Positions 1 through 64,000 of a stretch of DNA of 64,000 nt are shown here, in pieces. The DNA lies in NCBI GenBank assembly GCA_028864975.1, contig JAGWLG010000016.1, forward strand, positions 8,034 through 72,033. Reading direction: 5' to 3'. The DNA is from Thermoplasmata archaeon (lineage in GTDB: Archaea > Thermoplasmatota > Thermoplasmata > Lutacidiplasmatales > UBA184). The notes beneath the pieces were generated by a model, which was given only the letters and a program-made list of their open reading frames with translations, did not search any database and was not told the DNA's origin. The translations under genes were made by a program, and so were the position numbers. Within the stretch, counting starts at the first letter, position 1; the number at the start of each line of letters is the position of its first letter.

Positions 1-235
1 AGGAGGCGAGGGGAACGAACCTTGAGTCGGGGACCGGGACCCCTCGATGCGCAGCAGCTCCGACCGCCGAGAACGGGACGGTCCCAAGGACCAGGACGGC
101 CAAGATTAAGCCCACACGCACGGCGGTCGCTCTTGGGGGCAGTTCACCGCTCCGGGTCTTCACGGGCTCCGTGCTCCACCCCCCTTACGATGCTACAGCG
201 TCGCACGGACGTTCCTGACTATTTCCTTCTTCGCC

Positions 236-1225
236 ATGATGGGACGCAAGAGGAGGGATCGGATGCCAGGAGGTACGATGCCCCGCGGGGCACGGTCGGG
301 GGAGAGGTCGCCTGTGACTCCCCTCGAAGTGCTCCTGGAACGGACGAAAGGTCCGCCGTTTCCCCTGCCTCCCTTGCTGCGTGGATGGTACGGTCCTCTG
401 CGGCTCCAAGCTCGTCGTGGTCGGCCTTGCGTCTACGCGAACCTCGCGTGCACCCTTGACGGAGTGGCCTCGTTCGGTGGACGCGGCTCCGGAGGCAGCG
501 ACATCACCGGGCCTTTCCCTCCGGACCGCATGGTGATGGGGCTCCTGCGGGCGGTAGCCGATGCGGTGGTCGTCGGCGCCGGGACCTTTCGAGCGATCCC
601 CCATCACCGCTGGATCGCCTCCCAGATCTATCCACGCCTTGCGGGGACCTTCGCGAGGCTTCGGACCGACCTCGGGCTTCCACCGTACCCTGTGAACGTC
701 ATCGTGAGCGCGAGCGGAGAACTCGATCTCGGGCTGCCCGTCTTCCACACCCCTGGGCTCAAGGTCCTCGTGGTCACGACTCGCGCTGGTGAGGCTCGCC
801 TCACCGCCCGTAGATGGCCGGAGGGGCCCGAGGTGTGGGCCGGGGGTGAAGGTCCGACGTTGCGTGCGAGGACGGTCCTACGCGCGATCTCGCGACACGG
901 CCCGCTTCGCCGGGTCCTTCTCGAAGGAGGGCCCCATCTCCTGGGGAAGTTCCTCAAGGAAGGGCTCCTGGATGACCTGTTCCTGACCGTGGCACCTCAG
1001 GTCGGCGGTCGCTCCGACGCGGCGCGGCGAGTTTCCCTCGTCGAGGATGCGGCCTTCGGACCCGACCGACCGCTCTGGGCCGAGCTCCGTTCGGTCCGGA
1101 GCTCCCGCGACCACCTCTTCTTGAGATACGCCACGAACTCGGGTGGGCGCAGGGGAGGATGGACGGGCGCGGTCCCCTCGGGTGCGCCCCCAACACGAGG
1201 TCCGAAGGGCCCTCCTAGGGGCTAA
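236..1225 (+). CDS. RibD C-terminal-domain (pyrimidine reductase/dihydrofolate reductase-like) family protein
   Basis: Motifs YANLACTLDG, DRMVMGLLRAVADAVVVGAGT and VLLEGGPHLLGKFL..GLLDDLFLTVAPQ are typical of RibD_C. No deaminase domain. Confidence 0.85.
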   Translation: MMGRKRRDRMPGGTMPRGARSGERSPVTPLEVLLERTKGPPFPLPPLLRGWYGPLRLQARRGRPCVYANLACTLDGVASFGGRGSGGSDITGPFPPDRMVMGLLRAVADAVVVGAGTFRAIPHHRWIASQIYPRLAGTFARLRTDLGLPPYPVNVIVSASGELDLGLPVFHTPGLKVLVVTTRAGEARLTARRWPEGPEVWAGGEGPTLRARTVLRAISRHGPLRRVLLEGGPHLLGKFLKEGLLDDLFLTVAPQVGGRSDAARRVSLVEDAAFGPDRPLWAELRSVRSSRDHLFLRYATNSGGRRGGWTGAVPSGAPPTRGPKGPPRG

Positions 1226-1243
1226 GTGGGAGGCCGCCCCCCC

Positions 1244-2560
1244 ATGGCGATGGGCGAGGGTCCTCCTGTCGAAGGGCCCAAGCTCCGAAGGGCCATCGGA
1301 CCGCGTCATGCCTTCGCCCTGTACGTGAGCTCGGTGCTGGGGACCGGGATCCTCGTCCTACCGGGGCTGGCCGGGCAGATCGCGGGACCCGGCTCGCTCA
1401 TCGCCTGGGGCGTGTTGGCCCTGGCGAGCCTTCCGTTCGCGATCACCTTCGCCTCGCTCTCGGCCCGTTCGCCGGAATCGGGGGGCGTCTACGCGTTCAC
1501 CCGCGAGGCTCTGGGCCGCGGGGTCGCGACCTCCACCGGCTGGCTCTTCGGACTGTGGGCCCTCGCCGGCGTGCCCGCGGTCGCGCTCATCGCCGCCTCC
1601 TACGTCGCGTACGCGTTCCCGCTCGGACGGCCTCTCACTTTCGCGCTCGGTTTCGCGATCGTCGCGGTCGCCTACCTGATCAACTATCGCGGGATCGTGC
1701 TCAGCAGCCGGGTCCAGCTCGGGGCCATCGTCGCCGTTGTGGCGTTGCTGGCGACGGTGGTGATCCTCGCCCTTCCCCACGTTCGAGCGTCCAACTTCGA
1801 GCCGTTCCTGCCGAACGGCCTGCTTCCGGTCGGCACGGCCGCCTCCCTGATCTTCTGGTCCTTCTTGGGCTACGAGAACGTCTCGAACGTCGCAGAAGAG
1901 TTCGAGGACCCTGCGCGCGACTTTCCTCGGGCCGTCGCGTTGAGCGTGGTCGTGGTCGGGGCGTTCTACTTCGCCGTCGCTTTTGTGACGGTGGGGACCC
2001 GCGCCTACGCCGCCGGAGGGAGCGTCGCGCCCTTCGCGGCCATCCTCGGGCACGCCCTGGGCCCCTACGCCGCCGATGGGACTGCGCTGCTCGCGGTGGG
2101 GATCGTCTTCGCCGTCGTCAACGCTTACACGACGGGGATGTCCCGCGTCGCCTTTGCGGTGGCCTGCGATGGCGGATACCCGTCGTGGCTCGCCCATCTG
2201 GACCCCAAGACGCGAGCGCCTGGCCGAGCGCTCTTGGCCATCCTGGGATGTTCCGGGGCCTCCTTCGTCGTCTTCTACCTGGTGAACGCCACGCTCACGA
2301 CCGCCCTGCTGACCGCGAGCGGAGCCGCGATCCTGGTCTATGTGTTCGGTTCACTTTCGGGTCTGCGGATACGCCCTCCCGTAGGCCAGAAGGGCCACCG
2401 CCCCTGGTGGCCGCCCGCCATCTCGCTCGTGCTGTCGCTCATCATCCTCCCCTTTGTCGGCCCGCTCGCGCTGGTGGCCGTGGGCGTCGCGGCGATGGGG
2501 TACCTTTACTCCTTTCTCCGAGGTCGGAGGGGCGCATCGGTTCCCCCTGGCCGACGATAG
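1244..2560 (+). CDS. APC-family amino acid permease (YjeH-like)
   Basis: About 12 hydrophobic helices; SVLGTGILVLP, PESGGVYAF, SFLGYENVSNVAEEF motifs. ATG at 1244 preferred over GTG at 1226. Confidence 0.9.
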   Translation: MAMGEGPPVEGPKLRRAIGPRHAFALYVSSVLGTGILVLPGLAGQIAGPGSLIAWGVLALASLPFAITFASLSARSPESGGVYAFTREALGRGVATSTGWLFGLWALAGVPAVALIAASYVAYAFPLGRPLTFALGFAIVAVAYLINYRGIVLSSRVQLGAIVAVVALLATVVILALPHVRASNFEPFLPNGLLPVGTAASLIFWSFLGYENVSNVAEEFEDPARDFPRAVALSVVVVGAFYFAVAFVTVGTRAYAAGGSVAPFAAILGHALGPYAADGTALLAVGIVFAVVNAYTTGMSRVAFAVACDGGYPSWLAHLDPKTRAPGRALLAILGCSGASFVVFYLVNATLTTALLTASGAAILVYVFGSLSGLRIRPPVGQKGHRPWWPPAISLVLSLIILPFVGPLALVAVGVAAMGYLYSFLRGRRGASVPPGRR

Positions 2561-2630
2561 CCCTCGGGCGGGCGCTGTGGTGAGAGGCCCGACCGAGAGC
2601 GCCGGGTTCCGGCGTCTGCGCCATCGAAGG

Positions 2631-2640
2631 AGGGTTATAC
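2631..2640 (+). promoter_or_regulatory. Archaeal BRE/TATA-like promoter for a leaderless GH25 gene
   Basis: Purine-rich GAAGGAGGG followed by TTATAC (2635-2640), about 25 bp before ATG 2662, in a very GC-rich context. Confidence 0.55.
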
Positions 2641-2661
2641 CGGGCTGCCGTTGAGAGGGGC

Positions 2662-5193
2662 ATGGGCCACCGCGGCGGCGCGCCGTGTGGGGTACCTCGA
2701 GCGGTCCACCGGGAACCTCGGGACCTCTTCGTCGGCGTCGTGGTGCTCGTGGGGGTCGTCGCTCTCCTGGTCCTTCCGGGGGCGTTGGCCGCCCCTTCGG
2801 TGCGCGTCGCTACCCCCTCGCCCGTTCCGGCGTTCCACGGGGGGACCTCGTCCGTCCTGGGGTCTCCTCGAACTCCTCTCACCCGACTGAACGGGGTCGA
2901 CGTGTCCAGCTACCAGGGCGGGATCAATTGGAACAGCGTCGCATCGGACGGGATCGTCTTTGCCTTCACCAAGGCGACCCAGGGCGACTACTACATCGAC
3001 TCGACCTTCGCTCCGAACGAGCAGAACGGGCACGCGGCCGGGGTCTACGTGGGCGGCTACGACTTCGCTGACCCGGTCAACGTCGGGGCCGTGACGGAGG
3101 CCAACTATTTCGACAGCGTCGCGGGTCCCTACTTCAAGACCGGGTTCCTCTATCCTGCCCTCGACCTCGAGCAGGGATGCGGGACGCTCAGCGTCACCGC
3201 GCTCTCCGACTGGACGAACACGTGGATGAGGACGGTCCAGTCCTACATCTCCGCCCACGGGTTCAACATCGTTCCGATCGTCTACATGAACAGCAACTAC
3301 GCCAACAACTGTGTCGATTCCTCGGTGGCCCAGTGGCACCTCTGGATCGCCGACTACTGCGGGGGATGCAACCCGAGCACCGGGGTCTTCCCATACTGGA
3401 ACTTCTACCAGTACTACGACTGCGGGTCCATCTCCGGGATCGGAGGCTGCGTCGATGTCGACTGGTTCGGCGGGGACCTCTCCGCGCTCCAGGGAGGCTT
3501 CGTCTTCGGTACGCCCCCCCTGACCGCGAGCTACTCGGTGGTGGACCGCACCACGGGGAAATCCCTCTACTGCGGCGATAGCTTCGCCTCGGGCGACACG
3601 ATCCAGTTCACGGGTAGCGCTTCGGGAGGCTCGCCGGGGTACTCGTTCGCGTGGGACTTCGGGGACGGAACGACCGGTTCCGGGAACCCCGTCAATCACG
3701 TTTACAACATGGTGGGGACGGTGAATCCCATCCTCACGGTCACGGACTCCAAGGGGGCGACCGCCAAGTCTGGGAGCGGGTGCGATTTCACGGTCACCGG
3801 GACCCCGGTGACCTTCTACACCCAGCCCCCCGGCGCGGCGACGATCCTCCTGGCGGGGAACCCGTACACGAACGGGCAGTCGACGATCCTCGTGCCGGGT
3901 CACAGCTATTCGCTGACCTTCGGCGCCTCCCCGTCCTACATCTTCTCCGGATGGAACTGGACGGGAGGGGTCACGATCTCTTCGCCGCTCTCCACATCGA
4001 CGACGCTCACCGTCACGAGCACCACGCCTGCGACGGTCACCGTCTCGTTCGTGACCCGGAGCTCGATCTACTTCCTGAGCTCTCCCAACGACAAGGCCTC
4101 GGTCGAGATCGGGGGGAGCATCTACAACAGCGGGCAGAACGTGACCGCCTCCGTCGGCACCCCGTACCCCCTGCTCGCCCTTCCGAACCCTGGCTACGTC
4201 TTCGTCCAATGGCAGGTCACGGGGACCGGCATCCAGGTCCAGTCTCCCGACCAAGCTTCCACGAACCTGACGGTCCTTTCCGCTGCATCCTCGACGCTGA
4301 CGGAGGTCGTCCTCTGGAACGTGCCGAAGGCTCCGACGGACCTGAACGTGATCGGGGCAACGAGCTCGTCGCTCACGCTCACTTGGGATCCGCCCCCCGG
4401 TGACCTCAGCGGCTACACCCTGGGGAGCAGCACGGGGGCGAGCCCCCCCAGTGGGATCGGCGGATTCCAGCTGACCTCCTTCGGAGGAGCGGGAAGCTCC
4501 TACGTCTTCACCGGGCTCGAGCCCCAGACGAAGTACTGGTTGTCGCTGGCAGGGGTGAACTCCACGGGGCAAGGTGGCTGGAGCGCCTGGACCTGGGGGA
4601 CCACCCTCGCTCTCCCGCAGCCCCCATCGGACCTGGTCGTGGACCGCCGCGGGAGCACCTGGGCCTACCTCTCGTGGCTGACACCGACCGGGGGGGCCTC
4701 GATCGGAAGCTATACTCTGAACTGTTCCACGAGTACCCCCGGGGCCTCCGACCGGATCGTCCCCGAAATCCCCACAAGTTCGACCGTCTACAACGCGACG
4801 GGGTTGACGGCAGGTGCGCATTATTCGTGCTTCCTGGTCTCGGTCTCAGGGGCGTACACGAGCCCGCCCTCCAACGACGCCGCCTTCACGCTCACCGGAG
4901 GAGCCGCCCCGCCTCCCTCGAACGGTGGCGGAGCTTGGTGGGAGGGCGTGGGGGCCTGGCTCCGGGGGACGCTCCGACCCCCGTTCGTCCTCGGCTGGGC
5001 GCTGGTCGCCGGGGCCGTGGTCGCCGCGGTGGGACTGCTCCTCTTGCGCAAGGGACGACATCACGGCGATGAGGACGACGCCGCGCTCGCGGAGGCTTTG
5101 GCCCGCCCCGAGCCTCCCGGCACGGTGGAACCGACCGGAAGTACGACCAAGGAACTCGAGGAGACTCGCCCGGGGCCCCCTGCCGGAAGCTGA
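2662..5193 (+). CDS. Membrane-anchored GH25 lysozyme/muramidase with PKD, Ig-like repeats, 2x fibronectin type III and C-terminal TM
   Basis: Signal peptide; GVDVSSYQGGINW, FAFTKATQG, PALDLE, LWIADY, FYQY and VDVDWF GH25 motifs; WDFGDG PKD; two FN3 domains (APTDLNV..SLTLTWDPP; PPSDLVV..AYLSWLTP); TM followed by RKGRHH. Confidence 0.92.
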   Translation: MGHRGGAPCGVPRAVHREPRDLFVGVVVLVGVVALLVLPGALAAPSVRVATPSPVPAFHGGTSSVLGSPRTPLTRLNGVDVSSYQGGINWNSVASDGIVFAFTKATQGDYYIDSTFAPNEQNGHAAGVYVGGYDFADPVNVGAVTEANYFDSVAGPYFKTGFLYPALDLEQGCGTLSVTALSDWTNTWMRTVQSYISAHGFNIVPIVYMNSNYANNCVDSSVAQWHLWIADYCGGCNPSTGVFPYWNFYQYYDCGSISGIGGCVDVDWFGGDLSALQGGFVFGTPPLTASYSVVDRTTGKSLYCGDSFASGDTIQFTGSASGGSPGYSFAWDFGDGTTGSGNPVNHVYNMVGTVNPILTVTDSKGATAKSGSGCDFTVTGTPVTFYTQPPGAATILLAGNPYTNGQSTILVPGHSYSLTFGASPSYIFSGWNWTGGVTISSPLSTSTTLTVTSTTPATVTVSFVTRSSIYFLSSPNDKASVEIGGSIYNSGQNVTASVGTPYPLLALPNPGYVFVQWQVTGTGIQVQSPDQASTNLTVLSAASSTLTEVVLWNVPKAPTDLNVIGATSSSLTLTWDPPPGDLSGYTLGSSTGASPPSGIGGFQLTSFGGAGSSYVFTGLEPQTKYWLSLAGVNSTGQGGWSAWTWGTTLALPQPPSDLVVDRRGSTWAYLSWLTPTGGASIGSYTLNCSTSTPGASDRIVPEIPTSSTVYNATGLTAGAHYSCFLVSVSGAYTSPPSNDAAFTLTGGAAPPPSNGGGAWWEGVGAWLRGTLRPPFVLGWALVAGAVVAAVGLLLLRKGRHHGDEDDAALAEALARPEPPGTVEPTGSTTKELEETRPGPPAGS

Positions 5194-5536
5194 GCGCTCG
5201 TTCCAGACTTCGCGCCGACCCTCGGTGCGCGACGGGAGGCCCCCGCACGGAGCTCCTTCAGTGCAACCCCCACCCGGCGCCCCGAGAGGTCTTTCCCGTT
5301 CCGAGCCCATCTTCAGGGGGGGCGATGACCCACGTGCCGACCATCTGGCAATGGAGGAGACAGGCCGTGAAGGGGGATGGTCATCGAGCGGAAAGGGTCC
5401 TGCTCGAGTGGCCGTCCATGGACTCGAGCGGATTGCGCCATCGGGTTCCGCGAGCCGACCGGATTGCGGGGGTGACGGTCCTTGAGGACTCGCGGCTCCT
5501 CCTGGAGCGCTGGGTCGAGCGAGATCGGGGACCACC

Positions 5537-8500
5537 GTGGTGGCCAGAACGCTCATTTACCACATGATTGGATGCGCACCCATGTACCACGGGCATCGCT
5601 CGCGGGTCCACCCCTCCAACGATGAGATCGCCACGGCTAGGAAGCTCTACAGGTCCGTGAGGGGGCCGCTCGGCCCACGAGGTTGCGCCCTCGCGTCGCT
5701 CGTGGTCCTTCTCATGGGGATCCCCCTCCTTCCGACCGCCACCGACGTCGGGGGCGCCGTGCGATCCCCTAGCGGCCACCTTGGCGACCCTACCTCGGCG
5801 GCTCTGATCGTCAAGGGGCCCGCCTCGCTGCTCGACGGACGCGCGGCGTCCACCGCCTCGACTCTGACCTCTCTGCCCTCCTCCTCCCCCTCTGGCTCCT
5901 CCTCGTCCGTCCCTCGATCCGGCCCTTCCGCCTCGACCCCACCCGCCTCCTCTGGCTCCCCCCTTACGGCGAGCGGTGGTTCGGTCGCTTCCGCGACACC
6001 CTCCCCCACGTCGAGCGCGGGAACCGAGCTCCTCCAAGGAGCTCAACGCTCGCTCGAACAAGGACAGGGGCCGGCCCGGGGCACCGCGTGGAACTGTGGT
6101 CAGCCCGCGGGAGGGGGGAGCGAGAGCTGTGCCGCCAGCTCTGGGTCTTCCGCCGACGTCCTCTCGGCCCCTTCGAACCCCAGTTGGGCCTTGCTCGGGA
6201 CCCCCTCCCCCCGTTTGGGGGCGACAATGGCCTTCGACCAGGCGGACAACGAGGTCGTCCTGTTCGGCGGCGAGAACTCGGCGGCGCAGGGGGACACGTG
6301 GACCTTCCGCGCGGGCAGCTGGAGCCCGGTGGTCACGCCGGTAGAACCGACCCCTCGCGGGTACGCCAGCATGGCGTACGATGTGGCCGACGGGTACGTC
6401 CTCCTCTTCGGCGGGGTCGCCCCAGGGGCCGGGTACCTTCAGGACACCTGGACGTTCAGTGCGGGCTCTTGGACCAAGCTCGCCTCCGCGACCTCTCCCG
6501 GGGTCCGCATCGCCGCCTCGATGTCCTACGACGCGGCCGACGGATACCTGGTGCTCTTCGGCGGGAAGGGGTGTTCCACCGCGAGCAGTTGTGCGGCGAC
6601 AGACCTTCAGGACACCTGGAAGTTCGTCGGTGGGGTCTGGGCGGAGCTCTTCCCCGCAAGCTCCCCCGGGATCCGGGAGTTCTCGATGGTGGGGTACGAC
6701 GCTTACGACGGTTACGTGCTTCTCTTCGGAGGATATGGGTGCACGACCGGGAGCTCTTGCTCGGAGGGGCTCCTGCAGGACACTTGGTCCTACAAGGCCG
6801 GGACCTGGAGCTTGGTCACCGGGAGCACGCCCCCGGGAACGCGGGAGGCCGCGGCGCTCGCTTACGACCCCACGATGAGCGGGCTCATCTTGGTCGGGGG
6901 GGACGGCTGCAGCACGGGGAACGCGTGCGCATCGTACTACCTCCAGGACACCTGGCTGTACCTCAAGGGGGCGTGGTCGCAGCTTACGCCGAACGCGGTC
7001 CCTGGGATCCGGGACCTGATGCCCATGGCCTACGATGGCGTGGACGGTTATCTCCTCCTGTTCGGCGGGCTCGGCTGTTCCGATGCCTCCTCTCCGTGCC
7101 CGATCTCCTACCTCCAGGACAGCTGGGTCTTCGCGGCGGGCACCTGGACCGAGCTCACCTCCCCCTCCTCCTCTCCCGGGGTCCGGGGGATCGCGACGCT
7201 GGCCTACGACCCTATTGACGGCTACGTGCTCCTCTTTGGCGGGTATGGCTGCGTCGTCGGGAGCACGTGCACCGCGGGGGATCTCGGGGACACCTGGACG
7301 TTCCAGGCCGGGACCTGGACCGAGCTCTTCCCGAACCCGTCGCCGGGGGCCCGGGACGGGTCGGCGCTGGTCTACGACGCGGCCGACGGGTACATGTTGC
7401 TCTTCGGGGGATACGGTTGCAACACGGGGAGCACCTGCACGCTCGCCGACCAGCAGGACACCTGGACGTGGGCGGGAGGAAGTTGGACGCAGCTCGCGCC
7501 GCCAGCTCCTCCGGGGGCGCGCGTCGCGCCCGCGATGAGCTACGACCCCACCGATGGCTACGTCCTCCTGTTCGGAGGGTACGGTTGCACGACCGGAAAT
7601 ACCGGTTGCACGTCGTTCCTTTCGGACACCTGGGACTTCCGAGGGGGAACGTGGACCCAGCTCGCGCGCATCGGTCCCCCACAGCGCTACATCGCGTCGA
7701 TCGCCGACGACGCGGCGGACGGCTACGTCGTCCTGTTCGGGGGTCTGGGATGCGAGAACTATCCCACCTGCTCCGCGTACGGGGAGCTCGCGGACACCTG
7801 GCGCTACGCGGGGAGCGGGAACTGGGTGAACATGACCTCGACGGCGGGGGGGCCACCGCCCGCGCGAGACGGGGCCGGCATGGCCTTCGACACGGCGGAC
7901 AACTATCTCCTCCTCTTCGGCGGCTTCAGCACGACAGGGTCCGACCTCTCGGACAGTTGGAAGTTCCTAGGGGGCAGCTGGACCGCGCTCTCCCCGACCC
8001 TCGCCCCCGGCGTACGACGCTACACCGAGATGGCCTACGACGGGCATGACGGGTTCCTCCTCCTCCTCGGGGGCAACGGCTGCACCTTCGGCACGTCGTG
8101 CGCCGTGAACTGGATGCAGGACTCCTGGGCGTATGGGGCCCCGCTGACGAGCGCTATGGTCGTCGCCTCTTCCGCGAGCCGCGACGTGGGTCAATCGGTG
8201 ACCTTCACCGCCGGGGCGACCGGCGGCGGGAGCGGCTCCTACCAGTTCCTATGGGCAGGGCTCCCCCCTGGGTGCGTTCCGACCTCGCCCGCCCCCGGGG
8301 TCACCTGCGCACCCACGACCGCCGGGACCTTCCAGGTCAGCACGGTGGCCGAGGACTCCACTGGAGCGCCGCAGGCGACCAGCGGGACCCTCGCGTTCAT
8401 GGTCTACAGCGACCCGACAGCCGCTGCGTCGGGATCGACCCCTTCCATCGACCTCGGCCAGTCGGCGACCTTCACCCTTTCCACCTCGGGAGGGTCGGGA

Positions 8501-11500
8501 GGCGATGGCTACGCCTGGAACGGCCTCCCCACAGGCTGTTCCTCCTCGGCGGGCCTTTCCGACACCTGCACGCCCGCGCTCGCCTCCGCCGAGGGGGCCT
8601 GGTCGGTCTCCGCGACGGTCACGGACTCGAACGGGTACTCGGTCAGCTCTGGGGGGGTCGCCCTCACCGTCGACTCCGACCCTTCGGTCGCGGCCCCCTC
8701 CGAGAGCCGCACCGCGCTCGACGTGGGACAGGTCCTGAGCCTCTCGACCACGGTGTCGGGAGGTTCGGGAGGATATGCCTTCACCTGGTCGGGACTCCCG
8801 ACTGGATGCAGCTCGGTGAATGCTCCGTCCCTGAGCTGCTCTCCGAGCGCGGCGGGGGCCTTCTCTTCGATCTCGGTCAGCGCGCTGGACTCGAACGGGG
8901 TGATGGGCGGCTCGCCCATTGCGGCGTCGATCACGGTGTCGGCCTCACTCGTGGTCCCGACACCCACCTCGTCACCCGGGACCCTGGACCTCGGGCAATC
9001 GACCACGCTCGCGCTCTCCCCCTCGGGGGGCCGGGCGCCGTACACGATCAGTTGGTTCGGCGTACCCACCGGATGCACGGCGAGCGGGACGAGCTTCCTT
9101 TGCACGCCGACGGCCACGGGAACGTACTCAGTCTACGCGACGGATGCTGACAGCAACGGCGCCACGGTGACGAGCGGCGCGGTCACGGTCAATGTGCTCG
9201 CCGACCCCCAGATCGTGAGCTTGGCCTCGAACCGTTCGGCCACCGACCTGGGGACCGGATTCACGATCACCGTCCAAGCCATCGACGGCACGGGAAGCTA
9301 CTCCTACACGTGGACCGGGCTCCCGCTCGGTTGTGTCGTCCCTGGCCTTTCGACGATCACCTGCAAGCCGACCGTCGTGGGTCCCTTCACGCTCAGGGTC
9401 TACGTCAACGACAGCACCGGGACGTCGACCAGCCAGACGCTCGCCCTGATGGTCGACAGCGACCCAACGACGACCGCGCCAACGGCGAGCCCTACCTCCC
9501 CGATCGACGCGGGATCGAAGGTCGTCTTCCAGACCACCGCGAGCGGCGGGAGCGGAGGCTACAGCTACACCTGGGTCGGGCTCCCGTCGGCAAGCTGCCC
9601 CGTGGCCATCGGGTCCTCGCTCGAGTGCGACACACTAGGAGTCGGCAACTACTCGGCCTCCGCGCTCGTCCGCGACTCGAACGGGGTCGGTTACGCGAGC
9701 GGCGCGCTCGCCTTCACGGTCCTCCGCGACCCGGTGCTCTCGAATGTCGTCGCGAACCGGACCGCCATCGACGTGGGGGCGCGAGTGATCTTCAACGCGA
9801 CGGCCTACCGGGGGCAGGGTCCGTACAGCTACGACTGGTCCGGTCTCCCGGCGGGGTGCTCGAGCGCGAACACCGCGATGCTTTCCTGCCTCGCGACGGG
9901 GAGCGGGAGCTTCAGCGTGGGGGTCTCGGTGGCCGACGCCGTGGGGGGATCCGCGAGCAGCACCACGCTCGGCTACGTCGTCTACCCCGACCCCTCGCTC
10001 TCCTCGCCCAGCGCGAGCGCGACGACCCTCGACTTGGGACAGTCGGTCGCCTTCTCGACGACCCTCTCTGGAGGGTCGGGGGGCTTCTCCTTCACGTGGA
10101 GCGGGCTCCCCGGCACGTGCTCCGGGACGGGCGGGTCCAGCCCCTCCTGCACCACGACCGCGGCGGGGAACTTCTCCATCATGGTCTCGGGCAAGGACTC
10201 GGCGGGGGCCTGGACCTCGAGCACTTCCCTCGCCGTGAGGGTCCTCAAGGACCCCGGCGTGACGACCCCGACCGCCGTCCCGTCGGCGGTGGACATGGGC
10301 GAGAGCACGACCTTCTTCGGATACGGGTGGGGAGGGGAAGCCCCCTACACCTATTCCTGGTCCGGGCTCCCCGCGGGGTGCACCTCGTCGAGCGCGGCCA
10401 GCCTGAGCTGCACGCCCACCTCGGCCGGAGGCTACACCGTGCAGGTGACGGTGACGGATGCGCTCGTCGTCTCCGCGACGAGCCCGACCCTCACGTTCAC
10501 CGTGTCGGTCGCCCTGGTGGTCTCCCCCGTGACCTTGAGCCCCGGGTCCATCGATGACGGGCAGTCGACCACCTTTTCGACCTCGGCCTCCGGGGGGGTG
10601 GCGCCGTACGTCTACGCCTGGGCCGGACTCCCTTCAGGGTGCCTGAGCGCGAACACCGCCTCGATCCTCTGCACGCCGTCCCCGTCGACCTCCGGCACGT
10701 TCTCCATCGTAGCCTCGGTGCGGGACGCCCATGGGATGAACGTGAGCTCGAGCCTGGCCTCTCTGACCGTTCTCGCGGCGGTGGCGGTGGGCGCCCTCAC
10801 AGCGACGCGGGGTTCCCTCGATGTTGGCCAGGCGACGACCCTCTCGGCGACGGCGGCTGGGGGGACGGGGGTCTACAGCTACACCTGGTCCGGCCTACCG
10901 ACCGGCTGCGGGAGCGTGAACTCGGCCACGCTCACCTGCACGCCCACCGGGTCGGGCACCTTCGCCAGCGTGGGCGTCCGGGCCACGGACACGAACGGCC
11001 AGGGCTCCTCGAGCTCGCCACTCTCCCTCGTGGTCGCTCCTGACCCCACCATCTCGATCCCCACCGCGACGCTCTCTGCCCTCGATGTGGGGCAGACGAC
11101 CACGCTCACCGTGTCAACCACGTCGGGAAGCGGTGGCCCCGTCTACGCGTGGGTCGGGTTGCCGGTGGGTTGCCCGAGCGCCAACGCGTTGAGCGTGGCC
11201 TGTACGCCCGCTTCGGGCGGGACCGGGACCTTCACCGTGAAGGCCTCGGTCGTCGACTCGAACGGCGACAATATCTCCTCCGGACCGCTGACGCTCTACG
11301 TCTACCCCGCGCTCGGCGGCGCAAGCCTCACCGCCACCCGAGGTTCCTTGGACGTGGGAGAGAGCACGACCCTCACCGCCTCCTCCACCGGAGGGTCGGG
11401 GGGCCTCATCTACGCTTGGAGCGGGCTCCCCAGCGGCTGCCCGGGAGGGAACGTGCCGACGGTCGCTTGCGTGCCCACGTCCCCCGGCTCGGTGAGCGTC

Positions 11501-13810
11501 AGCGTCGCGATCACGGACTCGAGCGGAGCGTCGGTGAGCGCCGGTGTCACGCTCACGGTCTACGCGGACCCGACCGTCACCACACCCGTGGCGACGCGCG
11601 TCAGCTTGGACCTGGGGCAGAGCACGACGCTCTCCTCCGTCTCGACCCCAGGCAGCGGCTCGCCGGTCTACGCTTGGCTCGGGCTCCCGTCAGGGTGCTT
11701 GAGCGCGAGCGTGCTCACCCTGAGCTGCACCCCCGCATCCGCCGGGACCTTCCTCGTTACGGTCTCGGTCCAGGACTCGGACGGGATGAACGTCTCCTCG
11801 GGAGGACTGACGCTCACGGTCGCTCCCGCGTTGGGGACCCCGGGGCTTTCGGCGAGCCGCAGCGCGGTCGACGTCGGAGAATCCACCTCGCTCCTGGCCT
11901 CCGCTTCCGGGGGGAGCGGCGGTTACTCCTACACCTGGACTGGGCTTCCCTCGGGATGCGTCTCGATCAACAACCCTACGCTCGGCTGCACGCCGAGCGC
12001 CGCTGGGACCTTCACGGCCGTTCTGGACGTCAGCGATTCGAACGGTGCCTCCTCGTCGGCCTCGATCGCCATCGCGGTCTCTCCCGCGCTCACCGCCGCG
12101 GTCCCGACCTCCTCGCTCGGGGGAGTGGACACGAACCAGAGCGCTACCTTGGCCGCCCACGCCGGCGGCGGGCTCGCTCCTCTGGTCCTCTCCTGGTGGG
12201 GCCTCCCCACGGGATGCCTCTCGAGCAATGCGGTGAACCTCGTCTGTGTCCCGAGGTCGTCGGGAACCTACCTGGTCTCCTACACCGTCGCGGACGCGAA
12301 CGGGCAGAACGTGAGCTCGGCGTCGCTGACCCTCGTCGTGACCCCTGCTCCGTCCACCCCGCTCCTCGCGGCCTCGCTGACGGCGCTCGACCTGGGGCAG
12401 GCGGCGGTGATCACGGCGGCCGTGTCCGGTGGGGCCCTGCCCCTCTCCTACGGCTGGACCGGGCTCCCGACCGGCTGTGCGTCCGTCGATTCCAGTTCGC
12501 TCACCTGCTCGCCCACTGCGACAGGGACCTTCTCCGTCGGGCTCGCTGTCGCCGACGCGAACGGGGCGACCTCCGCCGCCGTCCCGATCACGGTGACCGC
12601 CTTCGCCGCCCCCACGGTGGGGGCCCCTTCGGCCTCCCGCGTCTCGCTCGATGACGGGGAAGGGACGAACCTCTCGGTGGCCGCCTCCTCCGGGGGCGGC
12701 CCGCTCTCCCTCACCTGGTGGGGCCTGCCCTCGGGTTGTGCGAGCTCGAACGCGACCGCGATCTCCTGTGTTCCCGCCTCCTTGGGCACGTTCACCGTCT
12801 GGGTCGAGGCGGTGGACGCCCGTGGCGTCCTCGTACAGGGCCCGCCGCTCGTGCTCACCGTGGACGCTGCGCTGGGCTCGGCAGCGATCACGGCCTCCTC
12901 CTCCGCCTTCGACCTGGGAGCGCCGCTCACCCTGGGAGCCTCGGTGAGCGGAGGGAGCGGAAGCTTCGCCTACGACTGGACCGGGCTCCCGCCAGGGTGC
13001 GTGGCCGCGAGTTCGGCGACGCTCACGTGCACGCCCACCCGCGTGGGGTCCTTCACGGTCCAGGTCGGGGTCGCCGACGGGAACGGGGCCCGCACGTCCG
13101 CGTCCCAAGCCCTTCGGGTCTACGCGGCGCTCGAGGTGAACCTGACCGCCACGCCGCTCTCCGCGAGCGAGGGCACCACGCTGACGTTCTCGTCCTCGGT
13201 CTCCGGAGGGACCGGGACGATCAGTTACGCTTGGTTCCTGAACGGCACGCTCCAACCCGGAGCGGCAGGGCGGAACTTCACCGTCCCGAACGCCCACCCT
13301 GGAACGTACCAGGTCGCGCTCAAGGTCGCCGATGGATCAGGGAGCCAGGTGCTCTCGACCACGGTCTCGGTCGCCGTGAGCTCCACCAGCCCTCCCCCCA
13401 CCCCCTCCCCCGCGCCCGCGTCGCCCTCGCTCCTGGGTGGGCACGAGCCCGACGCCATCGTGGTGCTCTTGTTCATCCTGATCGCGATCACCCTCACGAT
13501 GGCGATCATCATGATGGGAGGACGGAAGCGACGGCGAGTGAGCGCCATCCTGCCTCCGATGGCTTCGGAGACGACCGCCCCCGAGCCCGGCTCGGCGGCC
13601 GCCGCCCCGGAGCCCACCGTGACCCCTCTGCCCTCGACACCCCAGGTCATTGTGGTGACGGGAGGGCCCGCACCCGTCCCGGGGGCCCAGGCGCCGCCTC
13701 TTCCACCCCCCGCGCCGGAGCCCCCCGCGCCCCCCACCTACGCGCCGCCCTCTCCACCCTCACCACCCTTGCCCAGGGGAGCTGAGGAGTACTCCGAGGA
13801 CAAGGAGTAG
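5537..13810 (+). CDS. Giant (~2750 aa) surface protein: 12 Kelch-like repeats, 19 Cys-stapled Ig-like repeats, PKD-like domain, TM, Pro-rich tail
   Basis: Single long ORF with typical codon use; repeated PxxR...MAYDxxDGYVLLFGG...DTW; repeated WxGLPxGC; hydrophobic helix followed by RKRRR. Exact start uncertain (GTG 5537 or a downstream ATG). Confidence 0.9.
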   Translation: MVARTLIYHMIGCAPMYHGHRSRVHPSNDEIATARKLYRSVRGPLGPRGCALASLVVLLMGIPLLPTATDVGGAVRSPSGHLGDPTSAALIVKGPASLLDGRAASTASTLTSLPSSSPSGSSSSVPRSGPSASTPPASSGSPLTASGGSVASATPSPTSSAGTELLQGAQRSLEQGQGPARGTAWNCGQPAGGGSESCAASSGSSADVLSAPSNPSWALLGTPSPRLGATMAFDQADNEVVLFGGENSAAQGDTWTFRAGSWSPVVTPVEPTPRGYASMAYDVADGYVLLFGGVAPGAGYLQDTWTFSAGSWTKLASATSPGVRIAASMSYDAADGYLVLFGGKGCSTASSCAATDLQDTWKFVGGVWAELFPASSPGIREFSMVGYDAYDGYVLLFGGYGCTTGSSCSEGLLQDTWSYKAGTWSLVTGSTPPGTREAAALAYDPTMSGLILVGGDGCSTGNACASYYLQDTWLYLKGAWSQLTPNAVPGIRDLMPMAYDGVDGYLLLFGGLGCSDASSPCPISYLQDSWVFAAGTWTELTSPSSSPGVRGIATLAYDPIDGYVLLFGGYGCVVGSTCTAGDLGDTWTFQAGTWTELFPNPSPGARDGSALVYDAADGYMLLFGGYGCNTGSTCTLADQQDTWTWAGGSWTQLAPPAPPGARVAPAMSYDPTDGYVLLFGGYGCTTGNTGCTSFLSDTWDFRGGTWTQLARIGPPQRYIASIADDAADGYVVLFGGLGCENYPTCSAYGELADTWRYAGSGNWVNMTSTAGGPPPARDGAGMAFDTADNYLLLFGGFSTTGSDLSDSWKFLGGSWTALSPTLAPGVRRYTEMAYDGHDGFLLLLGGNGCTFGTSCAVNWMQDSWAYGAPLTSAMVVASSASRDVGQSVTFTAGATGGGSGSYQFLWAGLPPGCVPTSPAPGVTCAPTTAGTFQVSTVAEDSTGAPQATSGTLAFMVYSDPTAAASGSTPSIDLGQSATFTLSTSGGSGGDGYAWNGLPTGCSSSAGLSDTCTPALASAEGAWSVSATVTDSNGYSVSSGGVALTVDSDPSVAAPSESRTALDVGQVLSLSTTVSGGSGGYAFTWSGLPTGCSSVNAPSLSCSPSAAGAFSSISVSALDSNGVMGGSPIAASITVSASLVVPTPTSSPGTLDLGQSTTLALSPSGGRAPYTISWFGVPTGCTASGTSFLCTPTATGTYSVYATDADSNGATVTSGAVTVNVLADPQIVSLASNRSATDLGTGFTITVQAIDGTGSYSYTWTGLPLGCVVPGLSTITCKPTVVGPFTLRVYVNDSTGTSTSQTLALMVDSDPTTTAPTASPTSPIDAGSKVVFQTTASGGSGGYSYTWVGLPSASCPVAIGSSLECDTLGVGNYSASALVRDSNGVGYASGALAFTVLRDPVLSNVVANRTAIDVGARVIFNATAYRGQGPYSYDWSGLPAGCSSANTAMLSCLATGSGSFSVGVSVADAVGGSASSTTLGYVVYPDPSLSSPSASATTLDLGQSVAFSTTLSGGSGGFSFTWSGLPGTCSGTGGSSPSCTTTAAGNFSIMVSGKDSAGAWTSSTSLAVRVLKDPGVTTPTAVPSAVDMGESTTFFGYGWGGEAPYTYSWSGLPAGCTSSSAASLSCTPTSAGGYTVQVTVTDALVVSATSPTLTFTVSVALVVSPVTLSPGSIDDGQSTTFSTSASGGVAPYVYAWAGLPSGCLSANTASILCTPSPSTSGTFSIVASVRDAHGMNVSSSLASLTVLAAVAVGALTATRGSLDVGQATTLSATAAGGTGVYSYTWSGLPTGCGSVNSATLTCTPTGSGTFASVGVRATDTNGQGSSSSPLSLVVAPDPTISIPTATLSALDVGQTTTLTVSTTSGSGGPVYAWVGLPVGCPSANALSVACTPASGGTGTFTVKASVVDSNGDNISSGPLTLYVYPALGGASLTATRGSLDVGESTTLTASSTGGSGGLIYAWSGLPSGCPGGNVPTVACVPTSPGSVSVSVAITDSSGASVSAGVTLTVYADPTVTTPVATRVSLDLGQSTTLSSVSTPGSGSPVYAWLGLPSGCLSASVLTLSCTPASAGTFLVTVSVQDSDGMNVSSGGLTLTVAPALGTPGLSASRSAVDVGESTSLLASASGGSGGYSYTWTGLPSGCVSINNPTLGCTPSAAGTFTAVLDVSDSNGASSSASIAIAVSPALTAAVPTSSLGGVDTNQSATLAAHAGGGLAPLVLSWWGLPTGCLSSNAVNLVCVPRSSGTYLVSYTVADANGQNVSSASLTLVVTPAPSTPLLAASLTALDLGQAAVITAAVSGGALPLSYGWTGLPTGCASVDSSSLTCSPTATGTFSVGLAVADANGATSAAVPITVTAFAAPTVGAPSASRVSLDDGEGTNLSVAASSGGGPLSLTWWGLPSGCASSNATAISCVPASLGTFTVWVEAVDARGVLVQGPPLVLTVDAALGSAAITASSSAFDLGAPLTLGASVSGGSGSFAYDWTGLPPGCVAASSATLTCTPTRVGSFTVQVGVADGNGARTSASQALRVYAALEVNLTATPLSASEGTTLTFSSSVSGGTGTISYAWFLNGTLQPGAAGRNFTVPNAHPGTYQVALKVADGSGSQVLSTTVSVAVSSTSPPPTPSPAPASPSLLGGHEPDAIVVLLFILIAITLTMAIIMMGGRKRRRVSAILPPMASETTAPEPGSAAAAPEPTVTPLPSTPQVIVVTGGPAPVPGAQAPPLPPPAPEPPAPPTYAPPSPPSPPLPRGAEEYSEDKE
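6203..8140 (+). repeat. 12 tandem Kelch-like blades (two predicted 6-bladed propellers), 9 with C-x(5-6)-C loops
   Basis: Counted from the translation, e.g. FGGKGCSTASSCAATDLQDTW, FGGYGCVVGSTCTAGDLGDTW. Confidence 0.85.
8141..13125 (+). repeat. 19 tandem ~88-aa Ig-like repeats with WxGLPxGC...C motif
   Basis: 19 occurrences counted, from FLWAGLPPGC to YDWTGLPPGC, most preceded by a D[LV]G[QE] and a GGxG turn. Confidence 0.85.
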
Positions 13811-13929
13811 GACCGGCCCGACCCCGAGAGGGACGACTCGACCGGAGCGGACGGAAGGCCCTTGGTTTATCTCGAGGAGGCGACTACCGAAGGATCGTTG
13901 TCCGCCGATAGCTCGCGGACCGCCGCACC

Positions 13930-15024
13930 ATGACAGAATTGCCTCCGGAAGCCCGCCGCGCGGTGGGTCTCCTCCCGGGAGAGACGCTGGCAAGTTCTTG
14001 GCCCGCCGCCCACCAGCGACCTGGGGCCCCGAGCGGGTCGGAGGGCTTCCTCGTGGTGACCTCGAACCGACTGCTCTTCCTCCAAGAGGCCGGAGGGAGG
14101 CTCTCGAAGAGCTACCAGCCGGTCCCCGGACTCAGCTGGCCCCTCGCGACCCTGGGGGAGGTCCGGGTCGAGGAGAACCGAGGCAGGATGTCCTCGACCT
14201 CCTGGCTCTTGGTGCAGGGCGAATACTTCTCGGTGGGAAAGGGAGGGGCCCAGGAGAACTCGAGGGCGCGCTGGTTCCTCGAGCAAGCGCGCTCCCGCGC
14301 CGCCCGACCCCCTCCCTCGAGCCCGGCCCCGGTCACCCCAGGAACCTTGGCCCCGGTTGCGCCCTCGCCCCCGCCGCAGTCGGTGCCCTCGGCCCCCAGT
14401 GTCCCCCTTCAACGGCCCCCGACCGCCCCGAACGTTGTTGCGGCGGTCTCGGCGACGGCCGGGGCCCCCGCGCAGCCTTCCTTCGTCCGGGAGCCCACCC
14501 CACACGCCGCCCTCTCTGAGCCCCCCAGAGCGGAGTCGGCCCACGGCCTCTCTGTCCCCGGATTCCCCACCTGGCCCATGGTGCCGATCACCATCGTGGA
14601 GACCCCGGAGCCCAGCAAGTTCTGGAGCATCGTGGGGTCCTCCGGGGTCGAGCGCGACAAGATGCTCGTGTTCTGCACCGAATCTCCCGGGGAGCTCTCC
14701 GCCTCGTATGGGCTCGCGGGCGCGACCCTGTGGCGCATTGCGAGCAGCGAGGGCGAAGGGAAGGTGAAGCCCGGAGACGTGGACCGACTGGGGCTCTTGA
14801 TCGAGGACCACTTCGCCCAGGCAAGCGGGCAAGCCGTGGTCCTCAAGGGCCTCGACCGGATCATCGAGGAGGCGGGGTTCCGCGGCGCTAGGCGGCTGCT
14901 CGAGGTGGCGCGCGAGGTCGCTGAGAAGACCCGGGGTGCGGTGATCGTCCACGTCGACCCCATCCTCGTCGGCCCGAAGGAGATCCACCAGCTCGAGGAG
15001 GACGGCAAGGTCCTCAAGCTCTGA
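13930..15024 (+). CDS. PH-like N-terminal domain, Pro-rich linker, C-terminal DUF835-like domain
   Basis: GFLVVTSNRLLF resembles bacterial/archaeal PH domains; the C-terminus (LVFCTESP..LWRI..VVLKGLDRII..GAVIVHVDP..EIHQLE) resembles DUF835. Confidence 0.7.
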   Translation: MTELPPEARRAVGLLPGETLASSWPAAHQRPGAPSGSEGFLVVTSNRLLFLQEAGGRLSKSYQPVPGLSWPLATLGEVRVEENRGRMSSTSWLLVQGEYFSVGKGGAQENSRARWFLEQARSRAARPPPSSPAPVTPGTLAPVAPSPPPQSVPSAPSVPLQRPPTAPNVVAAVSATAGAPAQPSFVREPTPHAALSEPPRAESAHGLSVPGFPTWPMVPITIVETPEPSKFWSIVGSSGVERDKMLVFCTESPGELSASYGLAGATLWRIASSEGEGKVKPGDVDRLGLLIEDHFAQASGQAVVLKGLDRIIEEAGFRGARRLLEVAREVAEKTRGAVIVHVDPILVGPKEIHQLEEDGKVLKL

Positions 15025-15064
15025 AGGGCCGGGAGAACCTTGGAGCGCGTGGGGCGCGCGGCCG

Positions 15065-15475
15065 CTAGGCGAAAACCCCGGTGGGCCGCAGGAACCGTAT
15101 GACGTAGCCGTCGGGGTCGTTGAGCATGAACGCGGTCCCGTACGGCCGCTTGGAGAGCCTCGACTCGATCTCCGCCTTGGCCTTCTTCGCCCGCTCGTAG
15201 ATCCTCTCGACGGGTCTAAGCTCTACGGTCACGATGACACCCGCGCCGAGGGGGGTGCTGACCCACTTCGCATAGTCGTCGTACTGACCGGCCATTCGGT
15301 CCTTGGGTATCCTCCCGAGGGCAATGACCGCATCGCCGATCCCGACCCCCGCGTAATCCGCCTTGCCGTCGTCGCCCTCCCACTTCCATCTCACCTGGAA
15401 GCCGAGGGCTTCGTAGAACTTCACCGACCGGTCGACGTCCTTGACGTTCAGCATCACGCTCATCGCCGCCTTCAT
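15065..15475 (-). CDS. VOC/glyoxalase family protein
   Basis: LNVKDVDRSVKFYEALGF and PYGTAFMLNDPDGYVIRF motifs. Confidence 0.9.
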   Translation of the reverse strand: MKAAMSVMLNVKDVDRSVKFYEALGFQVRWKWEGDDGKADYAGVGIGDAVIALGRIPKDRMAGQYDDYAKWVSTPLGAGVIVTVELRPVERIYERAKKAKAEIESRLSKRPYGTAFMLNDPDGYVIRFLRPTGVFA

Positions 15476-15561
15476 GGGTCCTCGTGGAAGGGACGGACGC
15501 GCGGGGGGAGATAGTGAATGCGTCCAGGCCCCCGGGCGGGCCCGGGGGCGAGCGGAGAGGC

Positions 15562-18500
15562 TCAGCGCGGGGGCGGGGGCGGTGGTGGGGGCCAGGAGGG
15601 AGGGGTGGGAGTGAACATTGGACCGTAAGGAGGGGGCACGCTCGCGCGCCGTCGCTTCCTCGCGAGGAGGACCGCGACGACGATACCCACGATGGCGACG
15701 GCCAGGACCGCCAGCACGAGAGGGCTCGTGAGCAGACCGACCAGGTCCCCAGCTCCTCCGTTCGATGGGGCGGGGGTGATGGTCACCTGGGCAGACCCTT
15801 GGGCGCTTTCACGACCCGTGGCCGTCACGGAGACGGTGATCGTCGCGGTGACCGTCGACGAAGGCGATGGGGCGGTGAGCTGCGCATCGAGCTTCCCGGC
15901 GGTGTCGGTAGCGCCGGAAGCAGGGGTGATGGTGCCCTGGTCCACCGTGAGGGCTAGGGTTGCTCCCGAGATGGGGGCGCCGCTCCCATCCGTCACCGAG
16001 ACCACAACGGCGACGGTTCCGCCCGCCGAGATCGTGTTCGGGGTGGGGGTGACCACGACGGCCATCGGGAGCACAACATACAGACGAAGCGTGCCACTTC
16101 CAGTGGTGTAACCGGGCTCGGACGCGTGGGCGGTCAGGGTTACCGTGGTCGCGGAGGAAGGGGACGGTGCGGTCAGAAGGAGGTCGACGGTCCCGTTCGT
16201 GGGGGTCGTCGCCCCCATCAGGCTGAGGGAGCCGGAGGTGACCGAGAAGGACTCAGAGGCGCCGGCGACAGGGGACCCCGCGCTCTCCAAAAGGGCATGG
16301 ACGGCCACCGTGCTCCCGGCGACCGCCTCGTAGCTGGCGGCGGAGAGGTTGAGCAAGAGCGGCGGCGCAGGGTCGATCTGCACCGTCGCGGTGAGCGTCG
16401 TCGGCGCGTACCCGCTCTTCGAGAGCGCGACCGAGATCGTGTCGGTCGAAGGAGATGCGACGCTCGACACGGTGAGGTTCGTGAACGCCGCGCCGGCGGC
16501 GGTAGAGGACGTTGAAGGAGGAGAGAAGGTCCCTCCCAGGCTGTCGGTGAAGGTCGCCGTGGCTCCCTGGATGGGGGTGCCGGAGGAGACGATGGCCACG
16601 GTGATCGCGGCGGGGAGACCCGCGGTCGTCGCTCCCGAAGGGACCGACACGCTCCCGGTGAGCACCGGCTGGTCGACGACCGCGGCGTAGACGCCTCCCG
16701 GATGCGCAAGGCTCGCCGAGGCGTTGGCCCACACATCCAGTGTAAGGGGGACCGAGGTCGCCGGGAGGGTGAAGTTCGACCAGACGCTGCCCCCCACATT
16801 GGTGGTACCGGAGGCGGGGGAGAAGAGATCGCCCTTCTGATCGGCGAAGGCGACCGTGGCTCCCGCCACGGCACCGCTGGTATCCGTGACGGAAGCATGG
16901 ACCGTGACATGGGACCCCGGATTGCCGGGGTTCGGGGTAACCGAGAGCGCGACCGAGAGCGTCGGCTCAGGGTCCAAGGTCAGCGTCGCGGTCCCGTTGT
17001 TCCCCGGGTGCCCTGGGGCGGTCGCGGCCGCGTCCACCGTGTCGGAGGTGGGGGTAGTCACCGAGGGGGTGGTGAAGTTCGCATAGGCATACCCCGCCGC
17101 GTCGGTCGTCGTGGAGGCGGGGGTGAAGGAACTCCCGCTCGTGTCCGAGAACCCGACGTTGGCCCCAGAGACCGGGGACCCGCTGGGGAGCGAGACGTAG
17201 GCAACAGCGGCGACGGTGCTGCCACCCACAACGGAAGCCGAGGGGGTCGGGGTGAGCGTGACCTGCAGAGGAAGCGGGTCGATGGTGATCACGGCCGTCC
17301 CTGACCCGGGGTTGTACCCCCCTGCGGTGGCCGACGCGGTGATTGTGTCGGAAGTTGCCGCGAGGACGGTGGGAGCGGTGAAGTTCGTCCAGGCGTTGCC
17401 GTTGGCCCCGACGGTGACGGGGTTGGGGGAGAAGCTGTCCGTGAGGGTGTCCGAGAAGCTCACGGAAGCCCCGGGGACCGGGACGCCGGCGGATGTCACG
17501 CTCGCTATGACGGCGACTGTCGAGCCGGAGGTCGCCGAGCTCGAGGGTGTGGTCGTGACCGAGACCGAGAGGGTCGGGGTGCCGCTCGGGTTGTAGATGG
17601 CTTCGAGCGGGGAACTCCCGTTCATGGCGACATTCGTGAGCGCGCTCATGGACGAGGCGAACATCCCCTGCCAGTGCGAGAAGGTGTAGCCGGTGACGCT
17701 CGCAGGGACCGAGATGTTGTGCACCGTTCCGCGGGTCCAGTACTCGGTCGACGGGAGGGCGGTCGAGACGCCGTCCACCGTCGCGGTCACTCCGGCGATG
17801 TTCGCCGAGAGGTCCAGCCAGGCGAGCTGCCCCACGTAGAGGTCCTCGTTCATGTTCCCCGTGACCCCATTGCGGAAGTCGGTCCAGACCGAGAAGTCCC
17901 CGGCGGGGCTCCAGAAGGTGTTCTCGTAGTCCCCCATGAACGCTGACCAGACCGTCGGGTTGCCGCTGACCGAGGAGACCCGGACGTTCCGCGCGAAGGT
18001 CTGCCCTCCATCCTTCGAGACCGCGACGGTGGTGTCGACGTAGAAGTCCCCGGGGACGTACCTCCGGTCCAGGAACTCGACGTAGACCGTGCCGTTCTTC
18101 CCGACGGCCAGCTGGGGGAACCAGTGGTCCGCTCCGTCGCTGGGGTCATTGTTGACCGAGATGGGGGAGCTCCAGCTAGAGCCGTAGTTCGTGGAGCGGA
18201 GCAGACGGATCTGAAGAGAGCTCACGTTCTCCGTGTAGACGATGTAGAGGTCGCCCTTGTACGGGCTTCCCGCAGAGGTGTCGCCAAAGATCTGGGGGAA
18301 GCAGTTCATCCGACCCACCCCCCCGATCGCGGGGAACCCAGAGCTTCCGGCCGGAGCACACGTGATCGACCCCAGGTTGGCCTCGGCGGAGAAGGCCCCG
18401 CCGGGGGCCGTGGCCCGCGAGAACTCGAGGTCAGAGCCGGTCGCTCCTCCCTCCCATACCACATCCACTCCGCCCGAGGAGTCGACGGCCAGGCCCGCGG

Positions 18501-19443
18501 CGACCATGTTCTGGTCCGAGGCGGAGTTGATGTGCGTGGGCCCCACCCACGAGGCCCCCTTGGTCGTGGAGTACCAGTAATCGATGTACGCCGTCGTGGA
18601 GCTGTAGTTCATCACGTCGATGGAGACGGTCCCGGTGCTCGGGTCGACCCCCATCCACTCCTTGTCCACCCAGTACGACCCAAAGTCCTGCTCCACGCGA
18701 ACGTAGTTCCACGTGAGCCCCCCATCGGCAGAGTGAGCGACGAAGAGCCCTCCGTTGGTGGCGACGCTCCCGGAGCATCGGCCGGTCTGGGCAGTGGGGT
18801 ACCCCAGGCCGGCGAAGTAGGCGGTACCGTCCGGCGCGAAGAACACGTTGGTGTCCCCGCCGAAGCAGGGGTGTCCGCCTGCGAAGGTCGTGTTCATCGC
18901 GGCGGGCCGATAATGCCAGGTGAGACCTCCGTTCGTGGAGGTGAACTCGCTGGCCCAAGAGCCCGAGGATCCTGTCGCGGCGGTGTCATAGTCGTTACCG
19001 GAGACGATGATGTCGAGCGGGTTGGTGGGGTTGACGGCGATCCCCGGTTCGTTCTGGGGCGTCGGGTCCCAGGTCGCCTGATAATTGATCCCGATCTTCG
19101 GGCTCACCTGCGGGGTCGCCCCTGGGGAGATCTCGGGGCCCGTGCGGAAGTTCGACGGGAGGTTCGCGAGGGGGTCGAAAGGACGAGGAGGAGCGCCCTT
19201 CGAAGCGAGAGCGGGGAGCGAGGTCCGCGCCAACGCTCCGGCGACAGTCGCGGGATGGACGCTGGCGACCGAGGAAGGGGCGGTCGCCTGAAGGTCCGGG
19301 GGCAGCAGCATGGCGGCTGCTGACATGAGCAGAAGTGCCACCACGAGGTCCTGGCGGACACCCTTACGCGGCTTTTTCGGAACCTCTGGGCGATGCGCGC
19401 AAGGACCACGTCGGTGGCTAGACACGGTCGACCGAGCAAGCAC
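15562..19443 (-). CDS. Surface protein: Asp-box (BNR, sialidase-like) propeller, 6 Big_1/invasin-like Ig repeats, TM, Pro-rich tail
   Basis: Asp-boxes STNGGLTW, SADGGLTW, STTKGASW, STNYGSSW, SKDGGQTF; six P[VI]xGAxVxF...T...G..F repeats; TM then RKRRR. Start uncertain. Confidence 0.85.
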   Translation of the reverse strand: MLARSTVSSHRRGPCAHRPEVPKKPRKGVRQDLVVALLLMSAAAMLLPPDLQATAPSSVASVHPATVAGALARTSLPALASKGAPPRPFDPLANLPSNFRTGPEISPGATPQVSPKIGINYQATWDPTPQNEPGIAVNPTNPLDIIVSGNDYDTAATGSSGSWASEFTSTNGGLTWHYRPAAMNTTFAGGHPCFGGDTNVFFAPDGTAYFAGLGYPTAQTGRCSGSVATNGGLFVAHSADGGLTWNYVRVEQDFGSYWVDKEWMGVDPSTGTVSIDVMNYSSTTAYIDYWYSTTKGASWVGPTHINSASDQNMVAAGLAVDSSGGVDVVWEGGATGSDLEFSRATAPGGAFSAEANLGSITCAPAGSSGFPAIGGVGRMNCFPQIFGDTSAGSPYKGDLYIVYTENVSSLQIRLLRSTNYGSSWSSPISVNNDPSDGADHWFPQLAVGKNGTVYVEFLDRRYVPGDFYVDTTVAVSKDGGQTFARNVRVSSVSGNPTVWSAFMGDYENTFWSPAGDFSVWTDFRNGVTGNMNEDLYVGQLAWLDLSANIAGVTATVDGVSTALPSTEYWTRGTVHNISVPASVTGYTFSHWQGMFASSMSALTNVAMNGSSPLEAIYNPSGTPTLSVSVTTTPSSSATSGSTVAVIASVTSAGVPVPGASVSFSDTLTDSFSPNPVTVGANGNAWTNFTAPTVLAATSDTITASATAGGYNPGSGTAVITIDPLPLQVTLTPTPSASVVGGSTVAAVAYVSLPSGSPVSGANVGFSDTSGSSFTPASTTTDAAGYAYANFTTPSVTTPTSDTVDAAATAPGHPGNNGTATLTLDPEPTLSVALSVTPNPGNPGSHVTVHASVTDTSGAVAGATVAFADQKGDLFSPASGTTNVGGSVWSNFTLPATSVPLTLDVWANASASLAHPGGVYAAVVDQPVLTGSVSVPSGATTAGLPAAITVAIVSSGTPIQGATATFTDSLGGTFSPPSTSSTAAGAAFTNLTVSSVASPSTDTISVALSKSGYAPTTLTATVQIDPAPPLLLNLSAASYEAVAGSTVAVHALLESAGSPVAGASESFSVTSGSLSLMGATTPTNGTVDLLLTAPSPSSATTVTLTAHASEPGYTTGSGTLRLYVVLPMAVVVTPTPNTISAGGTVAVVVSVTDGSGAPISGATLALTVDQGTITPASGATDTAGKLDAQLTAPSPSSTVTATITVSVTATGRESAQGSAQVTITPAPSNGGAGDLVGLLTSPLVLAVLAVAIVGIVVAVLLARKRRRASVPPPYGPMFTPTPPSWPPPPPPPPR

Positions 19444-19534
19444 CTCCGTAAAAAGTGCTTGTCGGGTGGCTCATGGCCCCGCGTCGCCCTGCGACGCCCG
19501 AAGCGAGGTATACGCCGTGCGCCTCTTCATCGGC

Positions 19535-20545
19535 ATGCGCCACACGGCCCTCGTACGGGAGCTGTTGAGGTCGGGGGAACCCTCCATTCGATGGCGAACG
19601 CTCGTTCGCGTGCTCGGGGAGTCGCCTCGAACCCCTCGGGTCCGGGCCCTCGAGCGGGCCGTTCGGGCTTCCGCGCGCGTCCGAGCCCTGCTCTCCCACG
19701 CTTGGGCCCCGTACCGAGAGAACACGGCCCGTAGCGTCTACTACAAGTGGCAGGGGGTCCAGTGGGCCCTGGCCTCCCTCGCGGACGTCGGCCATCCTCG
19801 GGGAGACCGCAACCTCGGGGAGCTCCGGGACCGCATGCAAGGGCTCTGGACCCGTCCGTCCTTTCGACGTACCTACACGACGCGGACGAAGCTCGGCGGG
19901 TATGGCCGGCCCGCGGTGCCGGTGGTCCGAGGCCGTGCCCGACGGTGCGCCTCCCAGCAAGGCAACGCGCTGCTTTCGATCTGCCGGCTCGGACTCTGCG
20001 ATGACGGGACGAAGGAGCTCGCCTCCTTGCTGGTCGGATGGCAATGGCCCGACGGAGGGTGGAACTGCGACCGCGACCCGGGGGCCGACACGTCCTCGTT
20101 CATGGAGACACTGACCCCCATGCGAGGGCTCGCCGCTTTCGCGAAGGAGACCGGGGACATTCGCGCTAAGCAGGCCGCGCGACGAGCGGCAGAGGTCTTC
20201 CTCGAGAGGAGGCTCTTCCGTCGGCGATCGGACGGACGCATCATTCGACCCGAGTTCTGTCTCCTCCACTATCCCCTTTACTACCACTATGACCTCCTCG
20301 GCGGGCTCAAAGGCCTGGCGGAGCTCGGGCTCCTCTCGGACCCGCGGTGTCGCGAGGCCCTGGACCTTCTCGAGAGCAAGGAGCTGCCGACGGGTGGGTG
20401 GCCGGCCGAGGCCCGCTACTACCGCGTCTCGGAGGTCTTCCGGCCGGGCAGCGAGTTCGTCGACTGGGGCCCCGTGTCGGGGTCGAAGATGAACGAGTGG
20501 GTCACGACGGATGCGCTCTACGTCCTTCGAGAGGCAGGGCGCTAA
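19535..20545 (+). CDS. Prenyltransferase/squalene-cyclase-repeat (QW motif) alpha/alpha-barrel protein of unknown function
   Basis: LLVGWQWPDGGWNC and LLESKELPTGGWP repeats, plus YPLYYHYDLLGGL. ATG 19535 chosen because the upstream frame overlaps the divergent gene. Confidence 0.65.
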   Translation: MRHTALVRELLRSGEPSIRWRTLVRVLGESPRTPRVRALERAVRASARVRALLSHAWAPYRENTARSVYYKWQGVQWALASLADVGHPRGDRNLGELRDRMQGLWTRPSFRRTYTTRTKLGGYGRPAVPVVRGRARRCASQQGNALLSICRLGLCDDGTKELASLLVGWQWPDGGWNCDRDPGADTSSFMETLTPMRGLAAFAKETGDIRAKQAARRAAEVFLERRLFRRRSDGRIIRPEFCLLHYPLYYHYDLLGGLKGLAELGLLSDPRCREALDLLESKELPTGGWPAEARYYRVSEVFRPGSEFVDWGPVSGSKMNEWVTTDALYVLREAGR

Positions 20546-20653
20546 CCTCCCTCCTCGACCTGGCCACGCTGATTCGTGGGCCCTCGCGCGCGTCCACGAC
20601 CAGCGCGGAGTTTCCGGACGCAATCTCCTTGAGCGCACCGAATTGGCAGGAAC

Positions 20654-21583
20654 GTGCCCGTGCCCTCCTCCGGACGCGCGACCAAGGCTCGGAAGTCGGA
20701 CGTCGGGATCGTCAGCGCACTTCCCGAGCTGCGCCGTGTCTCCCCGGACGAGCGGGAACTGCAGGGTGCTCTGGAGACGCGAGGGCTTGTTGCCCGTCGT
20801 GTTGCATGGGACGCCACGAAGGTCGACTGGTCAAACTTTCGGCTCCTTGTCGTCCGCTCCACGTGGAACTACGTCCAACAGCGTGAGCGGTTCCTGCGCT
20901 GGGCGGAGAGGGCCCACCATGTGTCCGCCCTCTGGAACCCTTTGCGAACTCTTCGCTGGAACACCGAGAAGACCTACTTGCAGGACCTCGAACGGGCAGG
21001 GGTTGCGGTCATCCCTACACGTTGGGTCCGGGCGGACGAAGCCCTCGACCTCGCTTCGATCCGTCGGGCGACCCGTTGGGGCCGGCTGGTGGTGAAGCCG
21101 ACGGTGTCGGCAGGGGGATGGAGGACCTACCTCGTGGGGAGCGGCGATGAGGCACGCATCGAGCGTAGGGTCCTTCGCTCAAGACCTAGGGTGGACCTCA
21201 TGGTCCAGCCCTACCTGCGCTCGGTCGAGACCGTAGGGGAGATCGCTCTGATCTTCCTCGACGGCAAGTTCTCTCACGCGATCCGCAAGGAGCCGTTCTT
21301 GTCGGCCTCGAGGGTCTCGTTCGTCCCGCCGCGAGCCTACCCGAACGGCCGACAGAAGGCGCTGGGCCGGGCCGTGCTGAGAGCCGCGCCCGATAGGACG
21401 CTCTACGCCCGCGTCGACCTTCTGCGTGATGACGACGGCCGGTGGTGCGTCGGCGAGGCCGAGCTCACCGAACCCTACCTCTATCTCACGACGAGACCTG
21501 GTGCGGTCGAGGCGCTCGCCGCGGCGATCGAGCGCCGTCTCGATAGCGCAGTCAAGGAGAACACGACCAAACCGTCGACATAG
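20654..21583 (+). CDS. ATP-grasp ligase (RimK/glutathione synthetase-like, DcsG-like)
   Basis: VVRSTWNY, LRWNTEKTYL, VVKPTVSAG, MVQPYL, EIALIF, YARVDL, EAELTEP motifs. Confidence 0.85.
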   Translation: MPVPSSGRATKARKSDVGIVSALPELRRVSPDERELQGALETRGLVARRVAWDATKVDWSNFRLLVVRSTWNYVQQRERFLRWAERAHHVSALWNPLRTLRWNTEKTYLQDLERAGVAVIPTRWVRADEALDLASIRRATRWGRLVVKPTVSAGGWRTYLVGSGDEARIERRVLRSRPRVDLMVQPYLRSVETVGEIALIFLDGKFSHAIRKEPFLSASRVSFVPPRAYPNGRQKALGRAVLRAAPDRTLYARVDLLRDDDGRWCVGEAELTEPYLYLTTRPGAVEALAAAIERRLDSAVKENTTKPST

Positions 21584-21665
21584 GGTCGGTGAAGGAAAGA
21601 TTAACGGAGGACCGAGATACCGTCACGCCCCAGGCACGCCGACGGGTGGGCTAGGGTCCAAACCG

Positions 21666-22952
21666 ATGTGCGACGAATGCTCCTCCGAATCCGAGTGTCG
21701 ACACCCGACCTGTGCTTCCCAGGGGAACTCTTGCGCGTGCCGACTCCAGGGTCCCACGAAGTGCCCGACCTGCGGGCATGAATGTACCCCGTGGTGGTGG
21801 GGCATGGGGGTTGCCGAGGGCCCCGACTGGGTCCGGGACTTCCTGGGAGGAGTCGGGACGGAGAGCCCCGGGTTCGAGGAGTACCCCGCGACGAAGGCCC
21901 AGATCCTGGCTGCGTGGTCCTCGCGCATGCAGGATATCCTGTCGGACGGGGAAGCGACCCTGGACGACCCGCAGTGGCTCTCCACGCACCTGCCGGAGGG
22001 GACGTTCCAGGACCCGGGGGAGGTCTTCCTCGCGCTCTGCCCAGTGATCACCGGTCCCGCACTGGACGGTACTCGATGGGTGGGGAGCTCGCCGGTCGCG
22101 GCCCTGGCCAACGGGCAGCGTCTCGTGGTCCCCTCCGGACAGGTCGCGTTCCTCGTAGGCCCCGGTGGGCGGGTGCTCGACGCGTTGTCGCCGGGAGAGC
22201 ATGTCATTTCTCCCTCCACCGTGCCGCAAGCCGCCTCGGCGTCCCGTCCGCCTGCACCCGGGACCCGACGCTGCTCCTTCCATGCGTCCCCCCTGTTCTG
22301 TTACGCGGGGGACCTTGTCGGCGAGGTTCAGCACGCGACGCGTCCCCCGCCCGTACCCCCTGCGATGTTCCACGCCACCGTCCACTTCAGCTTGAGCGAC
22401 CCCGCCAAGGTCGCCCGTTCCCCGGCGGCGAAGGAGCTCCAGAACTCGAGCCCGACCCCCGCTCGCATGCTGTCGGCCGTTCTCGGTCCCCTGCTCGAAG
22501 GGCTCGACGCGTCGACCGTCAGCAACCACGCCAAGGTGGAGGCGTTGATACGCTCTGGACTCGATGGGGCAGGGCTCGGCGTGCGCTCCCTGACGTTCGC
22601 ACCCCTTGGACCGTACGGGATGCCTGCGCAGGCCGTCCTGGGGAGACCGCCGGGGATGTCGGCGGGACCCTCCGGGGGCATGCCTGCCGGCATTCCCCCC
22701 GAGGTGCTGGCCCGAATGCCCCCGCAGGCCCGCGCGATGATGGAAGAGAGGATGAGGGCGGCCATGGCCGCCCGGGCGGCGTCCGATGTTGGAGGAGCCC
22801 GCGGGGCGTCCGCTTCGCGACCTGGCCCCGGCTCGATGTACCCGGGAGCTCTGCCGGCAGGGCTCGTCGCCTGCCCGAGCTGCCAAGCTCCGAACCCGGT
22901 GACGATGACCGCCTGCCGCGCGTGCGGGAGACCTCTCGGCCCGACCCACTGA
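21666..22952 (+). CDS. Fusion protein: Cys-rich N-terminus, DUF2795-like domain, SPFH(Band_7_1)-like domain, C-terminal zinc ribbon
   Basis: 9 Cys in the first 40 aa; YPATKAQIL...LPEGTFQDPGEV; LVVPSGQVAFLV..G..LD.LSPGEH; CPSC..N...ACRACG. GAAAG-ATTAA promoter-like element at 21595-21604. Confidence 0.7.
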   Translation: MCDECSSESECRHPTCASQGNSCACRLQGPTKCPTCGHECTPWWWGMGVAEGPDWVRDFLGGVGTESPGFEEYPATKAQILAAWSSRMQDILSDGEATLDDPQWLSTHLPEGTFQDPGEVFLALCPVITGPALDGTRWVGSSPVAALANGQRLVVPSGQVAFLVGPGGRVLDALSPGEHVISPSTVPQAASASRPPAPGTRRCSFHASPLFCYAGDLVGEVQHATRPPPVPPAMFHATVHFSLSDPAKVARSPAAKELQNSSPTPARMLSAVLGPLLEGLDASTVSNHAKVEALIRSGLDGAGLGVRSLTFAPLGPYGMPAQAVLGRPPGMSAGPSGGMPAGIPPEVLARMPPQARAMMEERMRAAMAARAASDVGGARGASASRPGPGSMYPGALPAGLVACPSCQAPNPVTMTACRACGRPLGPTH

Positions 22953-23023
22953 CCTGGCCGCCCGCTCGGCCATCTCAGGGCCTTGGTGCCGGGTTCGGGC
23001 CCACCGCGCTAGGGGGCTCCCCG

Positions 23024-24757
23024 TCAGGGCCGGTAAGGGGGCGGAGGAGGGGGAGGGGCCGGTGGACCAGGAGGGAACGGGGGAGGAGCGACCGCGGGGG
23101 AAGGCGGAGGGGGCGCAAGCGACGGTGGCGGTGTCATGGGGCTGGAAGTAGATGGAGGCAAGGCCGAGGTCGCCGGGGGTGGGGCGTGGCGGGCCCTGAC
23201 CCGCCAGAGAAGGAGCACGACGACCAGGGCCACGACCACGATGGCCACGCCCGCCAGGATGTAGACCCCAGCGCTCCCGAGCCCGGCGATGCCGCCCGTG
23301 ACCGTGAGCGAGGTGCTTGCAGTGGCGCTCTGCCCTTTCGAGTCGGTCGCATAGACGGTGATCGAGTACGCCCCCGCGGTCGAGGGGGTGCAGCTCAGGC
23401 TCGCGGTGTTCGACGAGGTGCACCCGGGCGGGAGCCCTGTGTAGGAGTAACTGAGGGCTCCAGAACCTCCGGAGGCCGAGACCGATAGGGTCGTGGTCCC
23501 ACCCACGCTCACGGTGGCCGGGCTCGCGCCGAAGGAGGCGATGACCGGTCCGTTGCCCAAGCTCCCGTTCGGAGAGAGGATCGACAGGGTCCCATACTCC
23601 TGGTTCCCGACGTACACCGCCCCCGTACCCGCATCGTATCGCACGGCGTTCGGCTCGGTCCCGACCGGGGGGGTGGCCACGACCGCGTTCGTCGCGTCCG
23701 AGATGACGCTCACGTCGTTCCCGACCCAGTTCGCCACGATGACCTCGCTCGTGGCCGCGTCGAAGCCGAGGGCCATCGGGCTGACACCCACGGCGACCGA
23801 GGTCATGACCCGGTTGGTCGTGTCGGAGATCACGGTCACGTTGTTGGAGATGTCCTCCGCGACGAAGACCTCGCCCTTCCCCGGGTCGTAGGCCACCTCT
23901 TGGGGAGCGTTGGGCCCCACCGAGATGGTCGACACCAGCGCGTTCGTGGCGTCCGAGACCACGCTCACGCTGCCCGCCGAACAGGGAGGGGTCTGACAGC
24001 TCGAGCCCGAAACGAAGAGCTCGCTCTTCCCCGAGTCATACGCGAGCCCCTGCACGTACGTTCCCACATCGACGGTGGCTGTGACCGTGTTCGTGGCGTC
24101 CGAGATCACGCTCACGTTGTAGGTGGCCTGCTGCAGCACGAACACCTCCCCCTTCCCCGGGTCGTACGCAAGAAAGCCGGGCGGGTTCCCGATCGGGATC
24201 GACCTCACGACCGAACCGGTCGCAGCGTTCACCACCATGACATTGAGGCCGACCCCCACGAAGTACTCCCCCTTGGCCGTGTCGAAGGCGACCCCGCTCG
24301 CGCTACGTCCGAGCGAGACCGTCGAGGTCACGTGGTTGGTCGTGTCGGAGACGACGCTCATCAGACCGGAGCCGTTCTCGTCCGCCTCGAAGATGTCGCC
24401 CTGGGCCGGGTCGTAGGCGAGGTCGTCCGGAACCGCGGTGCACCCCGAGGGGATCCAGTTGCCCGGCTTCAGCGTGTTGTTGCAAAGGTCGAGGGTGTCG
24501 ACCACGCCCCACGAGTTGGCGCGGGGTCGAAGGGCGTCGCTGGTCGATGCCGCGTGCGAACGCACGATCGTTCCGCCCGAAAGGGGGGTCGAGCCCAACA
24601 CGACCCATCCTGCGCTAAGCGCGACGAAAGTCAGGAAGAGGACCACGCCCTGTCGAAGGACAGTGCAGGACCGGCCCTCACGAACTCGTCCTGTCGAGGT
24701 CCGGCCGGGAAGGTTCGTCGCATGGAGGGCTTGTGAGGTGCTGGTGTGTTCCATCAT
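23024..24757 (-). CDS. YVTN/YncE-type beta-propeller surface protein with one GLPPGC Ig domain, TM and Pro-rich tail
   Basis: Repeated AYDPGKGEVFV...NVSVISDATNTVTATVxVG; YTGLPPGC; TM then RVRARH. Start overlaps the upstream stop (ATGA). Confidence 0.9.
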   Translation of the reverse strand: MMEHTSTSQALHATNLPGRTSTGRVREGRSCTVLRQGVVLFLTFVALSAGWVVLGSTPLSGGTIVRSHAASTSDALRPRANSWGVVDTLDLCNNTLKPGNWIPSGCTAVPDDLAYDPAQGDIFEADENGSGLMSVVSDTTNHVTSTVSLGRSASGVAFDTAKGEYFVGVGLNVMVVNAATGSVVRSIPIGNPPGFLAYDPGKGEVFVLQQATYNVSVISDATNTVTATVDVGTYVQGLAYDSGKSELFVSGSSCQTPPCSAGSVSVVSDATNALVSTISVGPNAPQEVAYDPGKGEVFVAEDISNNVTVISDTTNRVMTSVAVGVSPMALGFDAATSEVIVANWVGNDVSVISDATNAVVATPPVGTEPNAVRYDAGTGAVYVGNQEYGTLSILSPNGSLGNGPVIASFGASPATVSVGGTTTLSVSASGGSGALSYSYTGLPPGCTSSNTASLSCTPSTAGAYSITVYATDSKGQSATASTSLTVTGGIAGLGSAGVYILAGVAIVVVALVVVLLLWRVRARHAPPPATSALPPSTSSPMTPPPSLAPPPPSPAVAPPPFPPGPPAPPPPPPPYRP

Positions 24758-27700
24758 GGTCCGGGGAGAGGGGGAGGCGGCGGGGCTGGAGGGTTCTCCG
24801 TCGGCAGAGGGGGAGGGCTCGCGCCGGGTCCGGGAGATGGTGCACTCGGAGCGGGAGGGGTCTTGGGTGCAGTTCCCGAGTCCGGCGTCCCCGCGGCGGG
24901 GGCATCGTCCGTCTTCCCCGGGGCCGTCTCACCGGCGGGAGATGCGGGCGCGGAGCCTTGGGACGAGGTAGAGGAACGGGGGCGTCGGGGTCGGCGGAGT
25001 CCGAGTACGACCAAGACCGCGCCCAAGACGATCGCGCCCCCGAGCACTAGGAGGATCCACAAGGTCGGCCCTTGGAACAGCGTTGAAGCTGTGGAGGAAG
25101 CCGAGGACACCACGAGGGACGTCGCGACGGTGACCGAGGAGCCCGCGCTGTCCGAGACCGCGGCGGAGATCGAGAACGTTCCACTCGCGCTGGGGGCACA
25201 CGAGACGTTGGCCCCGCTGGAAGGACAGCCGGAGGGTAGACCTGTCCAGACCACCGAGTAGGGGGCGAGCCCTCCGGAGACCTCCACCTTCCAGTCGACC
25301 GACCCGCCCGTGGCCGTCGAGGTCGGGGTCTCGACAAGGTAGGCATGGAGAGGGGCGGGCCCCACCGAGACCGACACGTTGGCTCCGGTCGAGTCGCCTT
25401 GGGAGTCGTTCGCCCAGACCTGGGCCGTGTAGCGACCGGAGGCGGCGTAGGTGTGCTGCGCGCTCGCGCCCACCCCGTGGGTCCCGTCTCCGAAGCTCCA
25501 GGCGAAGACGACCGGAGGCGCCCCTCCTTGGGCCGTCGCCTGGAAGGTCGTGGAGAAGGGAGCCGCCCCGGTGCTGGGCGTCGCTTGCGCGCTGACCGAG
25601 AGCGCCGCAGGGGCCGTCAGCACGCTCAGGGCGAGCGAGGCCGACTTGGCGACGATGCCGTTCGCGTCCGTGACGGTCACGTTGATCGCGAAGTTCCCCG
25701 GGGCGTTCGGGGTGCAGACGAGCAAAAGCGTGGAGGCGGATGGGCATCCTGGAGGGAGCCCCTTCCACACTTCCACCAACGGAGAGGTCCCACCCTCGAC
25801 GACCTGGGTGAGGGTCAGAGTGGAACCCATGACGGCGGGGTCCGGGCTGGCGACCGGGACCGCCAGCGTGGGTGCAGGGCCCACGACCACGGTGATCGGG
25901 GAGGTCGAAAGCGAGACCCCGTTCGAGTCCGTGACGTTGAGCGAGATGCTGTAGGTCCCTGGCGATGGGAAGTGGCAGGTCAGCACCTCGTCCGAGCCGC
26001 TGCAGACCCCCGCGCCCACGCCCCTCCAGAGGTCGGTGTAGGTCCCGGTGCCGCCCGAGGCGTTCGTCCACAGCGTGAACGATTGTTCGACGTCGACCTG
26101 GGTACGGTCCGCTCGAAGGGTCGGTCCGAGCACGAGCGCGGGGTCGACGGTCAGGGCCACGATCCCTCCGGCGAGCTCGGGGACCCCCCCGCTGGTGTTC
26201 GCCTCGTTGAAGATGGTGTAATTCCCCGCCGCCGTCGGAACGCAGGAGATCTTCGTTCCCATGAGGCCCGTGCAACCCGCCGGGAGGTTCTCCCAGGACT
26301 CGAGGACGGCTCCCGCGCCGCCCCCGCTGACCGAGGCGGAGAGCTGGACCGATTGCTGTGTCGCGTCCACGCTGGTCCGGTTGGCGATCGCTGGACCGGA
26401 GACGTTGAGGACCGGAACGGAGATGTTGAGGGCCGGTGCGAAGCACCAGGTGTCCTGGTAGGCGGTCGAGCCTCCAATGCCGCCGTAGAGGAGCGCGTAC
26501 CCGTCGGACGGGCTCGCGTCATAGGTCATGGCCGCGAGGTACCGGGCCATAGGATAGGGTGCCGTGTTCTGTACGCTCCAGGCGCCGCCCGCGAGGTAGA
26601 ACGCCTGGCCGGTCTGACCCCCCACGAGGAGTGTCTTGTTGTCCCGGGGGTCGAAGGTCATCGACGGATAGGCGATGACGACGCCCGTACAGCTCGGCTG
26701 GCACACCGCGGTCCAAGTGTCGTTGGAGAGGTCGAAGCGCCACGTGTCGTCCAGGGCGGTCGAGACGCCCCGCCCACCGTAGACGATCGCCCCGTGCTCG
26801 TTGCGGTCCCAGGTCGAGGCCGCGGCGGCCCGGGCCGGAGGGGAGGTGGCTGGGGTTTCCTGCGTCCAGGTCCCGTGCAGGAACGTCCAGGTCCCGGCGG
26901 TCGGATTCCCTGAGAGGTCGTTGCCGCCGAAGAGGACCAGAGGCCCTCCGGGGAAGGAGGGGGCGAGCGAAGGGAAGAAGAGCGCCGGGGGCGAGGTCGA
27001 GGGGGTGATGTTCGTCCAGGCCCCTCCTTGGAACGCCCAGGTGTCGGAAGCGAGGTGGCCGGTGAGAAGGTCCACTCCTCCGTACAGGATGGCCTCCCCG
27101 TCGGCCGCATCGTAGGCCATCGTGGACCCGAAGCGAGAGGGCGGAGAGTTCGATGCCGAGACGATGGACGGGGTGATGTTCGTCCAGGTCCCGTCCCGGT
27201 AGGTCCAGGTGGTCGGGAACAGGTCGTTCGTACCCGGAGTGAAGGCCACAACGTAGCCATCGGCGGCGTCGTCAGCCATCACCGTGAGGTCCGGGGTGGG
27301 GGGCAGGGACCCGGGGGGACCGAACTGGATCGACCAGGTGCCCGTCTTCCACGCCCAGAGGTTCGGGATCGGGCCCAACGTGAAGTTCAACTCGCCCCAC
27401 AGGAGCGTCTCCCCGGAGGGGTCCGCGGCGGCGGAGAGGAAGGAGCCGCCATACGGTAGTGGCGTCAGGGGGGACCAGGACGTGGTCGGGACCGGGGGCG
27501 TGAACACCCACATGTCCGAGTACTCTCCGCCGTTCGGAGCGAGCCCGCCCATGAGGGTGTCAGGTCCGGGGTTCCCCGCGATGGCGGCGAAGGCCCGGGC
27601 CCCTGGCGAAGGGACCTCCAGGTAGGTCAGGTTGTACCACCCCGTCGCGTTGAACATCCACGTGGCATTGGTGAAGGACGGGCCGAAGTCGCCGCCGAAG

Positions 27701-28623
27701 AGCACGTCGTCGGACCCGGGAAAGTCAAAGCCCAGCGTGGCCCCGAAGAGCGGCCCAGGGGTGACTGGGCCACAGGAGCCCTGTAAGCAGAGCTGCGTCC
27801 AGCCCGTGGCGAGACTGAAGGACCAGGTGTCGCCCATCACGGTCCAGGCCCCCGCCTCGACCTCGAGGCCCCCGTACAGGATGACCCCACTCCCAAAGGA
27901 TGTGGCGAGCGAGGACCACTCCCGCGGGGCCGGAGTGTTGTAGGGAGTGATGGACAGGGGGGTCAGGTTCTCCCACGCCCCCGCGGCGCTGAGACCCCAG
28001 GTGTCCCCCAGGACGTACCCTCCGGCCGAGACCCCTCCGAAGAGGACCATCAGGTGGTCGGCGGGGTCGTAGGCCATCACGGCAGAGTAGCGCGGGACCG
28101 GCGCGGTCGGGGAAGGAAGCACGGCCCAGGCCTGGGTGGTGGCGTCGTAGGTCCAGGTATCACCCTCCACCCCTCCGTTATCGGTGTACCCGCCGAAGAT
28201 GACGGTCGCGCTAAGGTCCGGGTCGTAGGCCATGCTCGCCGCGAACCGGGTCGCCGGCGCCCCGACGAGCCCCCAGGTGCCGGAGACGGCCGTCGAGGAG
28301 GGCCTGGAAGAGAGCGAAGAGGAGAAGGATGAGGCGGTCGGAGGGAACGCCATCGATGCGGGCCAGCCGGGGGGGCGCACCATCCCGGAGGTCCCCTGCG
28401 CGGGCGGTCGGACGACCTTGGAGAGCGCGGCAGAGACTGGGCTTCCCGGAACGGGAAGGTTCTCCCCTGGGGCGAGAGCCCTCGGGGAGAAGTGGCCGGG
28501 CTCCCTTGGGAGGGCTACGGCCGCAAATGCGTGACCGGCCGGGGTCGCGCCAGGCAGAAGGAGCAGCGACAGGACGCCGAGTACAAGGAGCAGCGCGGGT
28601 CGTGCAGCGCGCATGCCGCTCAT
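24754..28623 (-). CDS. Surface protein: 12 Kelch-like repeats, 4 GLPxGC-type Ig domains, PKD, TM, Pro-rich tail
   Basis: Signal peptide; MAYD...LFGG...DTW repeats; WSFGDG PKD; TM then RRPRRPR. ATGA overlaps at both ends. Confidence 0.9.
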   Translation of the reverse strand: MSGMRAARPALLLVLGVLSLLLLPGATPAGHAFAAVALPREPGHFSPRALAPGENLPVPGSPVSAALSKVVRPPAQGTSGMVRPPGWPASMAFPPTASSFSSSLSSRPSSTAVSGTWGLVGAPATRFAASMAYDPDLSATVIFGGYTDNGGVEGDTWTYDATTQAWAVLPSPTAPVPRYSAVMAYDPADHLMVLFGGVSAGGYVLGDTWGLSAAGAWENLTPLSITPYNTPAPREWSSLATSFGSGVILYGGLEVEAGAWTVMGDTWSFSLATGWTQLCLQGSCGPVTPGPLFGATLGFDFPGSDDVLFGGDFGPSFTNATWMFNATGWYNLTYLEVPSPGARAFAAIAGNPGPDTLMGGLAPNGGEYSDMWVFTPPVPTTSWSPLTPLPYGGSFLSAAADPSGETLLWGELNFTLGPIPNLWAWKTGTWSIQFGPPGSLPPTPDLTVMADDAADGYVVAFTPGTNDLFPTTWTYRDGTWTNITPSIVSASNSPPSRFGSTMAYDAADGEAILYGGVDLLTGHLASDTWAFQGGAWTNITPSTSPPALFFPSLAPSFPGGPLVLFGGNDLSGNPTAGTWTFLHGTWTQETPATSPPARAAAASTWDRNEHGAIVYGGRGVSTALDDTWRFDLSNDTWTAVCQPSCTGVVIAYPSMTFDPRDNKTLLVGGQTGQAFYLAGGAWSVQNTAPYPMARYLAAMTYDASPSDGYALLYGGIGGSTAYQDTWCFAPALNISVPVLNVSGPAIANRTSVDATQQSVQLSASVSGGGAGAVLESWENLPAGCTGLMGTKISCVPTAAGNYTIFNEANTSGGVPELAGGIVALTVDPALVLGPTLRADRTQVDVEQSFTLWTNASGGTGTYTDLWRGVGAGVCSGSDEVLTCHFPSPGTYSISLNVTDSNGVSLSTSPITVVVGPAPTLAVPVASPDPAVMGSTLTLTQVVEGGTSPLVEVWKGLPPGCPSASTLLLVCTPNAPGNFAINVTVTDANGIVAKSASLALSVLTAPAALSVSAQATPSTGAAPFSTTFQATAQGGAPPVVFAWSFGDGTHGVGASAQHTYAASGRYTAQVWANDSQGDSTGANVSVSVGPAPLHAYLVETPTSTATGGSVDWKVEVSGGLAPYSVVWTGLPSGCPSSGANVSCAPSASGTFSISAAVSDSAGSSVTVATSLVVSSASSTASTLFQGPTLWILLVLGGAIVLGAVLVVLGLRRPRRPRSSTSSQGSAPASPAGETAPGKTDDAPAAGTPDSGTAPKTPPAPSAPSPGPGASPPPLPTENPPAPPPPPLPGP

Positions 28624-31600
28624 GCTCCAGAGCCTCCCTGCGCAGAGCCGCCCTGCGGGGAAGGAACCGTAGCGGGGGCGGATGCGGGCCCGGGAGAGGG
28701 AGGGGACGAGGGGGCGGCTTCTCCTGCGGCCTCACCGCGAGCGGCTCCCGCGGAGGGGCTTGCGGGCGGGGAGGGAGGGGTGGCCGCGGGCCCTTCAGCG
28801 CTCCGCTCCCCACTCTCGGCCGGAGCGGCTTCGGGCTTGGAGGAGGATCCGCCGGATCTGCCCCGGCGCGGGCGCCACCACCAGACGGCGACGTTGGCCG
28901 CAGCCACCGCCGCAAGCCCGACGAGCAACAGGAGCTCCAGGAGGAAGGCGCTCAGGCCGAGACCGGGGGACGACACCACGGTGATCTTGATCGAGCCCGC
29001 GGCCGAGATCCCCTGGGCATCGGTGATCACGACCGTGACCCAATAGGTGCCTGCCGAGGGGAACGTGCAGGAGAGCGAGCTCACGGCGGAGGAAGCGCAT
29101 CCGCTCGGCAGCCCTCCCCACGCGAAGGTGTAGGGGGAGACCCCGGCTTGCCCCGAGGCTGACAGGCGGACCGAGGAGCCTGCGACGACCGGGCTCGCGC
29201 TTGCCGAGAGGGTCGAGAGGGCGAGGCGAGGAAGGACCTCGATCGCGACCGGGCGCTCCGAGACGGACCCGCCCCGGGCGTCCTCGACCGTCACCCCGAC
29301 GGAGTAGTTCCCCGGAGCGGAGGGGGTGCAGACGAGGAGCGGGGTGCTGACGGAGGTGCAGCCCGGAGGAACGCCGGACCAGAAGTACGAGAAGGAGGAG
29401 TTCCCCACGGCTCCCCCTCCCGGAGCGGCGAAGCTCTCGGACATCCCGACCTCGATCGGCGTCCGCGAGGCGTTCACGGCCCCCGCCGCGGGGGGCGCGA
29501 CGACCTGGAACTCGAGCGTGGGGCTCGTGGCCGTCGAACCGCGACTGTCCGTGACCCGGAGCGAGATGCCGTAGCTCCCTGCGGCGGCGGGAGTACAGTT
29601 CACCGACGGAGCGTTGAGGGAAACACAGCCGGGCGGAAGGCCTGACCAGAAGTACTGGAGGGGCCCGTTCACGGACTCGGCCGTCGCACGGAAGGTCACG
29701 GGGGCCCCCGAGTCAACGGAAGGAGGGCTGGCAGAGATCGGTCCCACGGCGGTCAGGGTGAGGAAGGCCGTGGAGAGGTTCTGCCAGGGGAGGCCGGGGT
29801 CCCCGTTCTTCGTCTCTCCCACGAGGGTGGCCACGCCCGAGGACGAGACCGCGAGCCGCACCTGGGTCAAGTTCCCCCAGGCAAGGTCGCGCACGAGCGC
29901 CGCGGAGGACCCATCGACCAGGTAGACGAGGACGCCGTCCGGGGCCTGCCCGGCGACCACCCAGGTGCCGCCCGATAGGGCGACCTGAAGCGTCGAGAGG
30001 TTCTCTGGGAGCGAGACGTTCGAGAGGACCTGCCCTGCGGGGTCGTCCACCTGGAGCAGGGTCGTGGAGTTGTTCCGATAGAGGAAGGCGAGGTCCCCAG
30101 GGCTCCCCGCGACGTGCGTGACGTAGGAGAGATTGAACCCGCGCACCGTGGGGACCGTCCAGGGCGACCCGCTCGTCATGTTGATGACCGAGTAGTTCCC
30201 GTCGACGCCCCGCATCGCGACGAGCCCGCTCGGGCAGTCGAAGGAGACGATGTTCCCCCCGAGCGGAGCACTCACCTGCGCAAGGACGGAGCCGCTCGAG
30301 AGGTCCTGCTCGACGAGGGTGCCTCCGTGTCCAAGCAGGGAAGGAGCGTCCAGGTGCACGACCCGCGTGTCCGTGCCGCACGCACCCGCGGTATAGGAGA
30401 GCGGGAACGCTCCGGTCGAGAGCGTTGTCGCGGGGCCCCAGGTCCGGCTCGTCGGGTCGAAGCGCGCGGCCTGGAGCTCAAGGCTCGCGACCTGCGCTGG
30501 CCCGGCGACCGTCGTCCCGGCATCGGGGAGCGCGTCCCAGAGGGCGAGGAGAGCTCCTCCGCCCAAGTTGACGACGCGAGGGTTGAAGGCGACCTCCCCC
30601 GGCGGGAGCGGGAGATTCTCCGGGCTCACGGTGCGGTTCGCGGGGTCGATCTGAAGGAGCCCCAGCGTGAGCCCCAGGTTGCGGGGCTTCGAGACGTTGT
30701 CCGTACCGTAGAGCAGTGCGTCGGTGGCGGACCCTCCGGCCATGTCGAAGGTCCCCCCGGGGTAGATGTCGTTCATGAGGGGCCCTTCGGTCGAACCCGG
30801 GACCCAACGCAGCGACTGGTAGCCGGAGATGTTGTAGTAGCGGGGGCCGACGACGAAGGAATTGCTCGACGCGCCCGCCGCGGGCCCGGTCGCTATGCCC
30901 GGGGTCGGGTTGCCTTCGGACCAGATGACCCCGGACCAAAGGTTGTCCGTCCAGCTCCAGAAGAGGACGCTCACGGTAACGAAGATCGTTCCGATGAGCT
31001 GCATCCCCCGAAGGTTGGGCTGGACGTTCTGGAGGTAGATGTCGAACTCGAGGGTACCCCCCATGCTGATGCTCGCCACCAGGAGCGAGAACCCGAGCGC
31101 GATCGAGATCGCGAGCGAGATCAGGGCCTGGACCTTCTGGAGGACGACAGGTAACCAGCCCAGGAAGCACCCCGTGGGGCAGACCGGAGAGGGGTTCGTC
31201 TGATTGAAGAAGAGCCCGATCGTCGCGCCTAGCGAGACCGCGATGGTCATCGTGAACCCGACAGTGCCGAGCGGGCCCAGGCTGATCCCGTAGATCGGGA
31301 ACGTGACCGACGCCTTGATCACGACCCCCATCGAGATCGAGAAGTTGGTGAGCACCAAGCTCCCCACCTGGGTGAGCCCGTTGTAGTACTGTTCGAACTG
31401 GAACTTGGCCTGGGCCGTGAAGCTCTCGGTGATCGTGAAAGAGATGCCCGCGACCTTCCCTAACGGGAATTGGATCGAGGCCCCCGCCGTCAACGTAACT
31501 TTGCCGAAGGAGCTGATCGAGAGCGCGACGTTCGCCCGGGGGATGATCGAGGCCGTGCCCGCGACCGGGTCCGGTAAGGTCGCGCCGGTCAAGGCGGCGA

Positions 31601-34001
31601 TGTTCATCGAAAGTGTCGCGTTGATGAAGTAGGTCGCGTTGAACGCGAGGATCTGCCCGTGCCCACCCTGTTGGCCCCAGGAGAGCGTGGTGATGGTCGC
31701 GGTGGTGGCCGCCATGAGCGCCGGGATCCCCTCCAGGAGGGGCTGGAGCATGCTGCCAGGGTCGACCGCGCCGTACTGGCCAGAGAGCCCGACCGGGAAG
31801 TTGGCCAGATGGTGCTTGCCGTAGGTCGCGTTCAGGTCCAGGGTCTCGTAGACCGTCGCGCACGCGCTCGAGCTTCCCGCAGGACCGAGCTGTACGCTGA
31901 ACTCGATCGAATCGTCCAGGGGGAGTGCGGAGAGCTCGGACGGGGTGAAGGTGGCATAGTCGACCCAGACCCCATCCCAGTAGACCGCGGCGATGGGAAG
32001 GTTGGCGTGCTCCTGCACCAAGACCGCCTCCGCGTCGATCGCGACCCACGCGGAAGGGCTCGAGGGACTGTACGCCTCCGCCCAGGTGGCGACCCCGAAG
32101 TTGTCGGTCAGGTCGTTGATGCCGACCGGGTCGAGGAGGCCTAGGTCGACCCCCTTCCACCAAACAGGGTAGCGGTCGTAGTAATGGGTGATCAGGGGCG
32201 AGGGGTTGACGATGAGGGGGTCCCACCCTGAGATCCCTTGCTCCCCCGCGCTGTCGGTCACCGCGACGGAGACGTTGAAGAAGTTGCCATGCGGGCCGGG
32301 ACAGCTCGTGGAGAAGGTGGGGACGCAGATGACCCGGCTGTGCAGGTTGTCGAAGATCGTGTTGACCGAGCACCCCACGGGGTAGAACCCTCCCTGCCAG
32401 GTTCGGTTGTACCATACGAAGCGCCCGGTTCCGCCGATGACGGTAACGTTGAGGGAGAGGGTATGCCCCTGCGCGACGGGGTCCGGGTTGGCATAGATCT
32501 CAGGAGTGACCGGCAGCCAGAAGCGCCAGGTATCCTGCAGCTCGTCCACGAAGCAGTAGCCCACCACGGGGCAGTCGGCGCCTCCGAAGAGGATCACGCA
32601 GCCGTGGGGCGGGGTAGGAGCTCCGCAGTCCGAGGGGTTGGGGTCGTAGGACATCAAGGGCTCGACCCGCTGGTCCGGCTGGGGTTTCGGGCCGGTCCCC
32701 AGTCCCGCGAAGGAGGTCACGTCGATCCATGCGCTACTGATGGGCTGCACCTGGTCCCCATAGTAGGACCATGTGGTGTTCTCCGCCGACGCGTTGGAGT
32801 AGGCCCCTCCGAAGAGGAGGAGGAAACGGTTGGCCTCGTCAAAGGCGTAGCCCGCGTCCTGAAGGTCCAGGAGCTGGTTGGAGCAGAACCCGGCGGAGGG
32901 AGGACACCCCGGCCCGAGGGTCGCCCACCCGCTGGGGGTCATCTCGTAGGTCGCGAACCCGTATCCCCCGCACGGCGCGGGTCCGCTCCAGGGGACGTTC
33001 GGCGGAGCAAAGCAGATCTGGGGGGTCACCAGGACGGCGTGGCCGAGGACAGGGTCGTAGAAGATGTCCTGAGTTCCGACCACGTTCATCCGACCCGCGA
33101 TCGGTCCCGCGGCCACCGAGATGTCCTCCCAGCCGTGGAAGGACGGCATGTACTCCCATGTCGTCTGGAGGGACTCGACCTCGACGCAAGGGATGCCGCA
33201 CTGCCAGCTTTGATTGGCCGGGATCCCAGAGACCGCGAGCAGGCAAGGGGAGAGCGTGAGGCAATCCGAGCCGTTCGGGTCGTAGATCAGTCCGAGCGCG
33301 GTCCACGGTCCGTGCATCATGGTCACGCTCGCTGACTCGTTCGTCCAAGCGCCGGCAGCGTACTGCCACTCGTACTCCGAGGCGTTGGCCCGCCCCATCA
33401 TCAGCACGAGGCATCCGCTCGTGCCGACGAAGCAGGAGGTTCCCGGGGTTTCCGGGTCGAAGACCATCGTGGGGCTAGGAGCGTTGAAGGGCGTGAGCGG
33501 TGGGGAGGCGATGGCGAGCTTGGTCCACTGACCTGCGGAGAACGTCCACGTCTCGTCGGCCCCCGTCGTCCAGTTCCAGGTCACGAGGACGAGATAGCCG
33601 TCGGCCCTGTCGTAGGCCATGGTCCCCAGTCCCGAAGCAGAGTCGGGGGGGGCGTGGAGCGGGGAAACGGGTTGCCAGGGGCTCGAGGAGGAGATGAGCG
33701 GCATCCCGACCCCCTGGGTCCCGACACATGCGGGGAGCCATCCCGTGGGATAGGTGCACCCGTCCGATGTGGTGGTGCGGGCGGAGGGACCCGAGGACGA
33801 CGCGTCCGCTCCTCCACTCCCCGATGAAGCGTGGGATCTCCCATTGTTGGCGAGTCCTTGCTCGTTCGGCAAGGAGGACCCGGAGGCCTGGACCGCGGGA
33901 GCGAGCCCGGGGAGCAGCAGCAGGACCACCGCGGTCACCGCGACCGAGGCGAGCATGGTCCGTCGCGAGCGACCTTTCGGCGTGTCCCGCCCTCCGTTCA
34001 T
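28620..34001 (-). CDS. Large surface protein (1793 aa): Cys-looped Kelch-like propeller, Ig domain, long amphipathic beta-strand region, second propeller-like region, 3 GLPxGC Ig domains, TM
   Basis: N-terminal SRRTML plus h-region; six YDP/FD blades; WSGLPPGC repeats; TM then RPRRGR. Confidence 0.85.
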   Translation of the reverse strand: MNGGRDTPKGRSRRTMLASVAVTAVVLLLLPGLAPAVQASGSSLPNEQGLANNGRSHASSGSGGADASSSGPSARTTTSDGCTYPTGWLPACVGTQGVGMPLISSSSPWQPVSPLHAPPDSASGLGTMAYDRADGYLVLVTWNWTTGADETWTFSAGQWTKLAIASPPLTPFNAPSPTMVFDPETPGTSCFVGTSGCLVLMMGRANASEYEWQYAAGAWTNESASVTMMHGPWTALGLIYDPNGSDCLTLSPCLLAVSGIPANQSWQCGIPCVEVESLQTTWEYMPSFHGWEDISVAAGPIAGRMNVVGTQDIFYDPVLGHAVLVTPQICFAPPNVPWSGPAPCGGYGFATYEMTPSGWATLGPGCPPSAGFCSNQLLDLQDAGYAFDEANRFLLLFGGAYSNASAENTTWSYYGDQVQPISSAWIDVTSFAGLGTGPKPQPDQRVEPLMSYDPNPSDCGAPTPPHGCVILFGGADCPVVGYCFVDELQDTWRFWLPVTPEIYANPDPVAQGHTLSLNVTVIGGTGRFVWYNRTWQGGFYPVGCSVNTIFDNLHSRVICVPTFSTSCPGPHGNFFNVSVAVTDSAGEQGISGWDPLIVNPSPLITHYYDRYPVWWKGVDLGLLDPVGINDLTDNFGVATWAEAYSPSSPSAWVAIDAEAVLVQEHANLPIAAVYWDGVWVDYATFTPSELSALPLDDSIEFSVQLGPAGSSSACATVYETLDLNATYGKHHLANFPVGLSGQYGAVDPGSMLQPLLEGIPALMAATTATITTLSWGQQGGHGQILAFNATYFINATLSMNIAALTGATLPDPVAGTASIIPRANVALSISSFGKVTLTAGASIQFPLGKVAGISFTITESFTAQAKFQFEQYYNGLTQVGSLVLTNFSISMGVVIKASVTFPIYGISLGPLGTVGFTMTIAVSLGATIGLFFNQTNPSPVCPTGCFLGWLPVVLQKVQALISLAISIALGFSLLVASISMGGTLEFDIYLQNVQPNLRGMQLIGTIFVTVSVLFWSWTDNLWSGVIWSEGNPTPGIATGPAAGASSNSFVVGPRYYNISGYQSLRWVPGSTEGPLMNDIYPGGTFDMAGGSATDALLYGTDNVSKPRNLGLTLGLLQIDPANRTVSPENLPLPPGEVAFNPRVVNLGGGALLALWDALPDAGTTVAGPAQVASLELQAARFDPTSRTWGPATTLSTGAFPLSYTAGACGTDTRVVHLDAPSLLGHGGTLVEQDLSSGSVLAQVSAPLGGNIVSFDCPSGLVAMRGVDGNYSVINMTSGSPWTVPTVRGFNLSYVTHVAGSPGDLAFLYRNNSTTLLQVDDPAGQVLSNVSLPENLSTLQVALSGGTWVVAGQAPDGVLVYLVDGSSAALVRDLAWGNLTQVRLAVSSSGVATLVGETKNGDPGLPWQNLSTAFLTLTAVGPISASPPSVDSGAPVTFRATAESVNGPLQYFWSGLPPGCVSLNAPSVNCTPAAAGSYGISLRVTDSRGSTATSPTLEFQVVAPPAAGAVNASRTPIEVGMSESFAAPGGGAVGNSSFSYFWSGVPPGCTSVSTPLLVCTPSAPGNYSVGVTVEDARGGSVSERPVAIEVLPRLALSTLSASASPVVAGSSVRLSASGQAGVSPYTFAWGGLPSGCASSAVSSLSCTFPSAGTYWVTVVITDAQGISAAGSIKITVVSSPGLGLSAFLLELLLLVGLAAVAAANVAVWWWRPRRGRSGGSSSKPEAAPAESGERSAEGPAATPPSPPASPSAGAARGEAAGEAAPSSPPSPGPASAPATVPSPQGGSAQGGSGA

Positions 34002-34174
34002 CTAGGGTCCTTCTAGGACGCCCGTGCCCCTGCGGGATGGTCCCCAGGTGGCGCGTCCGCCCTGACCAGTAAGGGTTCACCTCGGTCTTAGATGAATGTC
34101 CAGAAGAAATGAACAAAAGTGCCAGCGGCGCCGGCCTCCCCCCTTGGCACGAGAAGGAATGCCGGTGGGGAGAG

Positions 34175-35191
34175 TTACGTCCTATCCTTTCGGAAAGTGA
34201 GGGACCGAGCGGGACGCCGCACCTGCGGCACAAGGGCGCGTTGTCGATGGCGGGAAGAACGCCGGTCTGGTCTCGGAAGCGAGGCCCGGTGCCGGGCGAT
34301 GTACGGGAGCAGGGCCTCGAAGCGGTCGGAGACCCCGTCGACGAGCTCCATCTGGGACATCAGGAGACCCGGCATCTCTGCGATGGACTCGGCGAGGTGG
34401 GTGACCATCGATAAGTTCGGTAGGATGAGCCGGTAGATCTCGAACTCGACCCAGACCCCGGCGTAGGTCATCCAGGGGTCGAGCTCGCGGATGACCGCTG
34501 AGCGCGAGGCGTCCTTCGAGGGTCCCGGAGCATAGGCGACCAGGAGCTCCGCCATGAGCCCGTGGTCCAGGGCCCGGTAGTTCATCCTCGGGAAGGTCAT
34601 GAGCGCCCCTCCTGCGACGAGCTTCGCGACACGTCGTTTGAGCGTGCGGATGGGAACGCGCAGGTCCTCCGAAAGCGCACGGTAGGAGCCAAAGCCGTCC
34701 GGGACAAGGTGGGCGATGAGCTCCCACTCCGCTTCGTTCATCCGGACCCCGCAGGGGGGGTGATGCACGAGCGTGTAGGTCCCCCGCGGGCACCCGGCGA
34801 CCTGGTCGATCTCTGAGAGCAAGTGCTGCATCCCCGCGTCGTCCACGGCGACCAGTCCGAGACCCAAGAGAGGACCGTGGAAGTTCTCGAAGAAGACGAC
34901 GCCGGCGACCTCGCTCAGTCGCTCGATCACCTGGTGCCGGCGAGGACCTTGAGGGGTCTGGAGCGTGTAGGACCCGGAGACGAGGCCCAGGGCCGAGGGG
35001 TTGACGTAGACCCGGATCCCCTGGAGGAAGCCCGCCCGCGTCATGCGGAGGACCCGGTTGCGGACCGTGCCGGCCGAAACGCCGAGCTTCCGGGCGAGGG
35101 TCCGGTGGGATGAGGTCAGCTTCGGATTGGCCGGCCAGATGGTCCCTCCCTGGACCAGTTCCCGCAGGAGACGGATGTCCAGACGGTCCAT
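34175..35191 (-). CDS. Lrp/AsnC-like transcriptional regulator with two winged HTH modules
   Basis: MDRLDIRLLREL...LARKLGVSAGTVRNRVLRM..GFL and a second HTH, SYRALSEDLRVPIRTLKRRVAKL. Confidence 0.85.
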   Translation of the reverse strand: MDRLDIRLLRELVQGGTIWPANPKLTSSHRTLARKLGVSAGTVRNRVLRMTRAGFLQGIRVYVNPSALGLVSGSYTLQTPQGPRRHQVIERLSEVAGVVFFENFHGPLLGLGLVAVDDAGMQHLLSEIDQVAGCPRGTYTLVHHPPCGVRMNEAEWELIAHLVPDGFGSYRALSEDLRVPIRTLKRRVAKLVAGGALMTFPRMNYRALDHGLMAELLVAYAPGPSKDASRSAVIRELDPWMTYAGVWVEFEIYRLILPNLSMVTHLAESIAEMPGLLMSQMELVDGVSDRFEALLPYIARHRASLPRPDRRSSRHRQRALVPQVRRPARSLTFRKDRT

Positions 35192-35392
35192 GCATCCCCG
35201 TAGGATCCTCGAGAGAGGCCCCTGAGGTCACGCCAGGTACGTTCCGACCTAAAGCTTCCTGGCGAGGAGCTTCAGGAGCTCGTGCCCGTGAGAACCGCGT
35301 TTGCGCGTCATCGTCCGCACTTCTTGAGAGCGGAGCGTAAGAGGGTCCTTGAGGCTCAAGATGTCAAGCCTCTGGACCTTCCCACCCTCTCA

Positions 35393-36412
35393 TCACGAGG
35401 GGAGAGCGCGGGCCTCGATCAGGTCGAACCCGCGGTCCGTGGTGAGGACACGGGAGAGCGAGAACCCACCCGCTCCCAGGAGGGTGCGCCACTCCCGCTC
35501 GGTGCGTTCACGCCCTCCGTTCATCACCATCATCATCAGGTCGCGCCAGAGCACGGGTGCGGTGGCGTGCTGCTCTGGGAGGACGCTTTCGACCAGCAAG
35601 AGGGTACCTTCCGAGCCCATCGCCCTACGGCAGTTCGCGAGCAAGAGACGGGCCTTGTCATCGGGCCAGTCGTGGAGGATCCTCGACATCACGTAGAGGT
35701 CTCCTCCGGGGGGGATGAACTCAAGAGCCGAGCCTGCACGGATCTCGCATCGGTCCGCCACGCCAGCTCGCTCGAGGGTTTCGGGGGCGTGCTCAACGAC
35801 CCCTGGAAGGTCGAAGAGGATGCCGCGCAGCTTGAGATGGGAGCGAAGCGTCCGAGCGAGGAGGTCCCCCACCCCGCCACCCACGTCGACCATCACGTGG
35901 TAACGCTCCAGTTCGTACCCCTCGACCGCCTCCGCCGCGGCCGTAACCGTCCCGGCCATGGCACGGTTGAACGTCCCTCCTGCGTCCGGATGCCGTGCGT
36001 AGTAGTCGAAACAACCCATCCCGAACAGGTGGTCGAATGCGGTCTCGCCCGTTCGGACGGTGTGGAGCAGGTCCCCGAAGGCCCGGTACGAGTCTTCGCC
36101 TTGGAACAGGGCGAAGTCGTTCATGGACGCAGGGGCGTCGGTCCTCAGGAGCTCCCCCACCTCGGCGAGGCCCACGCGGCCCGACGCATCCATGGTGAAG
36201 ACCCCGAACGGCACGAGCGCTCTCAGAACGCGCCGCAGTGGGTCCGGCTCGGCCCCCACTTCCTTCGCCAGCACCGTCACGTCCTTGGGTCCCGAGGCGA
36301 GGTGATCGGGGACACGCAATCTTGCCACCACGTAGATGGCCTGCGTCACCCGGTACCCGCTGGCGAGCCGGAGGAGGGTGGCCCGAGGCGGTTCGTTCGA
36401 TCCCAAGGTCAT
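35393..36412 (-). CDS. SAM-dependent O-methyltransferase (Methyltransf_2 with dimerisation domain)
   Basis: TQAIYVVARLRVPDHL, VDVGGGVG, LFDLP.V, ILHDWPD motifs. Confidence 0.92.
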   Translation of the reverse strand: MTLGSNEPPRATLLRLASGYRVTQAIYVVARLRVPDHLASGPKDVTVLAKEVGAEPDPLRRVLRALVPFGVFTMDASGRVGLAEVGELLRTDAPASMNDFALFQGEDSYRAFGDLLHTVRTGETAFDHLFGMGCFDYYARHPDAGGTFNRAMAGTVTAAAEAVEGYELERYHVMVDVGGGVGDLLARTLRSHLKLRGILFDLPGVVEHAPETLERAGVADRCEIRAGSALEFIPPGGDLYVMSRILHDWPDDKARLLLANCRRAMGSEGTLLLVESVLPEQHATAPVLWRDLMMMVMNGGRERTEREWRTLLGAGGFSLSRVLTTDRGFDLIEARALPS

Positions 36413-36463
36413 GCCACTTGCACCGCTCCGCGACACTTCAACGTGCCGTCGGGGCTGGAGGCG

Positions 36464-37354
36464 CTACTCCAACGCCTCAAGCACACGGCGGCGCCATAGC
36501 GTGGGGTGTTGCTCAGGGTCGGTCCGGATCCGGATCGTACGGACATCAGAACGGACTCGAGGCTGGTAGGTCGGCCATAGCCTGACCAAGGCGCGATGGA
36601 GGACGCGAACGGTCTTCTCGGGGCCCGGAAAGTGAAAGGGAGTGGGAGCGTGCGGCGTCCCGCGGACGCGCTCGCGGCGAAGGCAGTTCCGAATGGGTGG
36701 GTCGAGCCAGAGGATGGTGACCGGCGCTCCGGAAGCGAAGAGACGTTCCTGAATGGGCACGCGGTGTGGTCCCACTCCAGAGAACTCGAGGATCGCACTC
36801 ATCCCCTGGCGAGCCCCCACGAGGAACATCTCGAGCGCGTGCATCTCCGCCCGCAAACTCCCATCCCCGACCATGCGACGGAAGTCGCTGAGGGAGTGGA
36901 AAGGAAAGCCAGTGATCCTCGAGAGCCAGCGCCCGCCGGTCGTCTTTCCGGCGCCGGGGACACCGATCAAGAGGATCTTGCGGGCGTGGATCCCTCTGTC
37001 GAGCGCTGGAGGGGAGAGAGATGGCCGGCGAGACCGCGCCCTCCCGGCCGAGGCAGCGGTCCACCAGAGAGCTCGAGAGGTCGTGATTGCTCTTCCAAGT
37101 CCTTCTCGCCGAGAGGAATCTGTGCGGGCTCGACCATCCCAGAAAGAAGATGGAGGGCGGTGCTCGCGCGATCCGCCAAGGTTTCCACTCGCGACCGCGA
37201 GATTCGCCTCGGCGAAGGAGCCCACTCCGAGATACGCACAGATCAATCGGCGGAGCAGATGATCATAGGTCTCCCCCGGACGACGCACCGCATCGAGCCG
37301 AGCCTTCGTGCTCGTCTTGATCCGCAGTGTGACCCACGCGCGCCGTCTCGCCAT
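36464..37354 (-). CDS. RHH/antitoxin-like N-terminal domain fused to a P-loop NMP/polynucleotide-kinase-like domain
   Basis: N-terminus WVTLRIKTSTKARLDAVRRPGETYDHLLRRLI; Walker A ILLIGVPGAGKTT, SLSDFRR, lid motif CLRRERVR. No in-frame stop between the two domains. Confidence 0.7.
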   Translation of the reverse strand: MARRRAWVTLRIKTSTKARLDAVRRPGETYDHLLRRLICAYLGVGSFAEANLAVASGNLGGSREHRPPSSFWDGRARTDSSRREGLGRAITTSRALWWTAASAGRARSRRPSLSPPALDRGIHARKILLIGVPGAGKTTGGRWLSRITGFPFHSLSDFRRMVGDGSLRAEMHALEMFLVGARQGMSAILEFSGVGPHRVPIQERLFASGAPVTILWLDPPIRNCLRRERVRGTPHAPTPFHFPGPEKTVRVLHRALVRLWPTYQPRVRSDVRTIRIRTDPEQHPTLWRRRVLEALE

Positions 37355-37440
37355 GCCGAGAGGAGTCCGACCGACCGCATGAACCCCGGCCGAACTGGGT
37401 GAAAGGTTCAATGCACCGACCGCCGGGCGGGGGAGTTCCG

Positions 37441-37698
37441 CTACCTGGCGTACACGGACGAACGGTGACCCACCTTCAGGACCAAAACCCGAAGGCGGAG
37501 CTCCTCGATATCGACGATAACTCGAAAGTCACCGACCCGAAGGCGGTACGCATCGAATCCAACCAATCGCCGGAGATGGCGATGCGGGACCACTGAGAGC
37601 GACCCCACTTTGGTGAAGATCCGCCTCGCGACAACACGATCGAGCTTCGCGAGCTCCCTTTCGGCGGACTCCGACCAGATGACCTGGTACCGGGTCAC
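37441..37698 (-). CDS. relE: RelE/ParE-family toxin (RelE/StbE-type mRNA interferase)
   Basis: YQVIWSESAERELAKLD...YRLRVGDFRVIVDI...VLVLKVGHRSSVY. GTG start overlaps the antitoxin stop. Confidence 0.92.
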   Translation of the reverse strand: MTRYQVIWSESAERELAKLDRVVARRIFTKVGSLSVVPHRHLRRLVGFDAYRLRVGDFRVIVDIEELRLRVLVLKVGHRSSVYAR

Positions 37699-37925
37699 AG
37701 GCTCAGCCTTTCGCGCACCTGATCGTGCGTGCGGAGTCTCCCGGCTCGAATCTCCGCTCGGGCGGCCCGGATCTCTCTCTTCGTCTGAGCGTCGAGCTCT
37801 CGAAGGTCCTCGAGCAGATTCCGGAGGACCTCGTTGTACGTCTCCCGCGGGTGAGTCTTTCTTCGGTTCAACTCGGCCCGCATGGCCAGGTCAACCTGGA
37901 TCGTGGTAACGGACAAACGGTGCAT
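37695..37925 (-). CDS. Cognate antitoxin, archaeal RHH-like (TTIQV...ETYNEVL family)
   Basis: VTTIQVDLAMRAELNRRKTHPRETYNEVLRNLL; lies directly upstream of the toxin with a GTGA overlap; GGGAGAG before ATG 37925. Confidence 0.85.
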   Translation of the reverse strand: MHRLSVTTIQVDLAMRAELNRRKTHPRETYNEVLRNLLEDLRELDAQTKREIRAARAEIRAGRLRTHDQVRERLSL

Positions 37926-37946
37926 CTCTCCCAAACTCGTTCGGCG

Positions 37947-37993
37947 GCAATAGATAACCACTACGGGCTATTAGAGGCTATAGGAAGCCATAG
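37947..37993. promoter_or_regulatory. Five degenerate heptamers at exact 10-bp spacing upstream of the TA operon (putative operator)
   Basis: GCAATAG (37947), ACCACTA (37957), GCTATTA (37967), GCTATAG (37977), GCCATAG (37987). Confidence 0.55.
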
Positions 37994-38077
37994 ATGAGGG
38001 CCGACGCTAGCCACCATCCCTCGCCGGCGCAAAAGCACCGGGAGACCCGGATAGCGAGTTCGCCGGGGGGCCAGCTT

Positions 38078-38752
38078 CTACGTGGGAACGAGCGGCTGAC
38101 CGACCGAGAAACTGAAGGTGATCGTGTTTCCCGGGCCGAAGTCCGTGTCCTCCACACCAATGATGGTGTAGGTCCCGGCCGGTCCACCGAAGGTGCAGGT
38201 CCCCGCCACCGCGTCATATCCGTCGGTAGGGCTCGAACAGAGGACTCCGCGGTACTCGGCCCAGGCACAGGCGGTCTCGTTGGTGCACTGTCCGTTCACC
38301 GCGGCCACGCCCCCGGTGGGGCCCCGGACCGGGACCTGCCAGCTCACCTTCACCGTACCGAACGACGTGGTGTTGATCGTGGACCAGCCGAACCCCCAAC
38401 CGTTACGGGAGGGCCAAGGATGCAGGACGATCGTTCCGGACCCGGATTGACGAACGACCGGCACCTCGATCAGGACCACGAGCACGAGGACCACGACCAC
38501 GATCGCCGCGACCACGATCAGGACACGCTTGCGACGCTGCTTGAGCGCGGGCCCGGAGTCCGGGTCGTCATCGGTCGGGAGGAAAGGGGAGCGGAGCCCA
38601 GCGGTCGGAAAGTTCCCCAGCGATGGAGAACCCGGGGGTGAAGGGGAGGAGCTGATCGGATCGAACTGAGGGCCTGCGGGGAAGTCACTCGCGGGAGGTT
38701 GCCATGGAAGCTCTCCGCCAGGGGGCGTGTAGGGGGGAGTACCTGCCGTCAC
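38078..38752 (-). CDS. Hypothetical single-TM protein (Pro-rich N-terminus, Cys-containing external beta domain)
   Basis: KQRRKR followed by a 22-aa hydrophobic helix. ATTAAAT TATA-like box about 33 bp upstream (38784-38790). Confidence 0.7.
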   Translation of the reverse strand: MTAGTPPYTPPGGELPWQPPASDFPAGPQFDPISSSPSPPGSPSLGNFPTAGLRSPFLPTDDDPDSGPALKQRRKRVLIVVAAIVVVVLVLVVLIEVPVVRQSGSGTIVLHPWPSRNGWGFGWSTINTTSFGTVKVSWQVPVRGPTGGVAAVNGQCTNETACAWAEYRGVLCSSPTDGYDAVAGTCTFGGPAGTYTIIGVEDTDFGPGNTITFSFSVGQPLVPT

Positions 38753-38850
38753 CTTTTCCCGACAGGGTCACCGAAGCGGGCAGATTTAATCCTCCCTCTC
38801 GGGCCGCGGCGACCTTCACGCCTGCACACCCAGGAGCAGTGAGCTTGGCT

Positions 38851-39294
38851 CTATCCAGGCGGCGATTCGGAAGAAGCCCGCTCTCGTCGACTCCGCACCG
38901 GCACCAGGAGATGCCATTCCTTCTCGCTGCGGTAGTATTCCAGCTGAGGGCGCTCGGGGTCGGTGGCGTAGGCCTTGACCATCTGCGGGAAGTTCTTCGC
39001 GAAGGCCGCGACCTTCGCCTCTTCCCCGAGGAGCTTCCGTCGGACATACGTACCTCCCGGTAGAGTACCGGTCTCGATCTGCATCGTCAGAGGTTCGTCG
39101 GTACTGACCTGCTCAACACAGGCATAGTACTCTTCTCCGCCCTCGACGGGCCGGAAGGCTCCGTAGAAATGTCGGCCCTTGAGCGTGGGAAGTTTCGATT
39201 CGAGCAGGTCAAAGGCGGCTGGGGGTCCCGCGCCCCGCATGTCGGCTCTCACGCGAAGCACGGGCATGTCCTTGCGTTCGACGAAGGAGTCCAT
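38851..39294 (-). CDS. GyrI-like small-molecule-binding domain protein
   Basis: AFDLLESKL...FYGAF...YYACVE...GTLPGGTYVR...LEYYRS pattern; GAGGAAGCC before ATG. Confidence 0.7.
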   Translation of the reverse strand: MDSFVERKDMPVLRVRADMRGAGPPAAFDLLESKLPTLKGRHFYGAFRPVEGGEEYYACVEQVSTDEPLTMQIETGTLPGGTYVRRKLLGEEAKVAAFAKNFPQMVKAYATDPERPQLEYYRSEKEWHLLVPVRSRRERASSESPPG

Positions 39295-39394
39295 GGCTTC
39301 CTCGTTACGGAAGGATGGCGACACGAATGAGCCCTTCGGGACATGGGTCCGCCAAGAGCGGGCTTCATAGTCCACGACCCGTTGGGTGCCCCCC

Positions 39395-40645
39395 ATGACC
39401 GACGTCTTCCTTGCCCCCGGAGTCCGCACACCCTTCGTCAAAGCGGGCGGGGTGTACGCTCAACGATCGTCGCTGGACCTCTCCGTCCCTGTCGTGAAGG
39501 CGATGGTCGCGAAGGCTCGACCGGATCTCTTCTCCTGGGGTCAGGTGATCCCCGACGCCACCATCTCGAACATCGCGCGCGAGCTCATCTTCGAAGCCGG
39601 GCTCGATCCGACCATCCCGGCCTACGCGACAGTGATGGCATGTTCCTCGAGCTTCATCGGGTCCTTGCAGCTCGCGGGCATGATCGGGAAGGGCGGGGCC
39701 CACCTCGCTCTTGCGGGGGGGGTCGATAGCATGAGCCACTTCCCGATCGCGCTCAAGTACAAGATCGCGGAGAAGCTCGTGGGCCTCTTCGCGAAGGACC
39801 CCTCCGCCGCGATGGAGACCTTCGGGCAGCTCAGCCTGGACGACTTCTACCTGCCGGTCACCGGCTGGGCGAACCGCGTCAGTGGTCGCACCATGGGCGA
39901 CCACATGGAGGAGACCGCGAAGGAGATGGGGCTCACCCGCGAGGAGCAGGACCACCGCGCCCTTCTGAGCCACCAGGGAGCCATCCGCGGGCAGGACACG
40001 GGTTTCTACACGGACCTCCTCGTCCCGTTCGGCGGGGTCGATCACGACACCTTCCCTCGACGGGACACGTCCATGGAGAAGCTCGCAAAGCTCTCCCCGG
40101 TCTTCGACAAATCCGGCAAGGGCACGATCACCGCTGGGAACTCCTCTCCCCTGACGGACGGGGCGGCGGGGGTTTGGATCGGGGACGAGGAGGGTCTTGG
40201 CCGGCTCGGGGCCAAGCCCACGGTCCGACTTGTCGATTGGCAAGTGGGCGCCGTGGACTTCCGGGTCGATGGAATGCTCATGGCGCCGGCCCGGGCGATC
40301 CCTCGGCTCCTTGCGCGCCACCAACTGCGTGCCGATCAGATCGCCCTCTGGGAGATCCACGAGGCGTTCGCGGCGCAGGTAGTCGCCAACATCAAAGCGG
40401 TCATGGACCCGAAGTACCGCAAGGAGAAGGCTGGGGTCGATTTCGACCTCGGGACCTTCCCTTCCGATCGTGTCAATCCCCACGGAGGGTCCGTGGCGCT
40501 CGGACACCCCTTCGCGGCCACGGGGGCACGGATCCTGAGCCAGGCGTCCAAGGAACTTGCCTCCTTGCCGGGGGGGTCGAAGGCCATCGTCTCGGTTTGC
40601 GCCGACGGGGGACAGGGCACCGTCGCCCTCTTGGAACGCGTGTAA
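39395..40645 (+). CDS. Acetyl-CoA C-acyltransferase (thiolase), TFE/FadI-type
   Basis: Catalytic fingerprints ACSS, EIHEAFAAQ, GGSVALGHPFAATG, CADGGQG. Confidence 0.93.
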   Translation: MTDVFLAPGVRTPFVKAGGVYAQRSSLDLSVPVVKAMVAKARPDLFSWGQVIPDATISNIARELIFEAGLDPTIPAYATVMACSSSFIGSLQLAGMIGKGGAHLALAGGVDSMSHFPIALKYKIAEKLVGLFAKDPSAAMETFGQLSLDDFYLPVTGWANRVSGRTMGDHMEETAKEMGLTREEQDHRALLSHQGAIRGQDTGFYTDLLVPFGGVDHDTFPRRDTSMEKLAKLSPVFDKSGKGTITAGNSSPLTDGAAGVWIGDEEGLGRLGAKPTVRLVDWQVGAVDFRVDGMLMAPARAIPRLLARHQLRADQIALWEIHEAFAAQVVANIKAVMDPKYRKEKAGVDFDLGTFPSDRVNPHGGSVALGHPFAATGARILSQASKELASLPGGSKAIVSVCADGGQGTVALLERV

Positions 40646-40721
40646 CGGGCTCCGAGCGGGAGTCTCGCGGTCCCGGCAGTGCGGCCGGGTCTACCGAGCG
40701 CCTCGAGCGGACCCTCGACAA

Positions 40722-40746
40722 GGGGTTTCCGTGGTCCGGAAACCCC
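40722..40746. repeat. Perfect 10-bp inverted repeat (operator or hairpin terminator)
   Basis: GGGGTTTCCG-TGGTC-CGGAAACCCC between the thiolase stop and the next gene. Confidence 0.6.
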
Positions 40747-40845
40747 CAGGGTTTGTTGGACTTTCTCCGCGCTGGCCAGCTACGCATCGGGCGTGCGCGC
40801 GTCTAAGTACGAGGGGCCGGTCAAATCCGACGAGGTGTGCTCAGC

Positions 40846-41289
40846 ATGAAACCCGCACCAGTCCTCTACGGCCTCGTCTGGACGACCTTCCTGCAGATCC
40901 TGATCATCCTCCTCCCCCTCCCTTCCTCGAACATCATCTTGGGGGTCCACATCGCCCTAGGCCTCGCGGTCGCTGCCCTTGCGGGCACGGCCTACCGCCT
41001 CGTTCGGTCGACGGGGTGTCCGAAGCGCATCCGTCGTATCGCGAAGTCCACGTCGATCCTGGCCTCGATCCAGGTCCTCCTCGGTATCGGGGAAGGCTCT
41101 ACGATCGCGTTCAAGTCGAGCCCCGCACTTCAGAACGCGGTCCTCGCCATCCACTTGGTCTTCGCGCTCGCCATCCTGGCCCACACCGCATCGCAGGCGA
41201 CTTCGTTCGACATGTGGGAAGAGCGGGAGATCGGTGCTCCCGCGGTAAGCTCTTCACCCGTCAAGGTCGGCACCGCGACCCCGAGCTGA
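40846..41289 (+). CDS. Small hypothetical membrane protein (4 TM)
   Basis: Four hydrophobic helices, two carrying His (GVHIALG, AIHLVFA); possibly heme-b binding. Confidence 0.7.
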   Translation: MKPAPVLYGLVWTTFLQILIILLPLPSSNIILGVHIALGLAVAALAGTAYRLVRSTGCPKRIRRIAKSTSILASIQVLLGIGEGSTIAFKSSPALQNAVLAIHLVFALAILAHTASQATSFDMWEEREIGAPAVSSSPVKVGTATPS

Positions 41290-41356
41290 GGCCAGGGACG
41301 CGGAGGGGCGACCTCCCCCCGCCGAGCGCCCGCGGGACGCGTCGACGTAGACACGC

Positions 41357-44300
41357 CTACGCGTCGGGCTGCGAGGGGCCGTCCCCCGCACCGTCGGGGG
41401 AAGGTCCCTCCCCGAACGAGGGTTCCTCGGCGTCGGGCTTGGGGGTCTCGCTCTCTTCCGACCAGGGCTGCTCCCCTGAGGGCTCGGGCGGAGCCGCGGT
41501 CCCGGCCCCCGCGTCCGCCGACGCGGCCGACGCGCCGCCCGACTCGGAGGAACTGTCCTGAGCGGCGCTCGGTTCCGAGGCGGGAGCGGCCTCGTCGGAG
41601 GCCTTGGCCGACCCCACGTCGCTCGCGGGGGCGGGGCGCTTCTTTCTCTGTCGGAGGTAGAGGAGGGCAAGAAGGGCTGCGAGCACTGCCAAGAGCGCGA
41701 TGGCCCCGAGGAGACCGTAGCCCACGTTCGACGGCGCACCGAGCACGGTGGGAGCGGGGGCCTTGACCACGACCTGGACCGAGGCCGCCGAGGACGCCCC
41801 GAGCGAGTCGTTCGCCCAGACCCACGCGGTGAAGGTCCCCGCCTTCCCGTAGACATGGGAGGGCGAAGCACCCGTCGCGTGCGTCCCGTCGCCGAAGTTC
41901 CAGGCGTACCGCACCGTCCCACTGCCACCTTGGTAGGAGGCGACCAGCGAGACCGCCGAACCGGAGATCGGAGCGGAGGTGGCGAGGTCGACGCTCGCCG
42001 TGAGCGCGGGGACGACGACCAACGTCGTGACCGCCGACCGGGCGCTCCCTCCGAGGGCGTCCGAAACGGTCACGTAGACCGGGAACGACCCTGAAGCGGT
42101 GGGGGCTCCCGCGACCGACCCCGCGGTCGCGACGACCCCGCTCGGCAGCCCGTGCCACGAGTAGGTGTAGGGCCCACGACCTCCGGTGGCCGTGGCGCTC
42201 GCCTGGAGCGCGATCCCCACTTCGCTCGCCGCGGGCCACGAGGGGGCCGAGACGGAAGGGGCCAAGAGAATCGAGACCACGATCGAGGCGACGTCGCTGC
42301 GCCCCGAAGCATCCCGCAGGGTCGCGGTCACCGTGTAGTTCCCCGAAGTCGAAGGCGCACAGGCGAGGACCGTGGAAGCGCTCTCCGCGCATCCCAGTCC
42401 GAGGGCGGAGACGCTCCAGGAGACCACGTCGGATCCCGTCCCGACCGCGACCACGCTCGTGGTGATGTTGAGGCGCTGACCCGCCTCGACCGAAGAGGGG
42501 CTCGCTGCGAGCGGAGCCAGAGCGGGGTCGGCGACCACGCTGACGCTCACGGCCGCCGAAGTGCCCGAGGTCCAGCCGTTCGCGTCCACGACGCTCGCCG
42601 AGACCGAGAGGGTCCCGACCGTCGCGAGGACGCAGGTGGCCACGGGGCCGCTGGTCCCGGTGCACCCGGAGGAGGGGAGCCCGCTCCACACGAAGCTGGC
42701 GTACGCGGGCACGCCCCCGGCCGCCGCGGCCTGGAACATGACGGACGCTCCCGCGTCGACCACGCTGGCGTTGGCCGCGACCGAGCTCACCACCGGGTCC
42801 TCGAGGATGGCGAAAGTGAAGGCGGCGCTCACGGCGCTCACGCCGTTCGAGTCGGTCGCGCGCACGGACACCGAGTGGAGTCCGCTCGCGGGCGCCACGC
42901 ACGAGATGGTGGCCGTCGTGCCCGTGCATCCCGCCGGGAGCCCGGTCCAGGCGTAGGTGGTGATCCCGCCGCTCCCGGGAGCCGACACGGAGGTCGCGAA
43001 GGCCAGGGATTGACCCACGTCGGCAGCGCTGTTCGCCGTGCCGTTGACCTGAAGCGTGGGGGTCGCGAGCACGGGGTCAGCGTAGACGGTGAACGCGCTC
43101 GGCGCGACCGACCCGGCGGTCCACCCTTGGGCGTCAGTGACCTGGACTGAGAGCGTGAGGGTCCCGACGTCCGCGGTCGCCAGGGTGCAATGCGGGGTCG
43201 CCGTCGCGACGCCACTGCAGACGGAGGGGAGCCCGCTCCAGACGTAGCTCGCATAGGGCCCGGTCCCTCCGGACGCGACCGCGGAGAAGACGACGAACTG
43301 CCCCACGTCCCCCGATGTCGGGGCCGCCCCCGGCATCGCGACCGAAACGTCGGGGTCGAGCGTGAGCACGAACGGTGCGCTCGTGGCCATCTCGCCGTTG
43401 GAATCGGTCCCGCTCACGACAAGGCTGTACACCCCCACCGCGGTGGGAGCGCAGGAGATGGAAGCGCCAGCCCCGCTGCACGTCGCGGGAAGGCCGCTCC
43501 AAGCGAACGCGATGATCCCGCCGCTCCCAGGCGCCGAGACCGACGTCGCGACCACGAGGGCCTGTCCGGCGTCGAGGACCGCGGAAGCCGTTCCGTTGAC
43601 CGTCGAAGACGGGGTCGCGAGCGCCGGGTCCGCATAGACCGTGAACGAGAGCGCGGAGGTCGATCCCGTCGTCCAGCCTTGGGAGTCCGTGACGGCGACC
43701 GAGATCGTCAAGGTCCCGACATCGGCCGCCACGAACGTGCAGCTGGGGCTGGCCGTTGCGGTCGCCGTGCAGGAGGTGGGAAGCCCCGTCCACAGGAACG
43801 TGGCGTACGGGCTGGTGCCACCGGAGGGGGCGGCGGTGAAGGAGACGGTCTGCCCCACATCGCCCGACCCTGTGATGGCGGAGGTCGTCGCCGCGGGGAC
43901 CGAGGGGTCCGAGTTGATGGTGAGGGAGAAAGCGGGACTGACCGCGGTGACCCCGTTCGTGTCCGTCACGCTGACGGAAACGGTGTAGGTCCCCGCTACG
44001 GAGGCGGTGCACGCGACGGCCGCTCCGGTCCCGGTGCACCCTGAGGGTAGTCCGCTCCAGGCGTAGCTCGAGATCCCTCCGCTCCCGGAAGAGGAGAGCG
44101 TGGTGGCGAACGACAGGGCCTGTCCCAGGTCGGCCACACCCGAAGCGGTGCCGTTCACGGTCAGCGTGGGCGTGGTCAAAGCAGGGTCGGCGTAAGCCGT
44201 GAAAGCGAGGGCGGCGAGGGTGTGGACCGTCCAACCTGTCGCGTCGGTCGCACTTCCGCTCACGGAGAGCGTCCCTGAGGCCGCGAACGTGCAGGTCGCG

Positions 44301-47300
44301 GCCGCCGTCGTCGTGCCGGCGCAACCAGTGGCGGGCAACCCCGTCCAGGTGAAGGACGAGTACGGCGCTGCGCCTCCGACGGGCACGAGCTGGAAGGTCG
44401 AGGTCTGTCCCACATCGGCGGAGCTCGTGGACGCGGCCGGAGCCGCCATCGAGGGGTCCGCGCCGACGACGAACGTGAGAGGCGCGCTCGTAGCCCGCAC
44501 GCCGTTCGTGTCCGTGGTGCTGGCGGACACCGTGAAGGTCCCTGCCGCGGTGAGAGCGCTGCAGGAGATCGAGAGCCCTGTGCCCGAGCACCCACCGGGC
44601 AGCCCGGACCATGCCTCGGCGCTCAATCCCCCGCTTCCCGAGGAAGCGACCGTCGTCGCGAAGGTGGCGGCCTCTCCCACATCGGCCAGGGTCGCCGAGG
44701 TGGTGTTCACGGTCGAGGTCGGCGTCGTGAGCGCGGGGTCGGCATAGACAGTGAACGACAGGGCCGCGCTCGAGACCGAGGTGACCCCGTTCGAGTCGGT
44801 GACCCGGGCGGTCAGGGAGAGCGCGCCCGCCGAGGACAGGGTGCAGGTGACCGTGGAGAGCGAGGCGGAGGAGCATCCCCCGGGCAGCCCTCCCCAGCTG
44901 TAGGAGACGTAGGTGCCGGTCCCGAACGATCCGCCCGTGGAGAACTGGACGGTCTGTCCCACGTCAGCCGAGTTCGTGGGAGATCCGGCCGGGCTAGCGA
45001 CCGGGGTGCTGGCGATCGGGGGCTGATTCACGGTGAGCGCGGCCTGAGACCAGACCTGAGAAGAGGACGAGTCCGTGTCATTGATCCAGACACTGACGGA
45101 GCCCGAATTCCCGGGGCGGCAGATGAGCTCCAGCGGTCCGGGGACCGTCGGGCCGAACGGGTGGGTGCCGCATGCGAACCCTCCGGAGGGGGATGCGCCC
45201 GAGCTGGGGGAGTCCCCGCCAGAGCCCGCCGCGACGACCGAGCCTGTGAGCGCGAAGGTCTGTCCGACGTCGACCGAGGTCAGAGGTCCGCCCACCCCGA
45301 AGGTCAGCGTCCTGACCTGGTTGTTGATCGGGCTCGTGATGTAGAGCTCGTGGTTGCTGGGAACATAGGTGGCACCCAGGGCAAGGCCGCCCCCCGAACC
45401 CCCGCCGACCGCGACGTTGAGGTAGAGGCGGTGCGTGGACGAAGTGATGAACGCCACGGTGGTCGTGTCGTAGGAGACGCACGCCACGTCCCCGGTGTAT
45501 CCGTCGAAGGCACAGGAGGTGGGTTCGTTTCCGACACCACCGACGGTCCCGACGTTCGAGCTTCCGCTGTAGATGGAGACGGAGTTGCCGAGCGTGTTGG
45601 GGACGTAGACCTCGTGGTCGATGGGGTCGTAGTCCGGGTACCCCGGGTCGTTCCCCGTGCTGGCGTAACCCGTGTAAGCACCGGACGAATCGGCGAGCCA
45701 GAGCATGTTGTACCCGGGGTCCGTGTAGTACATGTCGCGGTTCGAGGGATTGTACACGACCCCGGCGATCGACGCACTTCCCTGCTGGAACCCCGCCTGG
45801 ACGACGAGGGAGTTCGGGTCGATCCACTGGAAGTTGCCGTAGGGTCCCGCCTGGCCCACCAGGTTGAGCCACCCGTTCGCCGGGTCGTAGTCGATGTAGT
45901 AGTAGCAGTTCCATCCGGAGTTGATGGAGGAGAGCGTGGTCCCGGAGATGATCACGAGGGCCCCGCTGGTGGCCCCGACGCATGGGTCGATCGCGTAGAT
46001 CTTGCCGTTCGCCGGGTCGTAGGTGATCCCGATGGGTTGGTTGAGCCCCCCGATCGTCGTGACGACCGAGTTGGTCGAAGTATCGATGATGGTGATCGAG
46101 TTCCCCTGGTTGTTGGTCACATACAGGTAGCCGTTCTGGGAGTCGTAGGCCGAGTAATCGGGGTAGCTCCCCACGCCGACCGAGCTCTGGGGGAAGGTCG
46201 GCTGCGCGAGCCCGATCCCACCCACGGCGAGCTCGGTGGAGATGATCGTCACCACGTTCGAGGAGGAGACGATGTCGAACACGTCCCCGTTGGCGCTGTT
46301 GTAGACCATGGACGAGCAGTCCCCCGCGGCGGTAAGGTTGACCGCGGCGATCGCGTCCGAGCTTGCGGACACCGCGTTCACCCAGGGGTCCGAAGCGAAG
46401 CCACCGGCTTGGCAGACGAACCACTGTTGGTCCGCGGGGTCGTAGACAGGCGCCCCGGGGTCGTGGAACCCGGCCCAGGTCGCGGCGATCGAGGTCCCCG
46501 AGATGATCGAGACGTTGCTGGAGTAGTAGTTTGGTACCAGGACCTGACCGTTCGTGGGGTCCACCGCGAGACCGTCGGGGGTGTTGCCGACGTTGATGTA
46601 GGAGACCGCGGAGGTGGACGGGTTGATCTCTGCCACACGGGTCCCGATGAGGGCCACGTAGAGCATCCCGTTGTGGGAATCGTAAGCGGCCCTGTACGTG
46701 AGGGCCGAAACGGAGATGGAGGTTCCCACGGCGAGCGTCGCCGCATTGACCACGCCCACGGAAGCTGCGCCCGTGTCTGTCAAGTAGACCATTCCGTTCG
46801 CCGGGTCGTAGGCCGCGCCGTGGCCACTGGCGGAGACCGAGCCGGCGATGGTGTTGGTGACCGGGTTCACGGTGTCCAGCGTCGACCCGAGCGGAGCGAA
46901 GATCAGGTCCTGCGCGGGGTCCCACGCCGGGGCCGAGCACCCGGAGGGGAGGGTGGTGGAGCCCACCATCGCACCGGTCGTACCGTTGTAGGCGTAGAGC
47001 CCGGTTCCTTCGCAGTCGTAAAAGTTCCCCGTGATGGGGTCGAAGACCGCCCCCGCTGAGTACCCGTTCAGTCCGAAGGAGCCGAGCACGGCACCCGGTT
47101 CCGCGACGGGGCCTGAGGTCGAGCTGGCAGCGGGCAGCCCGGGAACTTGGAGGGAACCCCGCGCGGTCGAGGCCCCGGAGCGTGCGTCACCCGAGGGAGC
47201 ATAGGAGCTGGTCGAAGGACCGTAGGTGAGCGACCCCCCCTGCGTCGCGGAGGCCGTGGCGGCGACCGCGGGAGAGGGCCGAGCGGAGGGTGGGAGAGCC

Positions 47301-47584
47301 TCAGGATGGTAGAGAGGAGTCGAGGGAGAGAACGTGGGCGAAGCAGGAGTCGGGCCTGAAGAGAAAGTGGGAGCCCGGCCCGGCATGGGAGCCGTCAAGG
47401 CACTCGAGAGGACAGAGGAAGACCCTGAGGGCAGCCCCGCGCGATGCGAGGGGAGGCTTGACGAGGCCGAAGCGGCTGCTCCAAGGAGCGGGAGCCCTCC
47501 GACCACGAGAACGAAAAGGAGGAGGCCGAGAAGGATTGGCGACAGGGTTTTCGCGGAGAGGGGCCAGGCCAGGCGGGTGTTCAT
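41357..47584 (-). CDS. Large surface protein (2075 aa): YVTN/YncE-type propeller(s), ~11 GLPxGC-type Ig repeats, PKD, TM, acidic tail
   Basis: Signal peptide; many YDPANG.IY..../YDSQNGYLYV repeats; WSGLP repeats; WNFGDG; TM then RQRKKR. Confidence 0.9.
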   Translation of the reverse strand: MNTRLAWPLSAKTLSPILLGLLLFVLVVGGLPLLGAAASASSSLPSHRAGLPSGSSSVLSSALTAPMPGRAPTFSSGPTPASPTFSPSTPLYHPEALPPSARPSPAVAATASATQGGSLTYGPSTSSYAPSGDARSGASTARGSLQVPGLPAASSTSGPVAEPGAVLGSFGLNGYSAGAVFDPITGNFYDCEGTGLYAYNGTTGAMVGSTTLPSGCSAPAWDPAQDLIFAPLGSTLDTVNPVTNTIAGSVSASGHGAAYDPANGMVYLTDTGAASVGVVNAATLAVGTSISVSALTYRAAYDSHNGMLYVALIGTRVAEINPSTSAVSYINVGNTPDGLAVDPTNGQVLVPNYYSSNVSIISGTSIAATWAGFHDPGAPVYDPADQQWFVCQAGGFASDPWVNAVSASSDAIAAVNLTAAGDCSSMVYNSANGDVFDIVSSSNVVTIISTELAVGGIGLAQPTFPQSSVGVGSYPDYSAYDSQNGYLYVTNNQGNSITIIDTSTNSVVTTIGGLNQPIGITYDPANGKIYAIDPCVGATSGALVIISGTTLSSINSGWNCYYYIDYDPANGWLNLVGQAGPYGNFQWIDPNSLVVQAGFQQGSASIAGVVYNPSNRDMYYTDPGYNMLWLADSSGAYTGYASTGNDPGYPDYDPIDHEVYVPNTLGNSVSIYSGSSNVGTVGGVGNEPTSCAFDGYTGDVACVSYDTTTVAFITSSTHRLYLNVAVGGGSGGGLALGATYVPSNHELYITSPINNQVRTLTFGVGGPLTSVDVGQTFALTGSVVAAGSGGDSPSSGASPSGGFACGTHPFGPTVPGPLELICRPGNSGSVSVWINDTDSSSSQVWSQAALTVNQPPIASTPVASPAGSPTNSADVGQTVQFSTGGSFGTGTYVSYSWGGLPGGCSSASLSTVTCTLSSAGALSLTARVTDSNGVTSVSSAALSFTVYADPALTTPTSTVNTTSATLADVGEAATFATTVASSGSGGLSAEAWSGLPGGCSGTGLSISCSALTAAGTFTVSASTTDTNGVRATSAPLTFVVGADPSMAAPAASTSSADVGQTSTFQLVPVGGAAPYSSFTWTGLPATGCAGTTTAAATCTFAASGTLSVSGSATDATGWTVHTLAALAFTAYADPALTTPTLTVNGTASGVADLGQALSFATTLSSSGSGGISSYAWSGLPSGCTGTGAAVACTASVAGTYTVSVSVTDTNGVTAVSPAFSLTINSDPSVPAATTSAITGSGDVGQTVSFTAAPSGGTSPYATFLWTGLPTSCTATATASPSCTFVAADVGTLTISVAVTDSQGWTTGSTSALSFTVYADPALATPSSTVNGTASAVLDAGQALVVATSVSAPGSGGIIAFAWSGLPATCSGAGASISCAPTAVGVYSLVVSGTDSNGEMATSAPFVLTLDPDVSVAMPGAAPTSGDVGQFVVFSAVASGGTGPYASYVWSGLPSVCSGVATATPHCTLATADVGTLTLSVQVTDAQGWTAGSVAPSAFTVYADPVLATPTLQVNGTANSAADVGQSLAFATSVSAPGSGGITTYAWTGLPAGCTGTTATISCVAPASGLHSVSVRATDSNGVSAVSAAFTFAILEDPVVSSVAANASVVDAGASVMFQAAAAGGVPAYASFVWSGLPSSGCTGTSGPVATCVLATVGTLSVSASVVDANGWTSGTSAAVSVSVVADPALAPLAASPSSVEAGQRLNITTSVVAVGTGSDVVSWSVSALGLGCAESASTVLACAPSTSGNYTVTATLRDASGRSDVASIVVSILLAPSVSAPSWPAASEVGIALQASATATGGRGPYTYSWHGLPSGVVATAGSVAGAPTASGSFPVYVTVSDALGGSARSAVTTLVVVPALTASVDLATSAPISGSAVSLVASYQGGSGTVRYAWNFGDGTHATGASPSHVYGKAGTFTAWVWANDSLGASSAASVQVVVKAPAPTVLGAPSNVGYGLLGAIALLAVLAALLALLYLRQRKKRPAPASDVGSAKASDEAAPASEPSAAQDSSSESGGASAASADAGAGTAAPPEPSGEQPWSEESETPKPDAEEPSFGEGPSPDGAGDGPSQPDA

Positions 47585-47740
47585 GCGCGCCGCACCGGTA
47601 AGGGGTCTTATGGGTTGCCCCTCGGCACGAGGCCCCTTCGACGGTCTCCGTGGTTCTCGTGAGCCTTCCAGCGGGCGACCGTCCCCCGTGCCTCTTCGCG
47701 CTGGTCAGCGTGATGTGGTGAGGGCGCGGAGGGAGAGGTG

Positions 47741-48046
47741 ATGGGACGGGTCCGGGCCGAGTCTCACGTCGACTTCGAGGCGCGCGTCGTCGAGGCGGTC
47801 CGGGAGATCCCCTTCGGACGGGTGTGCACCTACGGGGACATCGACCGGAGGGCGCCGCGGCGTGTGGGCGCCATCCTGGCGACGACTTTGGAGGACATTC
47901 CCTGGCATCGGGTTGTCCGCGCGGACGGCACCCTGGCCATGGGAAGGAGGCAAGAAGAGCTCCTCCTCCAAGAGGGCGTACCGATAAGCCACGGCCGCGT
48001 GGACCTGGCGCGCGCGAGATACTCGGCCGGTAGACTCGATAGATAG
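47741..48046 (+). CDS. Alkyltransferase-like (ATL, YbaZ/Atl1-type) DNA-binding protein
   Basis: IPFGRVCTYGDI and PWHRVV (Trp replaces the catalytic Cys of PCHRV); GGAGAGG before ATG. Confidence 0.88.
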   Translation: MGRVRAESHVDFEARVVEAVREIPFGRVCTYGDIDRRAPRRVGAILATTLEDIPWHRVVRADGTLAMGRRQEELLLQEGVPISHGRVDLARARYSAGRLDR

Positions 48047-48068
48047 GAACCGTTGCGCGCTAGGGTTC

Positions 48069-48695
48069 TCAAGCCCGCTCAGCCATGTCCTTCTTGGCCC
48101 GCCCGGCGGGACAGAACGGCGTGAGGGTGGGGTTCGAGGGGCTCTTGGGTTTCTCTACGATGCGTTGGACGGGCCCGAGCTCCTTCTCGAGCCGCTGGAA
48201 GATCTCGCTCACCTCCGCGATGTCCTCCACCGTCAGGACCTCTCGCGCCATGGGGAAGAGCATCGTGTCCTCCCGCTCCATGTGGTCGTCCAAGAGCTGG
48301 TGCACCCCCTGGGTCTCACGCAGCAAGGCCGGATGGGCGGACGGATCCTCCGGATCGCTGCCCAACCGCTCTCCCACCCTGTGCAGGGTGGTGCGGTGGG
48401 CGCGCAGCGCTTGATGCTCGGACAGGAAGACCGAGAGCGGTCCGCCGTCCGACCCGATATGCCGGGCGAGGACCGGGAAGAGCCCTTGCTCCTCCCTTCC
48501 TCCATGCTTCTCCTCGACGTCGTCCGCAAGAAAGTTCACGAAAGAGGACACGCGCTGAGGGTCGAGAGTGGGCGAGCCCTGCGAGCGCGGTGCCGGCTGG
48601 AGCTCCTCGAGGAAGGCCCGGATCCGGTCCCGGAAGATCCAGTGCTCCTCGATGAGCACCCCCAAGGGGTCGTAGTCCTTCGACGCACGGAACAC
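48069..48695 (-). CDS. Hemerythrin/HHE cation-binding domain protein
   Basis: EEH, HGGREEQGLFP, EHQALR and HMEREDTMLFP iron-ligand motifs. Confidence 0.88.
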   Translation of the reverse strand: MFRASKDYDPLGVLIEEHWIFRDRIRAFLEELQPAPRSQGSPTLDPQRVSSFVNFLADDVEEKHGGREEQGLFPVLARHIGSDGGPLSVFLSEHQALRAHRTTLHRVGERLGSDPEDPSAHPALLRETQGVHQLLDDHMEREDTMLFPMAREVLTVEDIAEVSEIFQRLEKELGPVQRIVEKPKSPSNPTLTPFCPAGRAKKDMAERA

Positions 48696-48812
48696 GGGCT
48701 AACGGAGGACCGCGAGAATCTTGCCATCGCGACCGAACCGGTGAGGTGCCATTGAAGGGAAGGCCAACCGCCAGGACACCAGAGAGCGAGCGAGACACCA
48801 TCAGCGTCGGTC

Positions 48813-48845
48813 GGGGGCTCCTTTCCCCGACCCGAAGGAGCCCCC
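48813..48845. repeat. 11-bp perfect-stem hairpin upstream of the hemerythrin gene
   Basis: GGGGGCTCCTT (48813-48823) / AAGGAGCCCCC (48835-48845). Confidence 0.55.
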
Positions 48846-48983
48846 CCACCGCCACCTGGTTCCCGTACAGGGCCTAGGGTAGACCGAGATGTGGGAGAAG
48901 CTCTGTCCCGCACGCGCTCCCCAGGAGCACGGACGGACGACGGCGCCAAGTACTCGTCCCGGCGAGCGCTGCCTCGCATCCAT

Positions 48984-48995
48984 CCCCTTAAGGGG
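48984..48995. promoter_or_regulatory. Palindromic TATA-like element CCCCTTAAGGGG
   Basis: TTAA centre lies about 27 bp before ATG 49017 of the SDR gene, in a divergent intergenic region. Confidence 0.5.
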
Positions 48996-49016
48996 TAGAT
49001 GGGACCCAAGGCGAAC

Positions 49017-49883
49017 ATGCCCTCCAAGGTGATCCTGTTGACCGGGGGGAACTCCGGCATCGGGAAGGCGGCCGCGATCGAGCTTGCTCGGTCCGGCGCC
49101 GAACTGACGCTCGTCTGCCGAGACCGAGAACGTGCAGAGAAGGCCCGTGGGGACATCCTGCGCTCGAGCGGAGCGAGGTCGCTCGACCTGATCCTCGCGG
49201 ACCTGACCCTGCTGTCGGAGGCCCAACGTGTGGCCAAGGAGTTCACCTCCACGCACGCGCGCTTGGACGTCCTGGTCAACAACGCGGGGAGCAACTTCCC
49301 GGAGTATGCGGAGACCTCCGAGGGCCTCGAGAGGACGATGGCGCTGAACTATTACGCGCCCTGGGCGTTGACGCAGGGCCTCCTACCGCTCCTCCGGAGC
49401 TCAGCGCCCTCCCGCGTGGTGAACGTCGCCTCGGTGGCGCACTTCAGCGGACGGCTCGACCTCAACAATCCGAACGGCAAGGGGGACATGGGAGTCGGAG
49501 GGCTCGGCGCCTACTCCCGCTCCAAGCTCGCCCTGGTCCTCTACACCTACGAGCTCGCTCGGCGCCTGAAGGGCAGCGGGGTCACGGTGAACTGTCTGCA
49601 CCCTGGGGCGGTACGGACCCACATCTGGGCCCACGCGGGGAGGTACCGGATCCTCGTCCAGTTCGCTTCCCTCTTCATGCTGAGCCCGAAAGCGGGCGCT
49701 CGCACGCTGGTCTTCCTCGCCACCTCTCCCGAGGTCGAGGGGGTATCGGGCACGTACTTCGAGAAGTGCCGGGAGAAGACGTCCTCCGCCCGGTCCCGCG
49801 ACCCCAAGCTCGCCGTCGACCTGTGGGAACTGACCGAGCGCGTTGTTAAAGCAGGCCGCTTCCCGCCCCCCGCCGCCCCCTAG
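49017..49883 (+). CDS. Short-chain dehydrogenase/reductase (retinol-dehydrogenase-like)
   Basis: TGGNSGIG, LDVLVNNAG, RVVNVAS, YSRSK, LHPGAVRT. Confidence 0.93.
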   Translation: MPSKVILLTGGNSGIGKAAAIELARSGAELTLVCRDRERAEKARGDILRSSGARSLDLILADLTLLSEAQRVAKEFTSTHARLDVLVNNAGSNFPEYAETSEGLERTMALNYYAPWALTQGLLPLLRSSAPSRVVNVASVAHFSGRLDLNNPNGKGDMGVGGLGAYSRSKLALVLYTYELARRLKGSGVTVNCLHPGAVRTHIWAHAGRYRILVQFASLFMLSPKAGARTLVFLATSPEVEGVSGTYFEKCREKTSSARSRDPKLAVDLWELTERVVKAGRFPPPAAP

Positions 49884-50152
49884 GGTGCGGATGTTCGTGC
49901 AGGGTGAGCGACGAGCTCGTCGATCTGCCCGTAGAGGAAGGGGAGTTCGGGAGCATCCCCTCCCGAACAATAGAGCGTCCCCGAGGCATACGCCGTGAAG
50001 GTCGCCCCCGCGTAGCGCACACGCCAGATCTCGGACTGGCCTCGAACATCGTGGTCGCGGAGCCCTCCGCACCGCAAGAGGAGGTGGAGGATCTCCTCCG
50101 ACCTCGCCCTCGGGACCTCGCGCCACGTGCGGTGGGGCAGGGTGGAGCCCAT
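49880..50152 (-). CDS. Small standalone DUF3378-like (RNase HIII N-terminal, TBP-like) protein
   Basis: WRVRYAGATFTAYASGTLY resembles the DUF3378 core; no RNase domain attached. Confidence 0.55.
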   Translation of the reverse strand: MGSTLPHRTWREVPRARSEEILHLLLRCGGLRDHDVRGQSEIWRVRYAGATFTAYASGTLYCSGGDAPELPFLYGQIDELVAHPARTSAP

Positions 50153-50174
50153 GGGGTCGATGCTGAGGCCTTCG

Positions 50175-50771
50175 CTACGGGCCAAGCGTCGGCGCGAAGT
50201 AGGTCTCCGTCCCCTGGATGTTCGCGGTCTCGCCGGCCCACGTACTGATTCCGAAAGTGAACGTCTCCCCGGGGGTCGTCGGGAAGGTGAAGCCCCCCGT
50301 GGAGGTCGCCGTTTGGTAGATGGTGACCCGGGTCCCGTTCAGGAGGAAGAGGTTCACGGCACTTCCCCCGAGGGTCGCGTAGCTGAAGGTCACGCTGCCC
50401 GCGTGGGTGAACGTCATCGTTCGATTGTAGGCCGAGTACCCGCCGGGGTCGACGATCGAGAAGGAGAAGTTGAGCTGGTGCGAGACCGGGACCGCGGCCT
50501 CGACCGCGAAGAGCGTGGAAGAGAGAACCACTGCGACGACGAACCCTATCGTGAGCCAGGTCATGGCGCTGAGCCTTGCGAGCCCGCGAGCAGGAGGCTT
50601 CGCCGCGGGGGGCGCTCCCCCTGGGGGGCCGCCCGCCGGCGGGGCGAGTCCCCTAGGTCCCGGGACGGCCAGTGCTTGGGTATGCGGTAAGGGGCGGCGA
50701 CAGCTCGGGCAGAAGTTGAACCCCGGGCCTAGCGGGGCCCGACAGTAAGGGCAGTGGCCGCCAGCCGCCAT
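50175..50771 (-). CDS. Zinc-ribbon, single TM, external beta-sandwich protein
   Basis: CPYCRAPLGPGFNFCPSCRRPL, Pro/Gly linker, TM, beta-rich C-terminus with NRT/NGT sequons. Confidence 0.8.
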   Translation of the reverse strand: MAAGGHCPYCRAPLGPGFNFCPSCRRPLPHTQALAVPGPRGLAPPAGGPPGGAPPAAKPPARGLARLSAMTWLTIGFVVAVVLSSTLFAVEAAVPVSHQLNFSFSIVDPGGYSAYNRTMTFTHAGSVTFSYATLGGSAVNLFLLNGTRVTIYQTATSTGGFTFPTTPGETFTFGISTWAGETANIQGTETYFAPTLGP

Positions 50772-50887
50772 GGGCTCTCCGAATCAGAACGCGAGGGTAC
50801 TTCCCTGTTTCGATGGCGCGGACGCCGAGCGAGAGGCTCTTGCGGGCCCACCTTTGAGGGGGGGCCCTCCGCCACCGGAGCGAGAGC

Positions 50888-51727
50888 TTAGCTCGTCGAG
50901 CTCGGGGCAACGGTGGGTTCCGGCTTGGAGACCACGGCCGCTCGGCCGCGGTAGAGCGCCAGGAGCCCGACGGCGATGGCCCAGAGAAGGACAGGGAAGG
51001 CGACTACCCGTTCGAGCCCGCCCTCACCGAGCCCGAAGAAGGCCCCGTGGGTCAGGATGTTCTGGATGTAGAAGGCGAGGGCGACCACCGAGAGCACTCC
51101 AAGGCCGAGCGTCACCAACGCGTAGCGGCCCCACGACCGGTCCCCCCACATCGCGATCCCCATCGCGGTCAGTCCTAGGTTCGCCCACCCGAACGTCCAG
51201 ACCGAGAAGAAGTCGTGTGCCTGTCCGCCCATGGCCGTGCTCGACTCCGTGAAGATGCCGATGCAGACCGCGCCTAACGACCCCAGGGTCAGGAGCCAGG
51301 CAGCAGGGTAGGTGCGTCCGTTCCGAGGGAAGACCTGGTAGAGGGCCACGATCCCGAAGACCGCGAGGATCCCCAGGACCATGACCGAGCCGTTGAAGAT
51401 CCAGTCGTACCCCCAGTAATAGGAGGTCCCGTTGAACACGTGGTTGCCGTTGACCCCCAGATCGCTGATCGTGTTGGAGCCGGGTCCGACGGCAAGGTAC
51501 CCCGGCCTCAGCGCCTGTTCCACCGCCATCGCGATGAAGAACTGCACGCCCCCGACGACCAGGGCGAGGGCGCCCAGGCGGATGCGGAGGCTCTTCCAGG
51601 AAGGCTCTGCGGGTCGCTCGTCAGCTACCGCCTCCGCGTTAGGAGTTCCGAAAGGCCCCAAGGTCCGATCGCCCACCCCATCGGGGGGTCTCCTACTTAG
51701 GGATGGAGGTCCACGCACCGAGGGCAC
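50888..51727 (-). CDS. DUF998-family membrane protein
   Basis: QFF.AMAVEQ..PGY...NTISDLG, HDFFS and GLERVVAFP motifs; multiple TMs. Start uncertain. Confidence 0.8.
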   Translation of the reverse strand: MPSVRGPPSLSRRPPDGVGDRTLGPFGTPNAEAVADERPAEPSWKSLRIRLGALALVVGGVQFFIAMAVEQALRPGYLAVGPGSNTISDLGVNGNHVFNGTSYYWGYDWIFNGSVMVLGILAVFGIVALYQVFPRNGRTYPAAWLLTLGSLGAVCIGIFTESSTAMGGQAHDFFSVWTFGWANLGLTAMGIAMWGDRSWGRYALVTLGLGVLSVVALAFYIQNILTHGAFFGLGEGGLERVVAFPVLLWAIAVGLLALYRGRAAVVSKPEPTVAPSSTS

Positions 51728-51759
51728 GGAGCTCGTGAGGAGTCCCTACCCGTGCGAGC

Positions 51760-52161
51760 TCAGGTCCAGCGCACTCCGCGCCGGAAGAACGCATGGCGGG
51801 AGGAGGAGAGGGCCTGGAGAGCGAACATCAGACCGCCCACAAGGACCAGGAGCGCGCCCACGATGGCCAGGATCGCTCCCGATAGGACGAGGAGGCCCAC
51901 CAGCCCGATGACCAGGAGGGCGATGGCCCCCGCCATGGGGATGCGGCCCAGGAAATGCCCGCGCGTGTAACGCGTCAGGACGAGCGCAAGGACCCCGAGA
52001 ACGAGCGCTGCGATCCCCGTCGCGGTACCTCCGACCAGCCCCACGCTCGAGGAGGCGGCCGGGGGGCTGGCGACCCCTGCGATGAGGGCGATCGCGCCCC
52101 CGATGATGAGGAAGAACGCGCCCAAACGACAGAGGAGGGACACGAGGAATCGAGCGACCAT
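51760..52161 (-). CDS. Small Gly/Leu-rich hypothetical membrane protein (~4 TM)
   Basis: Almost entirely hydrophobic helices; ATG start with a plausible upstream region. Confidence 0.7.
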   Translation of the reverse strand: MVARFLVSLLCRLGAFFLIIGGAIALIAGVASPPAASSSVGLVGGTATGIAALVLGVLALVLTRYTRGHFLGRIPMAGAIALLVIGLVGLLVLSGAILAIVGALLVLVGGLMFALQALSSSRHAFFRRGVRWT

Positions 52162-52273
52162 GGCACGGATGGTCTTTCATCGACCGGGAGGGTTTTCTTT
52201 CCTCCCTAACTCGAGGGAAACGGGTTCCCACCTCCGGCGCCCCGGCGAAGCCGCCCCATCCGCGAAAGGGCCC

Positions 52274-52987
52274 TCAGAGGGCGACCTCTCCCACCACCGA
52301 AGCCCCCCCGGTCCCGTAGGCAGAGAGCAAGGCGCCGCTGAGAGGGGAAGCAGACCATATGCTGATCGTGTCCTGAGCGCCCACGGCCACGCTCGAGCCC
52401 CCGGTGTTCCAAGTGCTCCCGCCGGCGCCGGAGGGGAAGGTCGCGATAGGTAACCCCGCGGCGTTCTCCAAGACCAGGAACCAGCCGCTCGTGGGGGAAG
52501 GACAGGCGATCGCGCTCCCCGAACGGCACTGCGCGACCGAGGGAGCCGCCTGAGAAGCGAGGAGTAACGTCCCGTTCTTCAGGGAGAATCCGACCTGGGA
52601 GGTGGACAGGGTCGCGGTGACCGCCTCGATCGTGACGTTCGCAAAGTGGACCGCGCCGTTCGACGAGGTCGCGAGCGTCGGGGGGCCGAAGGCCAGGCTC
52701 GAGGTGAGGCCGACGGGAGGGACAAGGGGCGAGATCAACGAGAATAGCACGACCAACAGGACGATCGGTACGACCACGAAGAGCACGACGAGGAGGGCAA
52801 CGATCGCCACGACCGTGCTGTCGTGATGTGAGGGCGGGGCGGGGGGCGGTCCCACCGGGACGAGGAGGTAGGCCACGGTCGGGGGAGGTGGAGGCGGGGG
52901 GAGAGGAGGAGGAGGCGGCGGAGCCTGCGAGCCCGCCGGCGAAGAGGTCGGCGCAGCAGAGGAGGAAGGAAGGGGGGCGTCGGTCAC
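52274..52987 (-). CDS. Single-TM protein with Pro-rich N-terminus and archaeal type-IV-pilin-like external domain
   Basis: VLLVVLFSLISPL..GLTSSLAFG.PT...ANVTIE...GWFLVL...TWNTGG..V...DTISI resembles Thermoplasmata pilin globular domains (recalled similarity). Confidence 0.55.
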   Translation of the reverse strand: MTDAPLPSSSAAPTSSPAGSQAPPPPPPLPPPPPPPTVAYLLVPVGPPPAPPSHHDSTVVAIVALLVVLFVVVPIVLLVVLFSLISPLVPPVGLTSSLAFGPPTLATSSNGAVHFANVTIEAVTATLSTSQVGFSLKNGTLLLASQAAPSVAQCRSGSAIACPSPTSGWFLVLENAAGLPIATFPSGAGGSTWNTGGSSVAVGAQDTISIWSASPLSGALLSAYGTGGASVVGEVAL

Positions 52988-53045
52988 CAGCCACCCTACG
53001 CCTTCGCGAGAACTTCTTTCCTCCGTTCCGCGGAAAGCCCCCCGC

Positions 53046-53768
53046 TCATGCGGGGGCCTCGAGCAAGGAGAGCCAACCTTCCAGGCTCATCGGTCTCCTC
53101 GGCTGGAGCATCAGGACCGCATGAGGGATCTCTCGCTCGTCGGCGAACTCCAGCCACTGGGCCTGCCCGTGGCCAAAGGGAAGAGGATGGAGGTCGGTCT
53201 TCAAGGCCGCCTCGAGGACCTCGCGGGGGTCGAAGAGCTGGAAGGTCCGCTCCAGCCCCAGCTTGCGGTCCTCGACCTTCTGGACCCCGTTGCCCCGCTT
53301 GAAAGCGAGGAGCAGGACCCCGTCGTCCCCCAGGACCCGTTCGAACTCGGGTAGGACCACCGTCAGGAAGGTCCGTCGGGCGATGTGCTGGATCACGGCG
53401 ACGCAGAGCACGGCATCGAAGGACCCGTCCTTGAACGGCAGCGAGGACTCGAGATCAACGGCCGCGAAGTCGGAGCTCGAGGCCGACCGCGCGTGGGCCT
53501 TGTGGACGCTCTCCGGGACGAGGTCGATCCCAACGACCCGGCATCCCTTTCGTACCAGGTAGTCCACGTCCCGGGGCATCGGGCCGCAACCGGCCGCCAG
53601 CACCCGCGGGCCGGCGAGCCGCGAGGCGAAGAAATCCAGGAGATCGCTCGGGGAAGGAACCTCCGGAACGTTCGTCAGGACCCATCGGGGAAAGTCCTCT
53701 CCGATGCGGTCCCAGGCATCTCCCTGGAGCCGGTAGAACTGTCGAGCCTCCGTCTTGAGTTCGCTCAT
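53046..53768 (-). CDS. Class I SAM-dependent methyltransferase
   Basis: VLAAGCGP, VVGIDL, LPFKDGSFDAVLCVAVIQH, RVLGDDGVL. Confidence 0.88.
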   Translation of the reverse strand: MSELKTEARQFYRLQGDAWDRIGEDFPRWVLTNVPEVPSPSDLLDFFASRLAGPRVLAAGCGPMPRDVDYLVRKGCRVVGIDLVPESVHKAHARSASSSDFAAVDLESSLPFKDGSFDAVLCVAVIQHIARRTFLTVVLPEFERVLGDDGVLLLAFKRGNGVQKVEDRKLGLERTFQLFDPREVLEAALKTDLHPLPFGHGQAQWLEFADEREIPHAVLMLQPRRPMSLEGWLSLLEAPA

Positions 53769-54208
53769 GTTCGCCGTCCCTCCTCGTTCTGTTCACCTTC
53801 GAACCGCCCCCCGCACGCCTCAACCAAGGTCCCTCACGAACGGATGCCTCACGAGTTGGAGGGACACTTCTCCCCCTCGGGGGGCCCGTCCCTCCCTTCC
53901 GTGAAGGGCGGGAAGAGCTCCGATGACCGATGCTGCTACATCCTCGGGTTCGGCCTTGAAGGGGCCCTTCCCGGGGGGTCAGGAGGTGACCGGGACGGTG
54001 ACGAGGGCTCTCGGAGCTCGCGCACGGTCAAGAGGGGGGTCGAAGGGGGCGACGCGGAATCCAAATAGGGGGACACCCCATACGTATCGGTACGTAGGTC
54101 AGGCCCCGGGACCCCTTGTTCTCCCTGGCGGCAACGACCTCTCCTTTTGAAGGCCGTCCGGCCCTCGACCGGGGCCGACGGGAGGGGGGTCTGGCCTCGG
54201 GTCAGGCC

Positions 54209-56440
54209 ATGCTTCCTAGAAGAGCGAGCTCGCACGCGAGCGCCCGGAACCGCCGAGACCGACCGCGAACGCACGCTCGATCCGCTGCGACCCGAGCCCC
54301 TCGCCGGTGGGGTCGAGCCACGATGGCGCTCGCCTTCCTGGTCCTCGCCTCGCTCGGCGCCACGATCTTCCTAGCAGCGGGGAGCTCGCACCTCCCCTGG
54401 TCTCCGCGTGGCAGCGATTCCCCTGCCGTCCACGTTTCGCCCGAGCTCGTCGAGGGTTCGGGGAACTTGTCCGTCGTTCTGGACACGACCACCCCGTCCG
54501 TCGATCTGGGCGAGACGATCACCCTCTCGGCCCAGGTTTCGGGGGGGACGCTCCCGTACACCTGCAAATGGAGCTCGAGCGACGAGCTGACGAAGGTCGG
54601 TTCCTGCACCGGTTGGTCGTTCGTCTCCAACGCGACCGGCACCGTGGCCATCGGTCTCAGCGCGACGGACGCCTTGGGCAAGCGAGGGCAGGCGACGCCG
54701 CTCTCTATCACCGTGGCCAGTCCGCTATCCCTTGACCTCGGCCCCGGGCCCTTGCAGGGTGACGCTGGGATAAGGCTCCGGATCCCTTCGACGGTCGCCA
54801 ACGGCACGGGGACGGCGACCTGTTCGTGGTGGTTGGACCAGCAGCTCGTGGCGAGCGCCACCAGCTGCATCGCGTTCGAGCTCACCGTGAACTCCGGGGG
54901 GCAGCACACGCTCCAGGGGACCGCGACGGACTCCGCCACCCCGCCCGCGAGCGCCCGGGCGACCCTCCTGCTCGACATCCGCCCGGCCTTGACGGTCGTG
55001 CTCGCGCCCTCGGACCCGCACCCCACGCTCCGGGAGCTCATTACCATCTCCGCGACCGTTAGCGGTGGATCGCCCCCGACCGATGTGGAGTGGTCGATCA
55101 ACGGGACTCCCGAGGTGGGGACCGCGCTGACGTTCCAGTTCGAGACCGATCATGCCGGGACCTACGCGTTCACCGCGAGCATCACCGATGCAGTGGGGGG
55201 CTCCGTGTCGAGCCCACCGCTCGCGATCCAGGTCGGAGGGACCCCCTCGGCCACCACTTCTCCACCTCCTTCGAATTCATTGCCTCCCGCTCCCGGCCTC
55301 CTACTCGGGCCTCTTGCGATCGTGGCGCTCGCAGGAGTGGCCGTCGCGCTCTTCCTCGGCGCACGACGATTGCGGGGGGAGCGGCTCTCAACTTCGCAGG
55401 GGAGGGCGGGCGCCCCGCCTCCTCCTTCGGGTGTCTCGCCCGGTCCTCGCTCCCTCCTAGGTCCGACCGTCCCGCCTGCAGCCCTGGCCTCTCCGCCTCC
55501 TCCCCCTCCTCCCGCGGTTCCGCCTCCCCCACCACCGTCCACCTCCGCCCCTGTAGCCCCGAGAACGGTCGCGGTCCACCCGACGCGTGCCCCCACGTCG
55601 AAGGTCTCCCGGCCGATCCCCCCTGCTTCCAAGGATCGGCCCCCAAAGGTCGAACCGACGATCGCGTCGCGGGCACCCACCCCGCAGAGTTTCCCCCGGG
55701 TCGAAGCGGATTCGCTCGCGCCCAAGACGGCGTCCGGCAGCCTCGCTGGGACACCTCCATCGCCCGCAACGACCTCTACTTCTGCGGGAGCTCCGAGAAG
55801 GCCGGGGCTCCTGTCGCAGGGGAAGGTCGGTCCAGTTCCCTCCGCCGAGCCTTCGAAGGTCGGGCCAAGGAGCCCCTCCCTCGAGGTCCCCCCTAAGCCC
55901 CGACCCGAGCCAGGTCGACCCGGGTCAGGCCGACCGTCCCGCGCGCGCACGTCGACCGAGGTCAAGGTGCGAGAGCTGAGTTCGATCGCTCCCGCTCCAT
56001 CCGGCAGGCCCGACCCTGCCCCCCCAGTCGCCTCCCTGCCTGAGGCTTCCCAACTGCCTACGACTCCTCCAAGACGATTGTCCCGTATCCCAGCGCCGGA
56101 CCTTCCCTCGGAGTCGCTCGTGGGCCAAGCATGCCCTTGGGTGCCGATCCACCCTATCGAAGGCCGTTCCGTGTCGGTCCTGACGACCGCGACCGAGGCG
56201 GAAGACTCGTCAGGAAGCTCGGTCGATGCCCCACTCGATCCCCCCTCGAGCAGCTCGGAGCCGTCGCTGGAGCCCCCGGGACCCATCCCCCCTCCCGCCC
56301 GATGCCCGAAATGCCACGAGATCCTTCCGATCGGAAGGGCCAGGCACGACTGCCCTCCGGCGGCCGAGCTCGAGTCCATCCTCCGAGAACTTGCCCAGGA
56401 CCCGCTCCACGACGACCGAACGGCTCGCCCTCTCCACTAG
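54209..56440 (+). CDS. PKD/Ig-like x3 membrane protein with ~360-aa disordered cytoplasmic tail ending in a CxxC...HxC zinc finger
   Basis: Signal anchor; VSGGTLPYTCKW, CSWWLD and VSGGSPPTDVEWSING domains; TM then RRLR; CPKCHEILPIGRARHDC. Start uncertain (54116, 54209 or 54323). Confidence 0.8.
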   Translation: MLPRRASSHASARNRRDRPRTHARSAATRAPRRWGRATMALAFLVLASLGATIFLAAGSSHLPWSPRGSDSPAVHVSPELVEGSGNLSVVLDTTTPSVDLGETITLSAQVSGGTLPYTCKWSSSDELTKVGSCTGWSFVSNATGTVAIGLSATDALGKRGQATPLSITVASPLSLDLGPGPLQGDAGIRLRIPSTVANGTGTATCSWWLDQQLVASATSCIAFELTVNSGGQHTLQGTATDSATPPASARATLLLDIRPALTVVLAPSDPHPTLRELITISATVSGGSPPTDVEWSINGTPEVGTALTFQFETDHAGTYAFTASITDAVGGSVSSPPLAIQVGGTPSATTSPPPSNSLPPAPGLLLGPLAIVALAGVAVALFLGARRLRGERLSTSQGRAGAPPPPSGVSPGPRSLLGPTVPPAALASPPPPPPPAVPPPPPPSTSAPVAPRTVAVHPTRAPTSKVSRPIPPASKDRPPKVEPTIASRAPTPQSFPRVEADSLAPKTASGSLAGTPPSPATTSTSAGAPRRPGLLSQGKVGPVPSAEPSKVGPRSPSLEVPPKPRPEPGRPGSGRPSRARTSTEVKVRELSSIAPAPSGRPDPAPPVASLPEASQLPTTPPRRLSRIPAPDLPSESLVGQACPWVPIHPIEGRSVSVLTTATEAEDSSGSSVDAPLDPPSSSSEPSLEPPGPIPPPARCPKCHEILPIGRARHDCPPAAELESILRELAQDPLHDDRTARPLH

Positions 56441-57381
56441 GGCCGGGTGGTGGACTTCCTCCGTCCCACCAAGAAGAGGCCCAGGGCGACAAGGGCGAGC
56501 CCTCCCACCTCGAGCAGCGAGGGAGCCCCTTCGCTGACGGCGAGACCCACCAGCAGACCGGAGATGGGTGAGATGAAGGAGACGAGGTTCGCCCTCGTCG
56601 GTCCCACCTGGTGGTGCAGGCGGAAGTACACGACGTATCCGATGCAGGTCGGGACGAGGACCAGATAGACCAACGGGAGGAGCACGTCCGCCGTGAGGGG
56701 GAGGGCCGTTCCCGCGGGAACGAGGAAGGCCCCCGCCGTCATCGCCGCCCCCCCAGCCCCCAATTGGGTGGAGATGCCCCAGAACCCCTGGGGTCCCGGT
56801 TCGAAGTGGCGAAGGAGAACACTCCCCAGCGCGAAAAGGGCCGGCGCGGCCAGGACCTCGAGCAAGGGGAGAAGGGGGACCCTCGAGGACCCTCCGAGGT
56901 CGGGCAGGAAGATCACCAAGACCCCCACGAACCCGGCGAAGATGCCCAGCGCTCCGAACTTGCCCAAACGCTCCGAAGGAAGCAGCGGGAGCGCGAACAT
57001 CGCGCTCCACAAGGGGTTCGTGGCGACCACGATCGAGGCGAGCCCACCCGGAACGGCCTCCTCACCCACGTAGAGGAAGACGAAGTAGCCGCCAATGGTG
57101 AGGGCCGCGCCGAGGACCGCGCTGACCCTCAGGGACCGCGAGGACGGCACCGCCTCCCGTGTCGCCCACGCCATGAGGGCGATGCCGACGGCCCCCAGGA
57201 GGCATCGCACCCCCGCGAAGAAGAAAGGCGCCGCCCCGTGCACCAACCCCACACGAATGACGGGGAAGGCCGAGCCCCAGATGGCCCCGAGGAAGAGGAG
57301 AAGCGCGTAGTCCAGCGGGCGCAGAGCGGAGGAGGGGGGCTTGCCTGCTGGGACGCGAGAAGCGCGCTCTTCCGCCGACAA
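56437..57381 (-). CDS. EamA/DMT-family transporter
   Basis: LGAIWGSAFPVIR, ASIVVATNPLW and 10 TM helices in two EamA repeats. TTG start at 57381; the longer ORF extension overlaps the divergent epimerase. Confidence 0.9.
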   Translation of the reverse strand: MSAEERASRVPAGKPPSSALRPLDYALLLFLGAIWGSAFPVIRVGLVHGAAPFFFAGVRCLLGAVGIALMAWATREAVPSSRSLRVSAVLGAALTIGGYFVFLYVGEEAVPGGLASIVVATNPLWSAMFALPLLPSERLGKFGALGIFAGFVGVLVIFLPDLGGSSRVPLLPLLEVLAAPALFALGSVLLRHFEPGPQGFWGISTQLGAGGAAMTAGAFLVPAGTALPLTADVLLPLVYLVLVPTCIGYVVYFRLHHQVGPTRANLVSFISPISGLLVGLAVSEGAPSLLEVGGLALVALGLFLVGRRKSTTRP

Positions 57382-57522
57382 GTACGTTCCCCCCTGCAAG
57401 CGCCCAACCCGCGACGGTATTCCAATGCGTCGAACGGCGCGAGATGTCCGGACCAGGTGCACGGACCGGTGGCCCCGGTCTAAAAGCGAAAGTAGCCCTC
57501 TCGCTCGTGGCGACGGGGGCGC

Positions 57523-58470
57523 ATGAAGTACTTCCTGACGGGAGGCACTGGGTTCATCGGGGGGGAGCTCGCCTCCCAATTGCGTCGTGCGGGCCACACC
57601 GTCCACGCCCTGGTCCGCGACCCGGCCCGCGCCCAGCGCCTCTCCCAGCTCGGGGTCGACCTGTTCAAGGGAGACGTGACCGACCGACCGAGCCTTCGGG
57701 CCCCGATGAGCGGGGTCGACGGCGTGTTCCATGTGGCCGGATGGTACAAGATCTCGAGCAAGGACGCGGGGAACGCCTATCCGGTGAACGTCGAGGGGAC
57801 CCGGAACGTCCTCGAAACGATGCGGGAGCTTCAGGTCCCGAAGGGGGTCTACACCAGCACGGTCGCCGTCTTCTCCGACACTCATGGTCGGCTGGTGGAC
57901 GAGTCCTACCGGCACAACGGCCCGTGGCTGTCGGTGTACGACCACACCAAGTGGCAGGCCCACTACGAGGTGGCCGAGCCGATGATGAAGAAGGGGCTCC
58001 CGCTGGTCATCGTCCAGCCGGGGGCGGTCTACGGACAGGGGGACACGAGCGTCTTGCACGACCTCGTGGTGCAGTACCTCCGCGGGAAGCTCCGAGCGGT
58101 CCCGAAGGAGCCGGCCTACTGCTTTGCCACGGTCGAGGACACGGCCCGAGGACACCTGCTCGCCATGGAGCGGGGACGCCCGGGCGAGGCCTACATCCTC
58201 GCGGGAGAACGGAAGAGCGTGGTCGAGGTGCTCGAGATGGCGGAACGCCTCACGGGGGTACCCGCCCCCAAGACCCACCCTCCCGCGTGGTTCGTCCGCT
58301 TCCTTGCCGCGCTGTCGCGTTCGGAACGGCTACGGGTCGCGACCGCGACCTACATCGCTTCCAATGCCAAGGCGGTGCACGAGCTGGGGTTCCAGCCCAC
58401 GCCTCTCTCGGAAGGGCTCCCACCCTACCTTCGCTACGAGCAGGAACAGCTCCGCCAAGGGCCCCGCTGA
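57523..58470 (+). CDS. NAD-dependent epimerase/dehydratase (dihydroflavonol-reductase/HpnA-like extended SDR)
   Basis: LTGGTGFIGG, VFHVAGWY, VNVEGT, YTST, YDHTK. Confidence 0.92.
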   Translation: MKYFLTGGTGFIGGELASQLRRAGHTVHALVRDPARAQRLSQLGVDLFKGDVTDRPSLRAPMSGVDGVFHVAGWYKISSKDAGNAYPVNVEGTRNVLETMRELQVPKGVYTSTVAVFSDTHGRLVDESYRHNGPWLSVYDHTKWQAHYEVAEPMMKKGLPLVIVQPGAVYGQGDTSVLHDLVVQYLRGKLRAVPKEPAYCFATVEDTARGHLLAMERGRPGEAYILAGERKSVVEVLEMAERLTGVPAPKTHPPAWFVRFLAALSRSERLRVATATYIASNAKAVHELGFQPTPLSEGLPPYLRYEQEQLRQGPR

Positions 58471-58488
58471 AACCCTGCCCCCCGGGGT

Positions 58489-59586
58489 TCAGGGGGAGCG
58501 CGACTCGACCTCGGGGGTGTCGCGCAGCCCGAGCTCGTCCAGGGCCGCGGCGCCGAGGACGGTCCGCTCGGTCCCCGAGAAGAGCGTGGTCCACCCCAGC
58601 TTGCGGCTCTTCCTGTTGTCGCGGTCGAAGGTGCACCCGACGCCGTGCTCGTTGAGGAGCGTCGAGAGCTGGACCTTCTCCACGGTCAGCGGGGTCCTCG
58701 CATGGACGCTGCGGATCTCCTCCTCGAACCGGGCCTTAAGCGCTTCCGAGAGGTTGTGCTCGATCTCCCGACGCGCATCACGGATCAGGATCCACCCATT
58801 CCCCGGCTCGAGGCCCAAGAGCTTCCTCGCCCGTCGGTTCCCACGGTTGCGGCCGCTCTCTCCTGAGAAGAAGTCGATCTTGAGCACGTTCTGGTCGAGC
58901 GCGAGCTGAGGGAACTGCTTCAGGAGTAGGCGCATGTTCGGGACGAAGGCGCAACCGGTGTGCAGCAGACGCTCCTTGATCTCCCGGGGCAGGTACCCCA
59001 GGTACCCCTTCACTAGGCTCTCGACCAGCTTGAGCAACGGGCTCTTCTCCGACTTCCCCTCCGCCCTCAGGGAGATGGGGAGCGGCTCGTCCAGCGTGAG
59101 CTCGGTCGCCCCTGTGACCGTTCGCGCCTTCGCGAACTCGCGTTTCGCGCGCTCCAGATAGATGGTCCACCGGTCCGTGTGCGGAAGCTCGAGCTCGTCA
59201 AGCGCTCGGTCGAGCGCCTTCAGGAGCGTCGGGTCCCCGGTCTTGAGGTAGACCCCGAAGGTGGCGTTCTCGAGCTCTCCCACGACGAGCCGCTCGTTGT
59301 GGAGGTAGGCCGGGTCGCGGCTCCAGACGAAACCGCTCCCTTCGTCCATGTTGAGCGCTCTCAGCACGCCCGCGCCCAGGTCGACCCCGAGGTCCCTCAG
59401 GCGCGAGAGGTCGACCACGCCGAGCTCCCGGCTTCGGAGGATCTGGGGGTGGTCCTTGAGAAGGGCTCCCAGGTAGCCCACGCGGGAGAACCCGTACGTC
59501 TGGAGGTCGAAGGTGAGCCAGGAAGGGAGGTCCGGCCCTTCGCCCATGGACGAACGCAGCTCCTGGCGCCGTGCGACGAGGATCAT
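58489..59586 (-). CDS. Hypothetical cytoplasmic protein (~350-365 aa), no recognised domain
   Basis: Strong native codon bias and globular composition. Alternative start at ATG 59547. Confidence 0.75.
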   Translation of the reverse strand: MILVARRQELRSSMGEGPDLPSWLTFDLQTYGFSRVGYLGALLKDHPQILRSRELGVVDLSRLRDLGVDLGAGVLRALNMDEGSGFVWSRDPAYLHNERLVVGELENATFGVYLKTGDPTLLKALDRALDELELPHTDRWTIYLERAKREFAKARTVTGATELTLDEPLPISLRAEGKSEKSPLLKLVESLVKGYLGYLPREIKERLLHTGCAFVPNMRLLLKQFPQLALDQNVLKIDFFSGESGRNRGNRRARKLLGLEPGNGWILIRDARREIEHNLSEALKARFEEEIRSVHARTPLTVEKVQLSTLLNEHGVGCTFDRDNRKSRKLGWTTLFSGTERTVLGAAALDELGLRDTPEVESRSP

Positions 59587-59738
59587 GCGACGCTCGCCCT
59601 CTCCGGAAAGGCAAAGTGTCAGCTTCGCGCCCGAGTATCATACTTACGGGTGCCGATACACGAGGGACGAGGGCGCCCGCCGGATTCCGGAGAGTGTCGG
59701 CGCTCGGCCCCGTCGGGGGGTCTGTGGGCGGCGTTCCC

Positions 59739-60161
59739 TCAGGCCCACCGCTTGGCCCTGGTCAGGACCTGGAGCAGGAGCGCGTCCAGGTCCTCGACGA
59801 CGATGGGCTTGTGGAGGTAGCCGTTCGCCCGGTGGTGGTAGGCGTGCTGGACGTCGGAGGTCTGCCGAGAGGCCGAGACGATCACCACGGGGGTCCTCGC
59901 CAGTCGAGGGTCCGACCGGATCTCGGTGAGCACGGCTCGGCCATCGAGCTCTGGAAGGTCCAGGTCGAGCAGCACGAGCTGGGTTCGCAACGGAGCGCTC
60001 GGCCCAGGGGTCCCCCGGAGGAGCTCGAGCGCTTCCACCCCGTTGGTCGCCACCTGCAGGCGGACCGGCACCGAGCACTTTCTCGAGAGGGCCTTTAGCA
60101 GCCTGACCTGGTCGGGGTCGTCCTCGACCAGGAGCACCTCGACCGCTTCCCCCGTCGCCAT
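59739..60161 (-). CDS. Standalone response-regulator receiver protein (CheY/Rcp1-like)
   Basis: VLLVEDD, NGVEAL, LVLLDLDLPELDG, PVVIVSAS, ANGYLHKP. Confidence 0.92.
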   Translation of the reverse strand: MATGEAVEVLLVEDDPDQVRLLKALSRKCSVPVRLQVATNGVEALELLRGTPGPSAPLRTQLVLLDLDLPELDGRAVLTEIRSDPRLARTPVVIVSASRQTSDVQHAYHHRANGYLHKPIVVEDLDALLLQVLTRAKRWA

Positions 60162-60310
60162 GGTCGGCCCCGGGCCGGGTACATGCACCCTGGCCAAGAA
60201 CGTTGGGAGGTCGGGCGAGTGGCGTTCAGGGACCCATTCGGGGTGTGCGCCCGCGACGGTCCGCGCGGGCGTTCTCGGACCCCGAACGGGCGACATGGTT
60301 CTCGAGGAGG

Positions 60311-60322
60311 GAAGGGTTAATT
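60311..60322 (+). promoter_or_regulatory. BRE/TATA-like promoter of the last Kelch-PKD gene
   Basis: GAAGGG-TTAATT about 35-40 bp before ATG 60357. Confidence 0.45.
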
Positions 60323-60356
60323 CTCTGCTCGCTCCCCGACGCGCCTTCGAGGTTCG

Positions 60357-63300
60357 ATGCTCCGTTCGAGACAGCGCCACGGGCGGCTGGCCATCCTCGG
60401 AATACTTGCTCTCACGACCCTTCTTCTCCTTCCCGGATCGCTCCCCGGCAAGGTAGGAGCGGTGGGACCGACGCTCAAGGTCCTGGGGCCGCTGTCGACG
60501 CGGGAGGGGGGGCTCGCCCCTCTCGGCGCGGGGCCGCCTGCGACCCCTGCGCCCCAGGTCTCCCGAGATCGGGGATCTGCCTGCGGGACCACCCCCACAG
60601 CCGTTGCGGCCTGCCGCGCGGCCCTCGAAAGCCTCTCACCCACGACATCCGGCCCCCTCCCCGCAGGGACCCCGTCGTGGAACGTGAGCTGCTCGACCTG
60701 CTCTCCGATCGCGCGCGAAGGACCTTCGATGGTCTACGACGCGGCGGACGGCTATGTGCTCCTTTACGGCGGGCTCCAGGACGTGTCGAACCAGGAGCCG
60801 GGGGACACCTGGACCTACAAGGCCGGCGTCTGGACCCAGCTCACCCCCACCACGGCCCCGTCGCCTCGCGTCGGCGCGGGGATGGCCTACGACGCGGCCG
60901 ACGGGTACGTCGTCCTTTTCGGAGGCGCTGACGAGCACTCGAACAACTACTACGCGGACACCTGGGAGTTCCTGGGCGGGAGCTGGACCCTGCTCTCCCC
61001 CAGCACCTCCCCCTCGGCGCGATACTTCCCGTCGATGACTTATGACTCGGCCGACGGCTACGTGCTGCTCTTCGGTGGCGCGGTCAGCACCTCGGTCCCT
61101 CTCGGTGACACGTGGAGCTTCGTCGGGGGGCAGTGGACGAACCTGGGCACGCTCGGCCCGCCCCCTTCCCGGTACACGGCGGCGATGGCCTACGACGCGG
61201 CCGACGGCTATACGATCATGTACGGTGGCCTCAGTGGCACGACCTACGAATCGGACACGTGGGAGTTCCTCGGAGGAGGCTGGACCCAGCTCGCCCCGGC
61301 CACGAGCCCCGGCAAGCTCGCGAACATCGGCGACATGATGGTGTGGGACAGCTCGCTCGGGTCGGTCCTCCTGGTGGGCGGGGACTCGGGCACCTCAAGC
61401 TGCACGTCCAACACCTGGACCTTCAAGGGCGGGAGCTGGACCCTGCAGGGCCCTTCGCCCTCGCTCCCCAAGCGCGCGCAAGGGGGGCTGGCCGACGACC
61501 CACCCGACAGCACGGCGCTGGAGTTTTCCGGATGGAACTGCGGAACCCCGATCACCGACTACACGGACGCTTACACCTACTTCGGAGGTTTCGCCCCTCT
61601 GAGCGCGACCCTCACCGCGACCCCCTCCTCGACGGACATCGGGCACGCAATCGCCTTCACGGGGACCGCGCACGGGGGCTTCCCGCCCTACGCGGTCGCG
61701 ATGCGGTTCGGGGACGGAGGGGCGGCGACCTCGCTCACGACCTCCCACACGTTCAGCGCTCCCGGAAGCTACACCGTGTGGCTCTGGGTGAACGACTCCT
61801 CCTCGGGATCGGTCACGGCCTCGGCAACGGTCTTGGTGAACGCGCTCCCGACGGTCCATCCGATCATCGCCCCGAACCCGGTGGATGTCAACGTCACCGC
61901 GGCCTTCGCCTCAGGGCTCACGGGTGGGACCGCGCCCTTCCAGTACGGCTGGCGCTTCGGAGACGGGACGAACAGCAGCGCGGCCGCCCCGGCGCACGCC
62001 TACGGCGCGCTCGCCATCTACACGGTCGTCGTCTGGGTCAACGACTCCGTTGGAGCGTCCACGACCGCTTCGACCACGGTCGCGGTGGACCCCGCGCCCA
62101 CGGTGTCCGCCTCGGCCCGTCCCACGACCACGGACGTAGGGCTCCCCGTCAGCTTCTCGGCCACCCCCGGCGGAGGGACCCCTCCGTTCCACCTCGCGTG
62201 GAACTTCGGGGACGGAGGCACCGGAACGGGAACCACGGTCTCGTACAGCTACACCACTCCCGGAAACTACACCTCGCATGTGTGGGCGAACGATTCGGGG
62301 GGCGGAAGCGCCGGGGCGCTGCTCATGATCGTGGTGGACCGAGCTCCGGGGACCCCGACGACGCTCGCCGCGTCCCCGAATCCTGCGGATGCCGGGACCA
62401 GCGTGGCCTTCTCCGCCGCCTATGGGGGAGGGACACCCCCCTTCTCGAACGCCTGGGCGTTCGGGGATGGTTCCTTCTCGTCCCAGGGAGCCCCCACCCA
62501 CGTCTATGTCCGGCCCGGCAACTTCACCGTCCGCTTCTGGGCGAACGACAGCGCGGGTGCGAGCGCGACCGGCGCGCTCAGCGTGAGGGTCAATGCCGCG
62601 CTCACGTTGACATCGTTCCAGGGGGTCTTCGCCTCGGGGGCCCCTGGGACGCTCGACCTGGGTCAGGTGCTGAACACGTCGCTCTCGACGACCGGGGGCA
62701 CCTCTCCGCTCTCCTACACGTACTTGGGGACGCCCCCCGGCTGCTCCTCCGTGGACCGCCCGAACCTGCTCTGCACCCCCAACCAAACCGGGACCTACCG
62801 CATCGAAGCGGAAGTGTCGGATGCCGCGGGTGCCCACGATTTTGCGAACCTCACCGTGACGATCTCCCCCGCGCTCGTGCTCGCGTCGTTCTTCCCCTCC
62901 GACCGGCAGGTCTCGGTCGGAGCGGCCGATTCCCTGGTGGTGCAAGCGAGCGGAGGGGTCGCGCCGTACACGTTCACCTACCTCCGTTTGCCCCCGGGAT
63001 GCGCTTCCCAGGACACGGGGCGTCTCCCCTGTGTCCCCGCAAGGTCCGGGATGTTCGTGCTCGAGGTCGAGCTCCAGGACCCGACGGGCGCTCTTCTCTT
63101 CGCGAACAGTTCGCTCGAGGTGAACCCCGATCCCGAGATCACCTCGTTCGAGGTCTATCCGAGCAACGCGACCTGGGGACAACGCGTGAACTTCGTCGCG
63201 GTACTCTCCGGAGGGACCGGGACGCTGAGCGTGATCTACTCCGGATATCCGACGGGATGCTCGGCGCTCGGAGCGACGGGGGGGACGTGCGTCCCGGGCG

Positions 63301-63965
63301 TGGCGGGGACCTTCCACGTGCACCTCACCGTGGTCGACACGGACAACCGGGAGGCGAACGCCTCGGTCGTGCTCCACGTGGCTCCCGCGCCCAGCGTTCT
63401 CGCCGAGTTTCTCGGGGCGTACTGGTGGGGTCTTGTCCTCGTCTTGGTGGCGGCGGTCGCCTTGCTGGTCTATGCCTTGGACCGGCGCCACCGCCGACGC
63501 GCCGAGCTGGCGGGGCTTGCGGACGGAGTTGCGCTCGATGGGATGCCGCAGGCGGCCCCGGCCCCGGAGGGCCACCCCATGGTGGACGACACCATCCCCA
63601 TGACCCCGGGAACCGGGACGGATGCCCGCGCACCTGAACCGGGTCCGCACCCTCCCGGGACGGAAGAGAGCGGGGCCCCTGACGGATGGAAGGCCGTGCC
63701 GCTCTCCCCCCAGGCCCACATCTCCTCAGGACCCGACGAGGGTCAGCTACCGAGCTCCGACACCGTCCTACCCTACGACCCGAGCCCCGCGGCCAAGGTG
63801 GGAGAGACCGCCCCGTCCGGGGGCCTCAGCGTGGCCCCGACGGTCACTCCATCAGCGACCGGTCCTGCTCCCACGGCCGCCCTCGCAGACCACCGATGCA
63901 CGGTCTGCGGCACGCCCCTTCGCGCTGACCAGGTCTGCCCCTCCTGCGGCATCGTCTGGCACTAG
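60357..63965 (+). CDS. Surface protein: 6 Kelch-like repeats, 4 PKD, 3 PxGC Ig domains, TM, tail with C-terminal zinc ribbon
   Basis: Signal peptide; MAYDAADGY..LFGG..DTW repeats; four FGDG PKD motifs; TPPGC/LPPGC/YPTGC; TM then RRHRRR; CTVCG...CPSCG. Confidence 0.9.
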   Translation: MLRSRQRHGRLAILGILALTTLLLLPGSLPGKVGAVGPTLKVLGPLSTREGGLAPLGAGPPATPAPQVSRDRGSACGTTPTAVAACRAALESLSPTTSGPLPAGTPSWNVSCSTCSPIAREGPSMVYDAADGYVLLYGGLQDVSNQEPGDTWTYKAGVWTQLTPTTAPSPRVGAGMAYDAADGYVVLFGGADEHSNNYYADTWEFLGGSWTLLSPSTSPSARYFPSMTYDSADGYVLLFGGAVSTSVPLGDTWSFVGGQWTNLGTLGPPPSRYTAAMAYDAADGYTIMYGGLSGTTYESDTWEFLGGGWTQLAPATSPGKLANIGDMMVWDSSLGSVLLVGGDSGTSSCTSNTWTFKGGSWTLQGPSPSLPKRAQGGLADDPPDSTALEFSGWNCGTPITDYTDAYTYFGGFAPLSATLTATPSSTDIGHAIAFTGTAHGGFPPYAVAMRFGDGGAATSLTTSHTFSAPGSYTVWLWVNDSSSGSVTASATVLVNALPTVHPIIAPNPVDVNVTAAFASGLTGGTAPFQYGWRFGDGTNSSAAAPAHAYGALAIYTVVVWVNDSVGASTTASTTVAVDPAPTVSASARPTTTDVGLPVSFSATPGGGTPPFHLAWNFGDGGTGTGTTVSYSYTTPGNYTSHVWANDSGGGSAGALLMIVVDRAPGTPTTLAASPNPADAGTSVAFSAAYGGGTPPFSNAWAFGDGSFSSQGAPTHVYVRPGNFTVRFWANDSAGASATGALSVRVNAALTLTSFQGVFASGAPGTLDLGQVLNTSLSTTGGTSPLSYTYLGTPPGCSSVDRPNLLCTPNQTGTYRIEAEVSDAAGAHDFANLTVTISPALVLASFFPSDRQVSVGAADSLVVQASGGVAPYTFTYLRLPPGCASQDTGRLPCVPARSGMFVLEVELQDPTGALLFANSSLEVNPDPEITSFEVYPSNATWGQRVNFVAVLSGGTGTLSVIYSGYPTGCSALGATGGTCVPGVAGTFHVHLTVVDTDNREANASVVLHVAPAPSVLAEFLGAYWWGLVLVLVAAVALLVYALDRRHRRRAELAGLADGVALDGMPQAAPAPEGHPMVDDTIPMTPGTGTDARAPEPGPHPPGTEESGAPDGWKAVPLSPQAHISSGPDEGQLPSSDTVLPYDPSPAAKVGETAPSGGLSVAPTVTPSATGPAPTAALADHRCTVCGTPLRADQVCPSCGIVWH

Positions 63966-64000
63966 CCCGTCCGTCGTGGAGGGGCGATGTGGAGATGTGT

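Follow-up and report, generated by a model that had tools for sequence, protein, structure and literature searches.

The nine surface-protein genes of the analyzed window (the whole DNA stretch of 64,000 nt) probably belong, as ordinary members, to a very large family of N-glycosylated surface proteins with a type-I membrane anchor, expanded specifically in the lineage of this uncultured Thermoplasmata archaeon; the family would form an exposed coat and a tethered repertoire. The window is the densest patch of this genome-wide family, and the layout of its genes is not special to the locus. As archaeal surface proteins they are of a known kind, present here in an unusually large set.

Nine genes of one layout

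All nine ORFs were present (Table 1) and their translations were free of stop codons. Their third-position GC content of 0.85-0.88 agrees with genuine coding sequence at a genomic GC content of 68%; the nine ORFs were thus taken as real. The exception was the tail half of the P0008 gene (0.71). The ORFs spanned 37,743 nt in sum, or 59% of the window.

The common layout consisted of a signal peptide, a head, a PKD/Ig-like stalk, one C-terminal transmembrane (TM) helix, a basic patch and a Pro-rich tail. Inspection and a simple hydropathy script, used rather than a trained predictor, assigned an N-terminal hydrophobic signal-like segment and a single C-terminal TM helix to each protein. Behind the helix followed 2-6 Arg/Lys residues and a tail of 33-361 aa. 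The stalks ranged from one domain (P0004) to 19 domains (P0002). These results confirm the first-pass annotation, which had described nine membrane-anchored ORFs of one layout on ~59% of the window, with stalks of 1 to ~20 domains and heads on eight of them; P0008 was headless, as implied there. The genes of P0006, P0005 and P0004 were translationally coupled by 4-nt overlaps, which hints at a coordinated use of these three. Most genes had upstream regions of their own.

Table 1. Genes of the common layout in the window (positions in nt)
Protein	Position	Strand	Length (aa)	Architecture	Parts
P0001	2662..5193	+	843	signal peptide, GH25 muramidase head, PKD, two InlB-B-repeat-like, two FN3, TM, 49-aa tail	GH25 head 2896-3441; TM about 4972-5043
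P0002	5537..13810	+	2757	about 12 Kelch blades, 19 PKD-like 'GLPxGC' domains, TM, 98-aa Pro-rich tail	Kelch blades 6179-8290; PKD-like domains 8459-13441
P0003	15562..19443	-	1293	roughly 450-aa head with Asp-box-like motifs, one InlB-like, six Big_1-like, TM, 33-aa Pro tail	head 17809-19146
P0004	23024..24757	-	577	YVTN seven-blade-type propeller, one PKD-like domain, TM, 61-aa Pro tail	propeller 23576-24433; start overlaps stop of upstream gene by 4 nt
P0005	24754..28623	-	1289	double Kelch propeller, PKD-like stalk, TM, 79-aa tail	propeller 26404-28281; 4-nt overlap with each neighbour
P0006	28620..34001	-	1793	weak Kelch-like N-terminal region, one PKD-like, unassigned residues 600-1410, three PKD-like, TM, 92-aa tail	Kelch-like region 32502-33704; residues 600-1410 at 29772-32204
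P0007	41357..47584	-	2075	YVTN-type propeller region, about 13 PKD-like domains, TM, 100-aa acidic and Ser-rich tail	propeller region 45212-47125
P0008	54209..56440	+	743	headless, three Ig/PKD-like domains, TM, 361-aa Pro-rich tail with CxxC...HxC motif	start ATG 54209 (743 aa) or TTG 54116 (774 aa); Ig/PKD-like domains 54512-55285; motif 56303-56353
P0009	60357..63965	+	1202	single Kelch propeller, about seven PKD or PKD-like, TM, 160-aa tail ending in CxxC-x10-CxxC zinc-ribbon-like motif	propeller about 60660-61586; motif 63891-63962
Tenth protein (genome census)	1..163	-		first ~54 codons in the window	

Most of the head assignments of the first-pass annotation stood. The GH25 head of P0001 reached 115.9 bits against PF01183 (Pfam cut-off 27) and aligned to Cellosyl (1JFX) with E = 4e-25; D9, D98 and E100 were conserved in this alignment, so the catalytic Asp/Asp/Glu residues are intact. 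Kelch propellers were supported in three proteins (P0002, P0005 and P0009), all with Kelch matches over the cut-off. Both YVTN propellers exceeded the TIGR02276 cut-off of 27.85 bits and matched PDB 1L0Q, with 71.3 bits and E = 3.2e-26 for P0004 and 40.2 bits and E = 1.4e-10 for P0007, where Pfam PKD was matched as well.

Two assignments are weakly supported. The Asp-box identity of the P0003 head is suggested by ESM-Atlas feature matches to BNR_2 clusters at 0.90 and by a Pfam BNR score of 21.9 bits, below the cut-off of 27; its stalk matched Pfam Big_1. For the Kelch-like part of P0006, the Kelch_3 match (E = 0.009) was below the cut-off, and only PKD exceeded it in this protein. Residues 560-1420 of P0006 matched no family, and a PDB search of this region gave no match either.

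Genome-wide extent of the family

The census yielded about 148 proteins of at least 500 aa with this layout, occupying 538 kb or 14.9% of the 3.6-Mb MAG; the underlying gene set was an in-house ORF call (minimum length 120 aa, filtered by GC3), which makes these counts approximate. In total, about 660 PKD-like domains were found in 127 proteins, Kelch in 48 and YVTN in 23 proteins. A first-look PKD count of 564 was the highest among the 81 Thermoplasmata genomes searched, most of which had fewer than 70. The Pro content of the tails was 19% genome-wide, compared to 7.6% for all proteins. PQQ propellers, a Pro-kumamolisin/S8-like protease (sedolisin-type) and phosphoesterases were found as further tethered heads, and GH25 was carried by only 4 of the about 150 members.

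The tenth protein at the edge of the window (G000:C54:5074-8196) was 1040 aa long, with a 548-aa head, five PKD-like domains and a TM helix. Directly upstream of it an eleventh protein of the layout was located (C54:1655-4516). Neither of the two heads matched a Pfam family.

Clustering of the family was about twofold, with 16 adjacent pairs observed versus 8.2 +/- 2.8 in shuffles. A 64-kb stretch of equal density arose in 3.5% of the gene-order shuffles, so that the window is barely special as an 'island'. The initial view that the locus houses an armoury, or system, of its own was thus not upheld.

The ectodomains contained 1.71 N-x-S/T sequons per 100 aa, where 0.94 were predicted from composition alone, while 0.12 were found in the tails and 0.25 in other proteins. 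Additionally, an STT3/AglB homologue was present in the genome.

Orthologues and domain shuffling

Colinear full-length orthologues were present in congeners for six of the nine genes (P0001, P0003, P0005, P0006, P0008 and P0009). Identities were 57-69%, with the exception of P0008 (36-37%), and the adjoining non-surface genes were 53-84% identical. Conservation decreased from heads (74-85%) to stalks (62-64%) to tails, and the stalks showed no indels. P0001 had orthologues of equal architecture in G001 and G002 (60-63%), those of P0005 were about 60% identical, and P0009 was found at full length in G001-G003 (57-58%), its orthologues in G001 and G002 being in synteny with those of P0008. The P0003 orthologues shared 84-85% in the head and 63% in the stalk; this head was also 69-83% identical in five other Thermoplasmata MAGs. 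In P0006 the middle region was best conserved (79% versus 45% for the N-terminal region). The first-pass annotation had proposed swappable heads and named fixed-architecture orthologues as evidence against them; such orthologues were found for two thirds of the set, and head swapping on a short timescale was not supported.

For P0002, P0004 and P0007 the congeners offered no orthologue of the same architecture, which indicates a fast turnover of part of the set. The syntenic site of P0002 held a 32%-identical giant gene in G002 and nothing in G001; its best head match in the congeners was 44%, within a 1132-aa ORF. At the syntenic position G001 and G002 lacked P0004, whose best match at other sites was 42%. 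A search of five related genomes with the P0007 head gave nothing at E <= 1e-30.

The proposed modularity was borne out among paralogues, with one head class on different stalks and one stalk under different heads. Residues 271-743 of P0001 shared 57.6% identity with the paralogue C101:14740-17610, which carries an unrelated head, or 54% when TM helix and tail were counted. This replacing head occurred together with GH25 in another protein. The stalks under GH25, Kelch and YVTN heads were 51-53% identical to each other. The four GH25 paralogues of the genome were located on different stalks, and across relatives GH25 was found on at least six stalk types or architectures. The best partner of the head differed from that of the stalk in 34 of 44 proteins. 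Nearest mosaic paralogues were only 47-58% identical in protein, which makes these events old; the nearest paralogue of P0009 (C121:80747-84610) was 48% identical over the whole length. Judged from these identities, domain shuffling is real but old.

An active diversification, in which cassette recombination, phase variation or a diversity-generating retroelement alters heads within the population, is extremely unlikely. It would fit the three genes without orthologues and the wide discordance of head and stalk partners. However, neither tandem nor near-identical DNA repeats were found in the 89.6%-complete assembly, and the dispersed repeats were all short and 60-86% identical. No diversity-generating retroelement was found, the only two reverse transcriptases of the genome being located inside group II introns, and the age of the mosaic paralogues argues against it as well. 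A dedicated head-swapping machinery was not found.

Proposed role and related systems

We consider it unlikely that the proteins form a coordinated combinatorial armoury, predicted to grip, sense or lyse neighbours as one system with interchangeable binding or lytic heads at graded heights. The intact GH25 head, with bacterial murein as its known substrate, would suit such a role. According to PMC4241558 and PMC12352652, a GH25 muramidase from Aciduliprofundum boonei kills bacteria, as do published enzymes of this kind, and peptidoglycan hydrolases are prominent in Thermoplasmatota. Like P0001, these include a GH25 domain in an archaeon without murein of its own, whereas P0001, compared with the enzymes as described there, sits on a stalk of five domains with a TM anchor and has three GH25 paralogues beside it in the genome. 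The translational coupling, the stalk range of 1-19 domains, the occurrence of heads on varied stalks and the joint occurrence of GH25 and its replacing head also point in this direction. Against it stand the rarity of GH25, the scatter of weakly clustered genes over the whole genome, the separate upstream regions of most genes and the stable orthologues of six genes; neither a link between stalk length and type of head nor a common regulator or partner was identified. Quite unlikely, too, is a mainly structural role as a dense glycosylated protective coat (a glycocalyx in place of an S-layer) on a wall-less cell, with head identity being minor. The 15% of coding capacity, the strong sequon enrichment and a best structural match labelled 'Surface layer protein' (1L0Q) agree with it. 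Furthermore, the 89.6% complete assembly yielded no archaeosortase; anchoring by a TM helix may thus be the default route of envelope building. But the heads are the best conserved part of the orthologues, which argues for a specific binding or catalytic function, the GH25 catalytic residues are retained, and a lattice-forming coat needs no ~150 different proteins.

As members of a coat with a tethered repertoire, the proteins would be exported via the N-terminal signal peptide and retained by the C-terminal helix as a stop-transfer segment. The Arg/Lys patch would set an N-out, C-in orientation and leave the Pro-rich tail in the cytoplasm, while the stalk of PKD-like and other Ig-like domains would keep the head away from the membrane. 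The heads would either bind through beta-propellers (Kelch, YVTN, probably BNR) or act as hydrolases, namely the GH25 muramidase in the window and the sedolisin-type protease and phosphoesterases elsewhere. The ~150 proteins would most likely serve adhesion and polymer breakdown including bacterial wall material, functions that would have to be membrane-tethered in a cell with no periplasm. Genes that were duplicated, and domains that were shuffled, on the evolutionary timescale of a family would account for the mix-and-match appearance, with no dedicated mechanism.

Sortase-anchored adhesins and surface enzymes of Gram-positive bacteria combine signal peptide, head, repeat stalk and C-terminal anchor with basic patch, and their heads and stalks recombine across paralogues. 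They provide a working analogy for layout and recombination, but lineage, anchor chemistry and stalk domains are unrelated and the LPXTG motif is absent here. Archaeosortase A substrates with PGF-CTERM, such as the S-layer glycoprotein of Haloferax volcanii, likewise anchor glycosylated surface proteins by a C-terminal hydrophobic helix and basic patch. Here, however, the tails comprise far more than a few residues, and the PGF-CTERM model was not matched; the anchor looks like a permanent TM anchor rather than a sorting signal.

The first-pass annotation knew of no description of the arrangement as a system, yet archaeal surface proteins with propeller and PKD domains were reported in 2002 and again in PMC5498576. 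The latter describes strain-specific PKD/Kelch/YVTN surface proteins, proposed to act in cell-cell interaction, in the micrarchaeon 'Ca. Mancarchaeum acidiphilum' Mia14, four of which make up about 2.5% of its genome. In both organisms, large proteins of notable genome share unite Kelch and YVTN propellers with the PKD fold. However, Mia14 is a tiny symbiont, and its set of about eight is fused to CARDB-like modules, whereas in this 3.6-Mb Thermoplasmata genome such proteins are roughly twenty times as numerous, are anchored by TM helix plus tail and include enzyme heads. The surface-layer protein of Methanosarcina mazei (PDB 1L0Q; Jing et al. 2002, Structure 10:1453, as cited in PMC5498576 and PMC10354927) is similarly a secreted archaeal protein, in which PKD domains come after an N-terminal YVTN propeller of the seven-blade type, and few domain types make up many paralogues. 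The present family differs by its wider range of heads (Kelch, GH25, BNR-like, PQQ, protease, phosphoesterase and many unknown), by the Cys-containing 'GLPxGC' PKD variant as commonest stalk unit, by its TM helix with a long Pro-rich, putatively cytoplasmic tail, and by its scale.

Nine predicted surface-protein genes within a genome-wide family

The nine ORFs which the first-pass annotation had grouped by a common layout were all present at their positions in the window and could be translated cleanly. Their summed length of 37,743 nt corresponds to 59% of the window, as proposed. GC3 ranged from 0.85 to 0.88, and was lower (0.71) only in that half of the 54116/54209 gene which encodes the tail. 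Since such values are the mark of true genes in this genome, the nine ORFs are regarded as real genes. The window, which corresponds to positions 8034–72033 of contig C54 (G000), had a GC content of 65–71%.

Each of the encoded proteins, here named P0001 to P0009, carried a hydrophobic signal-like N-terminus, a large Ser/Thr-rich ectodomain and one C-terminal hydrophobic helix, which was directly followed by 2–6 Arg/Lys residues and a low-complexity tail of 33–361 aa. The intervening genes were unrelated housekeeping genes or small modules (RibD_C, amino-acid permease, DUF835, HTH regulator, O-methyltransferase, thiolase, hemerythrin, SDR, DUF998 and methyltransferase).

To describe the whole assembly (3.61 Mb, 124 contigs, 89.6% complete) a set of 2,487 ORFs with a minimum length of 120 aa was used, covering 83% of the DNA. 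The same layout was found in 148 proteins with a length of 500 aa or more, which account for 538 kb or 14.9% of the assembly. By HMMs derived from the modules of the window, PKD-like domains were detected in 127 proteins (approximately 660 domains), Kelch repeats in 48 and YVTN repeats in 23. Thus, about 15% of one uncultured Thermoplasmata genome is occupied by some 150 predicted membrane-tethered modular surface proteins, an extent that has seldom been quantified in archaea. In a first-look search of 81 Thermoplasmata genomes the PKD count was highest in this genome (564), followed by counts of 447, 317 and 268, while most genomes had fewer than 70.

It had been assumed that the locus represents a discrete system. 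The densest 64-kb stretch of the assembly is located on this contig (C54), with 59–62% compared to a median of 9%. When gene order was shuffled the maximum density was 0.475 ± 0.057, and such dense windows were dominated by few giant genes. The idea of a special island was weakened because 3.5% of the shuffles reached the density of 0.59 as well. Additionally, 16 adjacent family pairs were observed with 8.2 ± 2.8 expected. The clustering of the family is real and modest, and with about 150 members distributed over the genome a discrete system at this locus was not upheld. We would rather regard 'islands' of such genes as local peaks of a genome-wide family than as separate systems.

In four of the nine proteins (P0001, P0005, P0006 and P0009) the signal-like segment had an LLxLPG-type end, L-L-(L/V)-L-P-G, in front of the likely cleavage region, and the segment of P0003 ended with LLPP. 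Of the 148 family members, 26 had P-[GP] after a run of hydrophobic residues, which may be a lineage-typical feature of signal peptides.

Heads, stalks and probable membrane anchor

The heads of the nine proteins are listed together with all coordinates in the table. The GH25, Kelch and YVTN assignments of the first-pass annotation stood with scores above the family cut-offs, whereas the Asp-box assignment of P0003 and the Kelch-like part of P0006 were weak. PF24681 (Kelch) scored 128–129 bits in P0002 and P0005 and 92 bits in P0009 (cut-off 50), while P0006 missed the Kelch cut-off (Kelch_3, 16.6 bits vs 22). YVTN repeats were found in two of the nine proteins, with TIGR02276 scores of 71.3 bits for P0004 and 40.2 bits for P0007 (cut-off 27.85). 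For the head of P0003, PF02012 remained under the cut-off of 27 (21.9 bits) and no PDB sequence match was obtained. Its ten best Atlas feature matches were all BNR_2 or BNR clusters (0.88–0.90), and the pLDDT of a single-sequence AF2 model (35) was too low for use of the fold.

No Pfam family or PDB relative was found for residues 600–1410 of P0006. Between congeners no other part of P0006 was as well conserved as this middle region (79% vs 45% for the N-terminal Kelch-like region). It contains long hydrophobic strand-like runs.

P0001 matched PF01183 with 115.9 bits (cut-off 27) over all 180 profile positions (1–180) and was aligned to Cellosyl (1JFX) with E = 4.1e-25. The catalytic residues Asp9, Asp98 and Glu100 (Cellosyl numbering) were conserved; in the alignment GVDVS is paired with GIDVS and LDLE with LDIE. 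In total, four GH25 loci were found in the assembly by Pfam search, among them proteins with a PKD-Big_1 stalk (contig C15) and an InlB-PKD stalk (C97). A Pfam scan of twenty unassigned heads of the family revealed three PQQ-type propellers, all on Big_1-like stalks, one Pro-kumamolisin/S8-like protease and two phosphoesterases (PF04185); the remaining heads of these twenty matched no Pfam family.

Coordinates of the analyzed features (numbered ORFs and window positions refer to the window; C numbers are contigs of the assembly, G000)
Feature	Location	Strand	Description
P0001	ORF 2662		GH25 head
P0002	window 5537-13810	+	head of ~twelve Kelch blades; Kelch families above cut-off
P0003	ORF 15562		Asp-box-like head, weakly supported
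P0004	window 23024-24757	-	YVTN head; TIGR02276 above cut-off; PDB 1L0Q, E = 3.2e-26
P0005	ORF 24754		double Kelch head
P0006	ORF 28620		sub-threshold Kelch-like region and 800-residue middle region
P0006, residues 600-1410	window 29772-32204	-	middle region
P0007	ORF 41357		YVTN head; TIGR02276 above cut-off; PDB 1L0Q, E = 1.4e-10
P0008	ORF 54209		without head
P0008 tail	window 56303-56353	+	motif CxxC...HxC
P0009	ORF 60357		single Kelch head
P0009 tail	window 63891-63962	+	zinc-ribbon-like motif CxxC...CxxC
Signal-peptide regions	window 2700-2800, 28480-28560, 33880-33950, 60400-60450		L-L-(L/V)-L-P-G
P0010, X-domain protein	G000:C101:14740-17610	-	~240-aa domain, residues ~60-300
Other anchored members	C98:22722-27020, C75:38846-41641, C44:7010-10531, C29:67130-70177, C51:5288-8110, C105:6400-10176		protease, phosphoesterase or PQQ heads
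STT3/AglB-like match	C97:13419-14162	-	sole match in the assembly
Group II introns	C92:48600-50500 and C32:78900-80100		intact RT ORFs, 429 and 475 aa

The stalks consisted of PKD domains, a Cys-containing 'GLPxGC' PKD variant, and Big_1-like, InlB-B-repeat-like and FN3 domains. Their number ranged from one (ORF 23024) to 19 (ORF 5537), in good agreement with the initial estimate of 1 to ~20. In P0007 PKD domains were located C-terminal to the propeller and exceeded the cut-offs of PF00801 and PF18911. In P0004 the Pfam score of 19.7 bits was below 23.5, while a genome-built PKD-like HMM placed one domain at residues 420–497.

The family's ectodomains contained 1.71 N-x-S/T sequons per 100 aa, compared to 0.12 in the tails and 0.25 in all other proteins; from composition only, 0.94 would be expected for the ectodomains. 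The Pro content of the tails was 19% compared to 7.6% genome-wide. Taken together with the basic patch, these values are in agreement with glycosylation of the ectodomains and a type-I topology (N-out, C-in). The signal-like N-termini, the enrichment of sequons and the paired Cys residues in stalk domains are indirect signs of a surface location. Furthermore, an STT3/AglB homologue is encoded in the assembly. This sole match lies inside an open frame of 2,205 aa, far longer than the usual archaeal oligosaccharyltransferase.

The C-terminal helix could serve as a sorting signal or as a permanent anchor. The NCBIfam PGF-CTERM model matched none of the nine proteins, and archaeosortase A (TIGR04125) was not detected in the assembly while control genomes matched as expected; since the genome is 89.6% complete, this does not prove absence of the enzyme. 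PGF-CTERM substrates carry the signal at the extreme C-terminus, whereas the proteins of the window extend for 33–361 aa past the helix. Based on the missing matches to both models, a permanent anchor is more likely than a sorting signal.

Recombination of parts and conservation in related genomes

The default composition-based blastp search missed a 47%-identical GH25-PKD match of 410 aa between two family members, for which phmmer gave E = 1e-88. Because this GH25 paralogue was lost under composition correction, the family analyses were run by phmmer, or by blastp without composition-based statistics. Searches within such a compositionally biased family need this correction to be switched off.

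The heads had initially been described as swappable between stalks. Indeed, stalks with 51–53% identity to one another bear GH25, Kelch or YVTN heads. The best head partner differed from the best stalk partner in 34 of the 44 proteins with clear relatives of both parts, some of this incongruence being noise among repeats of 36–40% identity. A clear case of recombined parts is a stalk-anchor unit of 54–58% identity that is combined with a muramidase in one protein and in another with a very rare domain, here referred to as X domain. Residues 271–743 of P0001 (PKD, two InlB-like and two FN3 domains) were 57.6% identical to the paralogue P0010 on contig C101, or 54% when TM helix and tail were included, while the first ~300 residues of P0010 were unrelated to GH25. 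A search of 1.84 billion representatives yielded the X domain in just three proteins. One of these, P0011, carries GH25 at the N-terminus and the X domain at the C-terminus. GH25 was found in various further arrangements in relatives: in front of 6–7 GLPxGC domains with a TM helix, after an N-terminal region of 613 aa, and with a PKD domain on one side and a 620-aa region of unrecognised type on the other. In another family it was located C-terminally in a protein of 1,615 aa that had no C-terminal anchor.

An AF2 model of the X domain from a three-row alignment reached a pLDDT of 31, and no usable Atlas match was obtained. Its invariant stretch reads G-x-E-[TS]-x-F-G...D-[IV]-M-Q. In our own reading this might recall a lytic transglycosylase motif, for which a Pfam match to SLT_2 with E = 0.21 was the sole support.

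The syntenic locus was compared in two congeneric genomes by tblastn. P0001, P0003, P0005 and P0006 had colinear full-length orthologues of 60–69% identity, while non-surface neighbours showed 53–66% and the thiolase 84%. The P0001 orthologues were of the same architecture, one with an extra PKD domain. Full-length orthologues of P0009 (57–58%) were present in all three congeners used for comparison, syntenic with P0008 orthologues of 36–37% identity. Identities of head, stalk, and TM helix with tail were 74%, 64% and 31–34% for P0001, 84–85%, 63% and 42–44% for P0003, and 69%, 62% and 33–41% for P0005, respectively. Since the heads were conserved above stalks and tails, and the stalks were almost free of indels, the pattern points to purifying selection acting on the heads and not to an arms race.

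Other members were less conserved at the site. In place of P0002, one congener had a giant gene of 32% identity and the other had nothing, and no match to the P0007 head was found in five relatives at E ≤ 1e-30. Both congeners (G002:C37 and G001:C88) lacked P0004 at the position between their orthologues of P0005 and P0003. ORFs 28620, 24754 and 23024 are connected by 4-nt overlaps, which suggests co-translation. This trio is not a fixed unit, as 23024 is absent from the site in both congeners. The start of P0004 overlaps the stop of P0005 by 4 nt here, although the congeneric site lacks P0004.

Tandem DNA repeats were not found, nor were near-identical repeats of the template or cassette type close to a reverse transcriptase or recombinase gene; dispersed repeats shared 60–86% identity and did not exceed 132 nt. 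Diversification of the DGR type was rejected, since both reverse transcriptases of the genome belong to group II introns, the RNA domains of which were identified next to both RVT_1 genes (Rfam). The modular composition and the shuffling of parts were thus confirmed, while fast or dedicated swapping was not. As judged from the sequences, head swapping is a feature of the evolution of the family and not a current mechanism.

Function and known relatives

The best-supported reading of the family is a putative tethered ectoproteome, in which propeller binding modules and, in a smaller share, hydrolases would be presented on Ig-like stalks with a TM anchor. It could act as an exposed coat, in adhesion and in the extracellular breakdown of polymers. 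Bacterial murein is a plausible substrate of the GH25 heads, which might serve the lysis of neighbouring cells or the use of wall debris as food. Earlier reports describe an Aciduliprofundum GH25 that kills bacteria and peptidoglycan hydrolases as prominent in Thermoplasmatota (PMC4241558, PMC12352652). If the tethered GH25 proteins are active, surface-bound forms would join these recently recognised antibacterial hydrolases of archaea.

The first-pass annotation had considered the arrangement as not described before. The kind of protein was in fact already known: archaeal surface proteins with YVTN propeller and PKD domains were described with a structure in 2002 (1L0Q; as referred to in PMC5498576 and PMC10354927), and in the micrarchaeon Mia14 PKD/Kelch/YVTN surface proteins make up 2.5% of the genome and were proposed for cell-cell contact (PMC5498576). 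No literature on expansions of PKD or Kelch surface proteins was found for this Thermoplasmata lineage within a limited coverage. The kind of the nine proteins is known and the unusually large repertoire is new. The present analysis adds the genome-wide count, the rank among the sampled members of the class, the controls by gene-order shuffling for 'islands', the region-wise conservation of orthologues and the concrete mosaic pairs.

A more far-reaching proposal would be that the ~150 Pro-tailed type-I proteins, about one eighth of them with a zinc-ribbon-like motif, couple binding or lysis outside to a cytoplasmic partner, and that tethered muramidases and propeller adhesins would together allow a wall-less cell to feed on bacteria in a contact-dependent manner. 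We consider this improbable. The eukaryote-like surface organisation of this lineage that forms part of the same proposal is, in our view, a long shot as well. We are not aware of a function for a zinc ribbon in such a position, at the cytoplasmic end of a surface protein. A motif of this kind was present in the tails of 20 of the 164 anchored surface proteins of the assembly, and in 12 of these 20 it ended at most 14 residues from the C-terminus.

Follow-up and report, generated by a model that had tools for sequence, protein, structure and literature searches.

A GH25 gene encoding a predicted surface-tethered muramidase belongs to a multi-copy archaeal subfamily in Thermoplasmatota

The GH25 gene and its surroundings

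The window, i.e. the whole 64-kb stretch of DNA analysed, contains a complete coding sequence (2662-5193, forward strand; 843 aa plus stop) for a predicted type-I membrane protein that carries a GH25 domain as its head; all of the features given below lie on the same strand. The predicted signal peptide (residues 1-44, 2662-2793) was recognised from hydropathy and sequence by its basic n-region, hydrophobic core (residues 22-38) and ALA-AP site, with the hydropathy segment as a whole covering residues 22-46 and ending in ALA-AP. Cleavage would be expected at this ALA-AP-type site; neither a Tat RR motif nor a class III motif was found in the N-terminal signal. The GH25 muramidase domain follows at residues 76-277 (2887-3492), and was recognised by Pfam, the match to Cellosyl, the AF2 model and Foldseek.

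Behind the head lies a series of Ig-like domains. The PKD domain (residues 288-378, 3523-3795) has a PKD_4 match at residues 306-369 (Pfam, E 2.6e-12), a model pLDDT of ∼90 and the invariant Cys304/Cys374. Next come two InlB B-repeat-like beta-sandwich domains (residues 381-552, 3802-4317), which are all-beta in the model with pLDDT 85-95 and contain a Flg_new_2/InlB B-repeat match at residues 483-538 (Pfam, E 3.6e-7), and then two fibronectin type III domains (residues 557-745, 4330-4896), seen in the model and in two Pfam fn3 stretches covering residues 557-740 (E 3.7e-21). A disordered linker containing Gly, Pro and Trp (residues 746-774, 4897-4983; pLDDT <50) leads to a predicted transmembrane helix at residues 775-795 (4984-5046; hydropathy 2.47, model helix 775-793), beyond which 48 residues form a putative cytoplasmic tail (residues 796-843, 5047-5190) consisting of an RKGRHH stop-transfer patch and an acidic, Pro-rich disordered end. 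The PKD/Ig/FN3 stalk and membrane anchor of the preliminary description were thus recovered by Pfam, hydropathy and modeling, as were its extra Cys pairs, of which we count five (C173/C217, C233/C236, C254/C263, C304/C374 and C688/C723).

Beside GH25, Pfam recognised only PKD, Flg_new_2 and fn3 in the protein, i.e. no recognised cell-wall-binding domain, so any targeting to peptidoglycan would depend on the catalytic domain alone. N-glycosylation sequons are not enriched in the stalk (6 observed against 4.8 expected), and we dropped the idea of a glycosylated stalk on this count. PEF- or PGF-like terminal signals are present in other GH25 proteins of Thermoplasmatota; this protein matched no NCBIfam PGF-CTERM or PEF-CTERM model and has 48 residues, not a short basic end, after the helix, and we therefore rejected it as an archaeosortase substrate.

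A TATA-like hexamer, TTATAC (2635-2640), lies 27 nt upstream of the ATG and is a candidate promoter for a leaderless or short-leader mRNA. TTATA/TATAA is found only here on either strand of the window, where 6-mers with at least five A/T make up 0.35%. The TATA box proposed earlier as the gene's own promoter is therefore plausible, although the position of the element is not kept in the orthologues of the related genomes G001 and G002. An amino-acid permease gene precedes the GH25 gene on the same strand, 101 nt away; a conserved operon was rejected because the permease is not syntenic in G001-G003. A MAG of the same genus shows synteny for the adjoining DUF835 and Big_1 genes, and the flanks as annotated contained no phage genes. 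The other giant genes of the window share a common layout with the GH25 gene (signal peptide, head, Ig-like repeats, one transmembrane helix, basic patch and low-complexity tail), but their heads are Kelch propellers or unknown domains; a muramidase head is found only in this gene and its paralogues.

The GH25 head and its subfamily

The head belongs to GH25 by profile, acidic catalytic residues and barrel fold. Glyco_hydro_25 (PF01183) matched residues 79-260 over profile positions 1-180 of 180 (E 3.5e-33; 115.9 bits, cut-off 27). The best solved-structure match by both sequence and fold was Cellosyl (Streptomyces coelicolor muramidase M1, PDB 1jfx), a bacterial enzyme of 217 aa that consists of one domain, is secreted free and shares ∼30% identity with the domain here. 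It was found at E 1e-25 in a PDB sequence search, and Foldseek of the AF2 domain model (pLDDT 93.6) aligned it with TM 0.77/0.86 (0.86 by target) and rmsd 2.6; the top 22 Foldseek matches were all GH25 structures.

The Cellosyl-type acidic residues of the preliminary description were found exactly where it had placed them. Asp80 (2899-2901), equivalent to Cellosyl Asp9, is Asp in 43 of the 44 members of the clade described below and in 192/197 other domains; the catalytic DxE motif Asp168-Leu-Glu170 (3163-3171), aligned with Cellosyl D98/E100, is kept in 44/44; and Val264-Asp-Val-Asp267 (3451-3462) aligns with the Cellosyl C-terminal VD motif. Across D80, D168, E170 and D265/D267, 43-44 of the 44 members retain the catalytic residues, and the catalytic tetrad and most residues of the substrate face (Y133, Y208, W228 and Q250) are invariant. 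With dN/dS of 0.24-0.26 against the orthologues in G001 and G002, the domain is under purifying selection and looks catalytically intact.

Two features set the clade apart. Position 134 (3061-3063), at the C-terminal end of beta-strand 3 in the model, is Asp in 44/44 members as against His in 180/197 other GH25 domains, and Cys173 and Cys217 (3178-3312), probably a disulfide within the domain, are both present in 44/44 members and in none of 185-197 others. An Asp at this nearly universal His position on the active-site face could alter specificity. A C-terminal transmembrane helix is likewise typical of the clade (40/44 members, 20/185 other GH25 proteins).

The gene is one of four GH25 paralogues in the host genome. 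The domain is carried by 14/41 relatives and 15/186 genomes of the order, where it occurs in 14 MAGs that were binned independently of one another, on contigs of 100-596 kb, and its distribution within the family is patchy, with 149 of 150 genomes of one genus (g4) having no GH25. The family's copies formed one strongly supported clade (SH-aLRT 100, local support 99). The gene is therefore a member of a lineage-wide, multi-copy archaeal subfamily, and not the singular horizontally acquired gene first described. The phylogeny yielded a distinct, supported clade separate from the Aciduliprofundum boonei type. It did not place a donor; in a tree of 238 rows the backbone around the clade lacked resolution (sister support 44). 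On the matter of one or several acquisitions within the order, a single f1+f2 clade was not rejected by the AU test (p = 0.4). At E <= 1e-30 a search of the sequence library gave 4,472 hits. The nearest named bacterial sequences (Pedosphaera, a Verrucomicrobia bacterium and Botrimarina) were 39-44% identical; for the ten nearest proteins without a name, the one name recovered was 'Dehalococcoidia bacterium'. A scan of genome contigs for a donor returned only one distant Actinomycetota match, and an Atlas search gave mixed bacterial phyla.

The archaeal host and published counterparts

The host is an archaeon: its 16S gave the archaeal SSU model as the top of its clan (1487.6 bits), it has TBP, and the proteins of its relatives, on contigs up to 596 kb, are labelled 'Candidatus Thermoplasmatota archaeon'. 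The bacterial contig that the preliminary description had allowed for was thus not supported. PBP and SEDS genes were absent from five genomes including that of the host, and the sole Mur_ligase_M match was FolC (TIGR01499, 306.7 bits; cut-off 162.65), which supports a host without peptidoglycan synthesis. The gene would therefore not be a bacterial autolysin, and the substrate would have to be foreign. A phage endolysin was also rejected, given the cellular flanks, the conserved synteny and the combination of signal peptide, stalk and transmembrane helix.

Archaeal GH25 enzymes and archaeal peptidoglycan hydrolases have already been published. The A. boonei GH25, which co-culture induces, is lethal to Firmicutes (Metcalf et al. 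2014, PMC4241558), and archaeal peptidoglycan hydrolases, present in ∼5% of archaeal genomes, kill bacteria (Strock et al. 2025, PMC12352652), so the finding is less surprising than it was first rated. The A. boonei protein (UniProt B5ID12) likewise comes from Thermoplasmatota, from a host without peptidoglycan, and has intact catalytic residues in a GH25 domain 45.5% identical to that described here. It is probably the 574-aa frame of genome G248, which matches the published 1725-bp gene and carries a signal peptide and a C-terminal PEF-CTERM-like anchor signal. The preliminary description had the enzyme held on a stalk rather than released; the signal peptide, stalk and helix agree with the first part, but the contrast with Aciduliprofundum is weakened by this probable anchor signal. 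The differences lie elsewhere: the A. boonei type combines GH25 with Amidase_6, two SH3_3 domains and the PEF-CTERM-like tail and has no Ig stalk, whereas the protein here has five Ig-like domains, a classical transmembrane helix and a cytoplasmic tail, with neither a second catalytic nor a wall-binding domain. The two fall in different supported clades, and the D134/C173/C217 signature and the multiple copies are found only on the side described here; we therefore rejected assignment to the A. boonei-type lineage, although a deeper origin common to both within the archaea would be compatible with the AU result above.

The hydrolases of Strock et al. (PMC12352652), e.g. Woldo/Danwoldo of Halogranum salarium, resemble this subfamily in being archaeal enzymes directed at a polymer made only by bacteria, and in their patchy distribution, their several copies in some genomes and their secretion signals. 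Those characterised are secreted M23 peptidases, in contrast to the membrane-tethered glycosidase predicted here. That survey demanded a Pfam cell-wall-binding domain, and in the archaeal GH25 proteins that it lists the partner domains are PG_binding_1, SH3_3 and the like, never PKD (PMC12352652); with only PKD, Flg_new_2 and fn3 beside GH25, the present protein is not a modular archaeal PGH in their sense, and the subfamily would have been missed for this reason. The terms 'anchored', 'tethered' and 'transmembrane' are absent from these papers. Among the papers searched, none brought Thermoplasmata, lysozyme and GH25 together, and none named the assembly or run accessions.

Predicted role and alternative readings

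We consider the protein to be, with a probability of roughly 0.7, a surface-displayed muramidase with which the archaeon cuts foreign bacterial peptidoglycan near its own cell. It would be exported by Sec, lose its signal peptide and be anchored by the one C-terminal helix. Its five Ig-like domains (one PKD, two InlB-B-repeat-like and two FN3), an estimated ∼15-20 nm of stalk, would carry the GH25 N-acetylmuramidase head on the outside of the cell. D80, D168-x-E170 and D265/D267 would then cut the MurNAc-beta-1,4-GlcNAc backbone in the walls of bacteria without an outer membrane, in damaged cells or in sacculus debris touching the archaeal surface; a tethered enzyme cannot reach the intact Gram-negative wall. 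The tether would keep both enzyme and products at the surface of the producer. Peptide stems may be cut by a separately tethered companion, encoded on contig C64 of the host genome, in which LysM and NlpC/P60/Amidase_6 are combined with a C-terminal transmembrane helix; it would itself qualify as a modular archaeal PGH sensu Strock et al. 2025. NlpC/P60 was found in 10 of the 14 relatives with GH25, in one of them below the Pfam cut-off, and in 2 of the 27 without it, a co-occurrence that involves only 3-4 independent lineages.

The least credible alternative, which we regard as close to negligible, is that a bacterial or viral contig carrying an autolysin or endolysin was mis-binned into an archaeal MAG. 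The host genome is indeed a MAG of 124 contigs (1.9% estimated contamination) and GH25 is a typical endolysin family. However, the subfamily recurs in the 14 separately binned MAGs on contigs named Thermoplasmatota, the DUF835 synteny is kept in a congener, and the identical 843-aa protein recurs on a 108-kb contig of a second NCBI assembly and in the Logan assembly of an independent run; the signal peptide, stalk and helix are also unlike endolysins, and phage genes were absent from the annotated flanks. It is also improbable, although less so, that the head has been re-purposed for a non-peptidoglycan glycan (either a surface or EPS polysaccharide made by the archaeon itself or another, environmental HexNAc polymer) and is no longer a muramidase. 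The clade-specific His134-to-Asp change at the active-site face, the private Cys pair and the missing wall-binding domain would fit such a change, as would four paralogues per genome if the role were envelope remodelling. To our knowledge, though, every characterised GH25 is a muramidase, and the invariant tetrad and substrate-face residues and the co-occurring LysM-NlpC/P60 protein point to peptidoglycan, while the patchy distribution, e.g. in g4, would be odd for an envelope housekeeping enzyme.

Within the muramidase reading the biochemistry would be the same whether the tethered enzymes were weapons or served mainly for feeding, i.e. necromass scavenging or necrotrophy, to which we give somewhat less than an even chance. 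Anchoring would privatise the products, allowing peptides and amino sugars to be captured by the producer, the companion would free stem peptides, and an amino-acid permease is encoded just upstream, albeit without synteny in the relatives. That several paralogues have been retained by purifying selection in different genera suggests something like a housekeeping use, and scavenging is named as an option in a PLoS Biology Primer (PMC12356512). However, MurQ was not found above cut-off in five genomes, nor Amidase_2, Amidase_3, M23 or GH20 in the host genome, which is 89.6% complete, so a complete catabolic route for muropeptide sugars is not visible. The 'contact-dependent antibacterial or predatory' role of the preliminary description is likewise conjectural, as sequence does not tell killing from scavenging. 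A larger picture, which is speculative and which we think rather unlikely, is that of a surface 'digestive' apparatus, in which several tethered GH25 muramidases of a private subfamily and the tethered LysM-NlpC/P60 protein, set among adhesin-like Kelch/PKD giants, would enable the archaeon to bind bacteria, break them open on contact and use them as food. If true, this would amount to an archaeon living by predation or necrotrophy on bacteria, a lifestyle so far undemonstrated.

Very few antagonistic or trophic interactions between archaea and bacteria have been documented. Conserved, multi-copy, surface-fixed lysozymes would add to the published secreted archaeal enzymes and would suggest that the degradation of walls within contact range is stably maintained throughout a lineage of Thermoplasmatota. 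They would also mean that archaeal peptidoglycan hydrolases are undercounted by surveys requiring a wall-binding domain. The distinct GH25 subfamily, with its Asp for His and its private Cys pair, is offered for enzymology and for studies of bacterial necromass turnover.

The tethered GH25 protein and its gene

The ORF at 2662-5193 (+), in a 64-kb window of ~68% G+C, is intact and encodes an 843-aa protein, P0001. Pfam assigned residues 79-260 to Glyco_hydro_25 (E 3.5e-33; 115.9 bits against a cut-off of 27, with the entire profile covered), 306-369 to PKD, 483-538 to an InlB-B-repeat-like domain and 557-740 to two FN3 domains. The preliminary description had proposed a GH25 domain retaining all of the Cellosyl-type acidic residues, and its nucleotide coordinates proved exact: D80 (2899-2901, +), the DxE residues D168-L-E170 (3163-3171, +) and the C-terminal acidic motif VDVD (3451-3462, +) align with Asp9, Asp98/Glu100 and the C-terminal VD motif of Cellosyl, the Streptomyces coelicolor muramidase (PDB 1jfx, E 1.1e-25). 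An AlphaFold2 model of the head (residues 60-300, 141-sequence alignment) had a mean pLDDT of 93.6, and its best structural matches were all GH25 enzymes; superposition on 1jfx gave TM scores of 0.77 (query) and 0.86 (target) at an rmsd of 2.6 Å.

The full-length model comprised the GH25 head (residues 76-277), five all-beta domains modelled with confidence (288-745), a disordered linker, a single helix (775-793) and a disordered tail, in agreement with the PKD/Ig/FN3 stalk and transmembrane (TM) anchor initially described. The extra cysteine pairs also held up, with 10 of the 11 Cys residues in obvious pairs (173/217, 233/236, 254/263, 304/374 and 688/723). The N-terminus, with its basic n-region, hydrophobic core (22-38) and ALA-AP site, reads as a Sec-type signal peptide, and the 48 residues past the TM helix consist of RKGRHH followed by an acidic Pro-rich stretch. 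Together with the helix, these features predict that P0001 is a type-I membrane protein. There were no matches to CTERM models, which ruled P0001 out as an archaeosortase substrate.

The gene had also been credited with its own TATA box. A TATA-like TTATAC does lie at 2635-2640 (+), 27 nt upstream of the ATG, and is the only occurrence of TTATA/TATAA on either strand of the window; however, its position is not conserved in the orthologues, so it is best regarded as a plausible, putative promoter. Apart from this hexamer, AT-rich promoter elements are difficult to discern in front of the neighbouring genes. Over half of the window is taken up by coding sequence for giant surface proteins of 1200-2757 aa (5537-13810, 15562-19443, 24754-28623, 28620-34001, 41357-47584 and 60357-63965, the third and fourth overlapping by 4 nt), which carry Kelch propellers and/or PKD/Big repeats and share the head-on-Ig-stalk design of the GH25 gene, but with other heads.

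Host genome and distribution of GH25 genes

The window lies on contig C54 of a 3.6-Mb genome (G000; 124 contigs, 89.6% complete, 1.9% contamination). On a bacterial contig the enzyme would be an ordinary autolysin, as the preliminary description pointed out, but mis-binning of bacterial or viral DNA is very unlikely because the evidence for an archaeal host is consistent. The SSU rRNA of G000 is won within its clan by the archaeal model (1487.6 bits), the genome carries a TBP gene, and close homologues of P0001, labelled 'Candidatus Thermoplasmatota archaeon' by NCBI, lie on contigs of up to 596 kb. In addition, the DUF835 and Big_1 surface-protein genes of the window both keep synteny with the orthologous GH25 gene of a MAG from the same genus, and a protein identical to P0001 occurs in another NCBI assembly, on a 108-kb contig, as well as in a Logan assembly of an independent run. 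The DUF835 gene (13930-15024, +) is syntenic with GH25 and Big_1 genes in two compared genomes, G001 and G002; the 2757-aa Kelch protein that lies between them in G000 is missing from that position in G001.

The preliminary description had also stated that the host group lacks peptidoglycan. Neither a penicillin-binding transpeptidase nor a SEDS polymerase was found in G000 and four relatives, and the one gene resembling a Mur ligase is FolC (TIGR01499, 306.7 bits; cut-off 162.65). The host is therefore predicted to synthesize neither murein nor pseudomurein, leaving the GH25 enzyme without a self substrate.

G000 has four GH25 genes, of which the three complete ones are alike (signal peptide, GH25, Ig-like stalk, TM and tail) and the fourth is interrupted by a contig end. 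The domain occurs in 14 of 41 relatives (G000 included), i.e. in all searched genomes of genera g1, g3 and g8 and in one of three in g7, in 15/186 genomes of the whole order, in 1/150 of the large genus g4, and phylum-wide in 15/401 genomes and 10/162 genera. The sole g7 copy hardly differs from the g1 orthologue in G002 (dN 0.012, dS 0.052) and lies on an 8.2-kb contig of a bin estimated to be contaminated at 7%; the contig was probably mis-binned, so that the gene would not belong to g7.

A maximum-likelihood tree of 85 domains placed the copies from the host's family and 16 unnamed metagenomic proteins in one clade (SH-aLRT 100%) containing four paralogue lineages; after 150 library representatives were added, the clade had 44 members and 99% support. 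All 44 have Asp at residue 134, a position occupied by His in 180 of 197 other domains, and all share Cys173 and Cys217, a pair found in no other domain. The catalytic residues D80, D168, E170 and D265 are retained by 43-44 of the 44, and dN/dS between P0001 and its G001 and G002 orthologues (64% identity) was 0.24-0.26 in the GH25 head and 0.24-0.55 elsewhere. A C-terminal TM is present in 40/44 members versus 20/185 other GH25 proteins, and three of the four members without one are fragments. The A. boonei group falls outside the clade, as do the 1603-aa proteins of the sister family, whose GH25 domain is C-terminal; the backbone around the clade is unresolved, and an AU test did not reject the clade and sister-family copies as one group (p = 0.4). 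These 1603-aa proteins (L022:1345-6156 (+), L023 and L010; genus g8) carry GH25 at the extreme C-terminus as their sole Pfam domain, with none else in 1400 residues, and their only hydrophobic segment is N-terminal; in the G029 copy there is a single in-frame TAG.

Comparison with published archaeal lysozymes

Antibacterial activity of an archaeal GH25 enzyme was published in 2014 for Aciduliprofundum boonei, whose gene is 1725 bp, i.e. 574 aa plus stop (PMC4241558). A hit from the phylum-level search, L039:430-2151 (-), lies in G248, a complete 1.5-Mb genome on a single contig. We infer that it belongs to A. boonei or to an organism very close to it, its 574-aa frame matching that gene in length. 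Its product has a signal peptide, GH25, Amidase_6 and two SH3_3 domains, and ends in VPEF-hydrophobic-KRK, scoring 20.4 bits with the PEF-CTERM model (TIGR03024), just below the cut-off of 23; the published lysozyme is thus probably surface-anchored too. Other Thermoplasmatota GH25 proteins have PGF-like C-terminal signals, and together these ends suggest that surface retention is the rule among archaeal GH25 enzymes, a point not discussed in the 2014 paper (PMC4241558). The earlier view of a GH25 enzyme held on a stalk rather than released agrees with the layout predicted for P0001, but retention as such does not appear to set it apart. Among the other Thermoplasmatota proteins, those from L041:340-2988 (+) (Amidase_6, SH3_3, GH25 and three PKD) and L048:1-2262 (+) (NosD beta-helix and GH25) differ in architecture, and both have PGF-type sorting-like C-terminal signals, one scoring 23.4 bits with the Heimdall-CTERM model (cut-off 24).

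Compared with the probable A. boonei protein, with its Amidase_6, paired SH3_3 domains and PEF-CTERM-like end, P0001 has a classical TM with a cytoplasmic tail and a long Ig-like stalk, lacks a wall-binding domain and a second catalytic domain, and belongs to a separate subfamily. In 2025, modular peptidoglycan hydrolases were reported from 175 of 3,706 archaeal genomes by a survey that made a cell-wall-binding domain mandatory; the archaeal GH25 proteins it lists occur together with PG_binding_1, SH3_3 and domains of that kind, PKD being listed for none of them, and neither the survey nor its Primer mentions anchoring (PMC12352652). Given these features of the survey, and since no paper joining Thermoplasmata, lysozyme and GH25 was found in the literature searched, the tethered subfamily seems undescribed there.

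A companion enzyme and the likely role

G000 also encodes a 1089-aa protein (C64:61360-64629 (-), equivalent to L056:6361-9630 (-)) with a signal peptide, two to three LysM repeats, NlpC/P60/Amidase_6 (816-955) and, at the C-terminus, a TM with a basic patch. By its domains it is the second enzyme here that is directed at peptidoglycan, and it is tethered in the same manner as P0001. Its same-genus orthologues are 1130-1243 aa. Of the 14 relatives with GH25, 10 also have NlpC/P60 (in one case below the Pfam cut-off), against 2 of the 27 without GH25, a co-occurrence that is suggestive rather than statistical, as it represents only three or four independent lineages. A MurNAc sugar-salvage route is not evident, because no MurQ scored above its cut-off in five genomes and no Amidase_2, Amidase_3, M23 or GH20 was found in G000.

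The GH25 head might have been re-purposed with altered specificity, as the His134-to-Asp change and the missing wall-binding domain could indicate. We consider this unlikely, however, given the invariant GH25 active-site set, the LysM-NlpC/P60 companion and the patchy distribution.

The reading that we favour, with a probability of about 0.7, is that P0001 is a surface-displayed muramidase acting on foreign peptidoglycan near the cell. Sequence does not separate killing from feeding, and feeding as the main role of such a muramidase is a tentative proposal to which we give somewhat less than an even chance. Displayed at the surface, the enzyme would cut whatever foreign peptidoglycan comes within its range, and its candidate substrates would be Gram-positive-type walls, damaged cells and sacculus debris.

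Follow-up and report, generated by a model that had tools for sequence, protein, structure and literature searches.

A probable regulator-linked operon for membrane-anchored surface glycoproteins with a two-gene conserved core in an uncultured Thermoplasmata archaeon

Introduction

Cultured Thermoplasmatales have no cell wall, the place of which is believed to be taken by membrane glycoproteins (PMC4243693). Among the proteins described from archaeal surfaces, the closest to those considered here is 1L0Q, the surface-layer protein of Methanosarcina mazei, composed of YVTN and PKD domains. The three proteins encoded by the locus that is the subject of this article, hereafter P1, P2 and P3, have in common with 1L0Q the plan of a propeller head carried by a PKD/Ig stalk at the archaeal surface and, in the case of P3, the likeness extends to the sequence, residues 130–331 matching 1L0Q with a phmmer E of 1.9e-25. 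Unlike 1L0Q, all three appear to be tail-anchored by a TM helix followed by a Pro-rich cytoplasmic tail, the heads of P1 and P2 are of the Kelch and not of the YVTN type, and P1 includes about 600 additional residues forming a module that 1L0Q lacks.

Overlapping unidirectional gene pairs are reportedly (Huber et al.) coupled via termination–reinitiation. In PMC10666635, 4-nt overlaps are described as needed for such coupling and as enriched among the subunits of heteromeric complexes, the ATGA overlap between co-directional genes being the commonest class and being linked to tight coupling. The two junctions of our locus are of this class; the evidence in that paper comes from Haloferax and E. 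coli, whereas here coupling would follow from sequence and conservation. A further term of comparison is offered by the bacterial outer-membrane barrels with Ig-repeat passengers (Hbp/EspP/BrkA; CymA/OmpG), to which one part of P1 bears a predicted geometrical resemblance.

The locus lies on the minus strand of the window, by which is meant the whole 64,000-nucleotide stretch of DNA analysed. We conclude, with a probability of about 0.6, that it constitutes an operon, linked to a regulator, whose products are surface glycoproteins anchored in the membrane, and in which P1 and P2 represent the conserved core and P3 a passenger restricted to this lineage.

Gene organization and protein architecture

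The three minus-strand reading frames (Table 1), whose sizes an earlier note had given correctly, are all open, and both junctions read ATGA exactly as that note had claimed. An overlap of −4 or −1 nt between co-directional genes, one mark of a translationally coupled pair, is found at both junctions; the second one reads ATGATG, so that its second ATG also permits a 1-nt TGATG overlap. The differing heads described in the earlier note (Cys-rich and Kelch-like plus a β domain in P1, double Kelch in P2, YVTN in P3) are also recognizable, as are the GLPxGC stalk and the TM/Pro tail common to all three proteins. Indeed, the WxGLPxGC PKD-type motif occurs three times in P1, two to three times in P2 and once in P3, and in each protein a C-terminal hydrophobic helix is followed by Arg/Lys and then by the Pro-rich tail. 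These features establish a predicted topology in which P1, P2 and P3 are exported via an N-terminal signal and anchored by the C-terminal helix, the Pro-rich tail being intracellular and the propeller heads standing outside on PKD stalks.

Table 1. Coordinates of the features of the locus within the window
Feature	Position	Strand	Remarks
BNR-like/Big_1 surface protein, 1293 aa	15562..19443	-	orthologs (74–79% identity) third after P2 in G001, G002
P3, 577 aa	23024..24757	-	third gene, overlaps P2 end
P2/P3 ATGA overlap	24754..24757	-	CCATGATGG; without counterpart in relatives
P2, 1289 aa	24754..28623	-	second gene, overlaps P1 end
P1/P2 ATGA overlap	28620..28623	-	GGAGCATGAGC; GGGAGG 9 nt upstream
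P1, 1793 aa	28620..34001	-	membrane-anchored surface protein (predicted), first gene of unit
P1 seven-bladed β-propeller	29802..30809	-	about residues 1065–1400; AF2 block pLDDT about 80–89
P1 β-meander module	30867..31652	-	residues 784–1045; without Pfam family
P1 head, Kelch-like with Cys-containing insertions	32367..33761	-	about residues 81–545
Second conserved element	34084..34092	-	TCTAAGACC (TCTATGACC in relatives); 17 nt downstream of box; from alignment
15-nt box	34110..34124	-	TGGCACTTTTGTTCA; in 173-nt spacer, regulator to P1
Tandem Lrp/AsnC-type HTH regulator, 338 aa	34175..35191	-	directly upstream of P1, same strand

From its N-terminus P1 consists of a signal peptide, the Cys-rich Kelch-like head, an Ig-like domain, an unassigned stretch, the β-meander, the seven-bladed propeller, three PKD domains (Pfam PF00801/PF18911; 62.1 bits vs the cut-off of 23.5), the TM helix and a Pro/Ser-rich tail, and contains 30 Cys and 31 N-glycosylation sequons. 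That its head is Kelch-like is suggested by an hhalign comparison of residues 81–560 with the P2-type Kelch profile (probability 94.7%, E 5.6e-8, 275 columns), the Pfam Kelch_3 score (16.3 bits) being below the cut-off of 22. As to the propeller, VIA-align of its AF2 model returned CylK (Z 21.3), the PLL lectin (Z 21.0) and integrin alpha propellers (Z about 20). P2 comprises a signal peptide, a pair of Kelch propellers of the PF24681/PF13418 group (PF24681 matches two stretches, with 129 bits vs a cut-off of 50, and Kelch_4 scores 76.8 vs 21.6 bits), about five PKD domains (PKD_4, 65.7 bits vs 27), a TM helix and a Pro-rich tail.

In P3 a long N-terminal region with a signal-like helix precedes the YVTN propeller, a single PKD-like domain, the TM helix and the Pro-rich tail; both the Pfam YNCE score (20.7 bits, cut-off 27.1) and the PKD score (19.7 bits, cut-off 23.5) fall below threshold, and the GLPPGC motif is present. 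The P3 start is the first start codon of the open frame, and, as the signal-like helix does not set in before residue 36, a later start is possible; one paralog aligns from residue 9.

The regulator and the upstream spacer

The gene preceding P1 encodes a protein best called, on the strength of its Pfam matches, a tandem AsnC-type HTH protein: HTH_AsnC-type (PF13404) scores 37.8 bits vs a cut-off of 27, with two matched stretches at relaxed E-values, and the C-terminal RAM/AsnC_trans ligand-binding domain is absent from the Pfam matches up to E 5. Homologs are found upstream of the P1 orthologs of G001, G002 and G003 (68–70% identity) and of G017 (49%), and also, in divergent orientation, at the metagenome locus L041 (43%), so that a regulator of this type adjoins the P1–Kelch pair in five of 13 related loci.

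The spacer separating regulator and P1 contains a 15-nt box which, with zero to two changes, lies upstream of the P1-type gene in five of nine cassettes (G000, G001, G002, G003 and G017, i.e., four of the eight others), was not found in G005, G020, G015 and G022, and occurs only once in the genome at ≤1 mismatch. It adjoins an AT-rich patch (34086–34115), the sole one close to the operon; only two AT-rich windows (13 of 20 A+T) exist between 22500 and 34600, one of them upstream of P1 and none before P2 or P3. A second conserved element is seen in the flanks of the box matches of G001, G002 and G003 and, in part, of G017. The box probably serves as a promoter or operator; alternatively, it could represent the terminator belonging to the regulator gene, a terminator-like hairpin with a T-run formed by the box itself being present at 34135–34121.

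Runs of at least five T or A are missing from 22500–34600, so that there is no obvious oligo-T terminator after P3. A σ70 promoter scan and an intrinsic terminator scan, neither of which is designed for archaea, gave zero promoter-like sites and three terminator-like sites vs 3.6 expected, respectively. Rfam yielded no match at the gathering threshold in 22000–35500, and the tandem repeats amount to five arrays, all short and low-copy.

The P1–Kelch pair is conserved as a unit

The conservation of the locus was followed in 13 related loci, 11 in genomes assigned to the family of this archaeon and two on metagenome contigs, the latter being the usable ones of three loci identified by a metagenome scan with the module alignment. 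In all 13 the P1-type gene has a gene for a Kelch-type TM protein immediately after it, even where identity drops to about 29%; the junction consists of an RTGA overlap in eight cases and of a gap of 1–11 nt in five, and every downstream Kelch-type frame opens with a signal peptide at the junction start. Within the genus the P2 orthologs, placed directly behind P1, are 63–67% identical. In genus g3 the closest relative of P2 is separated from P1 by one further Kelch gene, coding for about 850 aa, which means that the partner of P1 is not strictly one-to-one.

The earlier note had taken coupling to imply co-expression of all three genes. For genes 1 and 2 the invariable adjacency and near-zero spacing described above lend good support to joint expression; the third position is not conserved, and an apparatus of three subunits is not supported. 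Prediction of a complex between P1 residues 784–1400 and the second Kelch propeller of P2, the sole domain pair tried, gave a score of 0.00 with alignments of eight rows, a result that counts neither for nor against binding.

It might be argued that P1, P2 and P3 are independent adhesins on a shared transcript, distinct members of the expanded family of surface proteins co-regulated for reasons of economy, each having its own ligand and none assembling with the others, the adjacency of P1 and the Kelch gene reflecting common regulation only. Indeed, the architecture is found genome-wide, with at least 27 ORFs carrying the strict stalk motif and 244 being picked up by a crude tail-anchor screen, so that common stalk and tail argue for nothing specific; likewise, a crude genome survey found ATGA overlaps in 95/864 close co-directional coding-like pairs and any NTGA in 172/864, while nine of the 24 close tandem pairs of surface-like ORFs display RTGA overlaps, so that the overlap alone marks no complex. 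The third gene, moreover, differs between relatives, and the heads evolve at unequal rates. What this reading accounts for poorly is that adjacency and near-zero spacing persist in 13/13 loci to about 29% identity though the neighbours change, which is unexpected for random tandem adhesins, and the reported enrichment of short overlaps in heteromeric complexes (PMC10666635) also speaks against it; independent action of the three proteins thus appears possible but doubtful.

The β-meander of P1

Compared with G001 and G002, P1 of this genome is 47–48% identical in the head, 71% in the propeller and 86% in the β module; thus, within the genus, the head is the fastest-evolving ectodomain of P1 and the β-meander its most conserved part. 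The latter consists of about ten antiparallel strands of 9–31 residues each, in which hydrophobic and polar residues alternate with a strict two-residue period; one face of the strands is markedly hydrophobic, and charged residues number just 13 in 209. The module is rare and the family to which it belongs comprises 86 cluster representatives among 1.84 billion proteins; the alternation pattern is kept in 72 members, and the module always resides in large, mostly tail-anchored surface proteins having interchangeable heads. A word-indexed protein search with the P1 module retrieved only four proteins, and the ESM Atlas gave a best feature score of 0.85 with clusters devoid of names, a lead at most.

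The AF2 model of the module (pLDDT 69.9, pTM 0.61, from a shallow alignment of 11 rows) resembles bacterial outer-membrane barrels: these account for 50/50 of the VIA-align matches listed, whose Z-scores range from 12.6 to 8.6 (rank 50), the best being CymA (Z 12.6, rmsd 4.7 over 193 residues), OmpG (Z 11.4) and the autotransporter Hbp (Z 11.0). Foldseek returned nothing at E ≤ 1e-3, its weak matches being pore-forming toxins (E 0.009–0.04, with TM-scores of just 0.13–0.16) and autotransporter barrels (TM-scores 0.38–0.43); a search of a viral structure library was also empty at E ≤ 1e-3. The likeness to barrels endowed with passengers concerns the predicted geometry (Z 10–12.6 and the latter TM-scores) and the combination, in a single polypeptide, of a binding head with a long array of Ig/PKD domains. 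The differences are the lack of sequence homology, the archaeal host, the C-terminal α-helical anchor and hydrophobic stripes far longer than a membrane belt.

These data bear on the suggestion that the β-meander is a membrane-inserting barrel or pore, acting either in a second layer of the archaeal envelope or in the membrane of another cell that is contacted, with the Kelch partner and the heads providing the targeting. The model matches transmembrane barrels only, among the structure matches listed, the amphipathic pattern is maintained in 72 family members, and double membranes have been reported for a few archaea, one of them a Thermoplasmata methanogen (PMC4243693). Structure searches, however, match geometry and not membrane location, and with a shallow alignment the confidence of the model is moderate. 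Furthermore, the hydrophobic stripes span 16–31 residues per strand (8–16 alternate positions), two to three times the bilayer belt, and hence do not conform to the one-bilayer belt of outer-membrane proteins; they would suit at least as well a barrel with a hydrophobic core, a sandwich or a groove for lipids. Neither Pfam, no family of which covers the module, nor a PDB profile search with the module alignment (0 matches at E ≤ 1) links it to outer-membrane or toxin families, and P1 is already anchored by its C-terminal helix. Membrane insertion is accordingly judged improbable. The same small likelihood is assigned to a more elaborate version, in which the β-meander would be a membrane-active barrel forming a pore or lipid conduit at either of these two sites, its production keeping pace with that of a Kelch partner by which it is aimed or gated, and an Lrp-type switch controlling both.

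The third gene

P3 is a lineage-specific last gene of the unit, occupying this position, among the loci compared, in this genome alone. A same-strand YVTN gene follows the P1–Kelch pair in 0/13 related loci, and the best relatives of P3 are 38–51% identical within the genus and 43–49% in G020, in unrelated contexts. Synteny, the check that the earlier note had called for, thus splits the unit: the pair is retained in all 13 loci, while the relatives of P3 are scattered, so that for gene 3 the observed pattern is the one that the note had named as refuting its view. A recent duplication as the source of P3 was considered and rejected, the best paralog in this genome being just about 41% identical. 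In G001 and G002 the third gene, which starts about 90–108 nt beyond the second, encodes a BNR-like protein, and in G003 it is missing; in this genome the corresponding BNR-like/Big_1 gene is separated from P3 by three plus-strand genes (19310–22952), with the last of which, ending at 22952, P3 is convergent. Since P3 overlaps P2 as tightly as P2 overlaps P1, P3 may well be made in step here.

A single surface apparatus with P1, P2 and P3 as its subunits, all made in a fixed ratio, as the earlier note had proposed, is highly improbable, for the two exact ATGA overlaps in series, the lack of an AT-rich promoter-like patch before P2 and P3 and the want of an obvious Shine–Dalgarno motif in front of P3, which may consequently depend on coupling, are outweighed by the absence of P3 from this position in every related locus, by its having no close ortholog, by the replacement of the third gene in G001 and G002 and its loss in G003, and by the fact that coupling sets no particular ratio.

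Discussion

The reading that we prefer, a regulator-linked operon with a P1–P2 core, would operate as follows. A single transcript most likely starts in the 173-nt spacer, where the box and the AT-rich patch are found, and would extend across all three genes as far as the convergent gene that ends at 22952. Ribosomes terminating on P1 would reinitiate on P2 at the 4-nt overlap, and reinitiation from P2 to P3 may occur likewise. Once exported, P1 and its Kelch partner would act together, probably as a heteromer or a two-part surface binding device, the variable Kelch-like head of P1 presumably being the ligand-facing tip and the conserved β-meander and propeller the working core. P3, on the other hand, would be a YVTN surface protein of an ordinary kind, of which the genome has dozens, whose gene reached the 3′ end of the unit in this lineage alone; it would be co-expressed with the pair and not a fixed subunit.

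Within the limited collection and terms with which the literature was searched, no paper was found on the P1–P2 cassette or on archaeal transmembrane β-barrels. P1 and P2 represent one pair that evolution keeps joined, with a regulator of its own, among more than 100 look-alike genes, and hence offer a concrete target for studies of cooperation between surface proteins. If the shape of the β-meander were to reflect a membrane or lipid activity, the module would bear on the question of β-barrel membrane proteins in archaea, and a membrane-active barrel would be the first in an archaeon; if it has no such activity, the β-meander would still be a new structural domain of archaeal envelopes.

Gene structure of the P1–P2–P3 locus

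The window (G000:C54:8034-72033, G000 being the source genome) belongs to an assembly of 3.6 Mb in 124 contigs with a G+C content of 67%, and no tRNA is found within it. The sequence bears out the three open minus-strand ORFs of the earlier note, with the sizes given there, here called P1, P2 and P3 in order, as well as the ATGA at both the P1/P2 and the P2/P3 junction; the latter reads ATGATG, so that a 1-nt overlap is equally possible. The third-position G+C of P1 (0.87) and P3 (0.85) has the level expected for real genes of G000. The motif GGGAGG is located 9 nt upstream of the P2 start and nothing similar precedes that of P3, while an A+T scan of positions 22500-34600 yields only two 20-nt windows with 13 A+T, one just upstream of P1 and the other inside P2, and none before P2 or P3. 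We infer a single transcript for the three genes, whose overlaps suggest translational coupling.

Features of the locus and of its surroundings (window positions)
Feature	Positions	Strand	Remarks
P1	34001→28620	minus	open ORF, 1793 aa
P2	28623→24754	minus	open ORF, 1289 aa
P3	24757→23024	minus	open ORF, 577 aa
15-nt box	34124→34110	minus	kept upstream of P1 in G000-G003 and G017
Second conserved element	34092→34084	minus	kept upstream of P1 in G000-G003 and G017
Regulator	34175-35191	minus	AsnC-type HTH protein, two HTH stretches
O-methyltransferase	35393-36436	minus	PF00891, E 3.4e-46
Three genes between P3 and the BNR-like gene	19310-22952	plus	from frame-specific G+C plot
Giant surface protein	5537-13810	plus	2757 aa
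BNR-like/Big_1 giant surface protein	15562-19443	minus	1293 aa
Giant surface protein	41357-47584	minus	2075 aa
Giant surface protein	60357-63965	plus	1202 aa

In a crude survey of the coding-like ORFs of G000, the 864 close co-directional pairs include 95 with an ATGA overlap and 172 with any NTGA; by themselves, the overlaps are no more than chance. Likewise, the stalk and tail shared by the three proteins are a genome-wide design, the strict WxGLPxGC motif being present in 27 ORFs and a C-terminal helix with basic residues behind it in 244 ORFs that reach 400 aa, among which are 24 close tandem pairs, nine with an RTGA overlap. Seven further RTGA-overlapping tandem pairs of surface-like, tail-anchored proteins occur in G000 (e.g., C32:116798-121549, C63:9536-13384 and C73:48232-53394) and coupled surface-protein pairs are therefore a recurring arrangement. 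The window itself encodes four more giant tail-anchored surface proteins, having Kelch, YVTN or BNR-like heads on long PKD/Big_1 stalks; a zinc-ribbon-like motif (Cys-x2-Cys ... Cys-x2-Cys) terminates the cytoplasmic tail of the 1202-aa protein.

Domain content

Profile matches and motif inspection agree with the head types, the GLPxGC stalk and the TM/Pro tail previously ascribed to P1, P2 and P3. Pfam recognizes PKD domains in P1 and, next to two Kelch propellers, in P2, whereas its YNCE and PKD hits in P3 are weak. By sequence, P3 resembles 1L0Q, a YVTN/PKD surface-layer protein of Methanosarcina mazei (E 1.9e-25); profile comparison shows the distal head of P1 to be Kelch-like (probability 94.7%). 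An N-terminal hydrophobic signal and WxGLPxGC motifs are common to the three proteins, each of which ends with a helix, basic residues and a Pro-rich tail, and N-glycosylation sequons number 31 in P1, 20 in P2 and five in P3. As judged from sequence, all three would be surface-displayed and glycosylated.

Conservation of P1 and of its Kelch partner

The P1 middle region (residues 560-1400), used as query against 40 related genomes, is found in 11, all of the same family (11 of its 24 genomes), and in none of the 16 genomes from other families. In a quick tree the P1 orthologs form one clade of 13 rows with support 100, the copies of G012, G017 and G022 falling in another clade. The 11 loci of these genomes were compared together with two metagenome loci (L040 and L041), and in all 13 a Kelch-type tail-anchored protein begins at, or no more than 11 nt from, the stop of the P1-type gene, every downstream ORF, read from there, having a signal peptide at its N-terminus. 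The junction is an ATGA or GTGA overlap in eight loci (G001, G002, a G019 contig, G003, G005, G020, G024 and G015) and a gap of 1-11 nt in five (G022, G017, G012, L040 and L041).

Within the genus this place is taken by the P2 ortholog (63-67% identity), and in genus g3 P1 is followed first by an additional Kelch gene of ~850 aa and then by the closest P2 relative. In G005 (L015, G005:C29, ~6959-12772) one 1937-aa ORF after P1 comprises both the additional Kelch propeller protein and the P2-like one, whereas in G020 and G015 they are separate adjacent genes (cf. L016 and L018); it looks as if genes of the cassette have fused or split.

The most conserved part of P1 within the genus is a β-meander preceding its propeller, hereafter the P1 module (residues 784-1045, positions 30867-31652; 86% identity), an Ig-like domain having 84-85%, whereas the head (32367-33761) is the least conserved part of the ectodomain, with only 47-48%. 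The tip of P1 evolves at a much higher rate than the core, as expected of a ligand-facing or antigen-like surface.

The third position

None of the 13 loci has a same-strand YVTN gene after the pair, one opposite-strand YVTN gene being present in L041. The third position is held by different genes in different species: in G001 and G002 it is occupied, after a gap of ~90-108 nt, by an ortholog (74-79% identity) of the BNR-like/Big_1 protein and in G003 there is no third gene. In G000 three plus-strand genes intervene between P3 and the BNR-like gene, so that P3 is the last gene of the unit and is convergent to the gene ending at 22952. These three genes match no Pfam family, save for a weak C-terminal zinc-ribbon match in the last; two of them have homologs in G002 and G003 on the opposite side of the cassette, and the flank has therefore been rearranged among species. 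P3-like heads occur by the dozens per genome, the best in-genus matches being partial (38-51% identical) and the best full-length relatives (43-49% identity) lying in unrelated contexts in G020. Judged by gene order, P3 does not belong to the conserved unit.

The premise of the earlier note, that the three proteins may assemble into one multi-subunit apparatus, is partly supported: genes 1 and 2 stay together throughout, but the position of gene 3 is not conserved and its relatives are scattered, which the note itself named as grounds for refutation, so that synteny contradicts the membership of P3. P1 and P2 may associate, a complex of the two being made plausible by published work in which coupling depends on an overlap or a very short spacer and pairs of this kind are over-represented among heteromeric complexes (PMC10666635; cf. 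PMC6728339).

Regulator and upstream elements

A homolog of the regulator adjoins the P1-type gene in G001, G002, G003, G017 and L041. In the last, a distant cassette (29% identity; noted features at 5465-6394 and 13407-15335), the Lrp-type regulator is divergent, not co-directional, and the YVTN-type gene is convergent to the Kelch partner. An O-methyltransferase gene is found upstream of the regulator, in G002 also (65% identity).

The spacers around the 15-nt box and the second element have otherwise diverged, and the box is unique in G000 at up to one mismatch. The box probably has a promoter role; a terminator is also possible, because it supplies the T-run to a hairpin that directly follows the regulator gene.

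The P1 module

Pfam has no family for P1 residues 546-1400. An AlphaFold2 model of residues 560-1400 from an 8-row alignment (mean pLDDT 57.6) contains a well-predicted seven-bladed propeller at ~1065-1400, similar to CylK (Z 21.3), PLL lectin (Z 21.0) and integrin alpha propellers (Z ~20), preceded by a series of very long strands. When residues 784-1045 are folded by themselves from an 11-row alignment, they give ten strands of 9-31 residues (pLDDT 69.9, pTM 0.61). Foldseek finds no match to this model at E ≤ 1e-3, its weak top rows being pore-forming toxins (TM-score 0.13-0.16) and autotransporter barrels (0.38-0.43), while in an all-against-all structural search all 50 listed matches are outer-membrane or mitochondrial barrels. 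CymA leads with Z 12.6 (193 residues aligned, rmsd 4.7), OmpG reaches 11.4, Hbp 11.0 and the match at rank 50 still 8.6, against a stated background of best Z 7-8 and ~4-5 at rank 50.

Residues of the strands belong in strict alternation to a hydrophobic face (mean Kyte-Doolittle 1.4-3.6) and to one rich in Ser/Thr/Gly/Asn/Gln; only 13 out of 209 are charged, and the alternation is retained over 72 near-full-length family members. The hydrophobic stripes, however, span 16-31 residues per strand, well over one bilayer, which argues against a classical membrane barrel; a pore is therefore no more likely than a hydrophobic-cored barrel, sandwich or lipid-binding groove, and the function of the module, whichever it is, stays putative.

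Searched with a profile, 1.84 billion cluster representatives yielded 86 proteins with the module at E ≤ 1e-3, 74 of them at ≤ 1e-10. Those of at least 1000 aa (n=65) have a C-terminal hydrophobic segment in 47 cases and an N-terminal one in 38. Among 26 of the 86 scanned with Pfam, the heads vary (Kelch, other propellers, BspA-type LRR, NosD beta-helix, Ig/PKD/fn3 arrays), two have a dockerin and none has a family over the module, which is present in four of 301 sampled genomes of the phylum, including G000.

Concluding remarks

The best-supported reading of the locus is a conserved, regulator-linked two-gene surface unit, consisting of P1 and its Kelch partner, to which a lineage-specific YVTN protein is appended in G000. 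An operon of propeller/PKD surface proteins is of a kind already known in archaea; the present one is set apart by its conserved pair of coupled genes, by the regulator linked to them and by the unannotated barrel-like module.

Follow-up and report, generated by a model that had tools for sequence, protein, structure and literature searches.

A probable stop-loss fusion of an antitoxin-like gene to a small P-loop kinase beside an ordinary RHH-RelE pair in an archaeal genome

Within the 64,000-nucleotide stretch of DNA analyzed here (the window), three consecutive ORFs of 76, 85, and 296 aa lie on the minus strand. The first two are, judged by their sequences, an ordinary type II toxin-antitoxin (TA) pair of a known kind, consisting of an RHH antitoxin (RHH1) and a RelE-like toxin. 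The third joins another antitoxin-like RHH domain (RHH2) to a P-loop kinase and is probably a young, lineage-specific stop-loss fusion that formed beside the pair and has evolved no joint function. An accident is the most likely origin of this arrangement, rather than a new three-part system. The stretch between the two domains looks non-coding in the frame of the ORF, relatives encode the two parts as separate genes, and a CGA codon is found at or near the stop position of paralogous antitoxins; taken together, these features point to a recent stop loss. The TA pair is one further example of a known system, and the fusion is at most a variant, probably a transient one.

Genomic setting of the locus

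The source genome is a metagenome-type assembly of 3.6 Mb in 124 contigs with 67% GC, and an archaeal SSU rRNA model matches it over the full model length (1,488 bits). The three minus-strand ORFs reported in the first-pass annotation, as well as the 86-bp gap between the RelE ORF and the third ORF, were found as described. In the direction of reading, the block begins with a region that is AT-richer than its surroundings (37926–38000), a putative archaeal promoter/operator recognized from sequence only. It is followed by RHH1 (76 aa, 37695–37925), the RelE/ParE-family toxin (85 aa, 37441–37698), a GC-rich spacer of 86 bp (37355–37440), and the 296-aa ORF, which extends from ATG 37354 to the stop at 36464 and in its longest form begins at TTG 37411. 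All these features lie on the minus strand.

Reading of the spacer revealed no evident TATA-like element or T-run. Since no promoter, terminator, or strong ribosome-binding site is visible for the downstream ORF, its co-transcription with the TA pair is probable. A repeat finder returned no repeat of at least 9 nt common to the regions upstream of RHH1 and RHH2, which could have served as an operator, and a search for PADLOC anti-phage defence families at the locus gave nothing beyond P-loop-level noise. No literature on DUF7557, RHH-kinase fusions, or the assembly accession was found.

The whole TA-kinase block lies in a variable region. When 5.3 kb spanning the locus were searched against three same-genus genomes, the methyltransferase and regulator genes alone found a match and the TA-kinase stretch none, and a search for the kinase in these three genomes gave 0 matches. 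In one of them (G002), the methyltransferase-regulator pair is kept and the DNA upstream of it is different.

The RHH1-RelE pair

The genes of RHH1 and the toxin overlap by 4 nt (GTGA, 37698–37695), so that the stop of the former lies over the start of the latter. RHH1 was matched end to end by an antitoxin profile built without RHH1 or RHH2 (96.9% probability, E 1.8e-10); its score against Pfam DUF7557 was 13.7 bits, under the cut-off. The 85-aa toxin matched ParE_toxin (PF05016) along profile positions 1–89 with 38.1 bits (cut-off 23, E 2.3e-9) and reached 13.3 bits against the narrower NCBIfam model RelE_StbE (cut-off 27.9). It aligns with the RelE-like toxins located downstream of DUF7557 antitoxins in related genomes, and, as in the RelE/ParE family, its cognate antitoxin lies directly upstream and is translationally coupled. 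A search of the same genome at E ≤0.1 yielded eight DUF7557-type matches, of which four exceed the Pfam cut-off, and the inspected antitoxins of this type are partnered by RelE-like or putative PIN-type toxins.

This organization resembles RelBE/ParDE-type pairs with RHH antitoxins, in which a 4-nt overlap joins a small RHH gene to the gene of a RelE/ParE-fold toxin; the presence of several paralogous pairs in one genome is another common trait. The difference is an extra downstream RHH gene, which has no toxin of its own and continues into the kinase. In a standard type II module of this family, the antitoxin represses the operon and neutralizes a ribosome-dependent mRNA interferase; by this precedent, the RHH1-RelE pair would be expected to behave in the same way.

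A second antitoxin-like domain with a degenerate tail

The body of the second antitoxin-like gene occupies residues 1–77 of the 296-aa ORF (37124–37354, minus strand). DUF7557 (PF24434) matched residues 9–41 with 25.9–26.1 bits (cut-off 25), and AF2 predicted helices at residues 14–23, 30–42, and 47–56. Codon log-odds, trained on 1,283 long ORFs of the same genome, were +0.10 per codon in frame for this part versus −0.42 and −0.32 in the other frames. According to the first-pass annotation, this N-terminus is paralogous to the neighboring antitoxin. Common family membership was upheld by the independent profile, which recovered RHH2 (E 3.1e-10, with the alignment covering residues 1–49 only) as well as RHH1 (E 1.8e-10); a direct BLASTP alignment between RHH2 and RHH1 was not obtained. 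The antitoxins nearest to RHH2 are found elsewhere in the same genome and in the family (36%–46% identity), and in a set of 5.8 billion proteins no close relatives of the domain had enough words in common with it.

The conserved C-terminal antitoxin segment is kept in RHH1 and is not recognizable in RHH2, where its Arg-Ala-Gly-Arg block has been replaced. In a paralog from the same genome, the C-terminal segment following the RHH matches Pfam Unstab_antitox. Members of DUF7557 are separate genes of about 70–80 aa, with a stop and then a toxin gene, and RHH2 departs from this pattern. No toxin-like sequence was detected downstream of RHH2 by BLASTP, HMM, or DNA alignment. Since the antitoxin-like part has the full antitoxin length of about 74–77 residues, the unassigned joint comprises about 50–60 residues, not the approximately 90 aa originally given for the linker.

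The joint and the stop position

The joint comprises residues 66–122 (57 codons, 36989–37159, minus strand). It scored −0.398 per codon in the ORF frame, a value at the 0.05th percentile when 57-codon windows of real genes are read in frame and at the median when windows are read off frame. The best-scoring frame in this stretch was +1 (+0.008 per codon). GC3 dropped from about 0.8 to 0.43–0.57 across the joint, pLDDT was below 50 for residues 60–111, and no homologue of the joint in any frame was found in Pfam, in the same genome, or in 301 genomes of the class. Disordered linkers can themselves show unusual codon use, a counterpoint to be kept beside these values.

The uninterrupted frame carries little weight. 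When 57-codon windows are drawn at random from this genome, half (50%) are stop-free; thus, continuity of the ORF alone is weak evidence of a fusion, and the odds of an accidental in-frame junction are roughly one in six. More generally, at 67% GC, a long ORF spanning two domains should be treated with caution as evidence of a fusion protein, and codon statistics together with comparison to paralogs can expose a probable stop-loss read-through.

TGA is the stop codon of the neighboring RHH1 and of four related antitoxins (5/5). In the MAFFT alignment, the last residue of the paralogs falls on R77 of the 296-aa ORF. In a by-eye register, with W72 placed on the Trp of the paralogs, 10 of the 15 nt around the stop coincide with the paralog from the same genome, and TGA falls on codon 75 (37130–37132, minus strand), which is CGA (R75), one transition away from TGA. 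The two registers leave the placement of CGA on the stop uncertain by 3 codons, so that it lies no more than 3 codons from the stop of the paralogous antitoxins. With CGA at or near this position, stop loss would be a simple route to the fusion.

Other origins of the joint were considered. In the +1 frame, ATG 37137 is located where the coupled toxin gene of the paralogs would start, and this prompted the reading that the joint derives from a lost RelE-like toxin. BLASTP against four toxins provided no support for it, an HMM of RelE-like toxins gave no match with filters off, Pfam gave nothing, and DNA local alignment against shuffles yielded z ≤2.3. A repeat or mobile-element scar was also rejected, as neither blastn nor tblastn produced a significant match in the same genome. 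Neither a remnant of a lost toxin nor one of a lost kinase start could be demonstrated.

The kinase domain and its family

The P-loop kinase domain, identified from its relatives, the AF2 model, and fold matching, comprises residues 123–296 and the stop (36464–36988, minus strand) and has no start codon of its own. Scanning of the ORF frame revealed no ATG, GTG, or TTG between V44 (37225) and TTG 36970, which is already within the first kinase strand. The initial observation that no in-frame ATG or GTG lies just ahead of the kinase is thereby confirmed, and TTG is absent there as well. The AF2 model of the domain is confident (pLDDT 93), and its codon log-odds are +0.10 per codon in frame versus −0.40 and −0.33 in the other frames.

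The fold resembles shikimate, gluconate, and polynucleotide kinases (TM 0.6–0.67, 14%–21% identity). In sequence comparison with the PDB, shikimate kinase was the best match covering most of the domain (E 7e-8), and only the general fold is common to the two (TM 0.67, 18% identity). The alternative identity raised in the first-pass annotation, that of a housekeeping NMP or shikimate kinase, does not apply: the domain scored 13.3 bits against SKI (PF01202; cut-off 22.1). AAA_33 (PF13671) gave 24.8–26.9 bits (cut-off 27) and matched 61 members of a scanned set of 97 proteins (the query and 96 relatives). Zeta_toxin (PF06414) gave no match to the domain even at E ≤10 and matched only 5 of the same 97 proteins. 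Polynucleotide 5'-kinase of the T4/Clostridium Pnkp type, which combines an acceptor-activating Asp-x-x-Arg motif after strand 2 with a surface for nucleic-acid binding, was matched in fold (TM 0.62); the Asp-x-x-Arg block common to the relatives of the query kinase reads Ser-Asp-Phe-Arg here.

Overall, the domain falls within an uncharacterized small P-loop family with a shikimate-kinase/PNK fold. The family (AAA_18/AAA_33-like; methanogens, Bathyarchaeia, and bacteria) comprised 103 proteins among 1.84 billion representatives, 30 of them at E <1e-10. At 30%–42% identity, the query has in common with it the P-loop, the Ser-Ile-Asp..Arg block, Gly-Asp-Gly, the Leu-Glu-Phe-Ser-Gly block, two Pro, and Trp. 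Eighteen of the 21 strongly conserved columns are kept, and the three changes (D156S, G169A, and W264Q) are within the range of other members. The P-loop and other motifs first noted in the domain are all present, and the Asp of the DxxR motif is offset by one residue relative to the near-invariant Asp of the family, as D156S turns the Ser-Ile-Asp..Arg block into Ser-Leu-Ser-Asp.Arg. Other members are stand-alone proteins of 170–200 aa or carry N-terminal WG repeats; an RHH domain occurs only in the query, which also has Ser in place of the near-invariant Asp.

Distribution of the fusion

In a word-based search, the query was the only protein recovered among 5.8 billion. No RHH or antitoxin domain was found in any of the 102 kinase relatives (0/102) using Pfam and a purpose-built HMM, and none of 28 genomic loci of relatives from Methanoregula, Methanocalculus, ANME-2, Methanoperedens, and Bathyarchaeia contained an RHH fusion (0/28). 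In 24 of these loci, the kinase has its own start 1–24 codons ahead of the first strand; of the other four, three lack a recognizable P-loop and one is cut off at a contig end. Separate genes for the RHH and the kinase in relatives, named at the outset as the finding that would speak against a module, are therefore what most loci (24/28) show. The proposal of an undescribed conserved three-part module is not supported by these data, and no conserved RHH-kinase fusion family was found among the 102 relatives and 28 loci.

The same 296-aa protein is encoded, without any difference, in a second deposited assembly, in which 3 SNPs were found in 6,891 bp, none of them in the TA-fusion block, and no indels. 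A one-off assembly error is therefore unlikely. The first-pass annotation had concluded that the fusion looks real, and this holds for the continuous frame, identical in both assemblies; the non-coding-like joint and the lack of any fused relative tell against a conserved module.

Genomic context of the kinase family

Two recurring contexts were observed. In a large branch of the family, the kinase forms a tight operon with a zf-B_box/rhodanese protein and an NTP_transf_2 nucleotidyltransferase, and glycosyltransferase, epimerase, and radical-SAM genes are often adjacent. In a variant of this operon, a WG-repeat-kinase fusion is followed by a nucleotidyltransferase-tyrosine-phosphatase protein. 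The second context is characteristic of the branch nearest to the query, from Methanomicrobiales, whose stand-alone kinases lie in variable regions rich in TA/defence-type genes (ParE, DUF7557, MazF, MazE, DUF5615, SocA/Panacea, Fic, ADP-ribosyltransferase, RhuM, and YhcG nuclease).

Flank searches bore out the recurrence of kinase relatives beside RHH-ParE/RelE pairs in methanogens. One Methanocalculus and one Methanocorpusculaceae genome have the order [RHH][ParE][kinase], and three related genomes have [kinase][DUF7557][ParE]. Of the 15 RHH/ParE matches in 187 kb of flanks, 12 were within 1 kb of the kinase, a figure to be taken as a lead and not as a statistic because the loci are partly kin and the search profiles included several of them. 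Such adjacency is more common than expected if these genes were scattered evenly along the flanks and weakly keeps a functional link open. This widespread uncharacterized kinase family, with its TA-rich methanogen islands and its nucleotidyltransferase operon, is a more useful lead than the fusion itself, and it could play a role in toxin-antitoxin or defence biology.

Proposed origin and alternative explanations

Under the favored stop-loss origin, an orphan DUF7557 antitoxin gene would have kept its RHH part and lost the conserved C-terminal segment. Its stop would have been replaced by CGA where paralogs have TGA, giving a read-through of about 50 codons that presumably did not evolve as coding in the ORF frame and that enters a small P-loop kinase gene without its own start. 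The nearest relatives of this kinase are those of methanogens, and the whole block is part of the variable region. The product, if translated, would be an RHH dimer with two kinase domains on disordered tethers. Its RHH part would bind DNA and would lack the usual toxin-binding tail, and the kinase domain, predicted to be probably active, would phosphorylate a hydroxyl acceptor. Two counterpoints to a stop-loss accident come from the kinase, which is intact and coding-like with 3 of 21 columns changed, and which would otherwise be without a canonical start, so that the fusion may keep it expressed.

A selected three-component module, in which the RHH-kinase would serve the RelE pair as a regulator bound to DNA, as a further toxin controlled by its antitoxin domain in cis, or as an enzyme downstream of RelE, is unlikely. 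It would agree with the location of the ORF on the same strand, 86 bp 3' of RelE, with no promoter or terminator seen between them, with the intact kinase fold, with the two [RHH][ParE][kinase] and three [kinase][DUF7557][ParE] genomes, and with precedents for antitoxin-kinase and DNA-binding-domain-kinase fusions (PMC4826407, PMC3602430). However, the fusion is a singleton, its joint is statistically non-coding in the ORF frame, RHH2 is without the conserved C-terminal antitoxin segment, and the near-invariant Asp of the kinase is displaced. Moreover, the TA partners beside kinase relatives are mixed (ParE, MazF, MazE, DUF5615, and Fic), which fits variable islands and not a fixed partnership, and another large branch of the family sits in the kinase-nucleotidyltransferase operon.

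By analogy with EzeT, the small kinase family might be an unrecognized partner of archaeal RHH-RelE/ParE modules, as a toxin or an accessory third component, with the RHH captured in cis to regulate or restrain the kinase; the fusion would then be a "Rosetta stone" for this association. We regard this extension to the whole family as distinctly unlikely.

It is improbable that the locus is a dead remnant, with a decaying kinase that lost its start and a long ORF arising as a high-GC accident without a stable product. The missing start codon, D156S at a near-invariant position, the frequency of chance open frames, and the degenerate tail of RHH2 would all be expected of such a remnant, but the codon statistics of the kinase are clearly in-frame (+0.10 versus −0.40 and −0.33), departures at only 3 of the 21 conserved columns are not unusual for a member of the family, and the model is confident (pLDDT 93).

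Synthesis of two proteins, with the kinase translated alone from a non-canonical start such as ATC 36991 or 36976, or from TTG 36970 overlapping the stop of a +1-frame ORF, is very improbable. In its favor, the in-frame TTG shares a TTGA with the end of the +1-frame ORF (ATG 37137 to TGA 36967), no frame of the joint scores higher than +1, and GAGGGATCC at 36999–36991 resembles, in a by-eye reading, the complement of the 16S 3' end. On the contrary, a start at TTG would cut most of the first beta strand, which is kept by every relative, and the SD-like stretch directly abuts ATC with zero spacer. The +1 peptide has no homologue: searches of the 301 genomes of the class gave noise-level matches only, with internal stops.

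Finally, an assembly or sequencing error as the source of the continuous frame is extremely unlikely, since the second assembly carries the identical block without indels on a contig of different extent and long genes nearby are intact, against which stand the 124-contig metagenome-type assembly and the best-scoring frame, which switches at two points along the joint, a pattern that compensating indels would produce.

Comparison with known systems

The closest parallel in layout is EzeT of Escherichia coli, in which an antitoxin domain is fused in cis to a zeta-type kinase toxin and which is thought to derive from the fusion of a two-gene operon (PMC4826407). As in EzeT, an antitoxin-type domain at the N-terminus and a P-loop kinase at the C-terminus would be combined in the single product of the 296-aa ORF. 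In contrast, the kinase here gives no Zeta_toxin match, and its N-terminal domain is a DNA-binding RHH with a degenerate neutralizing tail. EzeT was reported in several E. coli strains and related organisms, whereas the fusion described here is a singleton, and the two are likened by layout.

BzdR-type regulators consist of a DNA-binding domain, a linker, and a shikimate-kinase-like sensor domain (PMC3602430). The linkage of a DNA-binding domain to a domain of the shikimate-kinase fold is common to both proteins, and BzdR shows that such a fusion can act as a regulator. The differences are that BzdR has an HTH and an inactivated kinase domain binding benzoyl-CoA, and that the NCBIfam model of BzdR (NF006015) scored only 20.4 bits against the kinase (cut-off 204), at the P-loop only. 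The fusion belongs to neither the EzeT nor the BzdR type. If the product of the 296-aa ORF is made, it would represent a natural snapshot of a DNA-binding domain joining an enzyme, the route proposed for BzdR and EzeT.

In the three-gene omega-epsilon-zeta systems, toxicity resides in the kinase, epsilon counteracts it as the antitoxin, and an RHH repressor is the third component. An RHH repressor, a TA pair, and a P-loop kinase are likewise brought together in one locus here, with the differences that the toxin is RelE and the kinase belongs to another family.

Genomic contexts of the kinase relatives

Relatives of the small P-loop kinase domain that forms the C-terminal part of the 296-aa ORF (36464-36988, minus strand) have RHH-ParE pairs as neighbors in individual genomes of Methanocorpusculaceae and Methanocalculus (loci L045:3299-5185, L046:3812-5149, and L047), and one Methanocorpusculaceae genome carries such pairs on both flanks of the kinase. 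Between that genome and a Methanocalculus genome, the end of the kinase and the DUF7557 gene that lies downstream of it hardly differ in sequence, which suggests that the block was recently transferred between genera. The ParE gene further downstream is broken in the Methanocalculus genome.

Other relatives belong to an operon of three tightly packed, overlapping genes encoding a zf-B_box/rhodanese protein (~275-300 aa), the kinase (~175-190 aa), and a nucleotidyltransferase of the NTP_transf_2 type (~275-290 aa), found at loci L027, L064, L065, and L066/L067, as well as in two further places. Genes for glycosyltransferases, epimerases, and radical-SAM/SPASM proteins often adjoin this operon, which appears to encode a previously undescribed pathway that modifies either a glycan or a small molecule. 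In ANME-2, Methanoperedens, and one genome of the same class as the archaeon studied here, the kinase either has N-terminal WG repeats or stands alone, and is preceded or followed by a protein of ~480-500 aa in which a tyrosine-phosphatase domain is joined to a nucleotidyltransferase of the Pol-beta type (L030:3260-5963, L036, L041, and L002:1294-3304).

Reading frame across the joint

The joint between the N-terminal RHH domain and the kinase (residues 66-122; 36989-37159) has its best codon score in the +1 frame, where the minus strand contains a 56-codon ORF (36967-37137). Its ATG start overlaps the end of the RHH homology, and its terminal TTGA overlaps an in-frame TTG within the first kinase strand. 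A search for homologues of the encoded peptide found none.

Surroundings of the antitoxin-toxin operon and a paralogous pair

Upstream of the RHH antitoxin and RelE/ParE toxin genes (37925-37695 and 37698-37441) lies a gene for a 196-aa protein (38851-39441) with a weak match, below the cut-off (E 0.001), to Cass2, an integron-associated effector-binding protein. By eye, an AT-richer stretch ahead of the operon (37947-37993) contains three ATAGC-like words ~10 bp apart; these copies were not reported by a repeat finder set at ≥9 nt. The DNA upstream of the methyltransferase gene, which follows the kinase ORF in the window, is not conserved in a same-genus genome.

The window's own genome encodes a paralogous pair of a DUF7557 antitoxin and a RelE-like toxin (G000:C16; L011:1489-2018). 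In the corresponding pair of a same-genus genome (L004), the toxin gene is interrupted by a stop codon.
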